This document shows, one piece after another, positions 1-64,000 of a stretch of DNA of 64,000 nt (positions are counted from its first letter, which is position 1; each line of letters opens with the position of its first letter). The position numbers and the translations under genes are program-made. Origin of the DNA: Eledone cirrhosa (lineage: Eukaryota); contig OZ024757.1 of NCBI GenBank assembly GCA_964016885.1, positions 13,640,001-13,704,000 of the forward strand, given 5' to 3'. The notes beneath the pieces are model-generated. The model worked only from the letters and a program-made list of their open reading frames with translations. It did not search any database and had not been told where the DNA came from.

Positions 1-99
1 ACATATACGTACACACTGTTCATATACATGTTGATTCACAGACATCAAAAATACCCCACCCCACCCCCCAACACCTACCCTATCAACATCCCCACCACC

Positions 100-1162
100 A
101 CTCACTCAACCGACACCACCACCCCACCATCACAACCATCCTCACCACCACCACCATATCACCACCATCACAACCATCCTCACTGCAACCACCACCACCA
201 TCACAACCATCCTATGAACACCACCCACCACCATCACAACCATCCTCATCACCACCACCACCATCACAACCATCCTCACCCCCCCCCCCCCACCATCACA
301 ACCATAATCACCACCACCACCCTATGAACACCACCCACCACCACCACCACCACCATCACAACCATCCTCACCACCACCACCACCCTATGAACACCACCCA
401 CCACCATTACAACCATCCTCACCACCACCACCACCCTATGAACACCACCCACCACCACATCACCACCACCACCACCACCATCACAACCATCCTCACCACC
501 ACCACCCTATGAACACCACCCACCACCACCACCCTATGAACACCACCCACCACCACCACCACCACCATCATCCTCACCACCACCACCACCATCACAACCA
601 TCCTCACCACCACCATATCACCACCACCACCACCACCATCCTCACCACCACCACCATCACCACAAGATTTGTTCAAGAAATTTCATGTAAAAACAATAAA
701 GACCTTATTTTCTATTCTTCCCATGAGGTTTAGAAGGTAACACAATACCACAGATAACACTGATATTGGTAGCTTCTGATTGAGGAACAAGGCCAGAAAT
801 TTGGGAGAAGAATGCTTGCTGTCTTTTATTGTCACTTCCATATCTACATACTGAAGTGTCATATAGCCTCCACCACCACCACCACCACCATCATCACAAC
901 CACCACCACACCACCACCACCACCACCACCACCACCACCACCACTACTACTATCACAACCACCACTACTACCACCACCATCACCACCACCACCACCATCA
1001 CAACCACCACCACCACCACTACTACTATCACAACCACCACCATCACCACTACTACTATCACAACCACCACCACACCACCACCACCACCACCACAACCACC
1101 ACACCACCACCACAACCACCACCACAACCACCACCACCACCTCCACCACCATCACCACCACC
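100..1162. repeat. (ACC)n-rich low-complexity tracts with a recurring 'accaccctatgaac' unit
   Basis: Visible ACC/CAC repeats at 100-662 and 870-1162; the His/Thr/Pro ORFs here are artefacts. Confidence 0.9.
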
Positions 1163-1515
1163 ATGCCTTGGGATGAGAAGGGACAAGGGGCTCCACACTG
1201 TCTTTCTTAGTGCAGGGCGTGTTTGTGAGTGTGTGCAAGCATGTTTGGGTATGTGTATGTGTATGTTTTGTGCCATTAGTCTATGTTTATATGTGTGTGT
1301 AGTGCAGGGTGTCTGTGTTTTTGTGTGTGCAAGCATGCTTGTGTAGGTGTGAGTGTGTGGTGTGGTGAGGTGTGGTGTGTATATATGCATGTGTGTATGT
1401 TTTGTCTGCAGTCTATGTATGTGTGTGTATGTGCGTGCGAGCTTCTGCATGTGCGTGTATGTTTTCTTTCAGTAGCCAGCGTGTGCATGTGTGTATGCGT
1501 ATATATATATGTGTG

Positions 1516-1575
<60 letters not shown>

Positions 1576-1937
1576 TGTATGTATGAGTGTATGTTTTCTT
1601 TCAGTAGTATGTGTGCATATATATGTATATGTGTTTGTATGTATATCTATATATATATGTGTATATGTATGTGTTTAAGTATATCTGTATGTATGTATGT
1701 ATATCTATATGTGTATATGTATGTGTTTAAGTATATCTATATGTGTATATGTATATATATATATGTATATATGCATATATCTTCTGTCATCAGTCTATCA
1801 GAGATGCAGATCATTATAGAGTGTAATAGATAAGAACAAGCATAGTTTTCACCATGGAACAAACTCCCAGGGTCTCATGTAACAATCTCTGCAGACATAG
1901 TAAAACACGGTTACCTCCCCCTTGCCACACCTTTCTT

Positions 1938-1982
<45 letters not shown>

Positions 1983-2381
1983 ATGTCCACTTTACCACAC
2001 TTTACACCACATGTGTTTACTCAATCATGAATTACAGTTGTAGACCGTTTTGTATTATTGTAGTGTGTTTGTGTGCATATGTACATGCTTGTGTGTATGT
2101 GTGTGAGAGAGTACATGCATGCATGCTTGTGGGTGTGCTTGTTTGTGTGCATGTGTGTATGCTTGTGTGTTATGTGTATGTATGTGAACTTGTGTGCACA
2201 ATGATTAGCTTGAATGTCTGCTCATGAGTAAATCTCTCTCTCATCCCATCTCTCTCTCTTTTTCACTTACTTTCACCCTCTCTCCATCAACATGTCCACA
2301 CTGCCACACTGTACACCACATAAGTCCCCATTGCATTGTGAATTACAGGTACAGCCCCATCTTGTATTATATTAGTAGTAA

Positions 2382-2600
2382 AGGGCCGTGGATTAGCAAT
2401 ATCAGTAGCACGTCAGACCACATGCTTTGTGGCATAGAGTTACACGGCCCTTTATGTTCTGAGTTCAAACACTGCTGAAGTTAGCTTTGCCTTTCATCCT
2501 TATGGGGGTCGATAAAATAAAGTAACACACTGGGATTGATTTAATCGACTTCCCCTCCCCCAAAATTGCTGGCCTTGTGCCTAAATCAGAAACCATTATC
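2382..2600 (+). mobile_element. tRNA-derived SINE family S1 copy
   Basis: gggccgtggattagcaatatcag head, B-box gagttcaaac, core gcctttcatccttatgggggtcgataaaataaagta, tail ggccttgtgcctaaatcagaaac; many homologous copies in window. Confidence 0.85.
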
Positions 2601-3039
2601 AAGATGGTATTTGTAAGTCAACATAACAAAAGTTCTTATATAAAATTATGTTGGAAAACTTGTATTTCAATGGGTAGTTTTGTTTCATAAAACCCAAGGA
2701 AGATTTGAGCAGGTTGGTATCAAAGGGGCTAAGGAAATTTTCAGGTAGAATCAACAGAGAACAATATGTGTGACTAGACAGGACATTACATGTATTATAT
2801 TGTATTATATTGTAAGTGGCTATTGTATTATATTGTAAGAGTATTCCACAGATATCTGCATCTTAACACAATCCAAATATGTCCAATCTGATTCACTGAC
2901 AATGGGATGGAACAGAAGACCTCATGATTGTATATCCAACTAATATATATTTGAATCCTACATAACTATACACAAACAAGCAAACAATATCCACACAGAC
3001 ACTCAAATTACATACACAGCTACACACACACAAACATAT

Positions 3040-3207
3040 ACCATATTTCCCAGCACTGAAGACACCTCATCCTCGAGGACGCACCCTAATTTTGACAACC
3101 AAAAATAAATTAAAAAAATAACAACCTTCGGCCTCCAGGACTCATGGTGATTTTTTTAGGCTTATTTTAGGAAAAAAGTAGCGTCTTCAAGGCCGGGCAA
3201 ATTATGA
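3040..3207. mobile_element. degenerate Tc1/pogo-type MITE
   Basis: Ends taccatatttcccagc...gccgggcaaattatg resemble TACCGTATTT-type TIRs; a related relic lies at about 42650-42990. Confidence 0.45.
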
Positions 3208-5038
3208 TCAGTGATATTGTCGGGGAGAAGTGTGTCCTAAATGATGATGGCGTACTTGCCATCACTGACGCTGATAAGAAGGTAGCTTGGAAGTGTCCCT
3301 ACGAAAGGGTACTAAATGAGGAGAATAATTGGGAGAAAGACAGTCTCCCCCACATTGACCCAATAGAGAGACCAGCAGTGCTAGTTGAAGGTAGTATAAT
3401 AAGTAAGGCGATCAAAGACATGAAGACGGGCAAGGCGGCCGGGCCTTCGGAAATAGTTGCCGAAATGCTGAAAGCATCTGGAACGGTGGGACACACTATG
3501 GTCACCCGGATACTAAACCAAGTCATACAGAATGGGGTCGTTCCGAAAGACTGGTGCAGCAGCATCATCATTAACTGCTACAAGGGTAAAGGTGATGCCC
3601 TAGATAGGGGAAACTATAGAGGCATTAAATTAATCGACCAGGTCATGAAGGTCACAGAAAAAGTAATAGCGCAACTAATCAGAGAGCGAATTGATCTAGA
3701 TGAAATGCAGTTCGGGTTTGTGTCAGGAAAAAGTACAACAGACGCTCTTTTCATTGTACGACAACTACAGGAGAAGTACCTAGCTAAAAGTAAACCCCTA
3801 TACTTAGCTTTTGTCGACTTGGAGAAAGCCTTCGACAGAGTCCCCCGTTCCATTATCTGGTGGGCCCTTAGAAAACTAGGTGTTGATGTTTGGCTTGTGA
3901 GAGCTATACAAGCCATGTATAAAAAAACAGTCAGCAAGGTTAGAATTAACAACGAATATAGTGAAGAGTTTAGCGTAAAAGTTGGTGTTCATCAGGGCTC
4001 CGTCCTTAGCCCCCTACTATTTATTATTGCCCTTCAGGCTATAACAGAGGAGTTCAAGACCGGCTGCCCATGGGAACTTCTATATGCAGATGATCTAACG
4101 CTCATAGCTGAATCAATGGCTGAACTAGAAAAGAAATTCCAAACATCGAAGCATGGCCTAGAATCAAAAGGCCTTAAAGTTAACTTGTCTAAGACTAAAG
4201 TTCTAGTTTGTAGGATGGAAAATAGGGCACCGGTCCCATCTGGGAAATGGCCATGCTCAGTGTGTAGGAAAGGAGTAGGTAGAAACTCCATTTTATGTCC
4301 CAAATGCAAAGTATGGGTACATAAAAGATGTAGTGGGATCACAGGTAAGCTAACTAAGAATATAGATTTTATATGTGGCCGGTGCTCTGGTGCAATAAGT
4401 AGCAGCAAGTGCCCACAGAATACTAACTCATTCCATTGTACATATGGTTCTATAGAAATAGTGAACAGCTTCCGTTACCTGGGTGATAAAATCAGCAGTG
4501 GGGGAGGGTGCTCTGAAAGTACAGTAGCTAGAGTCAGAACGGGATGGAAAAAATTCAGAGAGCTTATACCACTATTGGCCGCTAAAGGGTTCTCTCTAAA
4601 AATGAAAGGCAGGCTGTATGATGCCTGCATACGAACAGCAATGTTACATGGCAGTGAGACCTGGGCATTGTGTGCAGAGGATATACGCAGACTGGAGAGA
4701 AACGAAGCTTGCATGCTCCGCTGGATGTGTAATAGTAATATACGTGAACGGCAAAGCATAAACGAACTAAGGGAGAAATTAGAAATAAGAGGGATCAGAT
4801 GTTGTTTACTCGAGAGAAGACTACGTTGGTATGGTCACGTGATGCACATGAAAGATGACAGCTGTATAAAAAAGTGCAGGGCAAAAAAATAGACGGTAGC
4901 CACGGAGTAGGCAGACCCAGAAAAACCTGGGACGACTTGATAAATTCCGACCTCACACACTTACACCTCTCCAAGACAATGTCACTGGACCGAGATCTTT
5001 GGAGCTACACAGTAATAGAGAAGACCCGCCTTACCTAA
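3204..5038 (+). pseudogene. RTE-clade reverse transcriptase ORF, 5'-truncated, frameshift near 4885; contains PHD-type zinc finger
   Basis: Motifs GKAAGPSEI, NYRGIKL, QFGF, AFVDLEKAFDRV, GVHQGSVLSP, LYADD, RLRWYGHV. Copy 2 shows the ORF should continue through GRPRKTW to the taa at 5036-5038. Confidence 0.93.
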
Positions 5039-5772
5039 GTACAAAGTGAAACCTACTACAGTCAGTAGGCACCTCTAACAAAATACACCCCCATCCCACT
5101 ACCCCCACCCCATCCACACCACCCCTTTCAATGTAAAGTTATGTTGGTGTCACAACATCCAGCCCGAAACAAATGAGGTCGTGTAGGTGTCACGACAAAA
5201 AAACACACAGTCCACGCTCTAATGTGGCCGTGTAGGTAACACGGTAAAAAACCCCCAGTTCCACACTGTAAATGTGGTTGGTGTTAGGAAGGGCATACAG
5301 CTGTAGAAAACCAGCCAGACAGTCCACGCTGTAATGTGGCCGTGTAGGTAACACGGTAAAAACCCCCCAGTTCCACACTGTAAATGTGGTTGGTGTTAGG
5401 AAAGGCATCCAGCTGTAGAAAACCAGCCAGACAGTCCACGCTGTAATGTGGCCGTGTAGGTAACACGGTAAAAACCTCCCAGTTCCACACTGTAAATGTG
5501 GTTGGTGTTAGGAAGGGCATCCAGCTGTAGAAAACCACCCAGACAGTCCACGCTGTAATGTGGCCGTGTAGGTAACACGATAAAAACCTCCCAGTCCCAC
5601 ACTGTAAATATGGTTGGTGTTAGGAAGGGCATCCAGCCGTAGAAAACCAGCCAGACAGTCCTATGCGAGCAAGACAACCACTCTTGCCTCAAGTGGGAAA
5701 ACTCCCGTCCAAACCCATGCAAGCGTGGAATATGGACGTTAAACGATGATGATGATGATGATGATGATGATG
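3208..5772 (+). mobile_element. 5'-truncated RTE-clade LINE, copy 1 (ORF, 3' UTR, (GAT)n tail)
   Basis: RT ORF, then a 3' UTR ending ggacgttaaac(gat)n followed by (TA)n; closely similar to the copy at 30062-31183. Confidence 0.92.
5207..5654 (+). repeat. 4 x 112-bp tandem duplication inside the LINE 3' UTR
   Basis: acagtccacg recurs at about 5207, 5319, 5431 and 5543; copy 2 has a single unit. Confidence 0.9.
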
Positions 5773-5799
5773 TATATATATATATATTTACATATCTTA

Positions 5800-5890
5800 T
5801 AGAAATAACTTCTGCATGACTAGAACTGTTTCATCCATATGATGACTTCATATGAATGAAACAGTTCTAGTCCTATAGAAATAATTTCTA
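5800..5890. mobile_element. short fold-back relic of hammerhead element family C
   Basis: gactagaactgtttcatccatatga-loop-tcatatgaatgaaacagttctagtc; homologous to 12260-12312 and 41950-42050. Confidence 0.65.
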
Positions 5891-6191
5891 TGTAGAATAA
5901 AGATGTCTTTACTCAACCAATGTATTGGGAGCCTTTTTCAAAAGTGGTAACCCCCTGCTTGGGAACTACATATACATGTATATATATACATACATGTATA
6001 TACATCCATACAACTAAATATACAACATACAAGCACATACATACACCTTTAAATACATATACAATTACACCACTCCCACCCACCACCACCCCACACATAC
6101 ATGTACCTCTACATACTTATATACACCTGCCAGATTGAAATTCCACCAGCTGGGCTGAGCTAGGGTCCTGAACTATATTGAATAGAGCCCC

Positions 6192-7160
6192 ATACACACA
6201 GATAGACAGATATACCTACAGGGACACAAACACATGAAAGATATAACTACACATACACACCAACATAGACACACACACACACACACTGACAAATATACCT
6301 AGACACACACACACACACACACAGATAGACAGATATACCTACAGGGACACAAACACATGAAAGATATAACTACACATACACACCAACATAGACACACACA
6401 CACACACACACTGACAAATATACCTACAGACACACACACACTGAAAGATATACTTACAGAGACACAAACACATGAAAGATACAACTACACATACATACCA
6501 ACACACACACACACACTGACAAATATACCTACAGAGACACACACACACACTGACAGATATACTTACAGAGACACAAACACATGAAAGATATAACTACACA
6601 TACATACCAACATACACACACACTGACAAATATACCTACAGAGACACACTCACACACACACACTGACAGATATAGTTACAGAGACACAAACACATACATA
6701 CCAACATACACACACACTGACAAATATACCTACAGAGACACACACACACACACTGACACACACACACACACAGATAGACAGATATACTTACAGAGACACA
6801 AACACATGAAAGATATAACTACATATACATACCAACACACACACACACACACACACTGACAAATATACCTACAGACACACTCACACACACACACACACAC
6901 ACACACACTGACAGATATACTTACAGAGACACAAACACATGAAAGATATAACTACACATACATACCAACATACACACACACACACACTGACAAATATACC
7001 TACAGAGACACACACACACACTGACAGATATACTTACAGAGACACAAACACATGAAAGATATAACTACACATACATACCAACATACACACACACTGACAA
7101 ATATACCTACAGAGACACACACACACACATACTGACAGATATACTTACAGAGACACAAAC
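6192..7160. repeat. CA-rich compound minisatellite
   Basis: Recurring acagatatacttacagagacacaaacacatgaaagatataactacac with (CA)n spacers. Confidence 0.9.
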
Positions 7161-7982
7161 ACACACACATACATACAAATACCTACGGATACACATAGTG
7201 AGACATTCCACTGGTTGCTTATAACAGAACTTGGGATCCTGAACTATTCTCAATACATACATAGAAGAGACCACCACTACTACTACTACTACCACCACCA
7301 CCACTATCACTACCACTACAGTCATCAAGATCACCACTGCTACCACAATCACCAACATACCACCACTACTACTACTACCACTACTACTACTACTACTACC
7401 ACCACCACCACCACTACCACAACCATCACTACTACTACCACCACCACCACCACTGCTACCACAATCATCAACATACCACCACCACCTACACTACTATTAC
7501 TACTACTACTACTATGGACATCACCACTACCACAACCACCATTACTACAATCATCATCACTATCACCACCACCAACACCACAATCACCATCATCATCATC
7601 ATCATCACCACCAAAACTATCATCACCACTACCAAAACCACCACCACCACCACCATCAACACCACCACCACCATCATCAACAACACCACCACCACCACCA
7701 CCACCACCACTCCTCCTTTAATGAGATTCAATTCAGTTATATTGTCAGTATTTGAATGAGTGGTGAGAGAGGCAGGGAGAGGGAGAGGGAGAGACTGACA
7801 GTGAGGGAGAGAGGGAGGGGAGGGGAGAGTGGGGTTCAGTTTACATGTGGGTCCCTCATTAACATTAACATAGAAAGGAAGATAAAGGAGGGAGAAAGAG
7901 GAGAGGGAGTGCAGGAGGAAGTGGAGGGCAGTAGAGGAATAGAGAGAGAGATAGGGAAAGAGAGAGAGAGAAAGGCACAGAC

Positions 7983-8013
<31 letters not shown>

Positions 8014-8831
8014 CAGGCAGAAAGAGAGAGAGAAAGGCACAGAGACACAGAAATGATAGAGAGACAGGGGGAGAGAACGACAGAGACACAGAGAGAGAGA
8101 AACAGAAAGAGAGAGACATAAATACAGAGAGAGAGAAAGACAGAGAGAAAGAGAGAGTGAGATACACAGACAGATATATATATATTTACTCCTCCCTCCG
8201 TACACCCACCCTAGGCCCCCACATGACATAGGTGAATGAGGAACTTTAGAAAATAATTGAAGCAAAAAAGGACACAGTTGCATGACCTTACCTTGAGCAG
8301 GGAAGGGGGGTACGGGGGGGGGGGGTAACACTGAGAGATGGTGGGGGGTAGTAGAAAGGGAGGGGTTATTGAGTAGGGGAAGAGCCAGGAGAGCAATTCC
8401 CATACTCCACCACTACTCCCACCACATGGGAGGATCAATACCTTCCTACTGACCAATGCTACAGGTGAATTATTGGACAACAAAGGGATGGGGGGACAGG
8501 TAAATTACTGGACAAGAAAGGGACATGGACAACAAAGAGGGGAAAGGGGTGCAAGTTGTTTGGTGTCCCCTGAGTAAAGTGTGGTGGTGGTAGTGGTAGA
8601 GGTGAGGAAACCCTTTTAACCTGCTGTGTCACCAACATCACTACCACCACTGAAACTACCAACTGTTTGTAAACCTTGTTTATATATACACCCACACAAA
8701 CACAAATCTACATACATGCATACACACATACATATTCGTGCATACATATCTACATACATACATACACATATATATATATATACATGAGAATGTTTCACAG
8801 ACAATTGGATTGCCACCTCTTATTGATTCTT

Positions 8832-8865
<34 letters not shown>

Positions 8866-8949
8866 TATACACACATCATGACCTGTCCAACCCTTGTTAT
8901 CAAAGAAAGTAATCTTAAATGTTAATGAGACACATTATATGGCAGTATA

Positions 8950-9325
8950 GGGCGGTGGATTGGCAGTATTGGTAGAGGGTTGGACGCCATGCTTTCCAGC
9001 ATAGTTACGTCCCTTTACGGTCTGAGTTCAAATCCCGCCAGGGTTAACTTTGCCTTTCATCCTTACGGGGGGGGGGGGGGGTCAATAAAATAAAGTACCA
9101 GTAATGTACTGGGTAATTGATGGCCTTGTGCCAAAATTAGAAACAATTATATGGCAGTATCGTTAGAGGGTCGGACGCCATGCTTTGACGCATAGAGTTA
9201 CGGCCCTTGCCATTCTGAGTTCAAATCCCGCCAAGGTTAACTTTCATCCTTGCGGGGTCGATAAAATAAAGTACCAGTAATGCACTGGGTAATTGATGGC
9301 CTTGTGCCAAAATTAGAAACAATTA
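8950..9325 (+). mobile_element. two tandem SINE S1 copies
   Basis: A-box tggcagtattgg, B-box gagttcaaatccc, tails agaaacaatta at about 9150 and 9325. Confidence 0.85.
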
Positions 9326-9659
9326 TATATGCATACAAAAACATACACACAGTATACATATATGTACAAATATACAAACACACATCATACATACATACAT
9401 ATGTATATACACACAACATATATTTATATATTCATACACAATATACATACACACACTCACACATTGAGGATCGGGAGTTGGAGGCACTGTTATCCCTTTA
9501 ATGTTTAATACCAACACTAATAGCCTTCTGTCTGTTTGGTCAATCATGATGTGGACATAGGGTGCTGTTTTGGGTTATTATATACATATATATATATATA
9601 TGTGTTTGTGTGTGTGCTGTATTGTGAGTGTTTGTGATCATATATGTATATATATCCTG

Positions 9660-9871
9660 CCCTACACCAAAACAAGATGGTGTAGGACAGAACAAAGGAG
9701 AGACACAAAATAAAAACCTAGTCACTGAGGAGGTCACAGAATGTGTGACAAAAGAGCTATAAACAACCATCTGGTTATGGATCCAATCAATCAAGAGGAA
9801 ATTTATAATAAATTGAAGTGAAAACCAACAGGTGCATGTGTTTTTATTGGTAGCACAGCCCTCTCAAAGTA

Positions 9872-9876
<5 letters not shown>
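9660..9876 (+). mobile_element. family A hammerhead element, degenerate copy
   Basis: Homologous to 22000-22260; core gtca-CTGAGGA-ggtcacagaatgtgtgac-AAAA is damaged; TA-flanked. Confidence 0.7.
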
Positions 9877-9910
<34 letters not shown>

Positions 9911-10078
9911 TAAAACAGAAAACAAAAACAAAGCGAAAAGTGCAGTACAAAGTGTTAGTATTAGGTTCACGCTTGAGAGTGTGGGGGATATATATAAAAA
10001 TATAAATATATATAAATATATATATATAAATCAGAAAAGAAGAGTGACACAGTTTGTTATACAAAAAAGGTTTTTAAT

Positions 10079-10197
10079 CTCATTGCTGACAATTGTTTCT
10101 CTGAACAGGTAGGTCTAGAGATCGCTACCCGCTTGTTTTCACGTTATTCGATCACCAATACAAAGTTATAACCAGTCAATTCATCGGAGCTTGTGAG
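10079..10197 (-). ncRNA. hammerhead-like ribozyme, C4 core variant, long stem II insert
   Basis: Minus strand: ctcacaagct-CCGATGA-(about 80 nt)-GAAA-caattg-TC-agcaatgag; palindromic stem III ACAATTGT, stem I gct/agc extended by ctca/tgag, GUC site. Confidence 0.55.
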
Positions 10198-10406
10198 AAT
10201 GAAAAGAATATACAGGCATCGCTACTATATATAGTAGTAATGGACAACATAGTAATTTACAACATAGGAATTACAGCATACTCGCAGCATAACTATGGAA
10301 ACGCCTTGTTGAGTCAAACTTAGCCAAGCGTTGATATCATCCACTACTCGGAGTACCATAACTGGACTACACTTAATTGGACTACCTATAACAATAATTT
10401 GTTACC

Positions 10407-10477
<71 letters not shown>

Positions 10478-10612
10478 AAAATACAAGGACGAATGATTAC
10501 TCCATTTATTGGTTGGTGATGCGTGTTTTGCACTGCGTGTTTTACTACAAGGTTAGATCTGTATCGATCTGTCCTGACTCTGGAATCAAAAGCTTGTCGG
10601 ACCCTTGCAGTA

Positions 10613-10668
<56 letters not shown>

Positions 10669-10980
10669 TTCGTTTCTGAATTTGTTTAGCAAGATTCTTT
10701 ATCTGAAAACATGTGTTGAAACCGATATTGTTATACTTTGGGAGGGTCATGTTGCCAATAAGAAACACATACACCAGTTGCTTTCACTTCAATTTATTAT
10801 AAATATAAATTTTATAAATTTCCAGTTGGTTGGTTGGTTGGTTCCACAACTGGATTGTTGTTCATATATTGTGAAGGTTCTTTCGTCACACATTATGTGA
10901 CCTCTTCAGTGACTGGGGATTCTTTTCTTTGTTTTGTGCTTCTCCTTTGTTCTGTCCTACGCCATCTTGTTTTTGTGTGT
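10669..10980 (-). mobile_element. family A hammerhead element copy in (TA)n
   Basis: Homologous to 22000-22325; hammerhead at 10871-10913 is slightly degenerate; TA runs on both sides. Confidence 0.8.
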
Positions 10981-11003
10981 TCTATATATATATATATATA
11001 TAT

Positions 11004-11724
11004 TTAAAGCGACGAAATGCCTACGACGGTTGGAAGGCCACTGATGAAGGACAAACTTTTTCATATGTAACCCATTTGCAACGCCGCAGCTCCATTATTA
11101 TCATATTTACACATATATTTTTTCCTCCACTGCTACCCATCTGTTTCGTTCTTTGTAGCAGTCTCTCTCTCTCTCTGTTAGCCTCTTCCTCACCTTTCAC
11201 TCACTCACTCTCTGTCACTACCTCTCCTCCTCCCCTTTCTTCCCGTTTGACCTGTCCGTAATCCTTTCTCGCGGGCACTTGGCCAAGCCGGTATGAATTT
11301 TTTTTCTCTCTCTCTCTCTCGTCTGCGACTTCACAGAACTTATGTTTACCGAATTCGCAGACCAGACCCCTTCTTCCTCCCGTTAGACCTGTGCGAAATT
11401 CCTTCCTTGCTCACATTTCAACCAGGTTTGATGGTCTTTATTCTCTCGTTCACGATTCCACCGAATTTATATTCATAGAAATCTGGGACTTGTTTCTTTC
11501 TTCTTCATCACTTTCTGTTGCTTAAACCATTTTGTTTGTTTACCCTAGCGTCCCCTTTATTTACGTGTCCCAACGACTTTTTTTAGCCATTGCTCGCACC
11601 AACCTGAGGTATATGGCCTTTAAAGCGACGAAATGCCTACGACGGTTGTAAGGCCACTGATGAAGGACAAACTTTTTCATATGTAACCCATTTGCAACGC
11701 CGCAGCTCCATTATTATCATATTT

Positions 11725-11727
<3 letters not shown>
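11004..11727 (+). mobile_element. TA-flanked non-coding element with about 110-bp terminal direct repeats
   Basis: ttaaagcgacgaaatgcctacgacgg...cactgatgaaggac...tcatatttacaca at 11004-11113 and 11620-11727. Confidence 0.75.
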
Positions 11728-11762
<35 letters not shown>

Positions 11763-11851
11763 CACAAATTTAAATTTTGAAGACCAAAACAATGCATATG
11801 AAGAATGTTAAATTACCAAGATAAAAGAATCTTACCTTAGCAAATTAAACG

Positions 11852-11893
11852 ATCCCAAATATTTTCGGGTTTAAAAACCCATTATCAAGGGAG
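11852..11893 (-). ncRNA. minimal type I hammerhead with U3-A8 compensatory core
   Basis: Minus strand: tccc-TTGATAA-t-gggttt-tt-aaaccc-GAAA-atat-TT-ggga; stem I 4 bp, stem II 6 bp, palindromic stem III AATATT. Confidence 0.7.
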
Positions 11894-12126
11894 TAGCCTC
11901 ATGAGAGACTTAAAAATCGATCGGATAGACTTGCTTGTATAGAAGCAGGTTTAAGTTAAATATATACACACACTATATATTTCCTGATGATGACGTTGAT
12001 GATGATGATATATACACACACACATACACATGATTTTCTCTGATGAAAACAAATTCAGTTAAATGATGATATATATATACACACACGTACAAGTGTATAT
12101 ATATATATATATACACACACGTACAA

Positions 12127-12182
<56 letters not shown>

Positions 12183-12263
12183 GTTATTCCGGGTTGAGTC
12201 GGAGGTAACCACAGTAAGTAAGGTACTCAATACATTGCAGAGTATAAAAGTTTTAATATAGAT

Positions 12264-12312
12264 GAGATTCTACAGGACTAGAAATGTTTCATTCTTTAGA
12301 AATCATCAGGAA

Positions 12313-12316
<4 letters not shown>
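12264..12316 (-). ncRNA. type I hammerhead ribozyme (family C element, 12181-12316)
   Basis: Minus strand: gagattc-CTGATGA-tttctaaagaat-GAAA-ca...tg-TA-gaatctc; 7-bp stem I, GUA site. Confidence 0.75.
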
Positions 12317-12344
<28 letters not shown>

Positions 12345-12353
12345 CACATGCAA

Positions 12354-12444
<91 letters not shown>

Positions 12445-12589
12445 CACATATATATATATAAATACACACACACATACAAATATATATACACACACACATA
12501 CAAATATATAGACACACACACATACAAATAAATGATGATATATATATACACACACATATATATATATATATAAATACATAAATATACAC

Positions 12590-12990
12590 GGGTGCGTATG
12601 ATTGTGTATAGAAGATTATATTAAGAGGAATTCCAACTTTGTCTGATTTACTCGTTTTATTTACAATTCTTTAAAATTTATAATGGTATTATAATGAAAT
12701 AGTATGATAGAATATTAAATTCTAAGTGTTAATTGAATAAGTACTTTCATGCTTTCGCAATCTTCAGGTTCATATGTGGTGACAGTCAAGTTTGCAATTT
12801 TCAGTTGAAAATTGCAAACTTGACTGTCACCACACATTATGAACCTGAAGATTGCGAAAGCATGAAAGTACTTGTTCAATTAACACTTAGAATTTAATAT
12901 TCTATCATACTATTTCATTATAATACCATTATAAATTTTAAAGAATTGTAAATAAAACGAGTAAATCAGACAAAGTTGGAATTCCTCTTA
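12590..12990. mobile_element. fold-back element with about 185-bp arms in (TA)n, carrying a hammerhead in each arm
   Basis: Arms 12622-12803 and 12806-12990 are near-perfect reverse complements; centre aattttca-gt-tgaaaatt; extra tail on the left arm. Confidence 0.9.
12840..12878 (+). ncRNA. minimal type I hammerhead ribozyme
   Basis: tgaac-CTGAAGA-ttgc-GAAA-gcat-gaaa-gtac-TT-gttca; perfect 5-bp stem I, stem II reduced to a loop; mirror copy at 12734-12772 (-). Confidence 0.8.
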
Positions 12991-13028
<38 letters not shown>

Positions 13029-13203
13029 AGTATATATATATATATACACGTACAAGTATATATATATATACACATGCAAGTATATATATATATATATATA
13101 TACACATATATATATATAAATACACACACACATACAAATATATAGACACACACACATACAAATATATATATATATAAACACATATACAAATACACACACA
13201 CAC

Positions 13204-13242
<39 letters not shown>

Positions 13243-13357
13243 CAAATATATACACACATATATATAAATACATACACACACATACAAATATATAGACACA
13301 CTCATACAAATACACACACATATGTATACACACAGACACATACATATATATATATAT

Positions 13358-13610
13358 GAGATCGTGTAGGTGTCACGACAAAAAAACACAGTCCACGCTG
13401 TAATGTGGCCGTGTAGGCAACACGGTAAAAACCTCCCAGACCCACACTGTAAATGTGGTTGGTGTTAGGAAGGGCATCCAACTGTAGAAAACCTGCCAGA
13501 CAGTCCTATGCGAGCAAGACAATCACTCTTGCCTCAAGTGGGACTACCCCCCGTCCAAACCCATGCAAGCATGGAACACGGACGTTAAACGTTGATGATG
13601 ATGATGATGA
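13358..13610 (+). mobile_element. RTE LINE 3' UTR fragment inserted in a TA run
   Basis: Matches 30940-31183; ends in (GAT)n. Confidence 0.85.
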
Positions 13611-14700
13611 TATATACACACACACACACAGACATATTGATTGGTTCTGTTTAATGTGTGTAAAAATGTTTGTTATTCCACATGGTCATCTGACATTCCA
13701 CAGTGAGATGGTAGGAACAGAATGTAGAGAGGGGGTGGTGGTTATGGTAGGGTTCGTGGTGGTGGTGGTGGTGAGGGTGTTATGGTAGGGTTCATGGTGG
13801 TTGTGGTGAGGGTGTTATGGTAGGGTTCATGGTGGTGGTGAGGGCGTTATGGTAGGATAGTGGTGGTGGTGAGGGGGTTATGGTAGAGTTCATGGTGGTG
13901 AGGGGGCTATGGTAGAGTTCATGGTGGTGGTGGTGGTGGGGTTCCTGGTGCTGGTGGTGAGGGGGGGTACGGTAGGGTGATGATGATGGTGGTGATGGTG
14001 GTGGTGAAGGTGATTATGGTGGGGTAGTGATGGTGGAGGGGATTATGGTAGGGTGGTAGTGGTGAAGGGGAATATGGTAGGGTGGTGATGGTGGTGGTGG
14101 GGGCGAGGAAGAGTGGGGTCAGAGGTCAGTTGACAAAAACCAAATCTTAAGACCCAAGCAGGAAGGTCTCCATCACTACACTACACTCCCAACCTCACAG
14201 CTCCACCACCACCACCACTACTACCACCACCCCCACCACTACAACCTCCTCCACCACCACCTCCACCACCTCTTCCCAGCTGTTGAAAACAAACATCACA
14301 TGTCACTATATTGCTGATTTAATGTACTCACACACACAATCACCCACACATATACACACATAACTCAGGTGTTTCCCTCCAATCCTTCCTGTTTATACAA
14401 ACCCTGTTACTTCTCCCTATACTTCTTCCCCTCTCTGTATGTCAACCCCTGATGGTCAGTCACACACACATACAGAAAGAGGTCATAGCAGCAGTAGCTT
14501 AAGAGTACAAAAGGCCCCTCCCAAAGGCAATTAACCCTCTGAGTGTATCCCTTTTTCTTTTTCAAAATTGGGATTATCACTCCTAAAGGTGTCTTTCCAG
14601 AGATTCAGGCCTCTCAGCACACAGAAGTTAGCCAGAAAATACCTTCTCTATTTAAGGCCTTTATCCCCTCCAGTGGCCTTGTCATATTTGAGCTCTTTAA

Positions 14701-14918
14701 CTCTTTGGCATCTACATAACTCTCTATGTATTGTATTTTCAAGGTAAAGGCTTTATCTTACATAATTATCTCACATAATATCAAATCTATGAGATTTTGA
14801 TGATATTTATTTTGAGAACAATACCTTAAAAGTGGTATCAGTGGCCGGTTACAGCCAGTTTGAACAGAAAGAGGTGGGAGAATTCTGGCCAGATATAGCT
14901 GGTTTAAATGCTAAAGGG
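14701..14918. mobile_element. piggyBac-type MITE (family P)
   Basis: ttaa|ctctttggcatcta ... taaatgctaaaggg|ttaa; TTAA target duplication with CCC/GGG-type TIR. Confidence 0.8.
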
Positions 14919-15027
14919 TTAAGTTACCATATTTCTAATGAAAAACACTGCTCATTACAGTCTTTAGAAACAATGAGCAATTTTAAATTCATGAAATAAA
15001 TAAAAGCTTTGGTTTTGGTTCACTTAA

Positions 15028-15435
15028 CCCTTTAGCATTTGCATTACACTATATTTACTATTATATTTTTGCAGTAAAGGCTTTACCGACCATAATTATC
15101 TTACATAATATTGAATCTATGAGATTTTGATATTATTTATATTGAGACCTATACCTTAACATCAGTATGAGCAGCCAGTAACAACTGGTTTGAGCAGGAA
15201 GAGGTGAGAGAATTCTGGCCTGATATGGCCAGTTTAACCCTTTAGCATTTAAACCAGCCACAATTCTCTCACCTCTTTCTGTTCAAATCGGCCATACCTA
15301 ACTGCTTATACTGATGTTAAGGTATTGTTCTCAAAATAAATAATATCAACATCTCATAGATTTGATATTATGTGAGATGAAGCCTTTTCTGTGAAAATAC
15401 AATAGTATTTCGAGAGTAATGTGAATGCTAAAGGG
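15028..15435. mobile_element. two family P MITEs head-to-head (inverted dimer)
   Basis: ttaa|ccctttagcattt at 15028 and 15238; ends gctaaaggg|ttaa at 15435. Confidence 0.85.
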
Positions 15436-16040
15436 TTAATATAGAAATGGCTTATACAGGGCAAGAACTTTAATTCGAAAGAAATCATCAGGAAAGCTTT
15501 CCTGATGATTTCTTCCATGCACATAGTACATTCTGTAGAGTTTGTTGTCAAGAAGACCATCTAGCTGTAGAAACCATGCTAAAACTGGAACATATGCCAG
15601 CAAGACTTGTCAACCCCCACACATCAGCCAATACTGTCTTCTTCTGTGACAACCTATCTAACTAAAGTCAGCATGAGAAGAGGCAGGAGTCTTTCATAGC
15701 TCCACAACATTTGCATCTGACATGCCAACATGTTTCTCTCTGTCTCTGTCGTCGCCCCCCCCCCTCTCTGTCTAGATTTATCTCTCACCTCTTATCTCTG
15801 CTCTACAAACTTTCCTATCAGAGTATCTTACATAGACATGAAGAAATATTGGACAGAGGACCTATTTATCATATGTACGTGTTTCTCTCGCTATATATAT
15901 ATACACACACACATATATATAATATATATATATATACACACGACCGTGACTTCTGGCGTCACGCAGTAATACAGGGTACCCGACCTCCCATGGGTACATG
16001 CTGAAGCATATAAACAATATGACCCCCCCCCCCCTCCACC

Positions 16041-16295
16041 GCAAGGTGGCCGTGGAGGTGCCACGGCAAAAAAGCACCCAGCCCACACTGTAAAGTGGAC
16101 GTGTAGGCGCCACGAAAAAGCACCCAGCACTCACTGTAAATGAGGTTGGTGTTAGGAAGGGCATCCAGCTGTAGAAATCAAGCCAGATCAGTTCCTGTAT
16201 GAGCAAGGCATGGTCAGCCGACCAGACACTGCCCACAACAGGACAACCCGTCTAACCCATGCTAGCGTGGAAGAACGGACGTAAAACGGTGATGA

Positions 16296-16298
<3 letters not shown>
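16041..16298 (+). mobile_element. SINE S2 3' part with RTE-type tail
   Basis: ggttggtgttaggaagggcatccagctgtagaaa ... ggacgtaaaacg(gat)n, shared with the RTE 3' UTR. Confidence 0.7.
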
Positions 16299-16332
<34 letters not shown>

Positions 16333-16378
16333 TATATATGTATGTATATATGTATATATATAAATATATATATATATA

Positions 16379-16412
<34 letters not shown>

Positions 16413-16736
16413 GTGTGAGTGTGTGAGCACGCATATGTGCATGTGCATATGTGAGCATGTGTTTTATGCATGTATGTGAACCTGTGTGCAGTGTGATTAT
16501 TAGTTTGAATGTCTGCACATGTGAAAATGTAAAAATCTGCCTTAGTTTGCAATATATAAGAGGAAGGGAGGGAGATAGTGAGGGTGTGGGGGTGGGTGTG
16601 AAAGTTTTGTCAAACAAGAAGAGAGGACAGGCACACAGATACTGAAGGACAGGCAGATAGATGCATGATGGCTTAAAACAGCGGTCACCAACCTTTCGGT
16701 CCTCACAGACCACTATATTCATAATTTCATTAAATT

Positions 16737-17260
16737 ATGGTGGATTGGCAGTATCGGTGGAGGGTCGGACGCCATGCTTTGCAGCATAGTTACGTCCCTT
16801 TACGATCTGAGTTCAAATCCCGCCGAGGTTGACTTTGCCTTTCATCCTTACGGGGTCGATAAAATAAAGTACCAGTAATGCACTGGGTAATTGCGGCCTT
16901 GTGCCTAAAGTAGAAACAATTAAATTATGTGGACCACTAATATGAATTTTTTTTAAAAGATAAATACATTTGTAAAATAATAGTTTCTACTTTTGGCACA
17001 AGGCCAGCAATTACCCCAGTGCATTACTGGTACTTTATTTTATCGACCCCGTAAGGATAAAAGGCAAAGTTAACCTCATTTGTAAAATAATTGTTTCTAC
17101 TTTTGGCACAAGGCCAGCAATTACCCAGTGCATTACTGGTACTTTATTTTATCAACCTCGTAAGGATGAAAGGCAAAGTTAACCTCGGCGGGATTTGAAC
17201 TCAGAATGGCAAGGGCCGTAACTCTATGCGTCAAAGCATGGCGTCCGACCCTCTACCAAT
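16737..17260. mobile_element. SINE S1 cluster: one + copy, then two - copies
   Basis: + copy 16737-16922; - copies at about 16980-17078 and 17088-17260. Confidence 0.85.
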
Positions 17261-17489
17261 TTGTAAAATAATGATCAGAGAACTTCCATTTTATTAACCC
17301 TTTAGCATTTACATTATTACTCTTCTTAATTTCATTACCACCATTAATGACTTTTCTGGAAAAATATCACAAGATCCACATGACAGATGCAATGTGTCCG
17401 AACACTGAAGAGCTGAACTCCCACCGTCATCACCTCCATCTCTCTAGCCCTCCCCGTCTCTCTGTATTGTATGCAAATGGGATCCCATG

Positions 17490-17690
17490 TTCTGGCTGCC
17501 CCACAGCCCCAGCGGACAGAGTGGAGGAGGCGTTTCCACGGAGGATGGTAAGGGAGATGCGCTGGAAGAGCCATTCCATCTCGCGAGGTACCCACCTGCG
17601 GCTGGCCAGCTCAGCGCCTATGGCGGTAGGTAGGGAGGTAGCCCTAGGGCCAAGGACACCAGACGTCTCCACAGCCAAGGGCACGACCAT
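17490..17690 (-). pseudogene. CRE-clade non-LTR retrotransposon C-terminal restriction-like endonuclease fragment
   Basis: VPLAVETSGVLGP...LFQRISLTILRGNASS matches the P.A.ET.G ... QR.S...RGNA signature; sits between two halves of a family P MITE (17298-17800). Confidence 0.8.
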
Positions 17691-18319
17691 ATTTACTATT
17701 GTATTTTCATATGATATCGAATCTATGAGATTTTGATAACAATACTTTAACATCAGTATGAGTGACCAGCTATGGCCAGTTTGAACAGAAGGAGGTGAAC
17801 CTTACAGTCATTGCCACCATGATCACTATCATCAACACCAACACCACCACCACCACCATCATCATCATGAACTTCACAATCAGCCTTACCATGATCACCA
17901 CCAACGCCACCACCACCACCACCACTAACACCATCACCATTACCATCTTCAAGAACTCTAGTCACTGACACCATCATCAACACCACCACCACCACCACTA
18001 CAACTATTACCACTCCTAATACCCCATGGGTTACCATTACCAAAATAAGCCTTACTACAACTGCCACCAGGGTGGTTCTATCCAATGCATCATTACTCAT
18101 ACAATGGAATTGGCTCAGCTCACATTTCTAAGACTTGGGAACTAAATACTACAAAATCTGCGTATATAAATATATACATATGTATGTATGTATGTATGTG
18201 CAAATGTATGCACATATATATATATGTGTGTGTGTATGTAATACATGCACATGCAGACACATATATAAACACACACACATTATATATATATATATATAAA
18301 TACACATACATACATATAT

Positions 18320-18369
<50 letters not shown>

Positions 18370-18728
18370 TGGCTGCCAACTCGTTTTCGAGTACGGCCAC
18401 TACTTTATATCCATGTAGGAGAACCCCTACCGATGCGCTGAACGAGTGTGACTTTTTAGTCCAGCCAGCGACTTGAAAACTACTCTGGTACAAGCACTAC
18501 ACTTGTGATAATTATTGACACAAAGTGCTGGGCCCATGGTACCATGTGAGGACAAGTGCAGAGAGATCTCCAGATATAAAGCAATGCCTGTGCCGTGAAG
18601 CTTTTATAGTGAGCAAAGGCACATACATACATACATATATACATACACATACATACATATATACATACAAACCTGTCCAAACCATGCTAGTGTGGAAGAT
18701 GGACATTAAACAATGATGATGATGATGA

Positions 18729-18762
<34 letters not shown>

Positions 18763-19007
18763 GCCTTGATACGGATATATATGGGTGTGTATATAATATA
18801 TATATATATAGCTTATGCATAATATACAGAATGAGGGGAGAACTCAATACAAAGTTAGCAGTGCATGTATACAGAATACATATATATTTCAAAGAATTTG
18901 AAGGGTTTTGGGGGTAGGTGAAATTTGATGCATTGTGCTAATATATGTCAACAGATTTGAAAGCCACAACAATGTTTAAACAAAAACAGATATATATGTA
19001 TGCATCT

Positions 19008-19040
<33 letters not shown>

Positions 19041-19044
19041 CATA

Positions 19045-19620
19045 TTTATTAAAATAACAGATTAACGTTTAAGCAAAGAATCGCTGCTTTCACCCTTAAA
19101 GGGGTTTTCTGAAACTAAAAAAGTCAATCTGTGAACGCAGAAGTAAATATTTCGAAAAACGTTGCAACCGAAGGAAGACGATACTTTGGTTCGTGGAAAC
19201 GTTCCCTGGCAAAGAACGGAAAAAAACGAATATAATACGTCATTATTTGGAGCAGTGAAAATAATTACAAACCACGTTTATGGTATAAATGAAGTCGTAA
19301 ACTGATATTCTATTAGGTGGTTCGTAGAGACGTTCTCTGGCAAAGAACGTTTTTTTTCCATTCTTTGCCACAAACCAAAGTATCCTCTTCCTGTCTTCCT
19401 TCGGTTGCAACGATTTTTGAAATATTTACTTCTGCATTCACAGATTGATTTTTTTAGTTTCAGAAGATCCCATTAAGGGTGAAAGCAGCGATTCTTTGCT
19501 TAAACTTTAATCTGTTATTTTAATAAATATTTGCTCTACGGTTCTTATATATTTGATATATATTTATCCTTGTCGAGCCCTCTTTGGATTTTAGTCTTCA
19601 AATTTATTATTATTACTATA
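19045..19620. mobile_element. fold-back hammerhead element (family D) in (TA)n
   Basis: Arms at about 19045-19230 and 19350-19530 are inverted; tail 19530-19620; partial copy at 58150-58260. Confidence 0.85.
19456..19506 (+). ncRNA. type I hammerhead, A4 core variant
   Basis: agttt-CAGAAGA-tccc-attaa-gggt-GAAA-gca-gcgattctt-tgc-TT-aaact; all three stems pair. Confidence 0.7.
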
Positions 19621-19648
19621 TATATACATATTTATATATGTATGTATG

Positions 19649-19693
<45 letters not shown>

Positions 19694-19704
19694 ATATAAT
19701 GTGT

Positions 19705-19743
<39 letters not shown>

Positions 19744-20201
19744 TTTCCTGAGTCGGTTTTTTTCGTTGTTCTTGTCCTAACGGCTAACATGCCGGTCGTT
19801 GTCTTCCATTTGCATAGCTGTTTAAACGAGTGCTTTTGGCTGCATTTTCCGATAGCATTCGTTAGCTTGCTCGCAACCAGACCTTCGATTATGCTGTACT
19901 ACCTTCTTGTATATATATATATGTGTGTGTGTATATAGAGAGTGAACTTGGTGCTGTTATGTATAACATTAGAGATTGACAGAGAGAGAAGGGAAGATAG
20001 ACAATAAGAAAGAATGAGAAAAGTATGTATATATATATATATATGTATATGTATGTATGTATATATTTATGTATGTGTGTGTGTGTCTATATATATGAGC
20101 AAGACACGGCCACCCAATCAATCTTGCCTCAAGTGGGACAATCCCCGTCTAACCCATGCTAGCATGGAAGATAGATGTTTGATGATGATGATGATGATGA
20201 C

Positions 20202-20233
<32 letters not shown>

Positions 20234-20234
20234 T

Positions 20235-20275
<41 letters not shown>

Positions 20276-20324
20276 TTATATATATATATATATATATAAA
20301 GGTTTACATATATATATATATAAG

Positions 20325-20823
20325 TGTTTTGCAACGGGTCACTTTGTGGCTCAATGAAAAGTTAATAGATTAAATAATCAGAGCTATATATCATAAAACA
20401 TGCCTATAGAATCACCAGATAAAATATATATCATTTCCTCTCCCAATTAGCATAATTAACCATATAAAAAATCGAATAGATCAAGCTATAAGAATAAGGC
20501 TTCTATGAAGAAATCTCCAACAAATAACCGAAACCAGCCCTTCGCGCCGGCTGTGACAGAATATTTATCGAATATTTCAACAGTGTAATCGCCCAGATAT
20601 ACAGTCAATTAAACAGAATTAGGTGTAAAATAAACTAGGAGAAAAGAGAATACATTTATTTACCTCAACCATGGGCTGGTTTCGGTTATTTGTTGGAGAT
20701 TTCTTCATAGAAGCCTCATTCTTATAGCTTGATCTATTCGATTTTTTATATGGTTAATTATGCTAATTGGGAGAGGAAATGGTATATATTTTATCTGGTG
20801 ATTCTATAGACATGTTTTATGAT
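20325..20823. mobile_element. fold-back element in (TA)n with degenerate hammerhead-like core
   Basis: Arms 20390-20540 and 20673-20823 are inverted; ttttat-CTGGTGA-ttctata-GACA-tgtttt; tail on the left. Confidence 0.75.
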
Positions 20824-20904
20824 ATATATATATATATATATATATATGCATGCATATACATATATATATATATATATATGTCTGTGTGTGTGAGATGTGA
20901 GAAA

Positions 20905-21200
20905 AACCACAAACCCTCCGTCTCAATTGTACTTTTGAAAAGCAGAACTGCGAAACTGGTAAAGGAACCAAATAAATATATATTTTTATAAAAAAAGACT
21001 CCAGTTGCATTTTCGATTTCATCTTTTTTCCTTATATAAATATGTATATGTATATAAGGAAAAAAGATGAAATCGAAAATGCAACTGGAGTCTTTTTGTT
21101 TTTAAATTTTGGTTTTAAGTTTTACCGGTTGCGCATTTCTAATGCTTTTCAAAAATAATTTTGAGATAGAGCGCCCGTGATGTTTGCTCTAATGATGACA
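20905..21200. mobile_element. fold-back element with diverged outer arms
   Basis: Perfect inner arms 20992-21038 and 21052-21097; weaker similarity continues outward. Confidence 0.7.
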
Positions 21201-22329
21201 CAAATATATATATATATATATATATTGTTATACTTTGGGAGGGTCATGTTGCCAATAAGAAACACACGCACCAATTGCTTTCACTTCAATTTATTATATA
21301 TTTATAAATTTATAAATTTACAAATCTACAAATCTATAAATTTCTGGTTGGTTGGTTGGTTCCACAACCAGATAGTTGTTTATATATAGTCATAGTCCTT
21401 TCGTCACACACTCTGTGACCTCTTCAGTGACTGGGGATTCCTTTCTTTGTTTCTGTGCCTTTCCTTTCTTCTGTCCTACGCCATTTTGTTTCTGTGTGTG
21501 TGTTGTGTGCTCAGTTTGCGCATGCGCCACATCCGGGTGTCTGTGTGTGTTTGTGTTCATTTATCTATTTGTTTATTTATTTATTTATTTACATGTTATT
21601 GGTTGGTTGTTTGTTCTATGTGTGTGTGTGTTTTCGTTTTGTCCTTAATTGTAAGTTGTGATGTTGCTGTTCCACTCACATTTTCTATTTAATTTTGGTT
21701 GTAATTCTTTTATGTTTATTGCCTCTGTAATTGTATCTGTAATTTGTCTAAATTTTAGACAAATTACAGAGGCAATAAACATAAAAGAATTACAACCAAA
21801 ATTAAATAGAAAATATGAGTGGAACAGCAACATCACAACTTACAATTAAGGACAAAACGAAAACACACACACACATAGAACAAACAACCAACCAATAACA
21901 TGTAAATAAATAAATAATCAAATAGATAAATGAACACAAACACACACAGACACCCGGATGTGGCGCATGCGCAAACTGAGCACACAACACACACACAGAA
22001 ACAAAATGGCGTAGGACAGAAGAAAGGAAAGGCACAGAAACAAAGAAAGGAATCCCCAGTCACTGAAGAGGTCACAGAGTGTGTGACGAAAGGACTATGA
22101 CTATATATAAACAACTATCTGGTTGTGGAACCAACCAACCAACCAGAAATTTATAGATTTGTAGATTTGTAAATTTATAAATTTATAAATATATAATAAA
22201 TTGAAGTGAAAGCAATTGGTGCGTGTGTTTCTTATTGGCAACATGACCCTCCCAAAGTATAACAATATCGGTTTCAACATACGATTTCAGATAAAGAATC
22301 TTGCTAAACAAATTCAGAAACGAAATAAA

Positions 22330-22390
<61 letters not shown>

Positions 22391-22434
22391 TGTATGTATG
22401 TATGTGTATATATATATGCATGTATATACATATA

Positions 22435-22518
<84 letters not shown>

Positions 22519-22644
22519 CATACATATATACATATATATATATATTTATGTGTCATCATTAGAGCAAACATCACGGGCGCTCTATCTCAAAATTATTTTT
22601 GAAAAGCATTAGAAATGCGCAACCGGTAAAACTTAAAACCAAAA
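21107..22644. repeat. 1.5-kb near-perfect palindrome centred at 21753 (family A fold-back plus duplicated flank)
   Basis: Centre gtctaaa-t-tttagac; 21225-21752 mirrors 21754-22265; 21107-21203 mirrors 22548-22644. Confidence 0.92.
22058..22102 (+). ncRNA. type I hammerhead ribozyme of family A
   Basis: agtca-CTGAAGA-g-gtcaca-gagtg-tgtgac-GAAA-ggac-TA-tgact; mirror at 21388-21432 (-); further copies at 25474-25516 (+), 36753-36795 (-) and 58434-58476 (+). Confidence 0.8.
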
Positions 22645-22754
22645 CTGAATACTAACCAATACTATTACTAATTTTTACTTTTCCTAATTAAACTATTTTT
22701 CACTGGGAACAATTTGTCAGCATTTTCTTTTCCTTTTACCAATATATATATATA

Positions 22755-23030
22755 TTCTATCCTATCCTTATTCTAGCTATTTTGCTCTCGGTGCACCCTC
22801 CTCCACAGCTAATTAGATCAACTAGGTAGCACAAGCTATCAACCACTTCTATGGATCCTTCCTGTGATTAGAAAAAGGTTTATATCACCGATGACATTCT
22901 TCCCATTGATTACACCTGTGCATTTTGTACATAGGAATTCTCCCTTTTGTATGTAGGGAGAAACCTTTTATGTCAACAGTAGGAGTAGCTCTCTAAACTT
23001 TTCCCATCCTATCCTTATTCTAGCTATTAT
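22755..23030 (-). pseudogene. degraded RTE LINE fragments
   Basis: Minus strand reads ARIRIGWEKFRELLLL, homologous to ARVRTGWKKFRELIPLL of copy 1. Confidence 0.65.
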
Positions 23031-23061
23031 GTTATATCTGTATGATAACCTTTGGTTTATA

Positions 23062-23581
23062 CGTGGCTGCTTCAAAAAGTTCATGGAAAAAGGACAGTTG
23101 GAAAAAACGGTTTAAGTTATGATGTTTGTTTTTCAACATATACTCCATCTGCAAGCATTGATACCAGCCTTTAAACCCATCTGTGTAAAACTGAGAGCCA
23201 TGTTATTTAAACCATGTTAAAGCAGGTTTTTTTTACATCTTCAACTGGGGATCATCTTCAACTTCTAAAATGGCTTATCCATTTGTAGGTTGTTGATTTC
23301 GTTGGGGCATTGTCCTCAGAAACTTGCTCCAGAGCGTCAATGATTTGGCTGCTCTTCCACCCTAGCTTCACCATGAATTTGATGTTTTGATGGAGGCCAT
23401 GTTGCTCGAGTGGGTGGCGACTTCCGACCAGCGGTGCTGTGTTGCAACATGCAGTTAAGGGTTCATGTTAGAACATCTTATGACATGTTAGCATGAGAAC
23501 ATACAGATGCATTAAGATCAAAATCCCTGCATATGATCTTTAGCTATGGACTTTTTCCACAAACTTTTTGAAGCCCCCTTG
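23062..23581. mobile_element. non-autonomous mariner-type DNA transposon
   Basis: ta|cgtggctgcttcaaaaagttcatggaaaa ... ttttccacaaactttttgaagcccccttg|ta; about 29-bp TIR with TA duplication. Confidence 0.75.
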
Positions 23582-24573
23582 TATACTGATGTCAGTAGAG
23601 TCACTATTGTTGTGTTCCATGTTTTTTGCCTGGAATTCTATAGAGAACTAGAGTGTTATTGACTGATGTGGTCCTATCTAATTATTTAGCAAGTACTGTA
23701 TGGGAATGGGGCACAATTTCTCCTTGTATAAATGCATGGTTAACCAATAAGCCTGCTCACATATGCATACATATATATAAGCGCATGCAAACACATACAT
23801 ATATATATATGTGTGTGTGTGTGTGTGCATATATGTAAGTATTCATATGTGTATGTATATTTACATATATGTTTGTCTGTATGTATATTTACATATATGT
23901 TTGTGTGTATGTATATTTACATATATGTTTGTGTGTATGTATATTTACATATATGTTTGTGTGTATGTATATTTACATTTATGTTTATGTATATGTATAT
24001 ATATACATTTACATACATACATTTATACATAAACACACACACGCATATATAAATATATATATATACATACATACACATAAACTCTCACACCCACACACAT
24101 ATATATATAGACAAACACAAACTCCCACACCCACTCACAGCACTACATAAACATATATATATATATATGTATATATACACACACAAACACACAAATTCAC
24201 AAACACATATATATATATACAAACACACAAAACATATATATATATACAAACACATACACTCACACACCCACACCCTTACATAAACCTATATATATATATA
24301 TACACACACACATACATGCACATAAACACCCAGCCCTACATAAACATACATACAATCCCTCAACAGTACCACGTGGAGCTTACTAAAGTAGTACAATTTT
24401 CCCATGATCTTTGACATAGCTTTAAAGAGAAGCATTCACATGTACATGTACACACACACACTGTGTCACACATATACACCCAGACACACTCACACATGCA
24501 TATAATTGCATGTGTCTCTGCATGCTTACATATGAAATGGTGTACTGTGTGTGTGTGTAATATTAAACACTAG

Positions 24574-24606
<33 letters not shown>

Positions 24607-24656
24607 CAAGCATAGTCTACGTAGTCAATATATGTATGTATATGTGTATGTGTAAG

Positions 24657-24689
<33 letters not shown>

Positions 24690-24834
24690 TGTATGAGTAT
24701 GTGTATGTATATATATATATATTTATATATATGCATACACATACATGTATATATGTTTATCTTGGTGCAATACTTGCTTATTTGTATATATATATGTATA
24801 TATATATATGTATGTATATATATATGTATATATA

Positions 24835-24885
<51 letters not shown>

Positions 24886-24886
24886 G

Positions 24887-24954
<68 letters not shown>

Positions 24955-24987
24955 TATATATATGTATATATATATATGTGTGTGTTG

Positions 24988-25055
<68 letters not shown>

Positions 25056-25058
<3 letters not shown>

Positions 25059-25134
25059 GGTATACCCCAAAAATGTATACACACTTTAACATCATTCTAA
25101 TAAAAAATATGTATGCATTTTTGAGGGACACCCT
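25056..25134. mobile_element. about 80-bp Tc1/mariner-type MITE (CAGGGTG TIR)
   Basis: cagggtataccccaaaaatgtatac...ttttgagggacaccct; cleaner copy at 40409-40487, half copies at 25255-25282 and 57853-57880. Confidence 0.7.
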
Positions 25135-25287
25135 TTATATATATAATTGTTTCTACTTTTGGCACAAGGCTAGCAATTACCCAGTACATTACTGGTACTT
25201 TACTGTGTAATTGCTGGCCTTGTGCCAAAAGTAGAAACAACTATATATATATAAAGGGTGTCCCTCAAAAATGTATACATACATTAT

Positions 25288-25344
<57 letters not shown>

Positions 25345-25345
<1 letters not shown>

Positions 25346-25672
25346 TTCGTTTCTGAATTTGTTTAGCAAGATTCTTTATCTGAAAACGTGTGTTGAAACC
25401 AACACACACAAAAAACAAGATGGCGTAGGACAGAACAAAGGAGAGGCACAAAAAACAAAGAAAAGAATCCGCAGTCACTGAAGAGGTCACATAATGTGTA
25501 ACGAAAGAACTTTGACAATATATAAACAACCATCTGGTTGTGGAACCAACCAACCAACCAACCGGAAATTTATAAATTCCTAAATTTATAAATTTATTAT
25601 AATAAATTGAAGTGAAAGCAACTGGTGCGTGTGTTTTTTATTGGCAACATGACCCTCCCAAAGTATAACAAT
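25345..25672 (+). mobile_element. family A hammerhead element with inverted tail segment
   Basis: Tail 25346-25400 is inverted relative to body 25401-25672; intact hammerhead at 25474-25516. Confidence 0.8.
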
Positions 25673-26003
25673 ATATATAATCATTCATCATCATTTAGGG
25701 CCATTCCTCCCTCCCTTCCAACCAAGTGTTGGCCTGGATCTTCACAGCGAGATGTCAGTACTCATATGGAGCTACTGACCTCACAGATGCAGGAGGTTGT
25801 TTTCTCAAGAAAGGACTCAATACGTGATATAGAGTCAAATGTATTGTTTATTATTATAGTATTATTTTTGCTCTAGTTGGTGGTAACTTCAAGATTTTGC
25901 TGAGGGTGGCTTATCATGCATGCATGCATATAGCCAAGCCTGAGTCTGTTTATGTGGACACACAATTATATAATTCAAATGTGACACGTGCGCAAACACA
26001 CGC

Positions 26004-26050
<47 letters not shown>

Positions 26051-26120
26051 TATACATATATATATATCCATACATACACATATATATATATGCATATATA
26101 TATACATACATATATATATC

Positions 26121-26168
<48 letters not shown>

Positions 26169-26181
26169 TATATATATATCC

Positions 26182-26234
<53 letters not shown>

Positions 26235-26253
26235 CATACATATATATATATCC

Positions 26254-26315
<62 letters not shown>

Positions 26316-26440
26316 CCATACATACATATATATCTATATATCTATATATATATATATACACACACATATATATATCCATACATACATATATATCTATATA
26401 TCTATATATATATATATATATACACACACATATATATATC

Positions 26441-26490
<50 letters not shown>

Positions 26491-26495
26491 TATAT

Positions 26496-26534
<39 letters not shown>

Positions 26535-26563
26535 TATATACATATATACATATCCATACCTAC

Positions 26564-26595
<32 letters not shown>

Positions 26596-26619
26596 TCATA
26601 CATGCATACATACACACAT

Positions 26620-27215
26620 ATATGCAAACCAAATAAATTTTCTTACACCACACACATACATACATACATACATACACATATACATACATATACAAATATA
26701 TCCATACATACACACATATATGCAAACCAAACAAACGTGTTTACACCACACACACATACATAGATAGATACACACACATACATATATACATACATACATA
26801 TATGCAAACCAAACAAACGTTTTTACACGACACACATACATACATACATAGATACATACACACACATGCATATATGCAAACCAAACAAACCTTTTTACAC
26901 CACACACACACATACATACATATACACATACATATATACATACATACATACACACATATATGCAAACCAAACAAACGTGTTTACACCACACACACATACA
27001 TAGATAGATACACACACATACATATATACATACATACATATATGCAAACCAAACAAACGTTTTTACACCACACACACACATACATACATAGATACACACA
27101 CATACATATATACATACATACATATATGCAAACCAAACAAACGTTTTTACACCACACACATACATACATATATATATACATACATATATGCAAACCAAAC
27201 AAACTTTCTTACACC
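26620..27215. repeat. CA/TA-rich minisatellite
   Basis: Recurring tatgcaaaccaaacaaacgtttttacacc. Confidence 0.9.
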
Positions 27216-27669
27216 ACAAATACATGCACCACACATACACACACACTCTCCTAAACTCATACATACACACACACACAACACACATTCTCACACATACAAT
27301 GCAACAATGCACCACCACCACCACCACCACCACCACGGCCATCATCCAGTACATATATACACATATACACTAGTGTGAATATGTATACGCACGCATGTGT
27401 GTTTCCAGGCCAGTGTCAAATCTGAACCCACCACCACCACCGCCACCACCACCATCATCACCATCAGTGAGAATGTATTCAGTGTGAGTGGAGGGGTGAA
27501 GTGGTTGATGGTTGAAGGGGGTAGGTTGGAAACTAGACACTACTCTATCATCACCATCATCACCACCATCATCATCATCATCATCATCATCATCATTATC
27601 ATTATTATCATCACCATCACCAACATCACTGTCATTGCAATAATCATTGCAGACAAGAAAGAATGCAGT

Positions 27670-28445
27670 AGTGGTGGTGGTAGTTGGAGGTGGTAGTGGC
27701 GTGGTGTGGTGGTGGTAGTTGGAAGTGGTGGTGGTGTGGTGGTAGTTGGAGGTGGTAGTGGTGTGGTGTGGTGGTAGTGGTGTGGTGGTAGTTGGAGGTG
27801 GTAGTGGTGTGGTGTGGTGGTAGTTGGAGGTGGTAGTGGTGTGGTGTGGTGGTAGTTGGAGGTGGTAGTGGTGTGGTGGTAGTTGGAAGTGGTAGTGGTG
27901 TGGTGGTAGTTGGAGGTGGTGTGGTGGTAGTTGTAGGTGGTAGTGGTGTGGTGGTTGTGGTGTGGTGGTAGTTGGAGGTGGTAGTGGTGTGGTGTGGTGG
28001 TAGTGGTGTGGTGGTAGTTGGAGGTGGTAGTGGTGTGGTGTGGTGGTAGTTGGAGGTGGTAGTGGTGTGGTGGTAGTTGGAAGTGGTAGTGGTGTGGTGG
28101 TAGTTGGAGGTGGTGTGGTGGTAGTTGTAGGTGGTAGTGGTGTGGTGGTTGTGGTGTGGTGGTAGTTGGAGGTGGTAGTGGTGTGGTGTGGTGGTAGTGG
28201 TGTGGTGGTAGTTGGAGGTGGTAGTGGTGTGGTGTGGTGGTAGTTGGAGGTGGTAGTGGTGTGGTGGTAGTTGGAGGTGGTAGTGGTGTGGTGTGGTGGT
28301 AGTTGGAAGTGGTAGTGGTGTGGTGTGGTGGTAGTTGGAGGTCGTAATGGTGTGGTGGTAGTTGGAGGTGGTAGTGGTGTGGTGTGGTGGTAGTTGGAGG
28401 TGGTAGTGGTGTGGTGGTAGTTGGAGGTGGTAGTGGTGTGGTGGA
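27670..28445. repeat. G/T-rich minisatellite
   Basis: Recurring ggtggtagttggaggtggtagtggtgt. Confidence 0.92.
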
Positions 28446-28729
28446 GGATGAGAGAGGCAACATTTTACATCACGAACCTCTTTAGGAACAGATGGCACTA
28501 TGATAGCATAGAACGGAGGTGTGTGTGTGGGGGGGGGGGGGGGGGCTTACACTCTCCTCTTCCATGTGTGTGCATACATACATATATGCATGCATACATA
28601 CACATATGCACACACATACAGGCACATATGTATGGCTGCATGTATGTAAATATATAAATACATATTCAATCTTATATGGATGAATAAACATACAGACACA
28701 CACACACGTCTGTGTGTCAGTCTGTATTA

Positions 28730-29550
28730 TCATAATCATCATCGTTTAGCGTCTATCTTCCACACTAGGTTGGCTTAGATGGGTTTGTCCCATTAGGAGG
28801 CAAGTTGGGTTGGGAGACCATGTGTCTCACTCATATAGGCCTGGTTCTGGCTGGTTTTCTATGGCTGGATGCCCTTCCTAACCTCAACCACATTTACAGA
28901 GTGTGCTGGGTGCTTTTAGCCATGTCTCCTACACGACCACTTTACAGAGTGTGCTGGGTGCTTTTAGCCATGTCTTCTACACGACCACTTTACCATGTGT
29001 GCTGGGTGCTTTTAGCCATGTCTCCTACACGACCACTTTACAGTGTGGACTGGGTGCTTTTTGCCATGTCTACTACACAACCACTTTACAGTGTGGACTG
29101 GGTGCTTTTAGCCATGTCTCCTACACGACCACTTTACAGAGTGTGTTGGGTGCTTTTAGCCATGTCTCCTACACGACCACTTTACAGTGTGTGCTGGGTG
29201 CTGTTAGCCATGTCTCCTACACGACCACTTTACAGAGTGTGCTGGGTGCTTTTAGCCATGTCTTCTACACGACCACTTTACAGTGTGTGCTGGGTGCATT
29301 TTGCCATGTCTCCTACACGACCACTTTACAGTGTGTGCTGGGTGCATTTTGCCATGTCTCCTACATGACCACTTTACAGAGTGTGCTGGGTGCTTTTAGC
29401 CATGTCGCCTACACGACCACTTTACAGTGTGTGCTGGGTGCTTTTAGCCATGTCTCCTATACGACCACTTTACAGTGTGTGCTGGGTGCTTTTAGCAATG
29501 TCTTCTACACGACCACTTTACAGTGTGTGCTGGGTGCATTTTGCCGTGTC
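28730..29550 (-). repeat. SINE/RTE tail with about 14 x 48-bp tandem amplification
   Basis: Unit gtgtgctgggtgcttttagccatgtctcctacacgaccactttaca(g/a), period 48, attached to the tail motif ctggatgcccttcctaac. Confidence 0.88.
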
Positions 29551-30017
29551 TATTTATTTTGAGAACAATACCTTGACATCAATATGAGTAGCCAGTTATG
29601 GCCGATTTTAACAGAAAGTGGTGAGAGAATTCTGACTGGATATGGCCGGTTTAAATGCTAAAGGGTTAATCTGAGATGGGAGTGCATCCTGTTTTTCAAT
29701 GAAGTCTTCAAGGGTTCAGTTGTCCTCTGTTTGTCAATGAACTTCTTAGGGGGTTGGTAAACCACTTAGGGGTCTAGTTATGTTCCCTATTAAGTGTGGA
29801 TTATAATTAACTGCACCTGTTATTAGATTGATGGTTGACTGGGGCTGTCTGTGTGATCTCTTTTGTTCCTAGTATAGGGGCAATTTGGATCCCTGGGGCA
29901 CAAGAGACAGGGTTACTGAAATATCTGGCTGAGAACATATCCTTGCTTGCTTTCTTTCTCGTGGGATTCTTCTGTGTGTGGGGGGTTATATAGATATATA
30001 GATAGATAACTCATTGT

Positions 30018-30061
<44 letters not shown>

Positions 30062-30066
<5 letters not shown>

Positions 30067-31183
30067 AAGTATGGGTGCATAAAAGATGTAGTGGGATCAC
30101 AGGTAAGCTAACTAAGAACATAGATTTTACATGTGGCCGGTGCTCTGGTGCAATAAGTAGCAGCAAGTGCCCACAAAATACTAGCTCTTTCAATTGCGCA
30201 GAGGGTTCTATAGAAATAGTGGACAGCTTCCGTTACCTGGGCGATAAAATCAGCAGTGGGGGAGGGTGCTCTGAAAGTACTGTAGCTAGAGTCAGAACTG
30301 GTTGGAAAAAGTTCAGAGAGCTTATACCACTATTAGCTGCTAAAGGGTTCTCCCTAAAAATGAAAGGCAGGTTGTACGATGCCTGCATACGAACAGCAAT
30401 GCTGCATGGCAGTGAGACCTGGGCATTGTGTGCAGAGGATATACGCAGACTAGAGAGGAACGAAGCTTGCATGCTCCGCTGGATGTGTAACAGTAATATA
30501 CGTGAACGGCAAAGCATAAACGAACTAAGGAAAAAATTAGAGATAAGAGGGATCAGATGTTGTTTACTCGAGAGAAGGCTACGTTGGTATGGACACGTGA
30601 TGCGCATGAAAGTCGATAGCTGTATAACAAAGTGCAGGGCAATAAAGATAGACGGTAGTCACGGAATAGGCAGACCTAGAAAAACCTGGGACGAGCTGAT
30701 AAACTCCGACATCACACACTTACACCTCTCCAAGACAATGTCACTGGACCGAGACCTTTGGCGGTACTCAGTAACAGAGAAGACCCGCCTTACCTAAATA
30801 TATAGTAAAACCTACTCCAGCCAGTAGGCATCTCTAACAAAATACACCCCGTCCCACCACCACCACCCCCACCTCATCCACACCACCCCGTTCTATGTAA
30901 AGTTATGTTGGTGCCGCGCCATCGAGGCCGAAACAAATGAGATCGTGTAGGTGTCACGACAAAAAAACACACAGTCCACGCTGTAATGTGGCCGTGTAGG
31001 CAACACGGTAAAAACCTCCCAGACCCACACTGTAAATGTGGTTGGTGTTAGGAAGGGCATCCAACTGTAGAAAACCTGCCAGACAGTTCTATACGAACAA
31101 GACAACCAATCTTGCCTCAAGTGGGAAAATTCCCGTCCAAACCCATGCAAGCGTGGAAGATGGATGTTAAACGATGATGATGA
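30062..31183 (+). mobile_element. 5'-truncated RTE-clade LINE, copy 2, within (TA)n
   Basis: Closely similar to 4304-5772; TA runs on both sides. Confidence 0.92.
30075..30797 (+). pseudogene. C-terminal part of the RTE ORF (open to its natural stop)
   Basis: FRYLG, LHGSETW, RLRWYGHV, GRPRKTW, DRDLWR. Confidence 0.9.
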
Positions 31184-31184
31184 T

Positions 31185-31227
<43 letters not shown>

Positions 31228-31235
<8 letters not shown>

Positions 31236-31545
31236 AGAACAAAAGATGGTTAAAAGAGTTCCATGTATTTTATTATGCGCATTTCAAAAACAAATATCAT
31301 CATGCAATAATATTTGTGTTTTCATCAGATAAAACAGGAAGACATGATATGAAGGTTAAAAAACACTTGTGGATAGTTCAGTTTTAAATCAACATTTGAA
31401 ATGCGCATAATAAAATACATGGAACTCTTTTAACCATCTTTTGTTCTTATATATTATGTATACTCCAGTCCTACAAACTGTAGAGTGCTTCTTATCCGAT
31501 ATCTGCATTGCTTTATTGTACTACAATAAAACTCACCTCCTACAT
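31228..31545. mobile_element. fold-back hammerhead element in (TA)n
   Basis: Arms 31228-31288 and 31395-31456; tail with tagagtgctt. Confidence 0.85.
31268..31334 (-). ncRNA. type I hammerhead ribozyme
   Basis: Minus strand: ttttat-CTGATGA-aaac-acaaatatt...gatatttgt-tttt-GAAA-tgcgca-TA-ataaaa; palindromic stem III ATGCGCAT. Confidence 0.82.
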
Positions 31546-31557
31546 ATATATATATAC

Positions 31558-31649
31558 GGGGTCGATAAAATAAAGTACCAGTAATGAACTGGGTAATTGC
31601 TGGCCTTGTGCCAAAAGTAGAAACAATTATATTATATATTATATTATTT

Positions 31650-31685
<36 letters not shown>

Positions 31686-31974
31686 AAATAATATAATATA
31701 TAATATAATTGTTTCTACTTTTGGCACAAGGCCAGCAATTACCCAGTTCATTATATATAATATAAAATAATATAATATATAATATAATTGTTTCTACTTT
31801 TGGCACAAGGCCAGCAATTACCCAGTTCATTACTGGTACTTTATTTTATCGACCCCCTAAGGATGAAAGGCAAAGTTAACCTCGACGGGATTTGAACTCA
31901 GACCATAAAGGGTCGTAACTATGCTGGAAAGCATGGCGTCCGACCCTCCACTGATACTGCCAATTCACCGCCCT
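31558..31974. mobile_element. SINE S1 (full - copy 31785-31974) with inverted 3' fragments around a TA run
   Basis: + tail 31558-31630, - tail 31705-31750, then the full - copy. Confidence 0.85.
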
Positions 31975-32264
31975 ATAATATAATAGATGCAAATTTATAT
32001 GTAACAAAGTGATAGTTGTTGGTCAGTACTGATCACATCTTCTAAAGGATATCTCTGACTAAATTATCTAAATTTTCTTTATTTTTGTGAAGTTGTTTTG
32101 AGGGATATTTGACTTTTATTTCTAGCATATGAAATAACCACCTAGTGGCTCCCTCTAGTTTGGTATGGTTGAACTGTTTCTTTTGCTCCAATTGGTAGAT
32201 TTTCCTTTCATATTTCAACACCCTCCTCCTCCTCCCCCTCCTGTTCTCCTTTTCTCTCTCTCTC

Positions 32265-32745
32265 CTTTAAGTTACACTTCGCTCACACAGTCCTCTCTCT
32301 CTCGCTCTTTTTCTCTCTCTCTCTCTAACTTTTAAGTTACCCTTCACTCACACCCCCTCTCTCTCTTTCTTAACCCTTGAGTTACCCTACACTCACACCT
32401 CCTCTCTCTCTCTCCCTTAACTTTTAAGTTACCCTTCACTCACACCCCTCTCTCTCTTTCTTAACCCTTAAGTTACCCTTCTCTCGCCTCCTCTCTCTCT
32501 CTAACTTTTAAGTTACCCTTCACTCACACCCCCTCTCTCTCTTTCTTAACCCTTAAGTTACCCTTCTCTCGTCTCCTCTCTCTCTCCCTTAACTTTTAAG
32601 TTACCCTTCACTCACACCCCCTCTCTCTCTTTCTTAACCCTTAAGTTACCCTTCTCTCGCCTCCTCTCTCTCTTATTTAACCCTTGAGTTATCCTTCAAG
32701 CACACCCCTCTCTCTCTCTCTCTTAAACTCTCAAGTTACCCTTCT
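32265..32745. repeat. CT-rich minisatellite
   Basis: Recurring ttaagttacccttcactcacacccc(tc)n. Confidence 0.88.
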
Positions 32746-32888
32746 GCTCCCCTCCCCCATGTTATTGTAATGGGAGGACCTTGTTGGGCTTTTTGGATCA
32801 ACTGACTCATTCATCTTATTACTCTGCCCTCTCCCTTCACTCATTGCCACCTCCTCATTGGTGTGTATGAGTCCGTATGTCTGTGAGT

Positions 32889-32920
<32 letters not shown>

Positions 32921-33591
32921 TTAATGGAGTGGGGTTATACAGCATGGTATATGTGTGTATGTGACTGTGGGGTTCTCTATGAGTGTGCTTTGGGAAGGTA
33001 AGAGAGGGGCGGGAGACAGGGCTTATTTACATTTGAATGCACCTGTGTGCTTGTGTGTGTGTGTGTGTCAGTGTGTGTGTGTATGTTTGTGTGTCAGTGT
33101 GTGGGTGTGCTTGTGTGTCAGTATGTTTGTGTGTGTGTGTGTGTGTGTATGTCAGTGTGTGGGTGTGCTTGTGTGTATCAGTATGTTTGTGTATGGGTGT
33201 GCTTGTGTGTGTCAGTATGTTTGTGTGTGCGTGTGTGTGACAGTGTGTGTATGTGTCAGTATGTTTGTGTGTGCGTGTGTGTGACAGTGTGTGTATGTGT
33301 CAGTATGTTTGTGTGTGTGTGTGTGTTTGTGTGTGCATGTGTCAGTGTCGTGAGTCTAGTTATACCTGCACACGTGTGTTGGCTCCTGTTTTGTATTCTC
33401 ATCTGTGTGTTCATGTAAACCCCTAGGCCCTCACACACACAGGTGTTGGCTTCTACTCTTTATATGTATACCTGTGCTTGCATGTGTGTGTGTGTACAGG
33501 TATGAATGTGTGTGAGACAATCAAGAATTAATGACTGTACATTCACAATCACTCCCATGTGCATGTCTAAAAACGCTAAAGTCTGTCTTAA

Positions 33592-33812
33592 CCCTTTAAT
33601 GTTCAAAGCGGCCAAAACCGGCCAGAATTCTCTCACCTCTTTCTGTTGAAACTGGCTGAAACTGGTCACTCATACTGATGTTAAGGTATTTTTCTCAAAA
33701 TAAATACTTTCAAAATCTCATAGATTCGATATTATGTGAGATAATTATGTGAGATAAAGCCTTTACCATGAAAATATAATAGTAAATATAGAGTAATGTG
33801 AATGTTAAAGGG
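33592..33812. mobile_element. family P piggyBac-type MITE
   Basis: ttaa|ccctttaatgttca ... gaatgttaaaggg|ttaa. Confidence 0.85.
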
Positions 33813-33824
33813 TTAAGCCAGAAG

Positions 33825-34070
33825 GCCGGTGCTTATCCCGGTTTCATGGCATGAAGCGACTGAGAGTACAAGACTCCCTCCTGGACAGGATGCCAGCCCA
33901 TCACAGGGTTAACCCCCCAGCTATATTGCCGGTACTCATTTTCAGCTGAGTATACTGGAGCAACGTGAAATGAAGTGTTTTGCTCAAGAACACAACACAT
34001 AATCCAAGAATCGAACCCAGGACATTGTGGTCGTAAATCCAACACCCTTACCACTAGGCCACATGCCTCC
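33825..34070 (-). mobile_element. tRNA-derived CORE-like SINE (S2 group)
   Basis: Minus strand: ggaggcatgtggcctagtggtaagg (A-box), gggttcgattc (B-box), tgttcttgagcaaaacacttca (CORE-like); similar copy at 63090-63297 (+). Confidence 0.75.
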
Positions 34071-34197
34071 ACACAACACTCACACACACACATATATATA
34101 TAGTTGTTGTATGGTTGCAATTAAATGCGTCCGTGGGCGGTATGCCGTTTGAGCACTCGATGTTCGCGCAGAGCAGAGAATATTATTATAGATAATA

Positions 34198-34388
34198 GGG
34201 CGGTGGTTTGGCAGTATCGGTAGAGGGTCGGGTGCCATGCTTTGAAGCACAGAGTTACGTCCCTTTATGATCTGAGTTCAAATCCCACTGAGGTTAACTT
34301 TGCCTTTCATCCCTACGGGGTCGATAAAATAAAGTACCAGTAATGCACTGGGTAATTGCTGGCCTTGTGCCTAACGTAGAAACAATTA
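34198..34388 (+). mobile_element. SINE S1 with target-site duplication
   Basis: Full copy; attattatagataa on both sides. Confidence 0.9.
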
Positions 34389-34433
34389 TTATAGATAACG
34401 AGGAATCAGAAATGCATCAAAACACAATTTATT

Positions 34434-34527
34434 AACATATTACATATGTTTCTCCGACGATCAGCTCAAGGCAGGACCTGTTACAGAATGAACCCGGCTC
34501 TGCAATTGTAAGTTCCTCAGATATGTT
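34434..34527 (-). ncRNA. type I hammerhead with long domain II insert
   Basis: Minus strand: aacatat-CTGAGGA-(about 60 nt)-GAAA-catatg-TA-atatgtt; 7-bp stem I, palindromic stem III ACATATGT, GUA site. Confidence 0.75.
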
Positions 34528-34708
34528 TTGCGTTTACAAAGCATTCCATCGGATGCGATTGCAGAGTCGTGTTCATTCTGTAATAGATCCTGTCTTGAGC
34601 TGATCGTCGGAGAAACATATGTAATATGTTAATAAATTGTGTTTTGATGCATCACTGATTCCTCGTTATCTATAGGGCACATGGCTTAGTGGTTAGAGCA
34701 TTGGCCTT

Positions 34709-35040
34709 GGAGGCACATGGCTTAGTGGTTAGAGCATTGGCCTTGCAATCGAAAGGTTGTGAGTTCAATTCTCAGACCGGGTGATGTGTTGTTTCCTTGA
34801 GCAAGACACTTTATTTCACATTGCTCCAGTTTACTCAGCTGTAGAAATGAGATGATAGGGACTGGGGTCCCTATCATTCCACTGCAAAGTGGTCGTGGAG
34901 GTGCCACGGCAAAAAAGCACCCAGCACTCACTGTAAATGAGGTTAGTGTTAGGAAGGGCATCCAGCTGTAGAAATCAAGCCAGCATCAGTTCTCGTCCCA
35001 CCTTTGCAAGTAGGGAAAAAGCGGACGTAAAATGAAATGA
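34709..35040 (+). mobile_element. SINE S2 (tRNA head, CORE-like centre, RTE-type tail)
   Basis: ggaggcacatggcttagtggttagag, gagttcaattc, ccttgagcaagacacttt, aggaagggcatccagctgtagaaa; 3' part repeated at 37925-38120. Confidence 0.8.
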
Positions 35041-35059
35041 TATATATATATATATATAA

Positions 35060-35490
35060 ATATATTCAGAATAACAATAAATGATGAAGACATTCACATA
35101 ATCAAAATATATGTTTTATTATATATATTTCGGAGGTACTGTGCTGTTTTTTCAGTACGTCCTCGTCAGATAAAATACATGAATTGATGTATGACATACC
35201 TCAACTGTCTTGATGGTTCAATTAGTACTGCCAATACTGGAATTGAACCATCAAGACAGTTAAGGTATGTCATACATCAATTCATGTATTTTATCTGACG
35301 AGGACGTACTGAAAAAACAGCACAGTACCTCCGAAATATATATAATAAAACATATTTTGATTATGTGAATGTCTTCATTTATTAATATTTTGAATATTAA
35401 TAACTCCAGAAAATTTCTTTGTAGAGTGCTTTTAATCTATTGTAAAACTATATTAATTGAGTAATCAATGAACCATATTAATCTTTGGTT
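35060..35490. mobile_element. fold-back hammerhead element (family E) in (TA)n
   Basis: Arms about 35062-35223 and 35240-35397; tail to 35490; tail-only homologue at 41725-41860 (-). Confidence 0.88.
35289..35350 (+). ncRNA. type I hammerhead ribozyme
   Basis: ttttat-CTGACGA-ggacgtactg-loop-cagtacctcc-GAAA-tatata-TA-ataaaa; mirror at 35114-35175 (-). Confidence 0.82.
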
Positions 35491-36447
35491 ATATATATAG
35501 ATATATACACCTGTGCACAGCAACTCAAACACATACACACACACAATCTCACATCTCAGCATAATGTCAAATGTGATAAACGAAAAAGGAAAAGAGAAAT
35601 TAACAAATAAAAATGAAATAATATAACAAATTTTAAAACTAAATTAAACAATTATATATTTTTATGGGAGAGGAGGGATTGCAAATAAAGGTGTGGCAAG
35701 TATTTTATAAGCAGTCACCAACAGACTTAATATGTTGGTGTCACACCTCATCAAACACAGCTTGCACTGTACTGCACTGGATAGGCACAGCTGCTGCAGA
35801 TATACAACATACACACACACATGTGTGTGTGTATGTGTGTGTGTGCTGTAAATGTATGTACGGATATTGTGCATATACACACATATATATATATATACAC
35901 ATACATATATATATATATATACACAGACACACACATATATTTATATATACATACATATAGTTTGTGTTCATGTGTTGTTTTGTTATTTCATTTCTACACG
36001 CTGTTCGCTTGTCTGCTTTTAATTACCAGTTGATTTTTTTTTTTTTTCCCTTCGGTATTTTAGCAGTGTTATTAGTTAATGTGTTGAGCACTACTGAACA
36101 TCGATTCCAACTGTGACTAACCCCACTGAAAAGTTTCGTGAAATGGTCTTTTAAGACTATATAGTGCATTTGTAGTTTTCCCCAAATTGACGGTTAAGTA
36201 TTACTTCTTGATTTTATTTTGAATTAAGATTGTATTGCTTTTTCCCCAACTTACACAAAGTTTGATGATAAAGTTTTTATTCTTGATTTGTTTTGAATTA
36301 GGATAGTATTAATTTTTCCTCATCTTACATTAAATATTTTTTCATCTTGATGGTATAGTCACTTATATACCTGAATTATTGTTGGCATTATGCTTACATT
36401 AATTTTATTTTCATTTATATATACAGACACACACATATATATATATA

Positions 36448-36579
36448 GGAAAAGAGTCAGGACCTCGACGGCTGTCAGCAGTCGGCGTCCTGACTCTTTT
36501 CCTATTACCCACTCTACTACCCTAAGTATCGAGTACTCTGGTGCGTTATGGTCCACCTGGTATCTTACCACACCTTCTT

Positions 36580-36585
<6 letters not shown>
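36448..36585 (+). mobile_element. short fold-back plus tail element (family F)
   Basis: ggaaaagagtcaggac...gtcctgactcttttcc hairpin, then tattacccactctactaccctaagtatcgagtactctggtgcg; same tail at 40685-40765. Confidence 0.75.
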
Positions 36586-36642
<57 letters not shown>

Positions 36643-36649
<7 letters not shown>

Positions 36650-36901
36650 ATACTTTGGGAGGGTCATGTTGCCAATAAGAAACACACACACCAGTTATTA
36701 TAAGTTTCCGGTTGGTTGATTGGTTATATAACCGGATGGTTGTTCATATATTGTCAAAGTTCTTTCGTCACACATTCTGTGACCTCTTCAGTGACTGGGA
36801 ATTCTTTTCTTTATTTTCTATTTGACTCTCCCAAAGTATAACAATGTCGGTTTCAACACACATTTTCAGATAAGGAATCTTGCTAAACAAATTCAGAAAC
36901 G
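36643..36901. mobile_element. family A element, fold-back form
   Basis: Body 36643-36812 with hammerhead on the - strand, then an inverted end plus tail at 36824-36901. Confidence 0.8.
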
Positions 36902-37166
36902 ACATATATATATATATATGTTCAATTTGTCAAGCTATTTAAACGTTTGTTATTACTCTAAGGATCTACCCTTCTTGAATGCTTTCCTAACTCATTCCTA
37001 TTGTAGGTCGACTTTGCTTGCCCACAGCCAAAGCTTCAATTTTACTAAGCTTCCACTTGTATATATGCGAGCAAGACAACCACTCTTGCCTCAAGTGGGA
37101 AAACTCCCGTCCAAAACCATGCAAGCGTGGAACATGGATGTTAAACGATGATGATGATGATGATGA

Positions 37167-37240
<74 letters not shown>

Positions 37241-37542
37241 GGTATGGATATTCCAACAGGCACCAAGTACCTACACAAATATGCATGGTGTTTATAATAG
37301 TTGTGGTTCGATGGTATTAATTTGAAATACCAGTACCCTTTTATAATTATTCTCCTTATGTAGAGAACAAAACGTATCGCACTGCTATTTTTAGCGGCAT
37401 GATCAACAAGTTTATAATATCCCGCTTTTACTTATAGCCTATTTTTGTGTGTGTGTCACTTTAACGGCCTGACCCCATGCAACGGGCAGGACGCGATATT
37501 TTCTCTTACTATGAGACTTTATACCCTTATGGTACGGAAATA

Positions 37543-37622
37543 GCTGTCTGAAGATCTAATTCTTTCCATTGGAAATTCTCTGAATTTCCAATCTTTTGAT
37601 TAGTGAAACCGTCGGTAACGGC
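37543..37622 (+). ncRNA. type I hammerhead ribozyme
   Basis: gctgt-CTGAAGA-tctaat...attggaaattc-tct-gaatttccaat...attagt-GAAA-ccg-t-cgg-TA-acggc; GUA site; within TA-flanked unit 37235-37700. Confidence 0.8.
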
Positions 37623-37695
37623 AATAGAACAGGTGAATATTTAAATCGTATTTTAATTTATTTAAAAGATTGTTTGATGATTACTTGTTCCGCTC

Positions 37696-37766
<71 letters not shown>

Positions 37767-37843
37767 ATATCCGTACACACATATACAACCACAACACACA
37801 GACATGCATAACCCTCACCCACATATATACATATATGCATAAT

Positions 37844-37877
<34 letters not shown>

Positions 37878-37892
37878 TTGCACAATATACAT

Positions 37893-37925
<33 letters not shown>

Positions 37926-38966
37926 GTTTACTCAGCTGTAGAAATGAGATGATAGGGACTGCAAAGTGGTCGTGGAGGTGCCACGGCAAAAAAGCACCCA
38001 GCACTCACTGTAAATGAGGTTGGTGTTAGGAAGGGCATCCAGCTGTAGAAATCAAGCCAGAATCAGTTCCCGTCCCACCCTTGCAAGCAGGGAAAAAGTG
38101 GACGTAAAAATGAAATGAAAAATGATGAAAAATGATATATATATATATGTACAACACACATGTAAACATATAGAGACAACACTCACACACACAAATACCA
38201 TCACACTGTTGCAGATTGTGACAGTAACAATAACAACAACATTAACAACCACAACAACAGTAGCAATAACAACCAGTGCGAGTAATAACAACAGGCAGTC
38301 ACAACAACAACAACAGTAGTAATAACAAGCACAGTCACAATAAACACAGTAACAATAACAACCACAACAACAAGACAGTCACAATAAACACAATAACAAC
38401 CACAACAGCCACAACAACACTAGCAATAACAACAACAGACACAATAACAGTTGCCACAACAACAACAGTAACAACAACAGCCAGAACAATAACAGTAACA
38501 ATGACAACATACGGGTAACAGCTGAAGGTGTTAAACTGTATGGGGGGGGGAGTAGAGTAAGAGAGATAGGGGGAGAGAGAGAGAGGAAGGGAGATGGAGA
38601 GATAATTATTTGTTGAAAATAAAAGCTACAGTAAGATATAAATAAAAGCACCTGTCCTTTGTTTACTGGGGTGGTGGTTAGTGGGGAAGGGTGTAGTTAG
38701 AGGGGGCGGGGGGTAATAGTTGGGTGACAGTTGGTGGGAGGTGGTAGTTGGGTGACAGTTGGGAGAGATGGTAGGGGTGGTAGCTAGAGGTGACAGTATG
38801 GAAAGTCCATTGAGGTTTGGGAGTCTGTATGGGTGATAATAGGGAAAGTCCATTAAAGTAATAGTTTGGGACAGTCTGTAGGGGGTGGTTTCTGATTTAA
38901 GCACAAGGCCAACAACTTTTTTTTTTTTTATCATTTTTGGTGGGGGGGGGGGGGGGGGGGGAGTAA

Positions 38967-39180
38967 CCCTTTAGCATTTAAACCGGCCACATCTGGCCAG
39001 AATTCTCTCACCTCTTTCTGTTCAAACCGGCTGTGACTGGCCACTCATACTGATGTTAAGGTATTGTTCTCAAAATAAATAACGTCAAAATCTCATAGAT
39101 TCGATATTATGTGACATAAAGCCTTTACCACAAAAATACAATAGTATATATAGAGTAATGTAAATGCTAAATACTAAAGG
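38967..39180. mobile_element. family P MITE
   Basis: ccctttagcatttaaaccggcc ... gtaaatgctaa. Confidence 0.85.
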
Positions 39181-39328
39181 AGTAAATCGGACCCCATTGT
39201 ATTACTGGTGCTTTATTTTATCGATCCAGTAAGGCAAAGCTAACACATATTAATGTGAACATATTACACACACACATTCATGTACATAAAACCTTCCAAA
39301 CTATTTATCTAGACACACCAGATAATGT

Positions 39329-39387
<59 letters not shown>

Positions 39388-39389
<2 letters not shown>

Positions 39390-39784
39390 AAAGTTCTATT
39401 TAAATTGTTGGGATACAACAAGCATATATTTTTATAACTGATATAAAGCACTCAACAAATAATTGGAGTAAAAATACAATATTAACAAATGGAAACTATA
39501 TTTATAAAACCATATTTATTTCATTATACATATTTCAAGGACACCAAGTTAAATTTTGGTGTGCTTTCATCAGATAAAATATAATATAGAGCAGTTTTAT
39601 AAATAAAAGGAGCTTCCAACAGTAATGGTTGCATTCTTTAAGGGTATGTCAATATTTATTTATAAAACTGCTCCATATTATATTTTATCTGATGAAAGTA
39701 CACCATAATTTAACTTGGTGTCCTTGAAATATGTATAATGAAATAAATATGGTTTTATAAATATAGTTTCCATTTGTTAATATC

Positions 39785-39785
<1 letters not shown>
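39388..39785. mobile_element. fold-back hammerhead element in (TA)n
   Basis: Arms 39479-39607 and 39655-39783; tail 39388-39478. Confidence 0.88.
39683..39743 (+). ncRNA. type I hammerhead ribozyme
   Basis: ttttat-CTGATGA-aagtacacca-loop-tggtgtcctt-GAAA-tatgta-TA-atgaaa; mirror at 39519-39579 (-). Confidence 0.82.
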
Positions 39786-39828
<43 letters not shown>

Positions 39829-40059
39829 TAGAATGATCGAGAATCGGAATATCAGCCCACGAAATCACGATAAACAATATCCGACATGTGTGGCAGAGGG
39901 CTCAATAATTTGGATAAACCAGAGCTATAACTATCGTTAAAGTACCAACACACAGAGATCGTGCCTAAAATCACCCGTGCAGCCGAAAAAGAACGACCAG
40001 GAAGATTCGGGTCACTCAAATAAAATATCAATAAATTAATAAATTAAATTAATGTAAAA

Positions 40060-40118
<59 letters not shown>

Positions 40119-40572
40119 TACAGAACATGAATAAAAGGCTGGAACATCACTACAAACCAAGACCATCTCATACCACCATCACCATACCACCACCACTACC
40201 AGCACCACCTTATTACTATCACACATACATACACCACTACCATCACCACCACCATCACACATCACCACCACTACCACCACCTCCACCACCACCAACACCA
40301 CTATCAACATGCAGTAAGTGCATTAGTAAATATTTATAGCAGGAGTAATCTATCAGGTGCAGTAATTCAGGACCAAAATAGAAGATAGCAATATCTTTAC
40401 TATATATACAGGGTGTTCCCAGAAAATGTATACACACTTCAACAGCATTCTAATCAAAATGTGTATACAACTTTTTAGGACACCCTGTATATATATACAC
40501 ACACACACATACATAACTGCTTACGTTATTATCTATCTATCTATATATATCATTATATATATATATATATAT

Positions 40573-40765
40573 AGGAAAAAATATGACCCCGACGGCAGAG
40601 CTCAAGCCGTTTCGACAGCTATTTCTGGACTCCAGAAATAGCCGTCGAAACGGCTGAGCTCTGCCGTCGGGGTCATATTTTTCCTATTACCCACTCTACT
40701 ACCCTAAGTATTGAGTACTCTGGTGCGTTATGATCCATCTGGTTCCTTACCACATTTCCTTCATT
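40573..40765 (+). mobile_element. family F fold-back retaining the 3' half of a hammerhead
   Basis: Arms 40573-40629 and 40631-40685; GAAA-cggc-tgagctct-gccg-TC; the CUGANGA half is absent. Confidence 0.75.
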
Positions 40766-40879
40766 ATATATATATAAGAATAATCTTAACTATAATAAAG
40801 AAAGGAATGCGGGACTGCATCCAGAATATATTTTTTTTATCCCGTTTGTAAAATAAGTTGGATTACTTTGAATAAATAA

Positions 40880-41065
40880 TTGTTTCTACTTTAGGCACAA
40901 GGCCAGCAATTACCCAGTGCATTACTGGTACTTTATTTTATCGACCCCGTAAGGATGAAAGGCAAAGTCAACCTCGGCGGGATTTGAACTCAGATCGTAA
41001 AGGGACGTAACTATGCTGGAAAGCATGGCGTCCGACCCTCCACCGATACTGCCAATCCACCGCCC
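40880..41065 (-). mobile_element. SINE S1 with 14-bp target-site duplication
   Basis: tttgaataaataat at 40867-40880 and 41066-41079. Confidence 0.92.
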
Positions 41066-41669
41066 TTTGAATAAATAATGAATGAATATTACATAATTTA
41101 TGTGCTAAATTTCGTGGCTGTTGATTAAATATATTTTATAGCTTATTTAAAGATTCACTTCTTTAAAATTTTCAAATGTCAACACTTCCGGTTAGCGGCC
41201 GTTATATTATAACACTTATAAAAATATCGCATATATTTCCGTCGCTAATTTTCTCCTAATGCAGTTTATATATAATATCGTCTTTTTTTAAATGTATCAT
41301 GGATTACTTTACTGATTACAGAAGACAGTGTAACATAGACTTCGTTCAACTTCTGTGTATATTGTCAATTACGATTTTATTTGATGTATCATATCTACAT
41401 GTGTATATATTTGTGTATAATATCAATATACACACTACACATGCAAGCAGAAAACCACCCAAGGGTGGTTTTTCTGCTAGTATTAGTAATAAACGAAAGA
41501 TATATATTTTATATCATCTCTATTTATTTTATTATATATATTTTTAAGATATAAAGGTTTATGTATAACATAAAGCAAAACATGTCCTCTTCAGACAAAA
41601 TACATAGATATATAATTGTTTCATGATATGCTGGTTGACAAACTAGCTGGACACATCAGTGACCACCAA

Positions 41670-41727
<58 letters not shown>

Positions 41728-41870
41728 CCAAAAGTTTAACAAGGTTCATATCAATGAATAAAGTTTTACAATAGATTAGAAGCACTCAACAAAGAAGTTT
41801 TCTGGAGTTATTAATATTACTTCAAAATATTAATAAATATAGACATTGATGTGATCAAATATATATATAT

Positions 41871-42133
41871 AAGTTTATCCCGGGTTCATTTGGAGTTAAC
41901 CACAGTAAGTAAGGTACTCAGTACATAGCAGAGTATATTTAATATAGAAATGGCTTCTACAGGACTACAACTGTTTCATTCGGGAGAAATCATCAGGAAT
42001 GAAACAGATTTTTCCCGAATGAAATAGTTCTAGTCCTGTAGAAGCCATTTCTATATTAAATATTTATACTCTGCTATGTACTGAATACCTTACTTACTGT
42101 GGTTACCCCGCGAATGAACTCGGGATAAACTTA
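41871..42133. mobile_element. family C fold-back hammerhead element
   Basis: Arms 41871-41990 and 42008-42133; hammerhead at 41955-41999 (-): ttc-CTGATGA-tttctcccgaat-GAAA-cag...ctg-TA-gaa. Confidence 0.85.
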
Positions 42134-42310
42134 TATAAATATATATATATGATTTAATATCTTAAACTTTCATTACCATATTTCTAATTAAAAATAAACA
42201 CTGCTTATGATTTTCAAATAATTTTGAAAATAATCAACAATTAGGAAGAACTTAGTAATATAACTAACTTTCTCATTATCAAACTGGTGTTTGGAATAAA
42301 GCTTAAAGAG

Positions 42311-42600
42311 TCTTCTTCTTGGCCTACTTATTCCTGAGAGGGTTGTGGGGGCAGAGTCCTCAAAAACTTCTTCAAGCGGGTCCTAACAGAAGCAACCGTC
42401 TCCAACTGATCCAGCTTGATCCCCAAGTAACCCCAGCCAAGCTCATGGATCTTATCCAACCATTTTCCTCATGGTTTACCCCTGGATCTCCTACTGGTTG
42501 GTTTTTGCCCATAAAATCTGTCTAGCTGTTCTCAGCAACAACACCTTCACCATTTTGCCTGTAGGGCCCAGCTGAGATACACCACATAGACTGGTATGTT
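42311..42600 (-). mobile_element. degraded Rex3/Expander-like RTE 3' end
   Basis: Homologous to 54865-55080; (GAA)n-type end. Confidence 0.55.
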
Positions 42601-43078
42601 AACTCTGCAGCTCTCTCACACCACTCCCTTTTCCCTCACTTTTGCCATTTACCATATATACTCGAATATAAACGAACCCTCAATATCATGTGTGAGAAAT
42701 AGGTGAACATCCAAACCCCATTTATATAAACCAGGGCACCTAATCAACACATTGTTTAGATGGTGTGTATAAGCTAACCTCTGATTTTGGTCGCATATTC
42801 CATCACACTCCTAGGCTTATATTCAAGCTATCATCATCATCATCATCATCGTCCAGATTTTGATTATGCAGAACACAAATAAATCCCTAACTAGGAGCGG
42901 GTCCTGCCTGACAGCGCTCCTTAGCTCCATGTGTTTCTGTCTGCTGGTCTCACTTGGGCCAGGCCAAGCCAGGCCATATATACAGTAATTTTTTTGTCTC
43001 ATTCTTTTTCTTTTTTTATATTTATTGCAAACATATAATCCACTTGAAATTTGTTGAATAAAGTTTTTTTAGGTTTAA

Positions 43079-43288
43079 CCCTTTAGCATTTACATTACTC
43101 TCTATATTTACTATTATATTTTCACAGTAAACACTTTATCTCACATAATATCGAAATCTATGAGATTTTGATATTATTTAATCTAAGAAAATACCTTAAC
43201 ATCAGTATGAGTAGCCAGTTATGGCCGGTTTAAACAGAAAGAGGTGAAATAATTTTGGCCGGTTATGGCCGGTATAAATGCTAAAGGG
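43079..43288. mobile_element. family P MITE
   Basis: ttaa|ccctttagcatttaca ... taaatgctaaaggg. Confidence 0.85.
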
Positions 43289-43333
43289 TGAAATTGAAAC
43301 CCTACTAAATTTTCAAGAGAGATAGAGTGTGTG

Positions 43334-43374
<41 letters not shown>

Positions 43375-44266
43375 AATTGGTTAGTGATGCACCAGGGTAA
43401 GTGGGTAGATAGACAACAGCAACCAGAAGATGATAGGGGTGGTGTGTGGGTGTAGACAGGAGGGGTGAACTGGTGCAGCAGCTATCCAATATCTGAATGA
43501 ACTGGTAGCATGAATGAAAGTTTAGAAGTTAGTATATGAATAAACACAAAACCTAACTACCCACCTTCCGACAAACACAGACACACATATATATATATAT
43601 ATATACTCATACACACCTCCCACACACATAAGTACATACCTGTCTATGTAGCTACCCTTAATTAGTGTCTGCGGGTAGGTAATGGGTGGGATATGTTGGT
43701 GACTGAGATAGAAATAGTACTGGTAGGTAGATAGAGAAATAGATAGGTGGGTGGGTATATATATATATACTCTGTCTTTTTCGCACACACACACACACAC
43801 ACACATGCATATGCACATATACACGCACACATATGTGCATATGCACATACACAGATGTAAAAACAAACATAGCAGTAACCACAAAAATAACCAAAATAGC
43901 AACCACACATACCAGTCATGCACAGAACAACCATATATATTTAGCTACACTTCCGACACACACACACACGGCCATATATATACATACATATACATACATG
44001 CATACATACTAGATATACATACACACAACTACATATACATACATACAGACACATACACACATGCACCTACATATACATACATACATAGACACATACACAC
44101 ACACAACTATATATACATACATACATAGACACATACACACACACACATATATATACATATATGCATACATACATAAACATATCTATATACCAGTAACCAC
44201 AAAAATAACCAAAATACCATCAACACCAGTCATATGCAGAACTAACAACAACTGCAACATACGTTT

Positions 44267-45740
44267 ACCAAAACTTTCATTACACACACAAACACACCAA
44301 AACTTTCATTACACACACAGACATACCAAAACTTTCATTACACACACAGACACACAAAAACTTTCATTACACACACAGACACACCAAAACTTTCATTACA
44401 CACACAAACACACCAAAACTTTCATTACACACAAACACACCAAAACTTTCATTACACACACAGACACACCAAAACTTTCATTACACACACAAACACACCA
44501 AAACTTTCATTACACACACAGACACACCAAAACTTTCATTACACACACAGACACACCAAAACTTTCATTACACACACAGACACACCAAAACTTTCATTAC
44601 ACACACAAACACACCAAAACTTTCATTACACACAGACACACCAAAACTTTCATTACACACAGACACACCAAAACTTTCATTACACACACAGACACACCAA
44701 AACTTTCATTACACACACAGACACACCAAAACTTTCATTACACACAGACACACCAAAACTTTCATTACACACAGACACACCAAAACTTTCATTACACACA
44801 CAGACACACCAAAACTTTCATTACACACACAGACACACCAAAACTTTCATTACACACAGACACACCAAAACTTTCATTACACACAGACACACCAAAACTT
44901 TCATTACACACAGACACACCAAAACTTTCATTACACACAGACACACCAAAACTTTCATTACACACAAACACACCAAAACTTTCATTACACACAGACACAC
45001 CAAAACTTTCATTACACACAAACACACCAAAACTTTCATTACACACAGACACACCAAAACTTTCATTACACACACAGACACACCAAAACTTTCATTACAC
45101 ACAGACACACCAAAACTTTCATTACACACAGACACACCAAAACTTTCATTACACACACAGACACACCAAAACTTTCATTACACACACAGACACACCAAAA
45201 CTTTCATTACACAGACACACCAAAACTTTCATTACACACAAACACACCAAAACTTTCATTACACACAGACACACCAAAACTTTCATTACACACAAACACA
45301 CCAAAACTTTCATTACACACAGACACACCAAAACTTTCATTACACACACAGACACACCAAAACTTTCATTACACACAAACACACCAAAACTTTCATTACA
45401 CACACAGACACACCAAAACTTTCATTACACACAGACACACCAAAACTTTCATTACACACACAGACACACCAAAACTTTCATTACACACAGACACACCAAA
45501 ACTTTCATTACACACACAGACACACCAAAACTTTCATTACACACAGACACACCAAAACTTTCATTACACACAGACACACCAAAACTTTCATTACACACAC
45601 AGACACACCAAAACTTTCATTACACACACAGACACATCAAAACTTTCATTACACACAGACACACCAAAACTTTCATTACACACACAGACACACCAAAACT
45701 TTCATTACACACACAGACACACCAAAACTTTCATTACATA
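44267..45740. repeat. homogeneous 27/29-bp minisatellite, about 50 units
   Basis: accaaaactttcatt(ac)n-a[g/a]acac; units differ by one AC dinucleotide. Confidence 0.95.
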
Positions 45741-45753
45741 CACACATTATTTA

Positions 45754-46132
45754 AGGGCGGTGGATTGGCAGTATTGGTAGAGCGTCAGACACTATGAGTT
45801 ATGGCCCTTTACGTTCTGAGTTCAAATCCCGCCGAGGTTAACTTTGCCTTTGATCCTTAAGGGGTCGATAAAATAAAGCACCAGTAATGTACTGGGGTAA
45901 TTGTTGGCCTTGTGCCAAAAGTAGAAACAATTATTTAAGGGCAGTAGATTGGCAGTATAGGTAGAGGGTCGGATGCCATGCTTTGCAACATAGAGTTAAT
46001 GCCCTTTACGTTCTGAGTTCAAATCTCAAGGTTTACTTTGCCTTTCATCCTTATGGGCTCGATAAAATAAAGTACCAGTAATGCACTGGGATAATTGCAG
46101 GCAGGCCTTGTGCCAAAAGTAGAAACAATTAT
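45754..46132 (+). mobile_element. two tandem SINE S1 copies
   Basis: Separated and flanked by attatttaa. Confidence 0.88.
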
Positions 46133-46289
46133 TTAATGTCTGCATTACATGCTAGCAATGGCTGAACGTACACACACGTACATATATGAGAATCGAACTT
46201 ACAACCTCTCAATTGCATCCCCAATGCTCTAACCACTAAGCCATGCGCCTTCACATACATATATACATGCACACACAGACAGACATGCA

Positions 46290-47250
46290 GATATGTTGAT
46301 GGTGATGCTTAACAGATGTTGATGGTGATGCTTAACAGATGTTAATGGCGATTGTTAACAGATGTTGACGGTGATGCTTAACAGGTGATGATGGTGGTGG
46401 TTAACAGATGGTGATGGCTACAGATGATGGTGGCTAACAGATGTTGATGGCGATTGTTAACAGATGTTGACGGTGATGCTTAACAGGTGATGATGGTGGT
46501 GGTTAACAGATGGTGATGGCTACAGATGATGGTGGCTAACAGATGGTGATGGTTAACTGATGGCAATGGTTAACAGATGTTGATGGTGATGCTTAACAGG
46601 TGATGATGGTGGTGGTTAACAGATGGTGATGGCTACAGATGATGGTGGCTAACAGATGGTGATGGTTAACTGATGGCAATGGTTAACAGATGTTGATGGT
46701 GATGCTTAACAGGTAATGATGGTGGTGGTTAACAGATGGTGATGGCTACAGATGGTGATGGTTAACTGATGGCAATGGTTAACAGATGTTGATGGTGATG
46801 CTTAACAGGTGATGATGGTGGTGGTTAACAGATGGTGATGGCTACAGATGATGGTGGCTAACAGATGGTGATGGTTAACTGATGGCAATGGTTAACAGAT
46901 GTTGACGGTGATGCTTAACAGGTGATGATGGCGGTAGTTAACAGATGGTGATGGCTACAGATGATGGTGGCTAACAGATGGTGATGGTTAACTGATGGCA
47001 ATGGTTAACAGATGTTGATGGTGATGCTTAACAGATGCTAATGATGATGATGGTAATGGCTAAAAGACGTTGAGGGTGATTGTTGACAGATGATGATGGT
47101 TAACATGTTGATGGCTAACTGATGGCAATGGTTAACAAATGATGATGGCATCATTAATAGATGGTAAAGGCATTGATTACAGATGGTGATGGGTAACAAA
47201 TGGCATTGGTTACAGATGGTGATGGTGATGGCAACGGATGGTGATTGTTA
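46290..47250. repeat. (GAT/GGT)-rich minisatellite with higher-order units
   Basis: Recurring taacagatggtgatgg and gcttaacaggtgatgatgg. Confidence 0.9.
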
Positions 47251-47708
47251 ACAGAACTGCTGCTGCACCAGTTCCCCTAGGAACAGTTAACGATGTTAGT
47301 CACCAATTAATTACATGGCCAGTAATTTGACTGTCAATCACAGTGGAAATGTCACACTCTCACATCACTACCAATACTACTACTTCAACTACTATTACTA
47401 CCACATCACCACCACCACTACCAATACTACTACAACTACTATTACTATCACTACCAACACCACTACTATTACTATTACTACCACAATAATCACCACAACT
47501 ACCACCACTTCTACTACTATACTATCACTACAATCAACACCACCCCAACTATTACTAACACAATCACCACCACCACGACAACTACTATCACTACAATCAA
47601 CACCACCCCAACTATTACTACCACAATCACCACTAACATTACTAAATCCCTCCAAATTCTTGATTATTTTCAAATTTAATTGAAATTCATAGGCAATGTA
47701 ATTAGAAA

Positions 47709-48229
47709 CCCTTTAGCATTTAAACCAGCCATATCCGGCCAGAATTCTCTCACTTCTTTCTGTTAAAACTAGCTGTATCCAGCATTTACATTACTCTATA
47801 TATACTATTATATTTTCACTGTAAAGGCTTTACCTCACATAATTATCTAACATAATATCGAATCTATGAGATTTTCATATTTATTTTGAGAACAATACGT
47901 TAACATCAGTATGAGCAGCTGGTTACAGCCAGTTTGAACAGAACTAGCTGTATTCAGCATTTACATTACTCTATATATACTATTATGCTTTGACGCATAG
48001 AGTTACGGCCCTTGCCATTCTGAGTTCAAATCCTGCCGAGGTTAACTTTGCCTTTCATCCTTACGGGGTCGATATAATAAAGTACCAGTAATACACTGGG
48101 TAATTGCTGGCCTTGTGCCAAAAGTAGAAACAATTATATTTTCACCGTAAAGCAGCTGGTTACAGCCAGTTTGAACAGAAGGAAGTGAGAGAATTTTAGC
48201 TGGATACGGCCAGTTTAAATTCTAAAGGG
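47709..48229. mobile_element. rearranged family P MITE with a SINE S1 insertion (47985-48137)
   Basis: TIR ends ccctttagcattt and tctaaaggg|ttaa. Confidence 0.8.
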
Positions 48230-49534
48230 TTAACGCAAGCTCTTGTCAAAAACATGAGAATAAAATTTAACATTTTAAAATGGGTTCACCCACATCTTTC
48301 TCTGACGCCTTTAGTCTCTGACAACAAAAAAACCCCAATGGGTTATGAAAGAGAAAACTGAGAGAAAGGACACCACCTACACAACTTACCACCATCACAC
48401 AATATGGGATGCTTTTCAGGGGTTGGGGATGGGTTTGCTTTTTATTTAGTTTCCCAGGGGTTTGTTAAATTTCATTGCTACCTTTTCAATTAACCACCAC
48501 CAAACACTCCCCACCCTGAAAATGCATTCAACCCCATTAGTACAGCCTTAAGACCCTTCACCTTACACCCAGTGTAACAAACTTTCCTAAAGGGCAACTG
48601 GGTAGCATTTCTTTGACAATCTCTCTCTCTCTCATACTCATACTCTCATGCATTCTCTCTCACACACATGCACTCTCTCTTACACACACACACATACTCA
48701 TATACTCTCACACACACACACATGCACTCATATACACAAGCACTCATACACATACATACATATACTCACACACACACACACTCACAGACACTCTCTCACA
48801 CACACATGCACTCACACACATACATACATACTCACACACACATGCACTCTCTCACACACACTCTCTCACACAAACACATGCACTCACACATACATACGCA
48901 TACTCACACACGCGCACTCTCTCTCTCACACACACACACACTCTCTCGCACACATAAATACTCATACACTCTCACACACACACATACAAACACACACATA
49001 TACACACATACAAACACACACATATACACACATACAAACACACACATATACACTCATACAAACACACATATACACTCATACAAACACACATATACACACA
49101 TACAAACACATATACACACATACAAACACACACATATACACACATACAAACACACACATATACACACATACAAACACACACATATACACACATACAAACA
49201 CACACATATACACAGCACCATTATAAACTTTCAATCCCTTTTATTTCCTTTACATAGGTGACATGGAGTCAGGATTTTTCAGGGCGGAGTCTGATTGCTT
49301 TTCCATGTAACTAATTGTCTAGCTTCGATAGCCTCCCTCCACAGACCCTACTGCTACTCCACTCCCCCACCCCCCTATGGGTGGGGGAGTGGGACTGAGG
49401 GTCAAACAGCCACATCTTGCTACCCTCAGCTTATAGGCTCAGATTTCTTAAAAAGGTTTCGGGTGGTGTTTGTTTGTGAAGTGAAGCAGCTCAAATTCCA
49501 CATTAACAAAGACTGGTACTAACAAAGGTGACTG

Positions 49535-50180
49535 CAGTTGTGGTAGTAGTTCTGGTGGTGGTGGTGGTGGTAGAAGTAGTAGTGGTGGTGGTAGTAGTGG
49601 TGGTGGTGGTAGTAGTGGTGGTGGTGGTGGTGGTAGTGATGGTAGTAGTGGTTGTAGTGGTGGTGGTGGTGGTTCTGGTGGTGGTGGTGTTGGTAGTAGT
49701 AGTGGTGGTGGTGGTGGTGGTGGTAGTAGTGGTGGTGGTGGTGGTGGTGGTAGTGATGGTAGTAGTGGTTGTAGTGGTGGTGGTGGTGGTAGTTCTGGTG
49801 GTGGTGGTGTTGGTAGAAGTAGTAGTGGTGGTGGTGGTAGTAGTGGTGGTGGTGGTGGTGGTAGTAGTAGTAGTGGTGGTGGTAGTGGCGGTGGTGGCAC
49901 TAGTAGTGATGGTTGTGGTGGTGATGGTGGTAGTGGTGGGGATTGTGGCGGTAGTGGTGGTAATAGTAGTCTGGTGGTGGTGGTGGTGGTCATGGTCGTG
50001 ATAGTGGTAGTGGCACTAGTAGTGATGGTGGTAGGTCGGGGTGTGTGTGTGGACGGGGGGTAATAGTAATGATGGTGGTTGTGATAGTTGTGGTTCTAGT
50101 GGTGGTAGTGGTAGTTCTGGTGGTTGTGATAACTGTAGTGGCACTAGTATTGATTGTGGTGATGGTGATGATAGTGGTTG
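49535..50180. repeat. (GGT/AGT)n low-complexity tract
   Basis: Visible trinucleotide repeats. Confidence 0.92.
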
Positions 50181-50349
50181 TGATACTGAAAGTGTATTTA
50201 AATATTTACATTGTAGCTTTCACCCACCTCTGCCTCTAAGGCAGTAGTATTAGTACTTATACCTATAGGAATGTGATAATAAATGAATACCGAGTGGCGA
50301 CTAATGGCTAAACAATAAATAGGGGGAAACCTAAATATGGAATTTTACG

Positions 50350-50628
50350 GAATCCCCCCCACCCACAGCCCCGGCGGACAGGATGGAGAAGGCGTTCCCA
50401 CGGAGGACGGCAAGGAAGGGAGACGCGCTGGAAAAGCCACTCCAACTCGCGGGGTTCACACCTGCGGCTGGCCAGCTCAGCGCCTATGGTGGTAAGTAGG
50501 GAGGTAGCGCTAGGGCTGAGGACACCAGAAGTCGCCACTGCCAGGGGTACAACCGTAAACCTGTCGGAGAGCGACCGGTATTTGAGGAGCTTGCCCTCCT
50601 TAGCCCGATGTGCAGCAGAGAGGTTGAT
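50350..50628 (-). pseudogene. CRE-clade retrotransposon endonuclease fragment, second copy
   Basis: AAHRAKEGKLLKYRSLSDRFTVVPLAVATSGVLSP...LEWLFQRVSL; homologous to 17490-17690. Confidence 0.8.
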
Positions 50629-50793
50629 CTAGTGGTAGTGATGATGATGATGCCAACACTCCATTCTTTCCCTTACCCAGTATTTAATAATTAACATTTC
50701 ATGACTATATTTCTAATTAAACACACTCTATTTCAATTAATTGATAAAAAAATTTTAAGAGATTTACTAAAATTATTAATTACTTCATTATTA

Positions 50794-51312
50794 ATCCTTT
50801 AGCATTTACATTACTCTGTATTTACTATTTCATTTTCATGGTAAACACTTTATCTCACATAATATCGAATCTATGAGATTTTGATATTATTTATTTTGAG
50901 AACAATACCTTAAACCATTAGCATTTAAACCGGCCATATCCGGCCAGAATTCTCTCACCTCTTTCTGTTCAAACCAGCCATAACCGGCCAGAATTCTCTC
51001 ACATCTTTCTGTTTAAACCGGCTGCATCTGGCCAGAATTCTCTCACCACTTTTTGTTCAAACCAGCCATATCCGGCCAGAATTCTCTCACCTCTTTCTGT
51101 TCAAACCAGCCATAACCGGCCAGAATTCTCTCACATCTGTTTAAACCAGCTGCATCTGGCCAGAATTCTCTCACCACTTTTTGTTCAAACCGGCCGTATC
51201 CAGCCAAAATCCTCTCACCTCTTTCTCTTGAAACTGGCTGTAACCAGCTGCTCATACTGATGTTGGTATTGTTCTCAAAATAAATAATATCAAAATCTCA
51301 TAGATTCGATAT
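50794..51312. mobile_element. family P MITE composite with internal tandem amplification
   Basis: About 6 repeats of ggccagaattctctcac..ttctgttcaaac at 50930-51240. Confidence 0.8.
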
Positions 51313-51714
51313 CCTTTAATAATTCAAAAAATATAAATTCATTGCCTTTGTGATTGGTAAACTATAATGGAGAAGGGGTGGCTGTGAGGGTGTAAGAGGA
51401 GCGCCTCTATAGAACCCCACATCCTGTTATTAGGTTGAAAATCTGTGTCCCTTAATTTGAAGTACTCTTTGAACACTTGGGTTTTATATGGAGAGATATC
51501 TATACAATACTTTATCATAACTGAAGTGGGCAGAGATAGGATATTGAGGGTAGAGGGCTGGGGGGGGGGTATAGCTGAGAGAAGGAATATATGTTAGTGT
51601 GTGTGTGTAAAAGAGAGACAGAGAGAGAGTGTGTGTGTAAATGGGAGACAGAGTTTATTTGTGTGTGTGTAGAAAAGAGAGATAGAGAGATAGGGAGTGT
51701 GTTTACCTTGCATG

Positions 51715-53850
51715 TGTGTTGATGGTATGGTGTGGTTTTGGTGTGGTGTAATATAGGTTTGATGGCATGATGTAATGTATGTGTTGATGGTATGGTTTGG
51801 TGTGATGTTTATGTTGATGGTATAGTGTGTTATGATACATATGTTGATGGTATGGTGTGTTATGATACATATGTTGATGGTATGGTGTGTTATGATACAT
51901 ATGTTGATGGTATGGTGTGATACATATGTTGATGGTATGGTCTGGTGTGATGTATATGTTGATGGTATGGTCTGGTATGATGTGATGTATATGTTGATGG
52001 TATGGTGTGATGTATGTGTTGATGGTATGGTTTGGTGTGATGTTTATGTTGATGGTATTGTGTGTTATGATACATATGTTGATGGTATGGTGTGATACAT
52101 ATGTTGATGGTATGGTGTGATACATATGTTGATGGTATGGTCTGGTGTGATGTATATGTTGATGGTATGGTCTGGTGTGATATGATGTATATGTTGATGG
52201 TATGGTGTGATGTATATGTTGATGGTAAGGTTTGGTGTGATATATATGTTGATGGTATGGTGTAATGTATGTTGATGATTTATAGTGTTATGATGCACGT
52301 GTGTGTCAATGGTATGGTGTAATATGATGTGTCAATGGTATGGTGTAATATAATGTGTGTCAATGGTATGGTGTAATATGATGTGTGTCAATGGTATGGT
52401 GTAATATGATGTGTCAATGGTATGGTGTAATATGACGTGTGTCAATGGTTTGGTGTAATATGATGTGTGTCAATGGTATGGTGTAATATGACGTGTGTCA
52501 ATGGTATGGTGTAATATGATGTGTCAATGGTATGGTGTAATATGATGTGTCAATGGTATGGTGTAATATAATGTGTGTCAATGGTATGGTGTAATATGAT
52601 GTGTCAATGGTATGGTGTAATATGATGTGTGTCAATGGTATGGTGTAATATGATGTGTCAATGGTATGGTGTAATATAATGTGTGTCAATGGTATGGTGT
52701 AATATGATGTGTATCAATGGTATGGTGTAATATAATGTGTGTCAATGGTATGGTGTAATATGACGTGTGTCAATGGTATGGTGTAATATGACGTGTGTCA
52801 ATGGTATGGTGTAATATGATGTGTGTCAATGGTATGGTGTAATATGATGTGTGTCAATGGTATGGTGTAATATGACGTGTGTCAATGGTATGGTGTAATA
52901 TGACGTGTGTCAATGGTATGGTGTAATATGATGTGTGTCAATGGTATGGTGTAATATGATGTGTCAATGGTATGGTGTAATATGATGTGTGTCAATGGTA
53001 TGGTGTAATATGATGTGTCAATGGTATGGTGTAATATGATGTGTGTCAATGGTATGGTGTAATATGATGTGTCAATGCTATGGTGTAATATGATGTGTGT
53101 CAATGGTATGGTGTAATATGATGTGTGTCAATGGTATGGTGTAATATGATGTGTCAATGGTATGGTGTAATATGATGTGTGTCAATGGTATGGTGTAATA
53201 TGATGTGTGTCAATGGTATGGTGTAATATGACGTGTGTCAATGGTATGGTGTAATATGATGTGTGTCAATGGTATGGTGTAATATGATGTGTGTCAATGG
53301 TATCGTGTAATATGACGTGTGTCAATGGTATGGTGTAATATGATGTGTATCAATGGTATGGTGTAATATGACGTGTGTCAATGGTATGGTGTAATATGAT
53401 GTGTGTCAATGGTATGGTGTAATATGACGTGTGTCAATGGTATGGTGTAATATGATGTGTGTCAATGGTATCGTGTAATATGACGTGTGTCAATGGTATC
53501 GTGTAATATGATGTGTGTCAATGGTATGGTGTAATATGACGTGTGTCAATGGTATGGTGTAATATGATGTGTATCAATGGTATGGTGTAATATGACGTGT
53601 GTCAATGGTATGGTGTAATATGATGTGTGTCAATGGTATGGTGTAATATGATGTGTGTCAATGGTATCGTGTAATATGACGTGTGTCAATGGTATGGTGT
53701 AATATGTGTGTCAACGGTATGGTGTAATATGATGTGTGCCAATGGTATGGTGTAATATGACGTGTGTCGATGGTATGGTCTGGTGTGATGTATATGTTGA
53801 TGGTATGGTTTGGTGTAATGTACAGTATATGTTGACGGTATGGTGTGATG
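51715..53850. repeat. minisatellite: 26/28-bp core array (52300-53760) inside a diverged related array
   Basis: gtgtcaatggtatggtgtaatatga[c/t]gt units flanked by atgttgatggtatggtgtg units. Confidence 0.95.
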
Positions 53851-54073
53851 TAGAGGAGAGAGGTGAATAAAACTAGACTGAGTAAGCAACATGGCCTTTG
53901 TTTTTGTTTTGTTTTGTTATATTTTTATTTGTCTATGTTTTGTCTTTTTCTTTGAGTGTGATGTCACACTTGGGTGAGTAACAGCACTTGAGTTCACACT
54001 GACACAGTGTCAAGATGTAGAGATGTGACATCATCTTCACTGGACAGAAGAGAACAAGAGGACACACACAAAC

Positions 54074-54106
<33 letters not shown>

Positions 54107-54196
54107 CACACACACGTGTGTGTGTATGTATGTAACAGAGAGTTGAGAGCTGAGATAGTAAGATAGATCTAAAGTGAGAGGGAAGGGAAGAAAGAA

Positions 54197-54231
<35 letters not shown>

Positions 54232-54317
54232 TGGACAGAGACAAAGCTAACTTCTCAGTATCTCTGTCCTTTTCAGAGATAAAGAAAAAAATACAATCTG
54301 AGTGAGAGAGAGAGAGA

Positions 54318-54356
<39 letters not shown>

Positions 54357-54657
54357 AGCCAGGCATACATACATACATACATACATATATCATCACCTTT
54401 TAATGTCTATTTTCTATGCTTACATGGGTTAGACAGGCTATCACATTATGAGAGAGAGAGGGGGGGAGGAGGAGAGAGTGTGGGAGAGAGAGAGAGTAAG
54501 GCTGTATGATTACACAAAACTCTCCTTTGTCTCACAACAACAGAAGAGACTGGCCAAGCGGAACCAAGCCCATGAGGAGTCATCTACAGAGAAACTTTCC
54601 ACTACTTCACAGCTGACCAACTAAGAAAATGGTCTACAATCTTCTGTAAACCTTTAA

Positions 54658-54857
54658 CCCTTTAGCATTTAAACCAGTCATATCCGGTCAGAATTCTCTC
54701 ACCTCTTTCTTTTCAAACTGGCTGTAACTGGCCACTGATACTGATATTAAGGTATTGTTCTCAAAATAAAAAAATATCAACATCTCATAGATTCGATATT
54801 ATGTGAGATAAAGCCTTTACCATGAAAATATAATAGTAAATATAGAGTAATGTAAAT
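54658..54857. mobile_element. family P MITE
   Basis: ttaa|ccctttagcatttaaacc... Confidence 0.85.
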
Positions 54858-54864
54858 ACTACCT

Positions 54865-55330
54865 TCTTATTCTTCTTTGCCCATTTATTTCTCTGAGAAA
54901 GTCATGAGAGTTGAGTCCCCAAACACTCCTTCCAGCGGGTCCTATCAGAAGCAACCATCTCCAACTGATCCGGCTAAAGCGAAACCAGCAGAGTTTGTCG
55001 ATGTTACCCATCTATCTTGCTTGGGGGTCTACCCCTGGGTCTCCTGCCAGTTGGTTTTGCCTGTAAAATCTCTCCAGTGATTCCTTCCTGAGACATTCTA
55101 ATTCCACATGTCCATAGTACTGGAGCTGTGATCTCTCAATTGGGAGAAATAGTGGCTCTACCTGGAACGACTCCCTGATCTCTATCTGTGGAGGAACCCC
55201 ATTTCAGTTGCTTGTATTCATGATCGTATTCTTTTGGTCATTACCCAACATTCATGCCCATAAGTAAGGGTTGGCACAAATACCAAATTTAAGATGAGTT
55301 TGGCTTTTACACCTACCTCCCTTCTTCTGA
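54865..55330 (-). pseudogene. Rex3/Expander-like RTE C-terminal relic
   Basis: Minus strand reads FVPTLTYGHECWVMTKRIRS*IQATEMGFL...IERSQLQYYGHV. Confidence 0.75.
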
Positions 55331-55355
55331 TTACCCATTACAATTTACCATTTAA

Positions 55356-55780
55356 CCCTTTAATATTTACACTACTCTATATTTACTATTATATTTTCAG
55401 GGTAAAAACTTTACCTTACATAATTATCTCACATAATATCAAATCTATGAGATTTTTATATCATTTATTTTGAGAACAATACCTTAACATCAGTATGCAT
55501 GGCCAGTTATGGCTGGTTTGAACAGAAAGAGATGAAAGAATTCTGGCCAGATACGGCCGATATAAATGCTAAAGGGTTAAACCAGCCATATCAAGCCAGA
55601 TTTCTGATCTCTTTCTGTTCAAACCGGTCGTAACCGGCAGCTTATACTGATGTACGCATTGTTCTCAAAATAAATAACATCAAAATCTCATAGATGCGAT
55701 ATTATGTGAGATAATTATGAGGTAAAGCCTTTACAATGAAAATATAATAGTAAATATAGAGTAATGTAAATGCTAAAGGG
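55356..55780. mobile_element. family P MITE inverted dimer
   Basis: Copy 55356-55576 joined at TTAA to an oppositely oriented copy ending gctaaaggg|ttaa at 55780. Confidence 0.85.
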
Positions 55781-56619
55781 TTAAATAAAATTATGATTGA
55801 AAGTTTTTTTAGATAAATATGAACACTTCAAAATAATAAAGAAGAGCTTTGTACCAAAAAACCGAGAACAATTTCAAGCATTTTAGTATCAAAAGGGTCA
55901 AGGCAGCTCTTAATTGTAGGTCTCAATTCATGTCTTGAATGACATCATCAGAAGAGGGTCTGATATGACCAAATTCCTTTCACAATTGGGCAATAAGTAC
56001 CTGGAGGGTAGGGGGTGGCAAGTCACTAATCTGGGATACCACAAAAAAATTCAAAAAAAAAACCAAAAACCAAGCACATAGGCAAGACATAGTCACCTGA
56101 CCAGTCTAGCCTTAGCACTGGAAATAGACATTAAAGACATTAAACGTTAAACGATGATGATGATGATGATGACGATAACGATGATGATGATGATAATGGT
56201 GATGATGATGATGACAATGATGATGATGGTGATGATGATGATGATGACGACGATGGTGATGTATGATGCATTAGATGCCAGATTTAACTCCAGCCGCCAA
56301 AGTGTCGACACATGAAAACTACTTCTTCTTCCTCTTCTTTTTCCATTGGCGAGAGTTATCTGAAGATCTACACCTCCCCCATAAAAAGACATGCCAAAGG
56401 TTATCGGGTGTCCCCCAAACACCACCTCACACACACGACCCGACCCCCCACCCACCCATCACCACCACCTCCTCCCAAACAAAATCCAGGTCAAAACAGT
56501 GACTGCCCCCCCCCCTGCCATTTATGTGTTATCTCTAAAATCTATCCATGATTACTTCACGGTCCCACACATACACCCAACCCATAGCAGCTGGAATGCT
56601 TATATATTTATTTAGCATG

Positions 56620-57725
56620 TCACACACACACACATGCACACATACTTTTACCATGTATACATACACACACATCTGCACACACATGCACACATACTTTCAC
56701 CATGTATACATACACATACACACACGTGCACACATACTTTCACCATGTATACATACACACACACATACTTTCACCATGTATACACACACACACATCTACA
56801 CACACATGCACACATACTTTTACCATGTATACACACACACATACACACATCTGCACACACATGCACACATATTTTCACCATGTATACACACACACATACA
56901 CATCTGCACACATACTTTTACCATGTATACACACACACACACATGCACACATACTTTTACCATGTATACACACACACATCTGCACACACATGCACACATA
57001 ATTTCACCATGTATACACACACACATACACATCTGCACACACATGCACACATACTTTTACCATGTATACACACACACACACACACACATCTGCACACATA
57101 CTTTCACCATGTATACATACACACACATCTGCACACACATGCACACATACTTTTACCATGTATACACACACACATACACACATCTGCACACACATGCACA
57201 CATACTTTCACCATGTATACACACACACACATCTACACACACATGCACACATACTTTTACCATGTATACGCGCACACACATGCACACATACTTTTACCAT
57301 GTATACACACACACACATGCACACATACTTTTACCATGTATACACACACACATGCACATCTGCACACACATGCACACATACTTTTACCATGTATACACAC
57401 ACACATGCACACATACTTTCACCATGTATATACACACACATACACATCTGCACACACATGCACACATACTTTTACCATGTACACACACACACATGTACAC
57501 ATACTTTTACCATGTATACACACACACACATGCACACATACTTTTACCATGTATACACACACACATAATTTCACCATGTATACACACACACATACACATC
57601 TGCACACACATGCACACATACTTTTACCATGTATACACACACACACACACACATCTGCACACATACTTTTACCATGTATACACACACACATGCACACATA
57701 CTTTCACCATGTATACACACACATA
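56620..57725. repeat. CA-rich minisatellite
   Basis: Recurring gcacacatacttttaccatgtatacacac. Confidence 0.93.
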
Positions 57726-58374
57726 TTTGTACTTTATACATATAATACAAACACATTTGTATCATATATAATACTATATACTCATACACACAAACTTGTA
57801 CAATATATATATACACACACACACATTTGCACCATATATATATATATATACACAGGGTGTTCCCCCAAAAAATGTATTCATACTTCGATGTATAAATATA
57901 TCATCATCATCATTTAATGTCTATCTTCCACGCTAGCATGGGTTTAGACGGGAATTGTCCCACTTGAGGCAAGATTGGTCGGGTGATTAACACCAACCAC
58001 ATTTACAGTGTGGACTGGGAGGTTTTTACCCTGTTACCTACACGGCCACATTATAGCGTGGACCGACACACACTTGTACTAAATATATATACACATACAC
58101 ACACACACTTATATCATATACATATATATATTCGTTGTGTTCATATATGTATATTTACTAAAATAACAGATTAAAGTTTAAGCAAAGAATTGCTGCTTTC
58201 ACCCTTTATCCTTATCGAGCCCTCTTTGGATTTTAGTCTTCACATTTATTATTATTACTATATATATATATATATAGCGATGGCTGGAGAGAAATGAGGC
58301 AAGCATGCTCCATTGGGTGTGCAATGTCAATGTGCATGAACGACCCAGCATGGATGTGTTGAGAGAGAAACTGT

Positions 58375-58627
58375 GTCAAGATGGCGTAAGACAGAACAAA
58401 GGAGAGGCACAAAAACAAAGAAAAGAATCCCCAGTCACTGAAGAGGTCACAGAATGTGTGACGAAAGAACTTTGACAATATATAAACAATCATCTGGTTG
58501 TGAAACCAACCAACCAACCGGAAATTTGTAAATTCCTAAATTTATAAATTTATTATAATAAATTGAAGTGAAAGCAACTGGTGCATGTGTTTCTTATTGG
58601 CAACATGACCCTCCCAAAGTATAACAA
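58375..58627 (+). mobile_element. family A hammerhead element copy
   Basis: Intact hammerhead at 58434-58476; ends aagtataacaa(ta)n. Confidence 0.82.
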
Positions 58628-58644
58628 TATATATATATATATAT

Positions 58645-58689
<45 letters not shown>

Positions 58690-58817
58690 CCATATATATA
58701 TATATATTTATGGATATAGTTGTATATATGTTTATATATTATTTGTTTGTATAGGTATGCACAAGTATGACTATATATATCCATGTGTGTATAAATATTT
58801 ATTTATGGCCAAATGTT

Positions 58818-58869
<52 letters not shown>

Positions 58870-58963
58870 TGTATGTATGTATGTATGTATGCGTGTCTGT
58901 ATATTGTTGTGGGCGTCCATGCATGTATAATAATTATGCTCATGGAAGTTCACATATATGAAA

Positions 58964-58998
<35 letters not shown>

Positions 58999-59387
58999 TG
59001 CGTGTACACCAGTTCCCTACACACCTTATATAATTGCATTCAGGTGTATATAAAACCACACACAAATGCACAAACTATTTCTGACTTACAAACACACTCT
59101 TTACCCCCACAGACACTTCCACCACCACAACCACCACCACCCCTTCCTTCCCCTCTCCCCACAGACACTACTGCCACCATCACCCTCACCACCACCTCCC
59201 TCCCCCCCCCCCCACCCCACCACCCTCTCCCTCACCCCACCACCCATCACCCCACCACCACTTATCACCCCACCACCACCAGTGACTACAAAAGTTGGTA
59301 AACTTAATTATTAGATCAAGGTGTTAAAATTACAGATAATTACCACCACAGTGATATAATGACAATTATTATTATTATTATTACTAC

Positions 59388-59423
<36 letters not shown>

Positions 59424-59574
59424 TGGTAGTATTAGTATTGTTGTTGTGAGATAAGGGAGGCTAATAACAGGCCTCAGGTTTAACAACTATAACAACAACA
59501 ACAACCATAACAACAACAACACTACCTCCACAGATATTAAGATGCAGGTGGCAGATATATCCAGATAATGTAAA

Positions 59575-61350
59575 TCAACCACCACTACCACTATTGCCTC
59601 AACCACCACCACCACCACTACCACCACTACCACTATTGCCTCAACCACCACCACCACCACTATCACTATTGCCTCAACCACCACCACCACCACTATCACT
59701 ATTGCCTCAACCACCACCACCACCACTATCACTATTGCCTCAACCACCACCACCACCACCACTACCACCACTACCACTATTGCCTCAACCACCACCACCA
59801 CCACTATCACTATTGCCTCAACCACCACCACCACCACCACTACCACCACTACCACTATTGCCTCAACCACCACCACCACCACTATCACTATTGCCTCAAC
59901 CACCACCACCACCACCACTACCACCATTGCCTCAACCACCACCACCACCACTATCACTATTGCCTCAACCACCACCACCACCACTACCACCACTATCACT
60001 ATTGCCTCAACCACCACCACCACCACTATCACTATTGCCTCAACCACCACCACCACCACCACTACCACCACTACCACTATTGCCTCAACCACCACCACCA
60101 CCACCACCACCACCACTATCACTATTGCCTCAACCACCACCACCACCACTATTGCCTCAACCACCACCACCACCACCACTACCACCACTACCGCCTCAAC
60201 CACCACCACCACCACCACCACCACCACTATCACTATTGCCTCAACCACCACCACCACCACCACTACCACTATTGGCTCAACCACCACCACCACCACCACT
60301 ACCACCACTACCACTATTGCCTCAACCACCACCACCACCACCACTACCACTATTGCCTCAACCACCACCACCCCCACCACCACCACTACCACCACTACCA
60401 CTATTGCCTCAACCACCACCACCCCCACCACCACCACTACCACCACTACCACTATTGCCTCAACCACCACCAATACTACCCCCACCACCACTACTACTAC
60501 TACAAACACCACCACCACCACCACTACTATAAACACCACCAGCAACACCACCCCCTCCACCACCACCACTACTACTACTACAAACACCACCACCACCACT
60601 ACTACAAACACCACCAGCAACACCACCCCCACCACCACTACCACTACTACAAACACCACCACCACCACAACCAACACCGACACTAGCCCCACCACCACCA
60701 CCACCACAACCAGCACCGACGCTACCCCCACCACCACCACCACCACTACCACTACTACAAACACCACCACCACCACAACCAACACCGACACTAGCCCCAC
60801 CACCACCACCACCACAACCAGCACCGACGCTACCCCCACCACCACCACCACCACTACCACTACTACAAACACCACTACCACCACAACCAACACCGACACT
60901 AGCCCCACCACCACCACCACCACTACAACCGACGCTACCCCCACCACCACCACCACCACTACCACTACTACAAACACCACCACCACCACAACCAACACCG
61001 ACACTAGCCCCACCACCACCACCACCACTACCACTACTACAAACACCACCACCACCACAATCAACACCGACACTAGCCCCACCACCACCACCACCACCAC
61101 CATAACCGACGCTACCCCCACCCCCACCACCACCACTACCACTACTACAAACACCACCACCACCACAACAGACACTAGCCCCACCACCACCACCACCATA
61201 ACCGACGCTACCCCCACCCCCACCACTACCACTACTACAAACACCACCACCACCACAACAGACACTAGCCCCACCACCACCACCACCATAACCGACGCTA
61301 CCCCCACCCCCACCACCACCACTACCACTACTACAAACACCACCACCACT
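59575..61350. repeat. (ACC)n-based compound minisatellite
   Basis: attgcctca(acc)n units, then accgacactagcccc and accgacgctacccc units. Confidence 0.92.
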
Positions 61351-62094
61351 ACAGCAATATTAAAACACAGGCAGGTGGGAAATGCATTAACGGTTATTAT
61401 AGAACAGGTCCCAGCTCTGCTAACAATAGGTACAACAATAACAACAAGGTATAGAGGGATTATCAACTGTTACAAATATAAAACAACAAAAGCCATTACT
61501 ACTACTAATAATAATACTAATAGTACTACTACCACTGCTAATACTAATACAACTACTACTACTGCTTCCACTACTAATAATAATTGTTTCTACTTTTGGC
61601 ACAAGGCCAGCAATTACCCAGTACATTACTGGTACTTTATTTTATCGACCCCGTAAGGATGAAAGGCAAAGTTAACCTCGGCAGGATTTGAACTCAGGAT
61701 GGCAAGGGCCGTAACTCTATACTACTAATAATGATTTCATTTATTGGCCACAAGGGCCAACATATAGGGGACAATACAAAGTAACAAGAAAAATACAAGA
61801 AAAATTCCCCAATAGGGGGGAACTACTACTACTAATAATAATAATTGTTTCTACTTTTGGCACAAGGCCAGCAATTATCCCAGTGCATTACTGGTACTTT
61901 ATTTTATCGACCCCGTAAGGATGAAAGGCAAAGTTAACTGCGGCGGGATTTGAACTTAAACTACTACTACTAATAATAATAGTAAATAGTAATACTATTA
62001 CTTCCACTGCTAATATTAATACAACTACTGCTACTACTAATAATACTATTACTACCACTGCTAATACTAATGCAACTACTACTACTAATAATAA

Positions 62095-62660
62095 TGTTTT
62101 CTTTATTAACCACAAGGGTTTACATAAAGTAGACATTAAGGACAGTACAGGACAATACAGGACGGTACAAATGGGCATTTCTGCGTGTAAAAAACAGAGG
62201 ATGTAATAAAATAACAAAGAAAAATTCCCCAATAGGGGGGAGACTTCCGAGGGACATTTGTGGAGAAAGCCCATTAAAAGACCACAGTGACCCTGACCAC
62301 CAGGGCAAGTGCCCTCTCCCAGTTTTCCACCTTTAATTTACAGACACATACTCAGAGAAGGCCCATTCATTCGGGCCATACTTGCTTCTCTCACCCATCT
62401 TTCAACAAAATGCTGGGAAGAAAGCACTTCCCTCTCTACCCTGATTTTCCTTTTCAAATGAAATTTGAAAAAGTTAATCAGGGCATCACCGAAGAGGTAA
62501 GTGCTCGTCTTCAGCCCTTTCAAACGTGTCCACCATACTATCTCTTTCGCCATGGCCACCAGACAGATAAAAACTGCCTGCCCTTCCCGGCTAAAGGAAG
62601 AGGGCGGGGCAATCCTCACGATGGACTCAGCTGATAGCTGGATCTGTCCTACACGTGACA
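62095..62660 (-). mobile_element. Tx1/L1-clade LINE 3' end (ORF2 C-terminus 62338-62619 plus 3' UTR)
   Basis: LVAMAKEIVWWTR...KIRVERE...FVERW resembles the K..IW..R C-terminal block; UTR ends ttgtggttaataaagaaa; related short 3' ends at 61733-61822 and 62683-62790. Confidence 0.65.
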
Positions 62661-63361
62661 GCAGCTACTAATAATAATAACAATGATTTCATTTATTGGC
62701 CACAAGGGCCGACATGTAGGGGACAATACAAAGACAGGGGCAGTGGGGGTTTACAATAGGCTCGAGTAAAAGTGCACAATGGCAAGACCAATAACAATAA
62801 TACTATTACTACTACTGCTAATACTAATGCTACTACTGCTACTGTTAATGCTGCCATTAACTGCTAAGGCTGGGAAAAATGGGGTAGTGTCCATGGCTTT
62901 CACCAGCCCTCAAAAACCCAGATTAAAATGATGTCTTTTGGCATTCTGCTTAACTCTAAACATCCTCTAATGATTTAGCAGAAAATCTAAAAACCGGTTT
63001 GTTGTTAATTTTTAACACCTTTACTAGAAAACAACTCTGCCTTTCATCTTTTTGGGGTTGATAAAATCAAGTACCAGTCAAGTACTAGGGTGGAAGTGTG
63101 TGGTCTAGTGGTAAGGGTGTTGGACTTAAGATCATAATGTTGTGGCTTTGATTCCTGGACTGGTTTGTGTGTTGTGTTCTTGAGTTAAAACACTTCATTT
63201 CACATTACTCCAGTATACTCAGCTGAAAATGAGTACCAGCAATAGCTGGGAGTTTAACCATGCGATAGACTGGCGTCCTATCCAGTGGGGAGTCTCATAG
63301 TGTCTATTTGAGAGTGTGTGTCACGACAGTTGTGGTTTTTTAATGGTCCGTCCTGTTTTTA

Positions 63362-63518
63362 ACTCTTTAGCATTTAAACCAGCCATATCCAGCCAGAATT
63401 CTCTCACCTCTTTCTGTTCTAACCAGCTAAATCTCGTAGATTCAATATTATGTGAGATAAAGTGTTTACCATGAAAATACAATAGTAAATATGAAGAATA
63501 TTGTAAAATGCTAAAGAA
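63362..63518. mobile_element. internally deleted family P MITE
   Basis: ttaa|ctctttagcatttaaacc ... aaatgctaaaga. Confidence 0.75.
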
Positions 63519-64000
63519 TTAATCAACTTTGCCCATCCTTCAAATTCTCTAATATCCTTACTATTAGACAGATTGTTGTGAACATATGCAATATTATACT
63601 AAAGATTAGATTTCGAATGTGATGCAGTCATAATGTTGTTTTGTACTTTTCAGAAATATCATGTTTCAAGTGGTTTGTTAATTCAAATATTTATAGCCTC
63701 TTTACTAATGGAAAATTTATAGTATTGGACTAAAGACTTCAATTTTTAATGGTATGCAATCTTAGTGCAGTTTTGTATTTCTCAAGAATATTTTACTCAT
63801 GTGGTTTGTTAGACTTCTGGTGTCCTTGGCCCTAGGACCACCTCACCACTGAATGGTGTCTGTTGAAAGAGCCTCTATGTGGTGGCTCAGCAGGCTAGAA
63901 TTAGCAGCCAAGTCTGCCTCAAATCACTCCTTAATCTAAACTATAATAAAGAAAGGAATGCGGGATTGCGTCCAGAATGTATTTTTTTACCCCGCTTGTA

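Follow-up and report, generated by a model that had tools for sequence, protein, structure and literature searches.

Why does one stretch of octopus DNA (Eledone cirrhosa, contig OZ024757.1; 64,000 nt, hereafter the window) carry a dozen hammerhead ribozyme motifs embedded in TA microsatellites, and what put them there? The first-pass annotation of this sequence had named twelve hammerheads, and all twelve were present at the coordinates and on the strands it gave, each fitting one of four descriptors (Table 1). An initial descriptor with no mismatch allowed at the base of stem II found five matches only and was then relaxed. The strict type I descriptor (CUGANGA, stem I ≥4, stem II ≥3, stem III ≥2, GAAA and UH) returned 12 matches in the window, comprising seven of the named sites and five extra copies, as against means of 0.05 and 0.03 (maximum 1) in 40 whole-window and 40 block-wise dinucleotide shuffles and none in the reversed sequence. 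Relaxed descriptors gave 10-14 matches, with shuffle means of 0.10-0.53 (maximum 3), so that the shuffle check suggested by the annotation yields nothing like a similar chance frequency.

Its claim of conserved structure is borne out by these counts and by covariation. Across the TTTTAT group (eight clusters), positions 5-8 of stem II, which the descriptor does not require, are paired in 32/32 cells with G-C/A-U and U-A/C-G swaps (slid controls pair in 6-18/32), and two of 24 families show a joint switch from C3-G8 to U3-A8. Judged by sequence, the window's motifs are confirmed as real type I hammerhead folds of the Penelope-like element (PLE) kind, set in TA microsatellites. Their self-cleavage is putative, and those of F1, F5 and F8 deviate in core or stem II. 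The AT-rich composition, the palindromic shape and the MITE-like TA flanks would suit chance matching or MITEs derived from DNA transposons; we find this hardly credible in view of the strict counts, the covariation, and the variable junctions, one-sided tails, solo copies and reverse transcriptase (RT)-linked long copies described below.

As the sites at 12264 and 41955 belong to the same family, the twelve sites represent eleven families. The assertion that they lack primary-sequence similarity therefore holds in part: BLAST between families found one 15-nt match only, but, besides the 12264/41955 pair, the sequences at 31268, 35289 and 39683 align and have a common stem I. The description ‘very dense’ is only mildly borne out, since 40 stretches of 10 kb elsewhere in the genome (400 kb) held 50 strict matches, or 8.0 per 64 kb, of which 28 sit in three tandem arrays (shuffles of those stretches: 0-4). 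The window is not exceptional in hammerhead density within its genome, for which a rough extrapolation from the 400 kb suggests 1.5-3.7 × 10^5 motifs, the majority predicted to lie buried in hairpins. Ordinary annotation does miss them, as expected: Rfam gave no match at the hammerheads at gathering score and no hammerhead among the 150 of 376 matches listed at E ≤ 10, and to annotation tools the stubs resemble MITEs or miRNA hairpins.

Table 1. Hammerhead-bearing insertions of the window, by family (site, start coordinate in the first-pass annotation; relaxation, departure from the strict descriptor; L numbers, loci of the same genome).
Feature	Site	Span	Strand	Arms, tails and hammerheads	Relaxation	ORF upstream
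F1, Hydra-type PLE fold-back	10079	10026-10407	-	hammerhead arm 10026-10243(-), tail-only arm 10256-10407(+); long stem II	CCGAUGA core, 3-bp stem I	same-strand CxCx5C/GIY-YIG ORF: L126, L133, L135
F2, solo stub	11852	11755-11961	-	hammerhead 11853-11892	U3-A8 core	CCHH-type GIY-YIG ORF: L154, L167
F3, Hydra-type solo stub	12264	12183-12315	-	hammerhead 12264-12316; begins at initiator-like site		L196, L197
F3, second insertion, fold-back	41955	41875-42128	-	arms 41875-41999(-), 42007-42128(+); hammerhead 41955-41999	3-bp stem I, because copy cut there	
F3, other stubs		5799-5899, 15429-15516				
F4, CCHH-type, Neptune-like linker, fold-back	12840	12563-12998	+	tailed arm 12563-12803(-), tail-less arm 12799-12998(+) with hammerhead 12840-12878		L070, L081
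F5, Hydra-type fold-back	19456	19042-19624	+	arm 19042-19347(-), tailed arm 19365-19624(+) with hammerhead 19456-19506	CAGAAGA core	L148, common to L147, L151
F6, CCHH-type, Neptune-like linker, fold-back	22058	21222-22327	+	arm 21222-21732(-) with hammerhead 21388-21432, tailed arm 21754-22327(+) with hammerhead 22058-22102		RT+GIY-YIG ORF directly upstream in many of L047-L065
F6, other stubs		9664-9880, 10662-10980, 25334-25674, 36642-36912, 58377-58630				
F7, Hydra-type fold-back	31268	31229-31543	-	arm 31229-31401(-) with hammerhead 31266-31336, short arm 31395-31454(+), tail to about 31543		7/13 other loci
F8, Hydra-type fold-back	34434	34103-34674	-	tail 34103-34195(-), hammerhead arm 34395-34553(-), short arm 34554-34674(+); nested SINE-like repeat 34197-34390	stem II unclosed	weakest link: endonuclease ORF in L212; same-strand co-location at four more places
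F9, Hydra clade, fold-back	35289	35055-35491	+	tail-less arm 35055-35233(-) with hammerhead 35114-35175, tailed arm 35227-35491(+) with hammerhead 35289-35350; both arms start at TCACT initiator		RT-linker-GIY-YIG: L031, L032, L034, L035, L038, L039, L041, L045
F9, another stub		41731-41866				
F10, ORF-less retrozyme-like unit, 466 nt	37543	37233-37699	+	inverted tail 37233-37336(-), body 37322-37699(+) with hammerhead 37543-37622		
F11, Hydra-type fold-back	39683	39390-39785	+	tail 39390-39479(-), arm 39479-39607(-) with hammerhead 39517-39581, arm 39608-39785(+) with hammerhead 39681-39745		L228 only
Extra strict-descriptor copies		21388, 35114, 36753, 39517; 58434	-; +			

Ten of the twelve sites are head-to-head fold-backs, those at 11852 and 12264 being solo, and the same number show a layout (head-to-head arms, one-sided tail and (TA)n flanks) that, with the (TA)n preference, is already published (PMC8557442, PMC3846280, PMC4209133). 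Links to Penelope RT/GIY-YIG ORFs, which the first-pass annotation had proposed looking for, were found for 10/11 families: in long copies of the same genome these reach an endonuclease ORF on the same strand, upstream of the hammerhead. A motif census within 4.5 kb also catches unrelated PLE neighbours, and links were therefore accepted only where copies had common contiguous upstream sequence. RT motifs were seen in F3, F4, F6 and F9; Pfam scored GIY-YIG above its cut-off in F2 and F4 and below it in F3, F6 and F9, with no match for F1 or F7. A homologue search returned six proteins of the same architecture and a solved-structure search weak bacterial RT matches only. The F8 and F11 links are based on low-complexity spacers or a single locus.

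Motifs divide the ORF-linked families into two types. A CxCx5C linker occurs in F1, F5, F7, F8, F9 and F11 and, in degenerate form, in F3; CCHH is absent, with CxxC before the conserved E and CxH after the N, in F1, F3, F5 and F7 (by alignment) and in F9, the F8 and F11 fragments being incomplete here. The N-terminal RT region of one F9 copy (L035) has DKT, with RWR in place of RWK. By linker and endonuclease motifs, these seven families are Hydra-type. The Neptune combination of a Cx2-5CxxC linker with a CCHH endonuclease is present in F4 and F6, for which the label Neptune-like refers to linker and endonuclease motifs only, and F2 has CCHH with an atypical linker. A Naiad origin for F4 and F6 was rejected because RT lies upstream of the endonuclease. 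As far as shared sequence can tell, the stubs of every family but F10 come from the ends (pLTRs) of PLEs that carry ORFs.

The proposal of non-autonomous ribozyme retroelements thus stands for F10 only, the long copies of the other ten families continuing into PLE ORFs. F10 has no ORF >74 aa and a GC content of 35%, occurs in head-to-tail partial tandems exceeding one unit with scattered 5′ ends, and in 38 loci no ORF continues the unit; it likely uses the same PLE enzymes as the other families. Extended to all units, the proposal would make them retrozymes or SINE-like solo pLTRs, self-amplifying families whose transcripts cleave themselves and circularise and which are mobilised in trans. 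F10 fits this, as do hammerhead tandem arrays of 311, 422 and 482 nt elsewhere in the genome (one head-to-head in TA), and a short family with an internal promoter could also give a fixed 5′ edge. We nevertheless regard it as quite improbable, since ten families run on into ORFs, junctions differ from copy to copy, the cleavage site is not where 5′ ends fall, and F4 and F9 have polymorphic sites common to short and long copies. Net divergence between short and long copies was 0.0009 (F4) and 0.0014 (F9), with zero fixed differences; some short/long difference was detected by permutation, with long sets picked by one query (p = 0.001 for F7, 0.019 for F3 and 0.012 for F9).

The 5′ ends point to a promoter. 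In F4, 33/43 fall at -47 to -39 (initiator -42, TATA box -75); in F9, 23/46 fall at -70 to -62 and four further upstream (initiator -68, TATA box -100); and in F3, 42/47 lie at or after -10 (initiator -10, TATA box -37), the initiator in all three following the TATA box by 27-33 nt. Over six families only 7/203 ends lie within 2 nt of the cleavage site, with no pile-up. No TATA-initiator pair marks a clear edge in F5 or F6; the F7 edge, near -70, has no TATA box at the expected distance; F11 ends are diffuse; and F1, F2 and F8 contributed one or two unselected copies each. Copy samples comprise the 40 best-identity candidates scored per search and so lean young. From the TATA/initiator spacing we infer that the pile-up marks the PLE transcription start; as stubs in three families begin just past the TATA box, they were likely copied from the front of the element RNA.

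Each family has two fixed 3′ ends, with and without the tail: +108/+200 in F9 and about +154/+186 or beyond in F4. Among inverted pairs chosen by core only, 12/14 in F9 and 11/13 in F4 (23/27) carry exactly one tail. That the insertions are TA-targeted is upheld by TATATA at 34/42 F9 3′ ends (background 13%); in F4, whose tail reference is incomplete, TA flanks were found at 18/38 ends. Contigs of three runs from one sample covering 34950-35700 showed high depth on the element and no clear empty site, and are left out of the argument. A hairpin in the common ACTC...GAGT tail motif was rejected, 8/8 folds being no better than shuffles (z +0.07 to -1.58).

Arms within an insertion are more alike than they are to other copies (F7, 97.2 vs 93.8% identity, 11/11; F9, 95.5 vs 93.9%, 10/11). 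This would suit palindromes made by self-priming (snap-back) on an antisense template with random 5′ truncation, again from a PLE, as proposed for rotifer Penelope head-to-head junction palindromes in the accessible part of PMC3846280. Such an origin is very improbable in our assessment: in 6/12 one-tail F9 pairs each arm has sequence missing from the other, the tail-less arm extending further 5′ than the tailed arm, so that neither can be a DNA copy of the other, and the 5′ ends of F3, F4 and F9 are non-random.

We think it probable instead that ten families are short, mostly head-to-head pLTR insertions of ORF-encoding PLEs, the eleventh being an ORF-less 466-nt unit likely borrowing the same enzymes. 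The element endonuclease would nick both strands of a (TA)n tract, and reverse transcription of uncleaved element RNA would be primed from each nick, starting at the tail in one case and at the tail-less position in the other. Where such a start falls in the 5′ pLTR of the RNA, 150-270 nt would be copied before the cDNA ran off the RNA 5′ end, and head-to-head joining of the two cDNAs would follow. An anole PLE has been shown in vitro to cut and extend both strands, its two internal start sites defining the tail (PMC11167929). The 5′ edge, one-tail pairs and short/long mixing are consistent with cDNA from the transcript’s 5′ pLTR and two internal starts. The same edge and mixing are also predicted if the template, likewise of PLE origin, were a separate short transcript that long tailed copies start at the TATA box of their 3′ pLTR; the 3′ pLTR holds sequences needed for transcription, according to the sections available of PMC2377424. 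Such transcripts, however, code no protein and would require recruitment in trans, and in some copies (L034, L035, L040, L042) a pLTR with its tail precedes the ORF. We hold this alternative unlikely, and the data here do not separate it from our main reading.

On that main reading, what becomes of the stubs? They lack the TATA box, and in predicted folds stem I has a pairing probability of 0.00-0.11 in 9/9 fold-back elements, the palindrome being predicted to bury the hammerhead; most copies are therefore likely dead-end by-products and not active ribozymes. More tentatively, and with slightly less than even confidence, the stubs may preserve, across the genome, what the PLE reaction does in vivo: both cut strands of (TA)n would prime on uncleaved RNA at two fixed internal sites, and copying begun in the transcript’s 5′ pLTR would end by running off at the transcription start, much as a strong-stop product does. 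If so, it would explain how a few long elements give rise to palindromes with hammerheads in numbers of the order of 100,000, promoters would be mappable from DNA alone, and F10 would be a retrozyme with the same two-start signature and no 5′ edge, as expected from a circular or multimeric template.

How PLEs produce tandem and inverted insertions is an open question (PMC8557442, PMC11167929). The short copies, numbering thousands, have two fixed 3′ ends, a single tail in each pair and a 5′ edge at a promoter, and offer testable predictions for the mechanism. New here are the 5′ ends piled at an initiator behind a TATA box, the one tail per inverted pair and, as the polymorphism data indicate, the finding that F4 and F9, the best-sampled pair of families, show no split into a short-copy and a long-copy lineage. 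Our literature searches, which left most subscription papers outside, found no paper on 5′ ends at a PLE initiator or on hammerhead stubs at such scale in octopus. In annotation, MITE- or miRNA-hairpin-like stubs of this kind belong under PLE fragments.

Among known systems, the Hydra clade of PLEs with a C-terminal endonuclease (Craig et al., 2021, PMC8557442; including Hydra-1_Obim and Penelope-13_HM) agrees in its CxCx5C linker, its lack of CCHH, the CxxC and CxH beside the conserved E and N, and DKT, as read here in the F9 copy L035. It also inserts into (TA)n, carries a type I hammerhead close to the 3′ end and has the inverted 5′ copy, and one family in the paper’s supplement is from octopus, prefers (TA)n and has a hammerhead. 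Here, seven divergent families lie in one window, six endonuclease fragments being 34-47% identical to that of F1, and tails measure about 85-170 nt as against 30-40 there; the 13-nt motif of the Hydra-1_Obim hammerhead is absent from the fetched loci, and the window families therefore differ from Hydra-1_Obim. With the Neptune-like and Penelope-Poseidon endonuclease-bearing PLEs (Cervera & De la Pena, 2014, PMC4209133; Arkhipova et al., 2013, PMC3846280; available sections), the window has in common a GIY-YIG of CCHH type, minimal hammerheads (stem III palindromic, one extra base following A9, U3-A8 variants), opposite-strand hammerhead pairs 100-700 bp apart, and a pLTR with TATA and TCACT initiator, head-to-head junctions and optional tail; those sections contain no statement of the 5′-end pile-up at the initiator seen here. 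F10, finally, resembles metazoan non-LTR retrozymes (Cervera & de la Pena, 2020, PMC7229834; Li, Clavereau & Pollet, 2026, bioRxiv 10.64898/2026.07.22.740005) in being short, low-GC and ORF-less, with a type I hammerhead and head-to-tail copies. It differs, as known here from DNA, in its dispersal as roughly 1-2 units, its PLE inversion, its fixed 108-nt tail and the absence of long arrays, an insertion signature that ties a retrozyme-type unit to PLE enzymes, whereas the other ten families, unlike non-LTR retrozymes, have long copies that bear ORFs.

All twelve hammerhead sites named in the first-pass annotation were found in the window, which belongs to a simple-repeat-rich animal genome of 3.0 Gb. 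A strict type I descriptor (CUGANGA; stems I, II and III of at least 4, 3 and 2; GAAA; UH) matched 12 times—at seven of these sites and in five further copies—against means of 0.05 and 0.03, and a maximum of one, in two sets of 40 shuffles each; the reversed window sequence gave no strict match. The five remaining sites fitted relaxed descriptors only, which returned 10–14 matches in the window versus shuffle means of 0.10–0.53, and an Rfam search of the window produced no match at gathering score. Conserved structure, as proposed at first pass, was borne out by covariation: stem II positions 5–8 were paired in 32/32 cells, with double-sided changes, across eight alignable clusters, versus 6–18/32 in slid controls. 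These clusters came from the window and all fetched loci of the same genome (1.6 Mb, enriched for the window's families), where 573 matches fell into 76 clusters, 24 of them with at least three matches. Within the 24, the core pair was C3–G8 in 22 and U3–A8 in two, and the stem III stretch was fully self-complementary in 17; the available text of PMC4209133 already describes the former covariation and reports self-complementary stem III in hammerheads thought to act as dimers. The hammerhead folds are real. The sites form 11 families (F1–F11); BLAST between families found a single 15-nt match, but those at 31268, 35289 and 39683 can be aligned around the core.

A further family with a U3–A8 core has two copies arranged tail to tail on either side of F6's TA tract, with 100% identity over 96 nt. 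Fold-backs of another family are cut within the hammerhead; at other loci this family has longer copies, in which stem III measures 6 bp and the core is of the U3–A8 kind.

Strict matches numbered 50 in forty 10-kb samples placed at round coordinates (8.0 per 64 kb); three tandem arrays accounted for 28 of these, and shuffles gave 0–4 in five runs. The window had been called very dense: it does hold about 1.5 times the mean of these samples (about three times without the arrays), but the density elsewhere is already 8.0 per 64 kb. A crude extrapolation from the 0.013% of the genome sampled gives about 1.5–3.7 × 10^5 motifs in total.

The search for links to Penelope RT/GIY-YIG ORFs succeeded for ten of the 11 families. 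The initial reading of the units as non-autonomous retrozymes fails for these ten, whose long copies reach ORFs of Penelope-like elements (PLEs), and holds for F10 only. The F8 endonuclease 3′ region also lies 1–2 kb upstream of a same-strand F8 match at four further places. By alignment, seven families match the Hydra definition in the accessible part of PMC8557442 and three have a CCHH endonuclease; the portion of its supplement at hand includes an octopus Hydra family with a (TA)n preference and a hammerhead. Pfam support for the PLE ORFs was modest: matches were above cut-off for F2 and F4 and below it for F3, F6 and F9, and a search of F1 and F7 found none.

A cluster of long, almost identical F6 elements (L050, L051, L057–L060) occupies G000:C4:94.67–94.81 Mb, a candidate source locus; spacing is about 4 kb in some cases, and a tail precedes the ORF start. 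Within the window, a LINE reverse transcriptase C-terminus fragment, presumably RTE-like, follows a TA run; ORFs resembling it turned up among the fetched loci.

Features of the window, with relaxed-descriptor matches and links to PLE ORFs (L-numbers are fetched loci of the same genome)
Feature	Window coordinates	Named site	Relaxed-descriptor match	ORF evidence	Loci
F1	10026–10407	10079	variant core; 3-bp stem I	endonuclease ORF	3/15 loci
F2	11755–11961	11852	variant core	ORF link	L154, L167
F3	12183–12315; 41875–42128	12264; 41955	3-bp stem I (41955)	one ORF end common to two loci	L196, L197
F4	12563–12998	12840		long copies with ORF	L070, L081
F5	19042–19624	19456	variant core	ORF link	L148, common to L147 and L151
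F6	21222–22327	22058		ORF immediately upstream	many of 19 other loci
F7	31229–31543	31268		ORF link	7/13 loci
F8	34103–34674	34434	stem II not closed	ORF link	L212
F9	35055–35491	35289		RT, CxCx5C linker, GIY-YIG; hammerhead's strand, 1.3–1.6 kb upstream	L031, L032, L034, L035, L038, L039, L041, L045
F10	37233–37699	37543
F11	39390–39785	39683		ORF link	L228 only
Further U3–A8-core family	20921–21202 (motif 20932–20964); 22549–22740
Fold-backs cut within hammerhead	36429–36584; 40574–40760
Further Hydra-type tail	40686–40730
F6 stubs	9664; 10980; 25400; 58377
TA-flanked palindrome	20323–20821 (arms 20392–20540, 20673–20821)
TA-flanked unit with direct repeats	11003–11730
SINE-like repeat	16739–16922; 31789–31985; 34197–34390; 40875–41066
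LINE fragment	30070–30800

Ten of the 12 sites have a head-to-head layout—inverted arm, junction, forward arm—in which both 3′ ends point outward into (TA)n, an extra tail stands on one side and the junction varies from copy to copy. Among copies chosen by core alone, exactly one tail was present in 12/14 F9 pairs and 11/13 F4 pairs; the same sample held 14 F9 and 12 F4 solo loci, and one F9 locus without a main match. The 3′ ends of F9 fell at +108 or +200 from core C3, and TATATA adjoined 34/42 of them versus a 13% background; for F4 the count was 18/38, lowered because the F4 tail reference was short.

Hydra-type tails (F1, F3, F7, F8, F9, F11 and one further window tail) share ACTC(C/T)...GAGT just past the first 3′ end, and the F5 version is GCTC...GAGC; the folding energy of the ACTC(C/T)...GAGT motif was no better than that of shuffles. 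The window also holds a TA-flanked palindrome (arms at 93%) without a descriptor match. Another TA-flanked unit begins and ends in direct repeats of about 110 nt, and each repeat carries a lone CTGATGA without the rest of a hammerhead. An abundant SINE-like repeat often sits at TATA points within PLE stubs (short terminal copies), and one copy, at 34197–34390, separates the F8 tail from its body.

For 5′ ends we used copies not selected by upstream sequence, counting the two arms of a pair separately. In F4, 33/43 ends lay at −47 to −39, 22 of them at −44 (initiator −42, TATA −75); for F9 (initiator −68, TATA −100), 23/46 lay at −70 to −62, four reached beyond this range and 19 fell short of it; and 42/47 F3 ends were at or past −10 (initiator −10, TATA −37). 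F7 ends showed an edge at about −70, with no TATA box at a corresponding position, no clear TATA–initiator edge was seen in F5, F6 or F11, and F1, F2 and F8 had too few copies for this analysis. Just seven of 203 5′ ends lay within 2 nt of the hammerhead cleavage site, and the template is therefore mostly uncleaved. Four F6 stubs begin 61–78 nt before the core, just 5′ of a CAAGATGGCG word, which resembles a YY1 site.

Short (55) and long (9) F4 copies had polymorphic sites in common (p 0.12), short (45) and long (23) F9 copies had no fixed difference (p 0.012), and F7 and F3 showed a greater short–long difference in samples that carry selection bias.

The ORF links, fixed 3′ ends, single tail per pair and 5′ edge in three families are direct results. 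In the mechanism that we propose, priming would occur at both strands of a (TA)n tract on one RNA species, the cDNA would run off at the RNA's 5′ end and the copies would be joined head to head. Arms of one insertion resemble each other more than they do other copies; because each arm carries sequence absent from its partner in six of the 12 one-tail F9 pairs, simple DNA snap-back is excluded for those six. Predicted stem I pairing was 0.00–0.11 in all nine folded fold-back elements, four of which were predicted to fold poorly even as isolated motifs; the two solo stubs gave 0.48 and 0.94. Alternatively, the template may be a short RNA transcribed from the 3′ pLTR (the hammerhead-bearing terminal repeat), which predicts an identical DNA pattern.

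The F10 unit is 466 nt long, with a longest ORF of 74 aa. In 38 loci, what follows it is a further unit, the initial 108 nt of one, or TA; in none did the unit run on into an ORF. Its copies extend past a single unit, have scattered 5′ ends and share the inversion and one-sided tail of PLE stubs. The unit fits a non-LTR retrozyme, and we infer that it uses PLE enzymes. Elsewhere, a 311-nt ORF-less hammerhead array (L264:5900–8100), with its units split four to two between the strands and placed head to head between TA runs, is a retrozyme array with PLE inversion; L265 and L270 hold long tandem arrays of related hammerhead units of 482 and 422 nt, with a TA run inside each unit.

The window's hammerheads represent new families within known PLE clades, together with a single retrozyme-like unit. 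An octopus repeat annotation counts Penelope-like families, with no mention of ribozymes in its available sections (PMC13282606). The Penelope start is placed within the pLTR in the available part of PMC2377424, and no statement of a 5′ pile-up of PLE insertions was found in the literature searched. Among non-LTR retrozymes, as described in the accessible portions of PMC7229834 and bioRxiv 10.64898/2026.07.22.740005, F10 fits the type. The window's fold-backs have the PLE layout drawn in the part of PMC8557442 at hand; the available pages of PMC3846280 describe it too, complete with a TATA box, a TCACT initiator and a tail. Alongside the priming at both strands proposed here stands the PLE of PMC11167929: in the sections available, both target strands are cut and extended, the tail is set by two internal starts and cleavage is not required, matching the mostly uncleaved template of our families.

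What the first reader, a model, noticed from the sequence alone, without database searches (positions are those of the whole stretch)
12221..41919. Conserved GAGYVCY motif in the tails of unrelated elements
Seen: gagtacct (12221-12228 -, 41912-41919 -), gagccctc (19575, 39896-39903 -, 58217), gagcgccc (21169), gagtgctt (31483, 35424, 39446-39453 -, 41780-41787 -), gagtgctc (34151-34158 -), gagtactc (36531, 40713) and a looser gagccac (20346-20352 -). Each lies in the tail direction, some tens of bases before the terminal TA run, in otherwise AT-rich and non-homologous tails. Inference: a cis signal recognised by the mobilising RT/endonuclease, or a second small RNA structure. I could not see it in family A or the 37.5 kb element.
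Basis: partly seen in the sequence, partly recalled or inferred. Interest (0 to 1): 0.7.

Follow-up and report, generated by a model that had tools for sequence, protein, structure and literature searches.

The report
Twin hairpins mark retroelement copying starts
The motif is one strand of a small bulged hairpin, present twice in front of the gene of Hydra-type Penelope jumping genes from many organisms; inserted copies end 3-5 bases before either hairpin, so it likely tells the element's telomerase-like enzyme where to start copying.

Summary
All 14 listed strings are at the stated places. The bare 7-mer is only modestly enriched before TA runs. The real signal is a hairpin: RCTC, upper stem, 2-nt U-H bulge, GAGY, then unpaired RCY. 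It is complete at 12 of 14 sites; 58217 has lost its 5' strand, and 21169 is antisense in a different element type. The tails are not unrelated: most are 3' stumps of Hydra-clade Penelope-like elements. Full-length copies carry two hairpins 78-99 nt apart, between the hammerhead and the ATG. 76 of 76 TA-joined copy ends (106 of 114 with more references) lie a few bases 5' of hairpin 1 or hairpin 2. Head-to-head insertions pair one long with one short end (31 of 33). The short arm often reaches further upstream than the long arm, so it is not a snap-back copy. The motif, with covarying stems, recurs in 38 of 44 metagenomic relatives and in published coral and sea-cucumber consensus sequences. 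Best reading: twin protein-binding RNA signals that set two internal reverse-transcription starts (inferred, about 0.6). I found no paper describing it; earlier notes of this scan report the same motif.

The parts
35403..35430 (+). Hairpin H1 (ACTC, upper stem, TA bulge, GAGT, GCT)
   Evidence: the family continues into H2 and a Hydra ORF in L188/L189
35062..35489 (+). Head-to-head insertion in (TA)n: short inverted arm whose end maps to 35397 (5 nt before H1), long arm with hammerhead 35295-35336, H1 and tail
41781..41808 (-). Hairpin H1, same lineage as 35403
39447..39469 (-). Hairpin H1 of the fold-back insertion 39386-39788 (hammerhead core 104 nt upstream; short arm ends 4 nt before it)
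   Evidence: H2 and ORF in L245
31462..31489 (+). Hairpin H1 of the fold-back insertion at about 31230-31544
   Evidence: H2 and Hydra ORF in L251/L261
36511..36537 (+). Hairpin H1 of the short fold-back at about 36445-36584 (arm ends 36505)
   Evidence: H2 and Hydra ORF in L268
40693..40719 (+). Hairpin H1, same family as 36511 (arm ends 40687)
19533..19581 (+). Hairpin H1 (GCTC/GAGC form, long AT-rich upper part) of the fold-back 19042-19616 (arm ends 19530)
   Evidence: H2 followed by an ATG and about 10 Hydra-like codons in L444
58217..58223 (+). 3' strand only; deletion copy of the 19533 family
34152..34179 (-). Hairpin H1, decayed copy (5' strand placed by likeness to L445; the descriptor alone gives 34152-34174)
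   Evidence: relatives L445/L446 have H2 and a Hydra ORF
12222..12243 (-). Hairpin H1 (3' flank ACC), hammerhead core 66 nt upstream
   Evidence: link to a Hydra ORF only indirect; no separate H2 found
41913..41934 (-). Hairpin H1, same family as 12222; in this insertion both arms carry the tail
39897..39925 (-). Hairpin H1 (GCTC/GAGC, 3' flank CCT)
   Evidence: one H2-like continuation; no ORF link shown
20346..20384 (-). Hairpin H1 (GCTC/GAGC, deviant 3' flank CAC)
   Evidence: hammerhead upstream in L175 (by eye); no H2 or ORF link found
25812..25835 (-).
   Evidence: single copy in the data held; not followed up
21169..21176 (+). Listed site that does NOT belong: antisense to a CCHH-type element end (also 22575-22582, -)

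Best explanation
The motif is the 3' strand of a conserved bulged hairpin that occurs twice between the hammerhead and the start codon of Hydra-clade Penelope-like elements, and each copy likely binds the element's RT-endonuclease and sets an internal start of reverse transcription 3-5 nt on its 5' side. Shown: the structure by covariation, the twin arrangement, the fixed offset of both classes of copy end, a TAT/ATA trinucleotide at those ends, long-plus-short pairing, and the independence of the two arms. Inferred: the protein, perhaps as a dimer as predicted for Poseidon PAc, cuts both strands of a (TA)n target. One free 3' end pairs with the AU-rich spot before H2 and gives the long cDNA (tail plus H1). 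The other pairs before H1 and gives the short cDNA. The two cDNAs stop early and are joined at their 3' ends. That yields the head-to-head insertion with a tail on one side only; the tail is simply the H1-to-H2 interval. Speculative: the U-H bulge before G-C and A-U pairs is an arginine-binding pocket of the TAR/7SK kind.
For: Twin hairpins at 5' junctions: 49 of 68 own-genome Hydra junctions have at least one and 23 have two, against 1 of 68 on the other strand; 0 of 4 CCHH-type ORF starts have any. The double pattern has 3898 genome matches against 638 for the reversed control. H2 was predicted from Hydra-1_Ajap (note) and found. Ends: of 91 copies, the 76 joined to TA all end within -3 to 12 nt of H1 (modes 4-5) or H2 (mode 3), although TAT/ATA sites are spread along every reference. 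With 12 references it is 106 of 114. Pairs: long+short 31, short+short 2, long+long 0, 5 unclassified. The short arm reaches more than 10 nt further 5' than the long arm in 33 of 82 junction records, the reverse in 12, and they are equal in 37 (a handful of records are double counts). Other organisms: 38 of 44 metagenome loci with enough upstream DNA have the anchored motif, 31 have two or more, 2 have it on the other strand. The first upper pair is Watson-Crick in 62 of 66 (C-G 40, T-A 22; shuffled mean 34.5). About 9 of the 26 loci that allowed the comparison show a 3' end 0-4 nt before a hairpin; most of the rest stop at a contig end. Precedent: PAc starts at two internal sites that bound the tail and extends both target strands (PMC11167929).
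Against: No binding, cleavage or priming was measured. RNAfold gives the lower stem (its three invariant pairs) a probability of 0.7 or more at only 5 of the 12 window hairpins. Evidence that pairing is on the RNA-sense strand is mixed: G-U 18 against A-C 3 in own-genome junctions, but 8 against 6 in upper pairs of metagenome loci, plus 5 A-C at the first pair. The three central pairs never vary, so they carry no covariation. The second upper pair is often U-U, above all in H2. 6 of the 8 misplaced ends are in the 19.6 kb family. Long+long insertions exist in families outside the tally (41859-42144; L175). No separate H2 was found for the 12.2/41.9 kb and 20.35 kb families. 2 of 6 published Hydra consensus sequences show no hairpin by eye. 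In PAc the starts lie in an AC-rich stem loop inside the ORF, a different arrangement.
Confidence: 0.62

Rival explanations
1. The hairpins are read in DNA. Copying starts further downstream, and the GIY-YIG endonuclease trims or resolves the cDNA a few bases from each hairpin; or H1 stops a second strand.
For: Craig et al. suggest the tail comes from EN-mediated resolution (PMC8557442 passage). The D. virilis EN needed the tail DNA (as told in PMC11167929). Strict long+short pairing. G-U against A-C is not decisive in metagenome loci.
Against: The snap-back version fails: the short arm holds sequence absent from the long arm in 33 of 82 records, and 10 short ends have no partner found. G-U 18 against A-C 3 in this genome. 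In PAc the two tail ends were mapped directly as RT starts.
Confidence: 0.15
2. The hairpins are RNA 3'-end signals. The transcript is cut or terminated 3-5 nt before each hairpin, and ordinary target-primed copying begins at these ends.
For: It gives the same fixed offsets. In PAc, RNA-seq read ends fell on the start sites.
Against: Two separately processed RNAs chosen at random would give many long+long and short+short pairs; 31 of 33 are long+short. PAc starts internally whatever the RNA 3' end.
Confidence: 0.11
3. The hairpins serve translation control or hammerhead folding (H2 lies about 30-55 nt before the ATG). The copy ends follow a separate signal nearby.
For: H2 keeps a fixed place before the start codon. 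PAc's hammerhead needs the protein to cleave. ACTC/GAGT is also the stem III sequence of several Hydra hammerheads.
Against: H1, far from the ATG, has the same sequence and the same end offset as H2. The hammerheads have their own stem III and lie 60-110 nt upstream.
Confidence: 0.09
4. Shared ancestry or chance, with no function.
For: The bare 7-mer is only about 1.5-2-fold enriched, and the families are related.
Against: The motif is kept with compensatory changes while its flanks share nothing, across proteins about 35-55% identical. Only a 2-nt bulge is enriched.
Confidence: 0.03

Closest known systems
Hydra clade of C-terminal EN+ Penelope-like elements (Craig et al. 2021, PMC8557442; section 11, passages and supplement parts 1, 2, 52, 53 read)
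   Same: CxCX5C linker, GIY-YIG without CCHH, CxxC and CxH at the C-terminus, DKT, RWK-like motif, hammerhead, (TA)n target, inverted truncated copy and one-sided tail. Hydra-2_Amil, Hydra-2_Ajap and Hydra-1_Ajap contain the same hairpin (read by eye).
   Different: [quoted passage not shown] Tails here are about 80-100 nt, not 30-40. Several families have 3' UTRs of 1.2-1.4 kb.
Poseidon element PAc of the green anole (Frangieh et al. 2024, PMC11167929; parts 1-2 of 4 read, supplements searched)
   Same: Two internal RT starts that bound the tail, AT-rich target, both strands cut and extended, predicted dimer, RNA-binding region placed near the ORF start.
   Different: Another clade. Its starts lie in an AC-rich stem loop inside the ORF, and no conserved recognition motif was defined. 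Here the signal is a repeated hairpin in the 5' UTR, 3' of each start.
Arginine-sandwich bulges of HIV TAR and 7SK SL1 (Pham et al. 2018, PMC6189040; passages read)
   Same: A bulged U preceded by a Watson-Crick purine and followed by G-C then A-U pairs, the arrangement that gives U23.A27-U38 in TAR and U40.A43-U66 in the 2-nt 7SK bulge. That TAR's stem reads GAGC/GCUC is recalled, not from a call.
   Different: The loop closes the other side of the bulge, an unpaired RCY follows, and no triple or arginine binding was tested here. A lead only.
Non-LTR retrozymes (PMC7229834, passages; bioRxiv 10.64898/2026.07.22.740005, parts 1-2 of 5)
   Same: Short hammerhead-bearing sequences derived from Penelope-like ends.
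   Different: Those are head-to-tail tandem arrays. These are head-to-head truncated ends of coding elements.

Membership tests
Hydra-clade PLE | C-terminal GIY-YIG endonuclease after the RT in one ORF | tested here: met
   L173, L188 and L172: RT, then EN, then 3' UTR, hammerhead and ends. Model of homologue P0001 is closest to TERT.
Hydra-clade PLE | CxCX5C linker | tested here: met
   C-N-C-x5-C in L112, L139, L173, L455; definition
Hydra-clade PLE | No CCHH in the EN; CxxC and CxH around the conserved E and N | tested here: met
   No cysteine pair inside GIY-YIG; C-N-L-C and C-x-H present
Hydra-clade PLE | RWK and DKT motifs | tested here: met
   DKT in nearly all; RWK in L275, variants RWR/RWI/RWC in others
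Hydra-clade PLE | Hammerhead in the pLTR | tested here: met
   Core by pattern at 35295, 39533/39689, 12287, 41974, 31282; a U3-A8-type core seen by eye in L268/L281. Rfam listed no hammerhead among its 150 best matches. Cleavage not tested.
Hydra-clade PLE | (TA)n insertion preference | tested here: met
   76 of 91 copy ends join a TA run
Hydra-clade PLE | Placement in the Hydra clade of an RT tree | not tested
   No tree built; assignment rests on motifs
Hydra-clade PLE (per window family) | Family is physically linked to a Hydra ORF | tested here: inconclusive
   Shown for the 35.4, 41.8, 39.4, 31.5, 36.5/40.7 and 34.15 kb families; partial for 19.6/58.2 kb; indirect for 12.2/41.9 kb; not shown for 20.35 and 39.9 kb
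Arginine-sandwich (TAR-like) motif | Bulged pyrimidine after a paired base and before the pair it caps | tested here: met
   First bulge base U in 64 of 66; G-C and A-U follow (fixed by the search anchor); purine before the bulge in 64 of 66
Arginine-sandwich (TAR-like) motif | Base triple and arginine binding | not testable with these tools
   Needs NMR or binding assays
Non-LTR retrozyme | Head-to-tail tandem monomers, each with a hammerhead | tested here: not met
   Window copies are solo or head-to-head

The most novel reading that the evidence does not exclude
One RNA carries two TAR-like docking hairpins about 90 nt apart that load the two halves of a dimeric telomerase-related RT-endonuclease. 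Both ends of a double-strand cut in (TA)n are then primed at once at fixed internal positions. This would be the first defined cis signal for a Penelope-like element, a full account of the inverted-repeat-plus-tail signature, and a portable two-hairpin cassette that could direct other RNAs into TA repeats.
Probability: 0.3. Interest if true: 0.85.

Novelty: new variant of a known kind. Interest (0 to 1): 0.7.

Why it matters
How Penelope-like elements, the closest retroelement kin of telomerase, choose their RNA and their start site is open. PMC8557442 names the origin of the inverted repeats and the tail as unsolved, and PMC11167929 mapped two internal starts in another clade without defining the signal. 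This hairpin is a motif of about 25 nt with a measured offset to both ends and clade-wide conservation, so it makes the question testable with a handful of mutants. It also marks Hydra-clade ends cheaply in any genome. The elements themselves are of a known clade, and at least seven earlier notes of this scan already describe the same motif.

Tried and rejected
Rfam scan of the window: 227 matches at E<=1. The 150 shown are almost all microRNA models on microsatellites or fold-backs, all below their cut-offs, none for the hairpin; 77 lower ones were not seen. PF01541 search for the autonomous partner: it returned CCHH-type elements, and their own 3' ends and ORF starts lack the motif where read; the partner was found by walking upstream instead. 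Self-complementary dimer site (AGYRCT): rejected, because GAGC-ACT puts a C-A mismatch in the centre and is the commonest form in other organisms. Part of the hammerhead (stem III): rejected, the ribozyme is complete upstream. Snap-back second strand: rejected. Viral contigs: 85 pattern matches, none a relative. Expression: no RNA holder listed, which is no evidence either way; read laying was not used. H2 searches for three families gave tandem duplicates of H1, two junctions with another repeat and one H2-like hit without an ORF. Sites 10351 and 19828 match the 7-mer before a TA run but have no credible hairpin. No covariance model and no tree were built. Literature searches, word searches in PMC8557442, PMC7229834 and PMC4209133 and a search of the PMC11167929 supplements (no hits; figures not held) found no description of the hairpin. 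Repbase, subscription journals and bioRxiv supplements were not visible to me.
Full report
Observation. The 7-mer alone is only modestly enriched: 61 hits 20-100 nt before a TA run against 41 the same distance after one in 400 kb of neighbouring DNA, and 39 against 21 of 434 clean zones. Reading upstream of each site shows the reason for its conservation. GAGT is preceded by ACTC and GAGC by GCTC. Between them lie an upper stem and a 2-nt bulge on the 3' strand, and an unpaired RCY follows. 12 of the 14 sites have this hairpin. 58217 is a deletion copy. 21169 is antisense in a CCHH-type element.

Test outside the window. With the descriptor fixed, 31 of 61 tail-zone hits form the hairpin against 9 of 201 elsewhere. 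In a second 400 kb the counts are 28 of 71 against 10 of 209. Only a 2-nt bulge is clearly enriched. The 87 hairpins group into 27 tail clusters, about 4 of them false. Over the clusters the first pair is A-T 19, G-C 6, G-T 2, and the first upper pair is T-A 19, C-G 6. Copies within a family are not independent, so the p values overstate the case.

What the elements are. The window's fold-backs have a short inverted arm and a long arm with a tail. For the 35.4 kb family, the inverted arms that reach that region stop at or near one position, 3-5 nt before the hairpin. Walking upstream led through an AT-rich 3' UTR to an ORF ending in a CxCX5C linker and a GIY-YIG domain without CCHH, with CxxC and CxH at the end. 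DKT and RWK-like motifs lie in its N-terminal part. These are the features of the Hydra clade (PMC8557442 section 11). The endonuclease query had 57,688 first-look candidates in the genome. An AlphaFold model of a homologue (pLDDT 88) has telomerase RT as best structural match (E 2.5e-9). Six window families link directly to such ORFs, one partly, one indirectly, two not at all. Family A follows an endonuclease of another type in L010, and the 12.6-13.0, 20.9 and 21.1/22.6 kb elements follow CCHH-type ones. I label these Poseidon-like and Neptune-like from recall. That fits the absence of the motif in them.

Two hairpins. The published Hydra-1_Ajap consensus begins with two hairpins about 55 nt apart. 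Hydra-2_Amil and Hydra-2_Ajap have one in the 3' tail, Hydra-1_Crog has deviant ones, and Hydra-1_Amil and Hydra-1_Obim show none (by eye). This predicted a second hairpin just past the tail end in full-length copies. It is there: hammerhead, H1, tail, H2, ATG. 49 of 68 junctions have at least one hairpin and 23 have two, against 1 of 68 on the other strand; many of the misses are truncated or decayed copies. 0 of 4 CCHH-type ORF starts have one. The double pattern has 3898 matches in the genome against 638 for its reversed control.

Where copies end. Eight full junctions were used as references against the window plus 800 kb. Of 91 copies, 76 join a TA run, and all 76 end within -3 to 12 nt of H1 (modes 4-5 nt) or H2 (mode 3 nt), counting the latest end that microhomology allows. 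TAT/ATA sites occur all along the references, so microhomology alone does not choose these places. With 12 references and looser filters it is 106 of 114, and 6 of the 8 misses are in one family. Head-to-head pairs are long+short 31, short+short 2, long+long 0, with 5 unclassified. Long+long copies exist in families left out of that tally (41859-42144; L175). In 82 long+short junction records, drawn from unbiased and targeted loci with a handful of double counts, the short arm reaches more than 10 nt further upstream in 33, the long arm in 12, and 37 are equal. The short arm is therefore a cDNA of its own, not a copy of the long one.

Other organisms. A metagenome scan gave 77 loci, the best of 296 confirmed. 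The fixed descriptor found 40 hairpins in 14.7 kb of upstream flank, 5 on the other strand, and 13 in 157.8 kb of ORF. With anchors that do not ask for pairing, 38 of 44 loci with 170 nt upstream have the motif and 31 have two or more. The common form is GCTC...TH-GAGC-ACT. The first upper pair is Watson-Crick in 62 of 66 (shuffled 34.5), the second in 39 of 61 (17.9), the third in 29 of 41 (10.9). The shuffles ignore relatedness. About 9 of 26 comparable loci end 0-4 nt before a hairpin, and most others stop at a contig end.

Mechanism. The Poseidon element PAc starts reverse transcription at two internal sites that bound its tail, cuts and extends both target strands, and is predicted to be a dimer (PMC11167929). 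The simplest reading here is that each hairpin docks the protein and places a start just 5' of itself, one for each strand of the cut (TA)n target. The tail is then the H1-H2 interval, and one RNA with one H1 and one H2 explains long+short pairing. All of this after the geometry is inference. The bulge has the layout of an arginine sandwich (PMC6189040 passages), and R-W of the RWK motif is near-invariant; both are leads only.

Against. Nothing biochemical was measured. The hairpin is weak on its own: pair probability is 0.7 or more at 5 of 12 sites. G-U against A-C favours the RNA strand in this genome (18:3) but not in the metagenome set (8:6, plus 5 A-C at the first pair). H2 often has only one upper pair. 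Two families lack a found H2. DNA-level trimming, RNA end processing and translational control remain possible.

Novelty. The elements belong to a described clade. The hairpin, its duplication and its tie to both ends were not found in print; Repbase, subscription journals and supplementary figures were not seen. Seven earlier notes of this scan report the same hairpin and most give the same reading. I saw them after my notes, and they are not independent support. Verdict: real, a new variant of a known kind, interest 0.7.

Noticed in passing
L061, L068, L019, L001-L020 tails; window 12588-12620: CCHH-type (Neptune-like) elements seem to carry a different signal: YCGTGT a few bases after the short end, and its complement ACACGR a few bases after the long end, which could close one long stem (by eye).
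   Followed up: no
table; 36.5/40.7 kb and 12.2/41.9 kb families: 5' truncation points cluster 60-72 nt upstream of H1, which by eye is upstream of the expected hammerhead cleavage site, not at it.
   Followed up: no
L262-L266 (G000:C1:10296214-10296620); L285: Tandem arrays (unit about 80 bp; about 46 bp in L285) whose unit holds GCTC...GAGYRCT with no 2-nt bulge.
   Followed up: no
L438-L440, L457, L271: In the 12.2/41.9 kb family the H1-plus-tail unit is sometimes repeated head to tail.
   Followed up: partly
window 21222-22333, 10614-10980, 25287-25674, 36642-36905, 58377-58630: Family A shows the same long/short end pattern (short end near 22268, long end near 22333) without the hairpin; in L010 it follows a GIY-YIG ORF of another type.
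   Followed up: partly
window 11003-11118 and 11619-11734: Direct repeat of 116 bp framing a 600-bp element, with a CTGATGA word and a GAAA upstream of it; not an obvious type I hammerhead.
   Followed up: no
window 8946-9330, 16740-17260, 31555-31985, 34184-34389, 40863-41068, 45745-46135: An abundant short repeat of about 200 bp that inserts into other elements with short duplications and forms fold-backs.
   Followed up: no
window 3171-4892 and 30062-30797: Reverse-transcriptase ORF of 573 aa and a truncated second copy, LINE-like (RTE-like by recall), unrelated to the finding.
   Followed up: no
window 14693-15439, 55350-55786, 33587-33817, 38964-39182: A repeat family of about 210-230 bp bounded by a TAACCCTTTAGC-like word, often as inverted pairs.
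   Followed up: no
L268, L281, L001-type and L019-type ends: Several families have hammerhead cores reading TTGA-N-AA (U3-A8 variant, described in PMC4209133).
   Followed up: no
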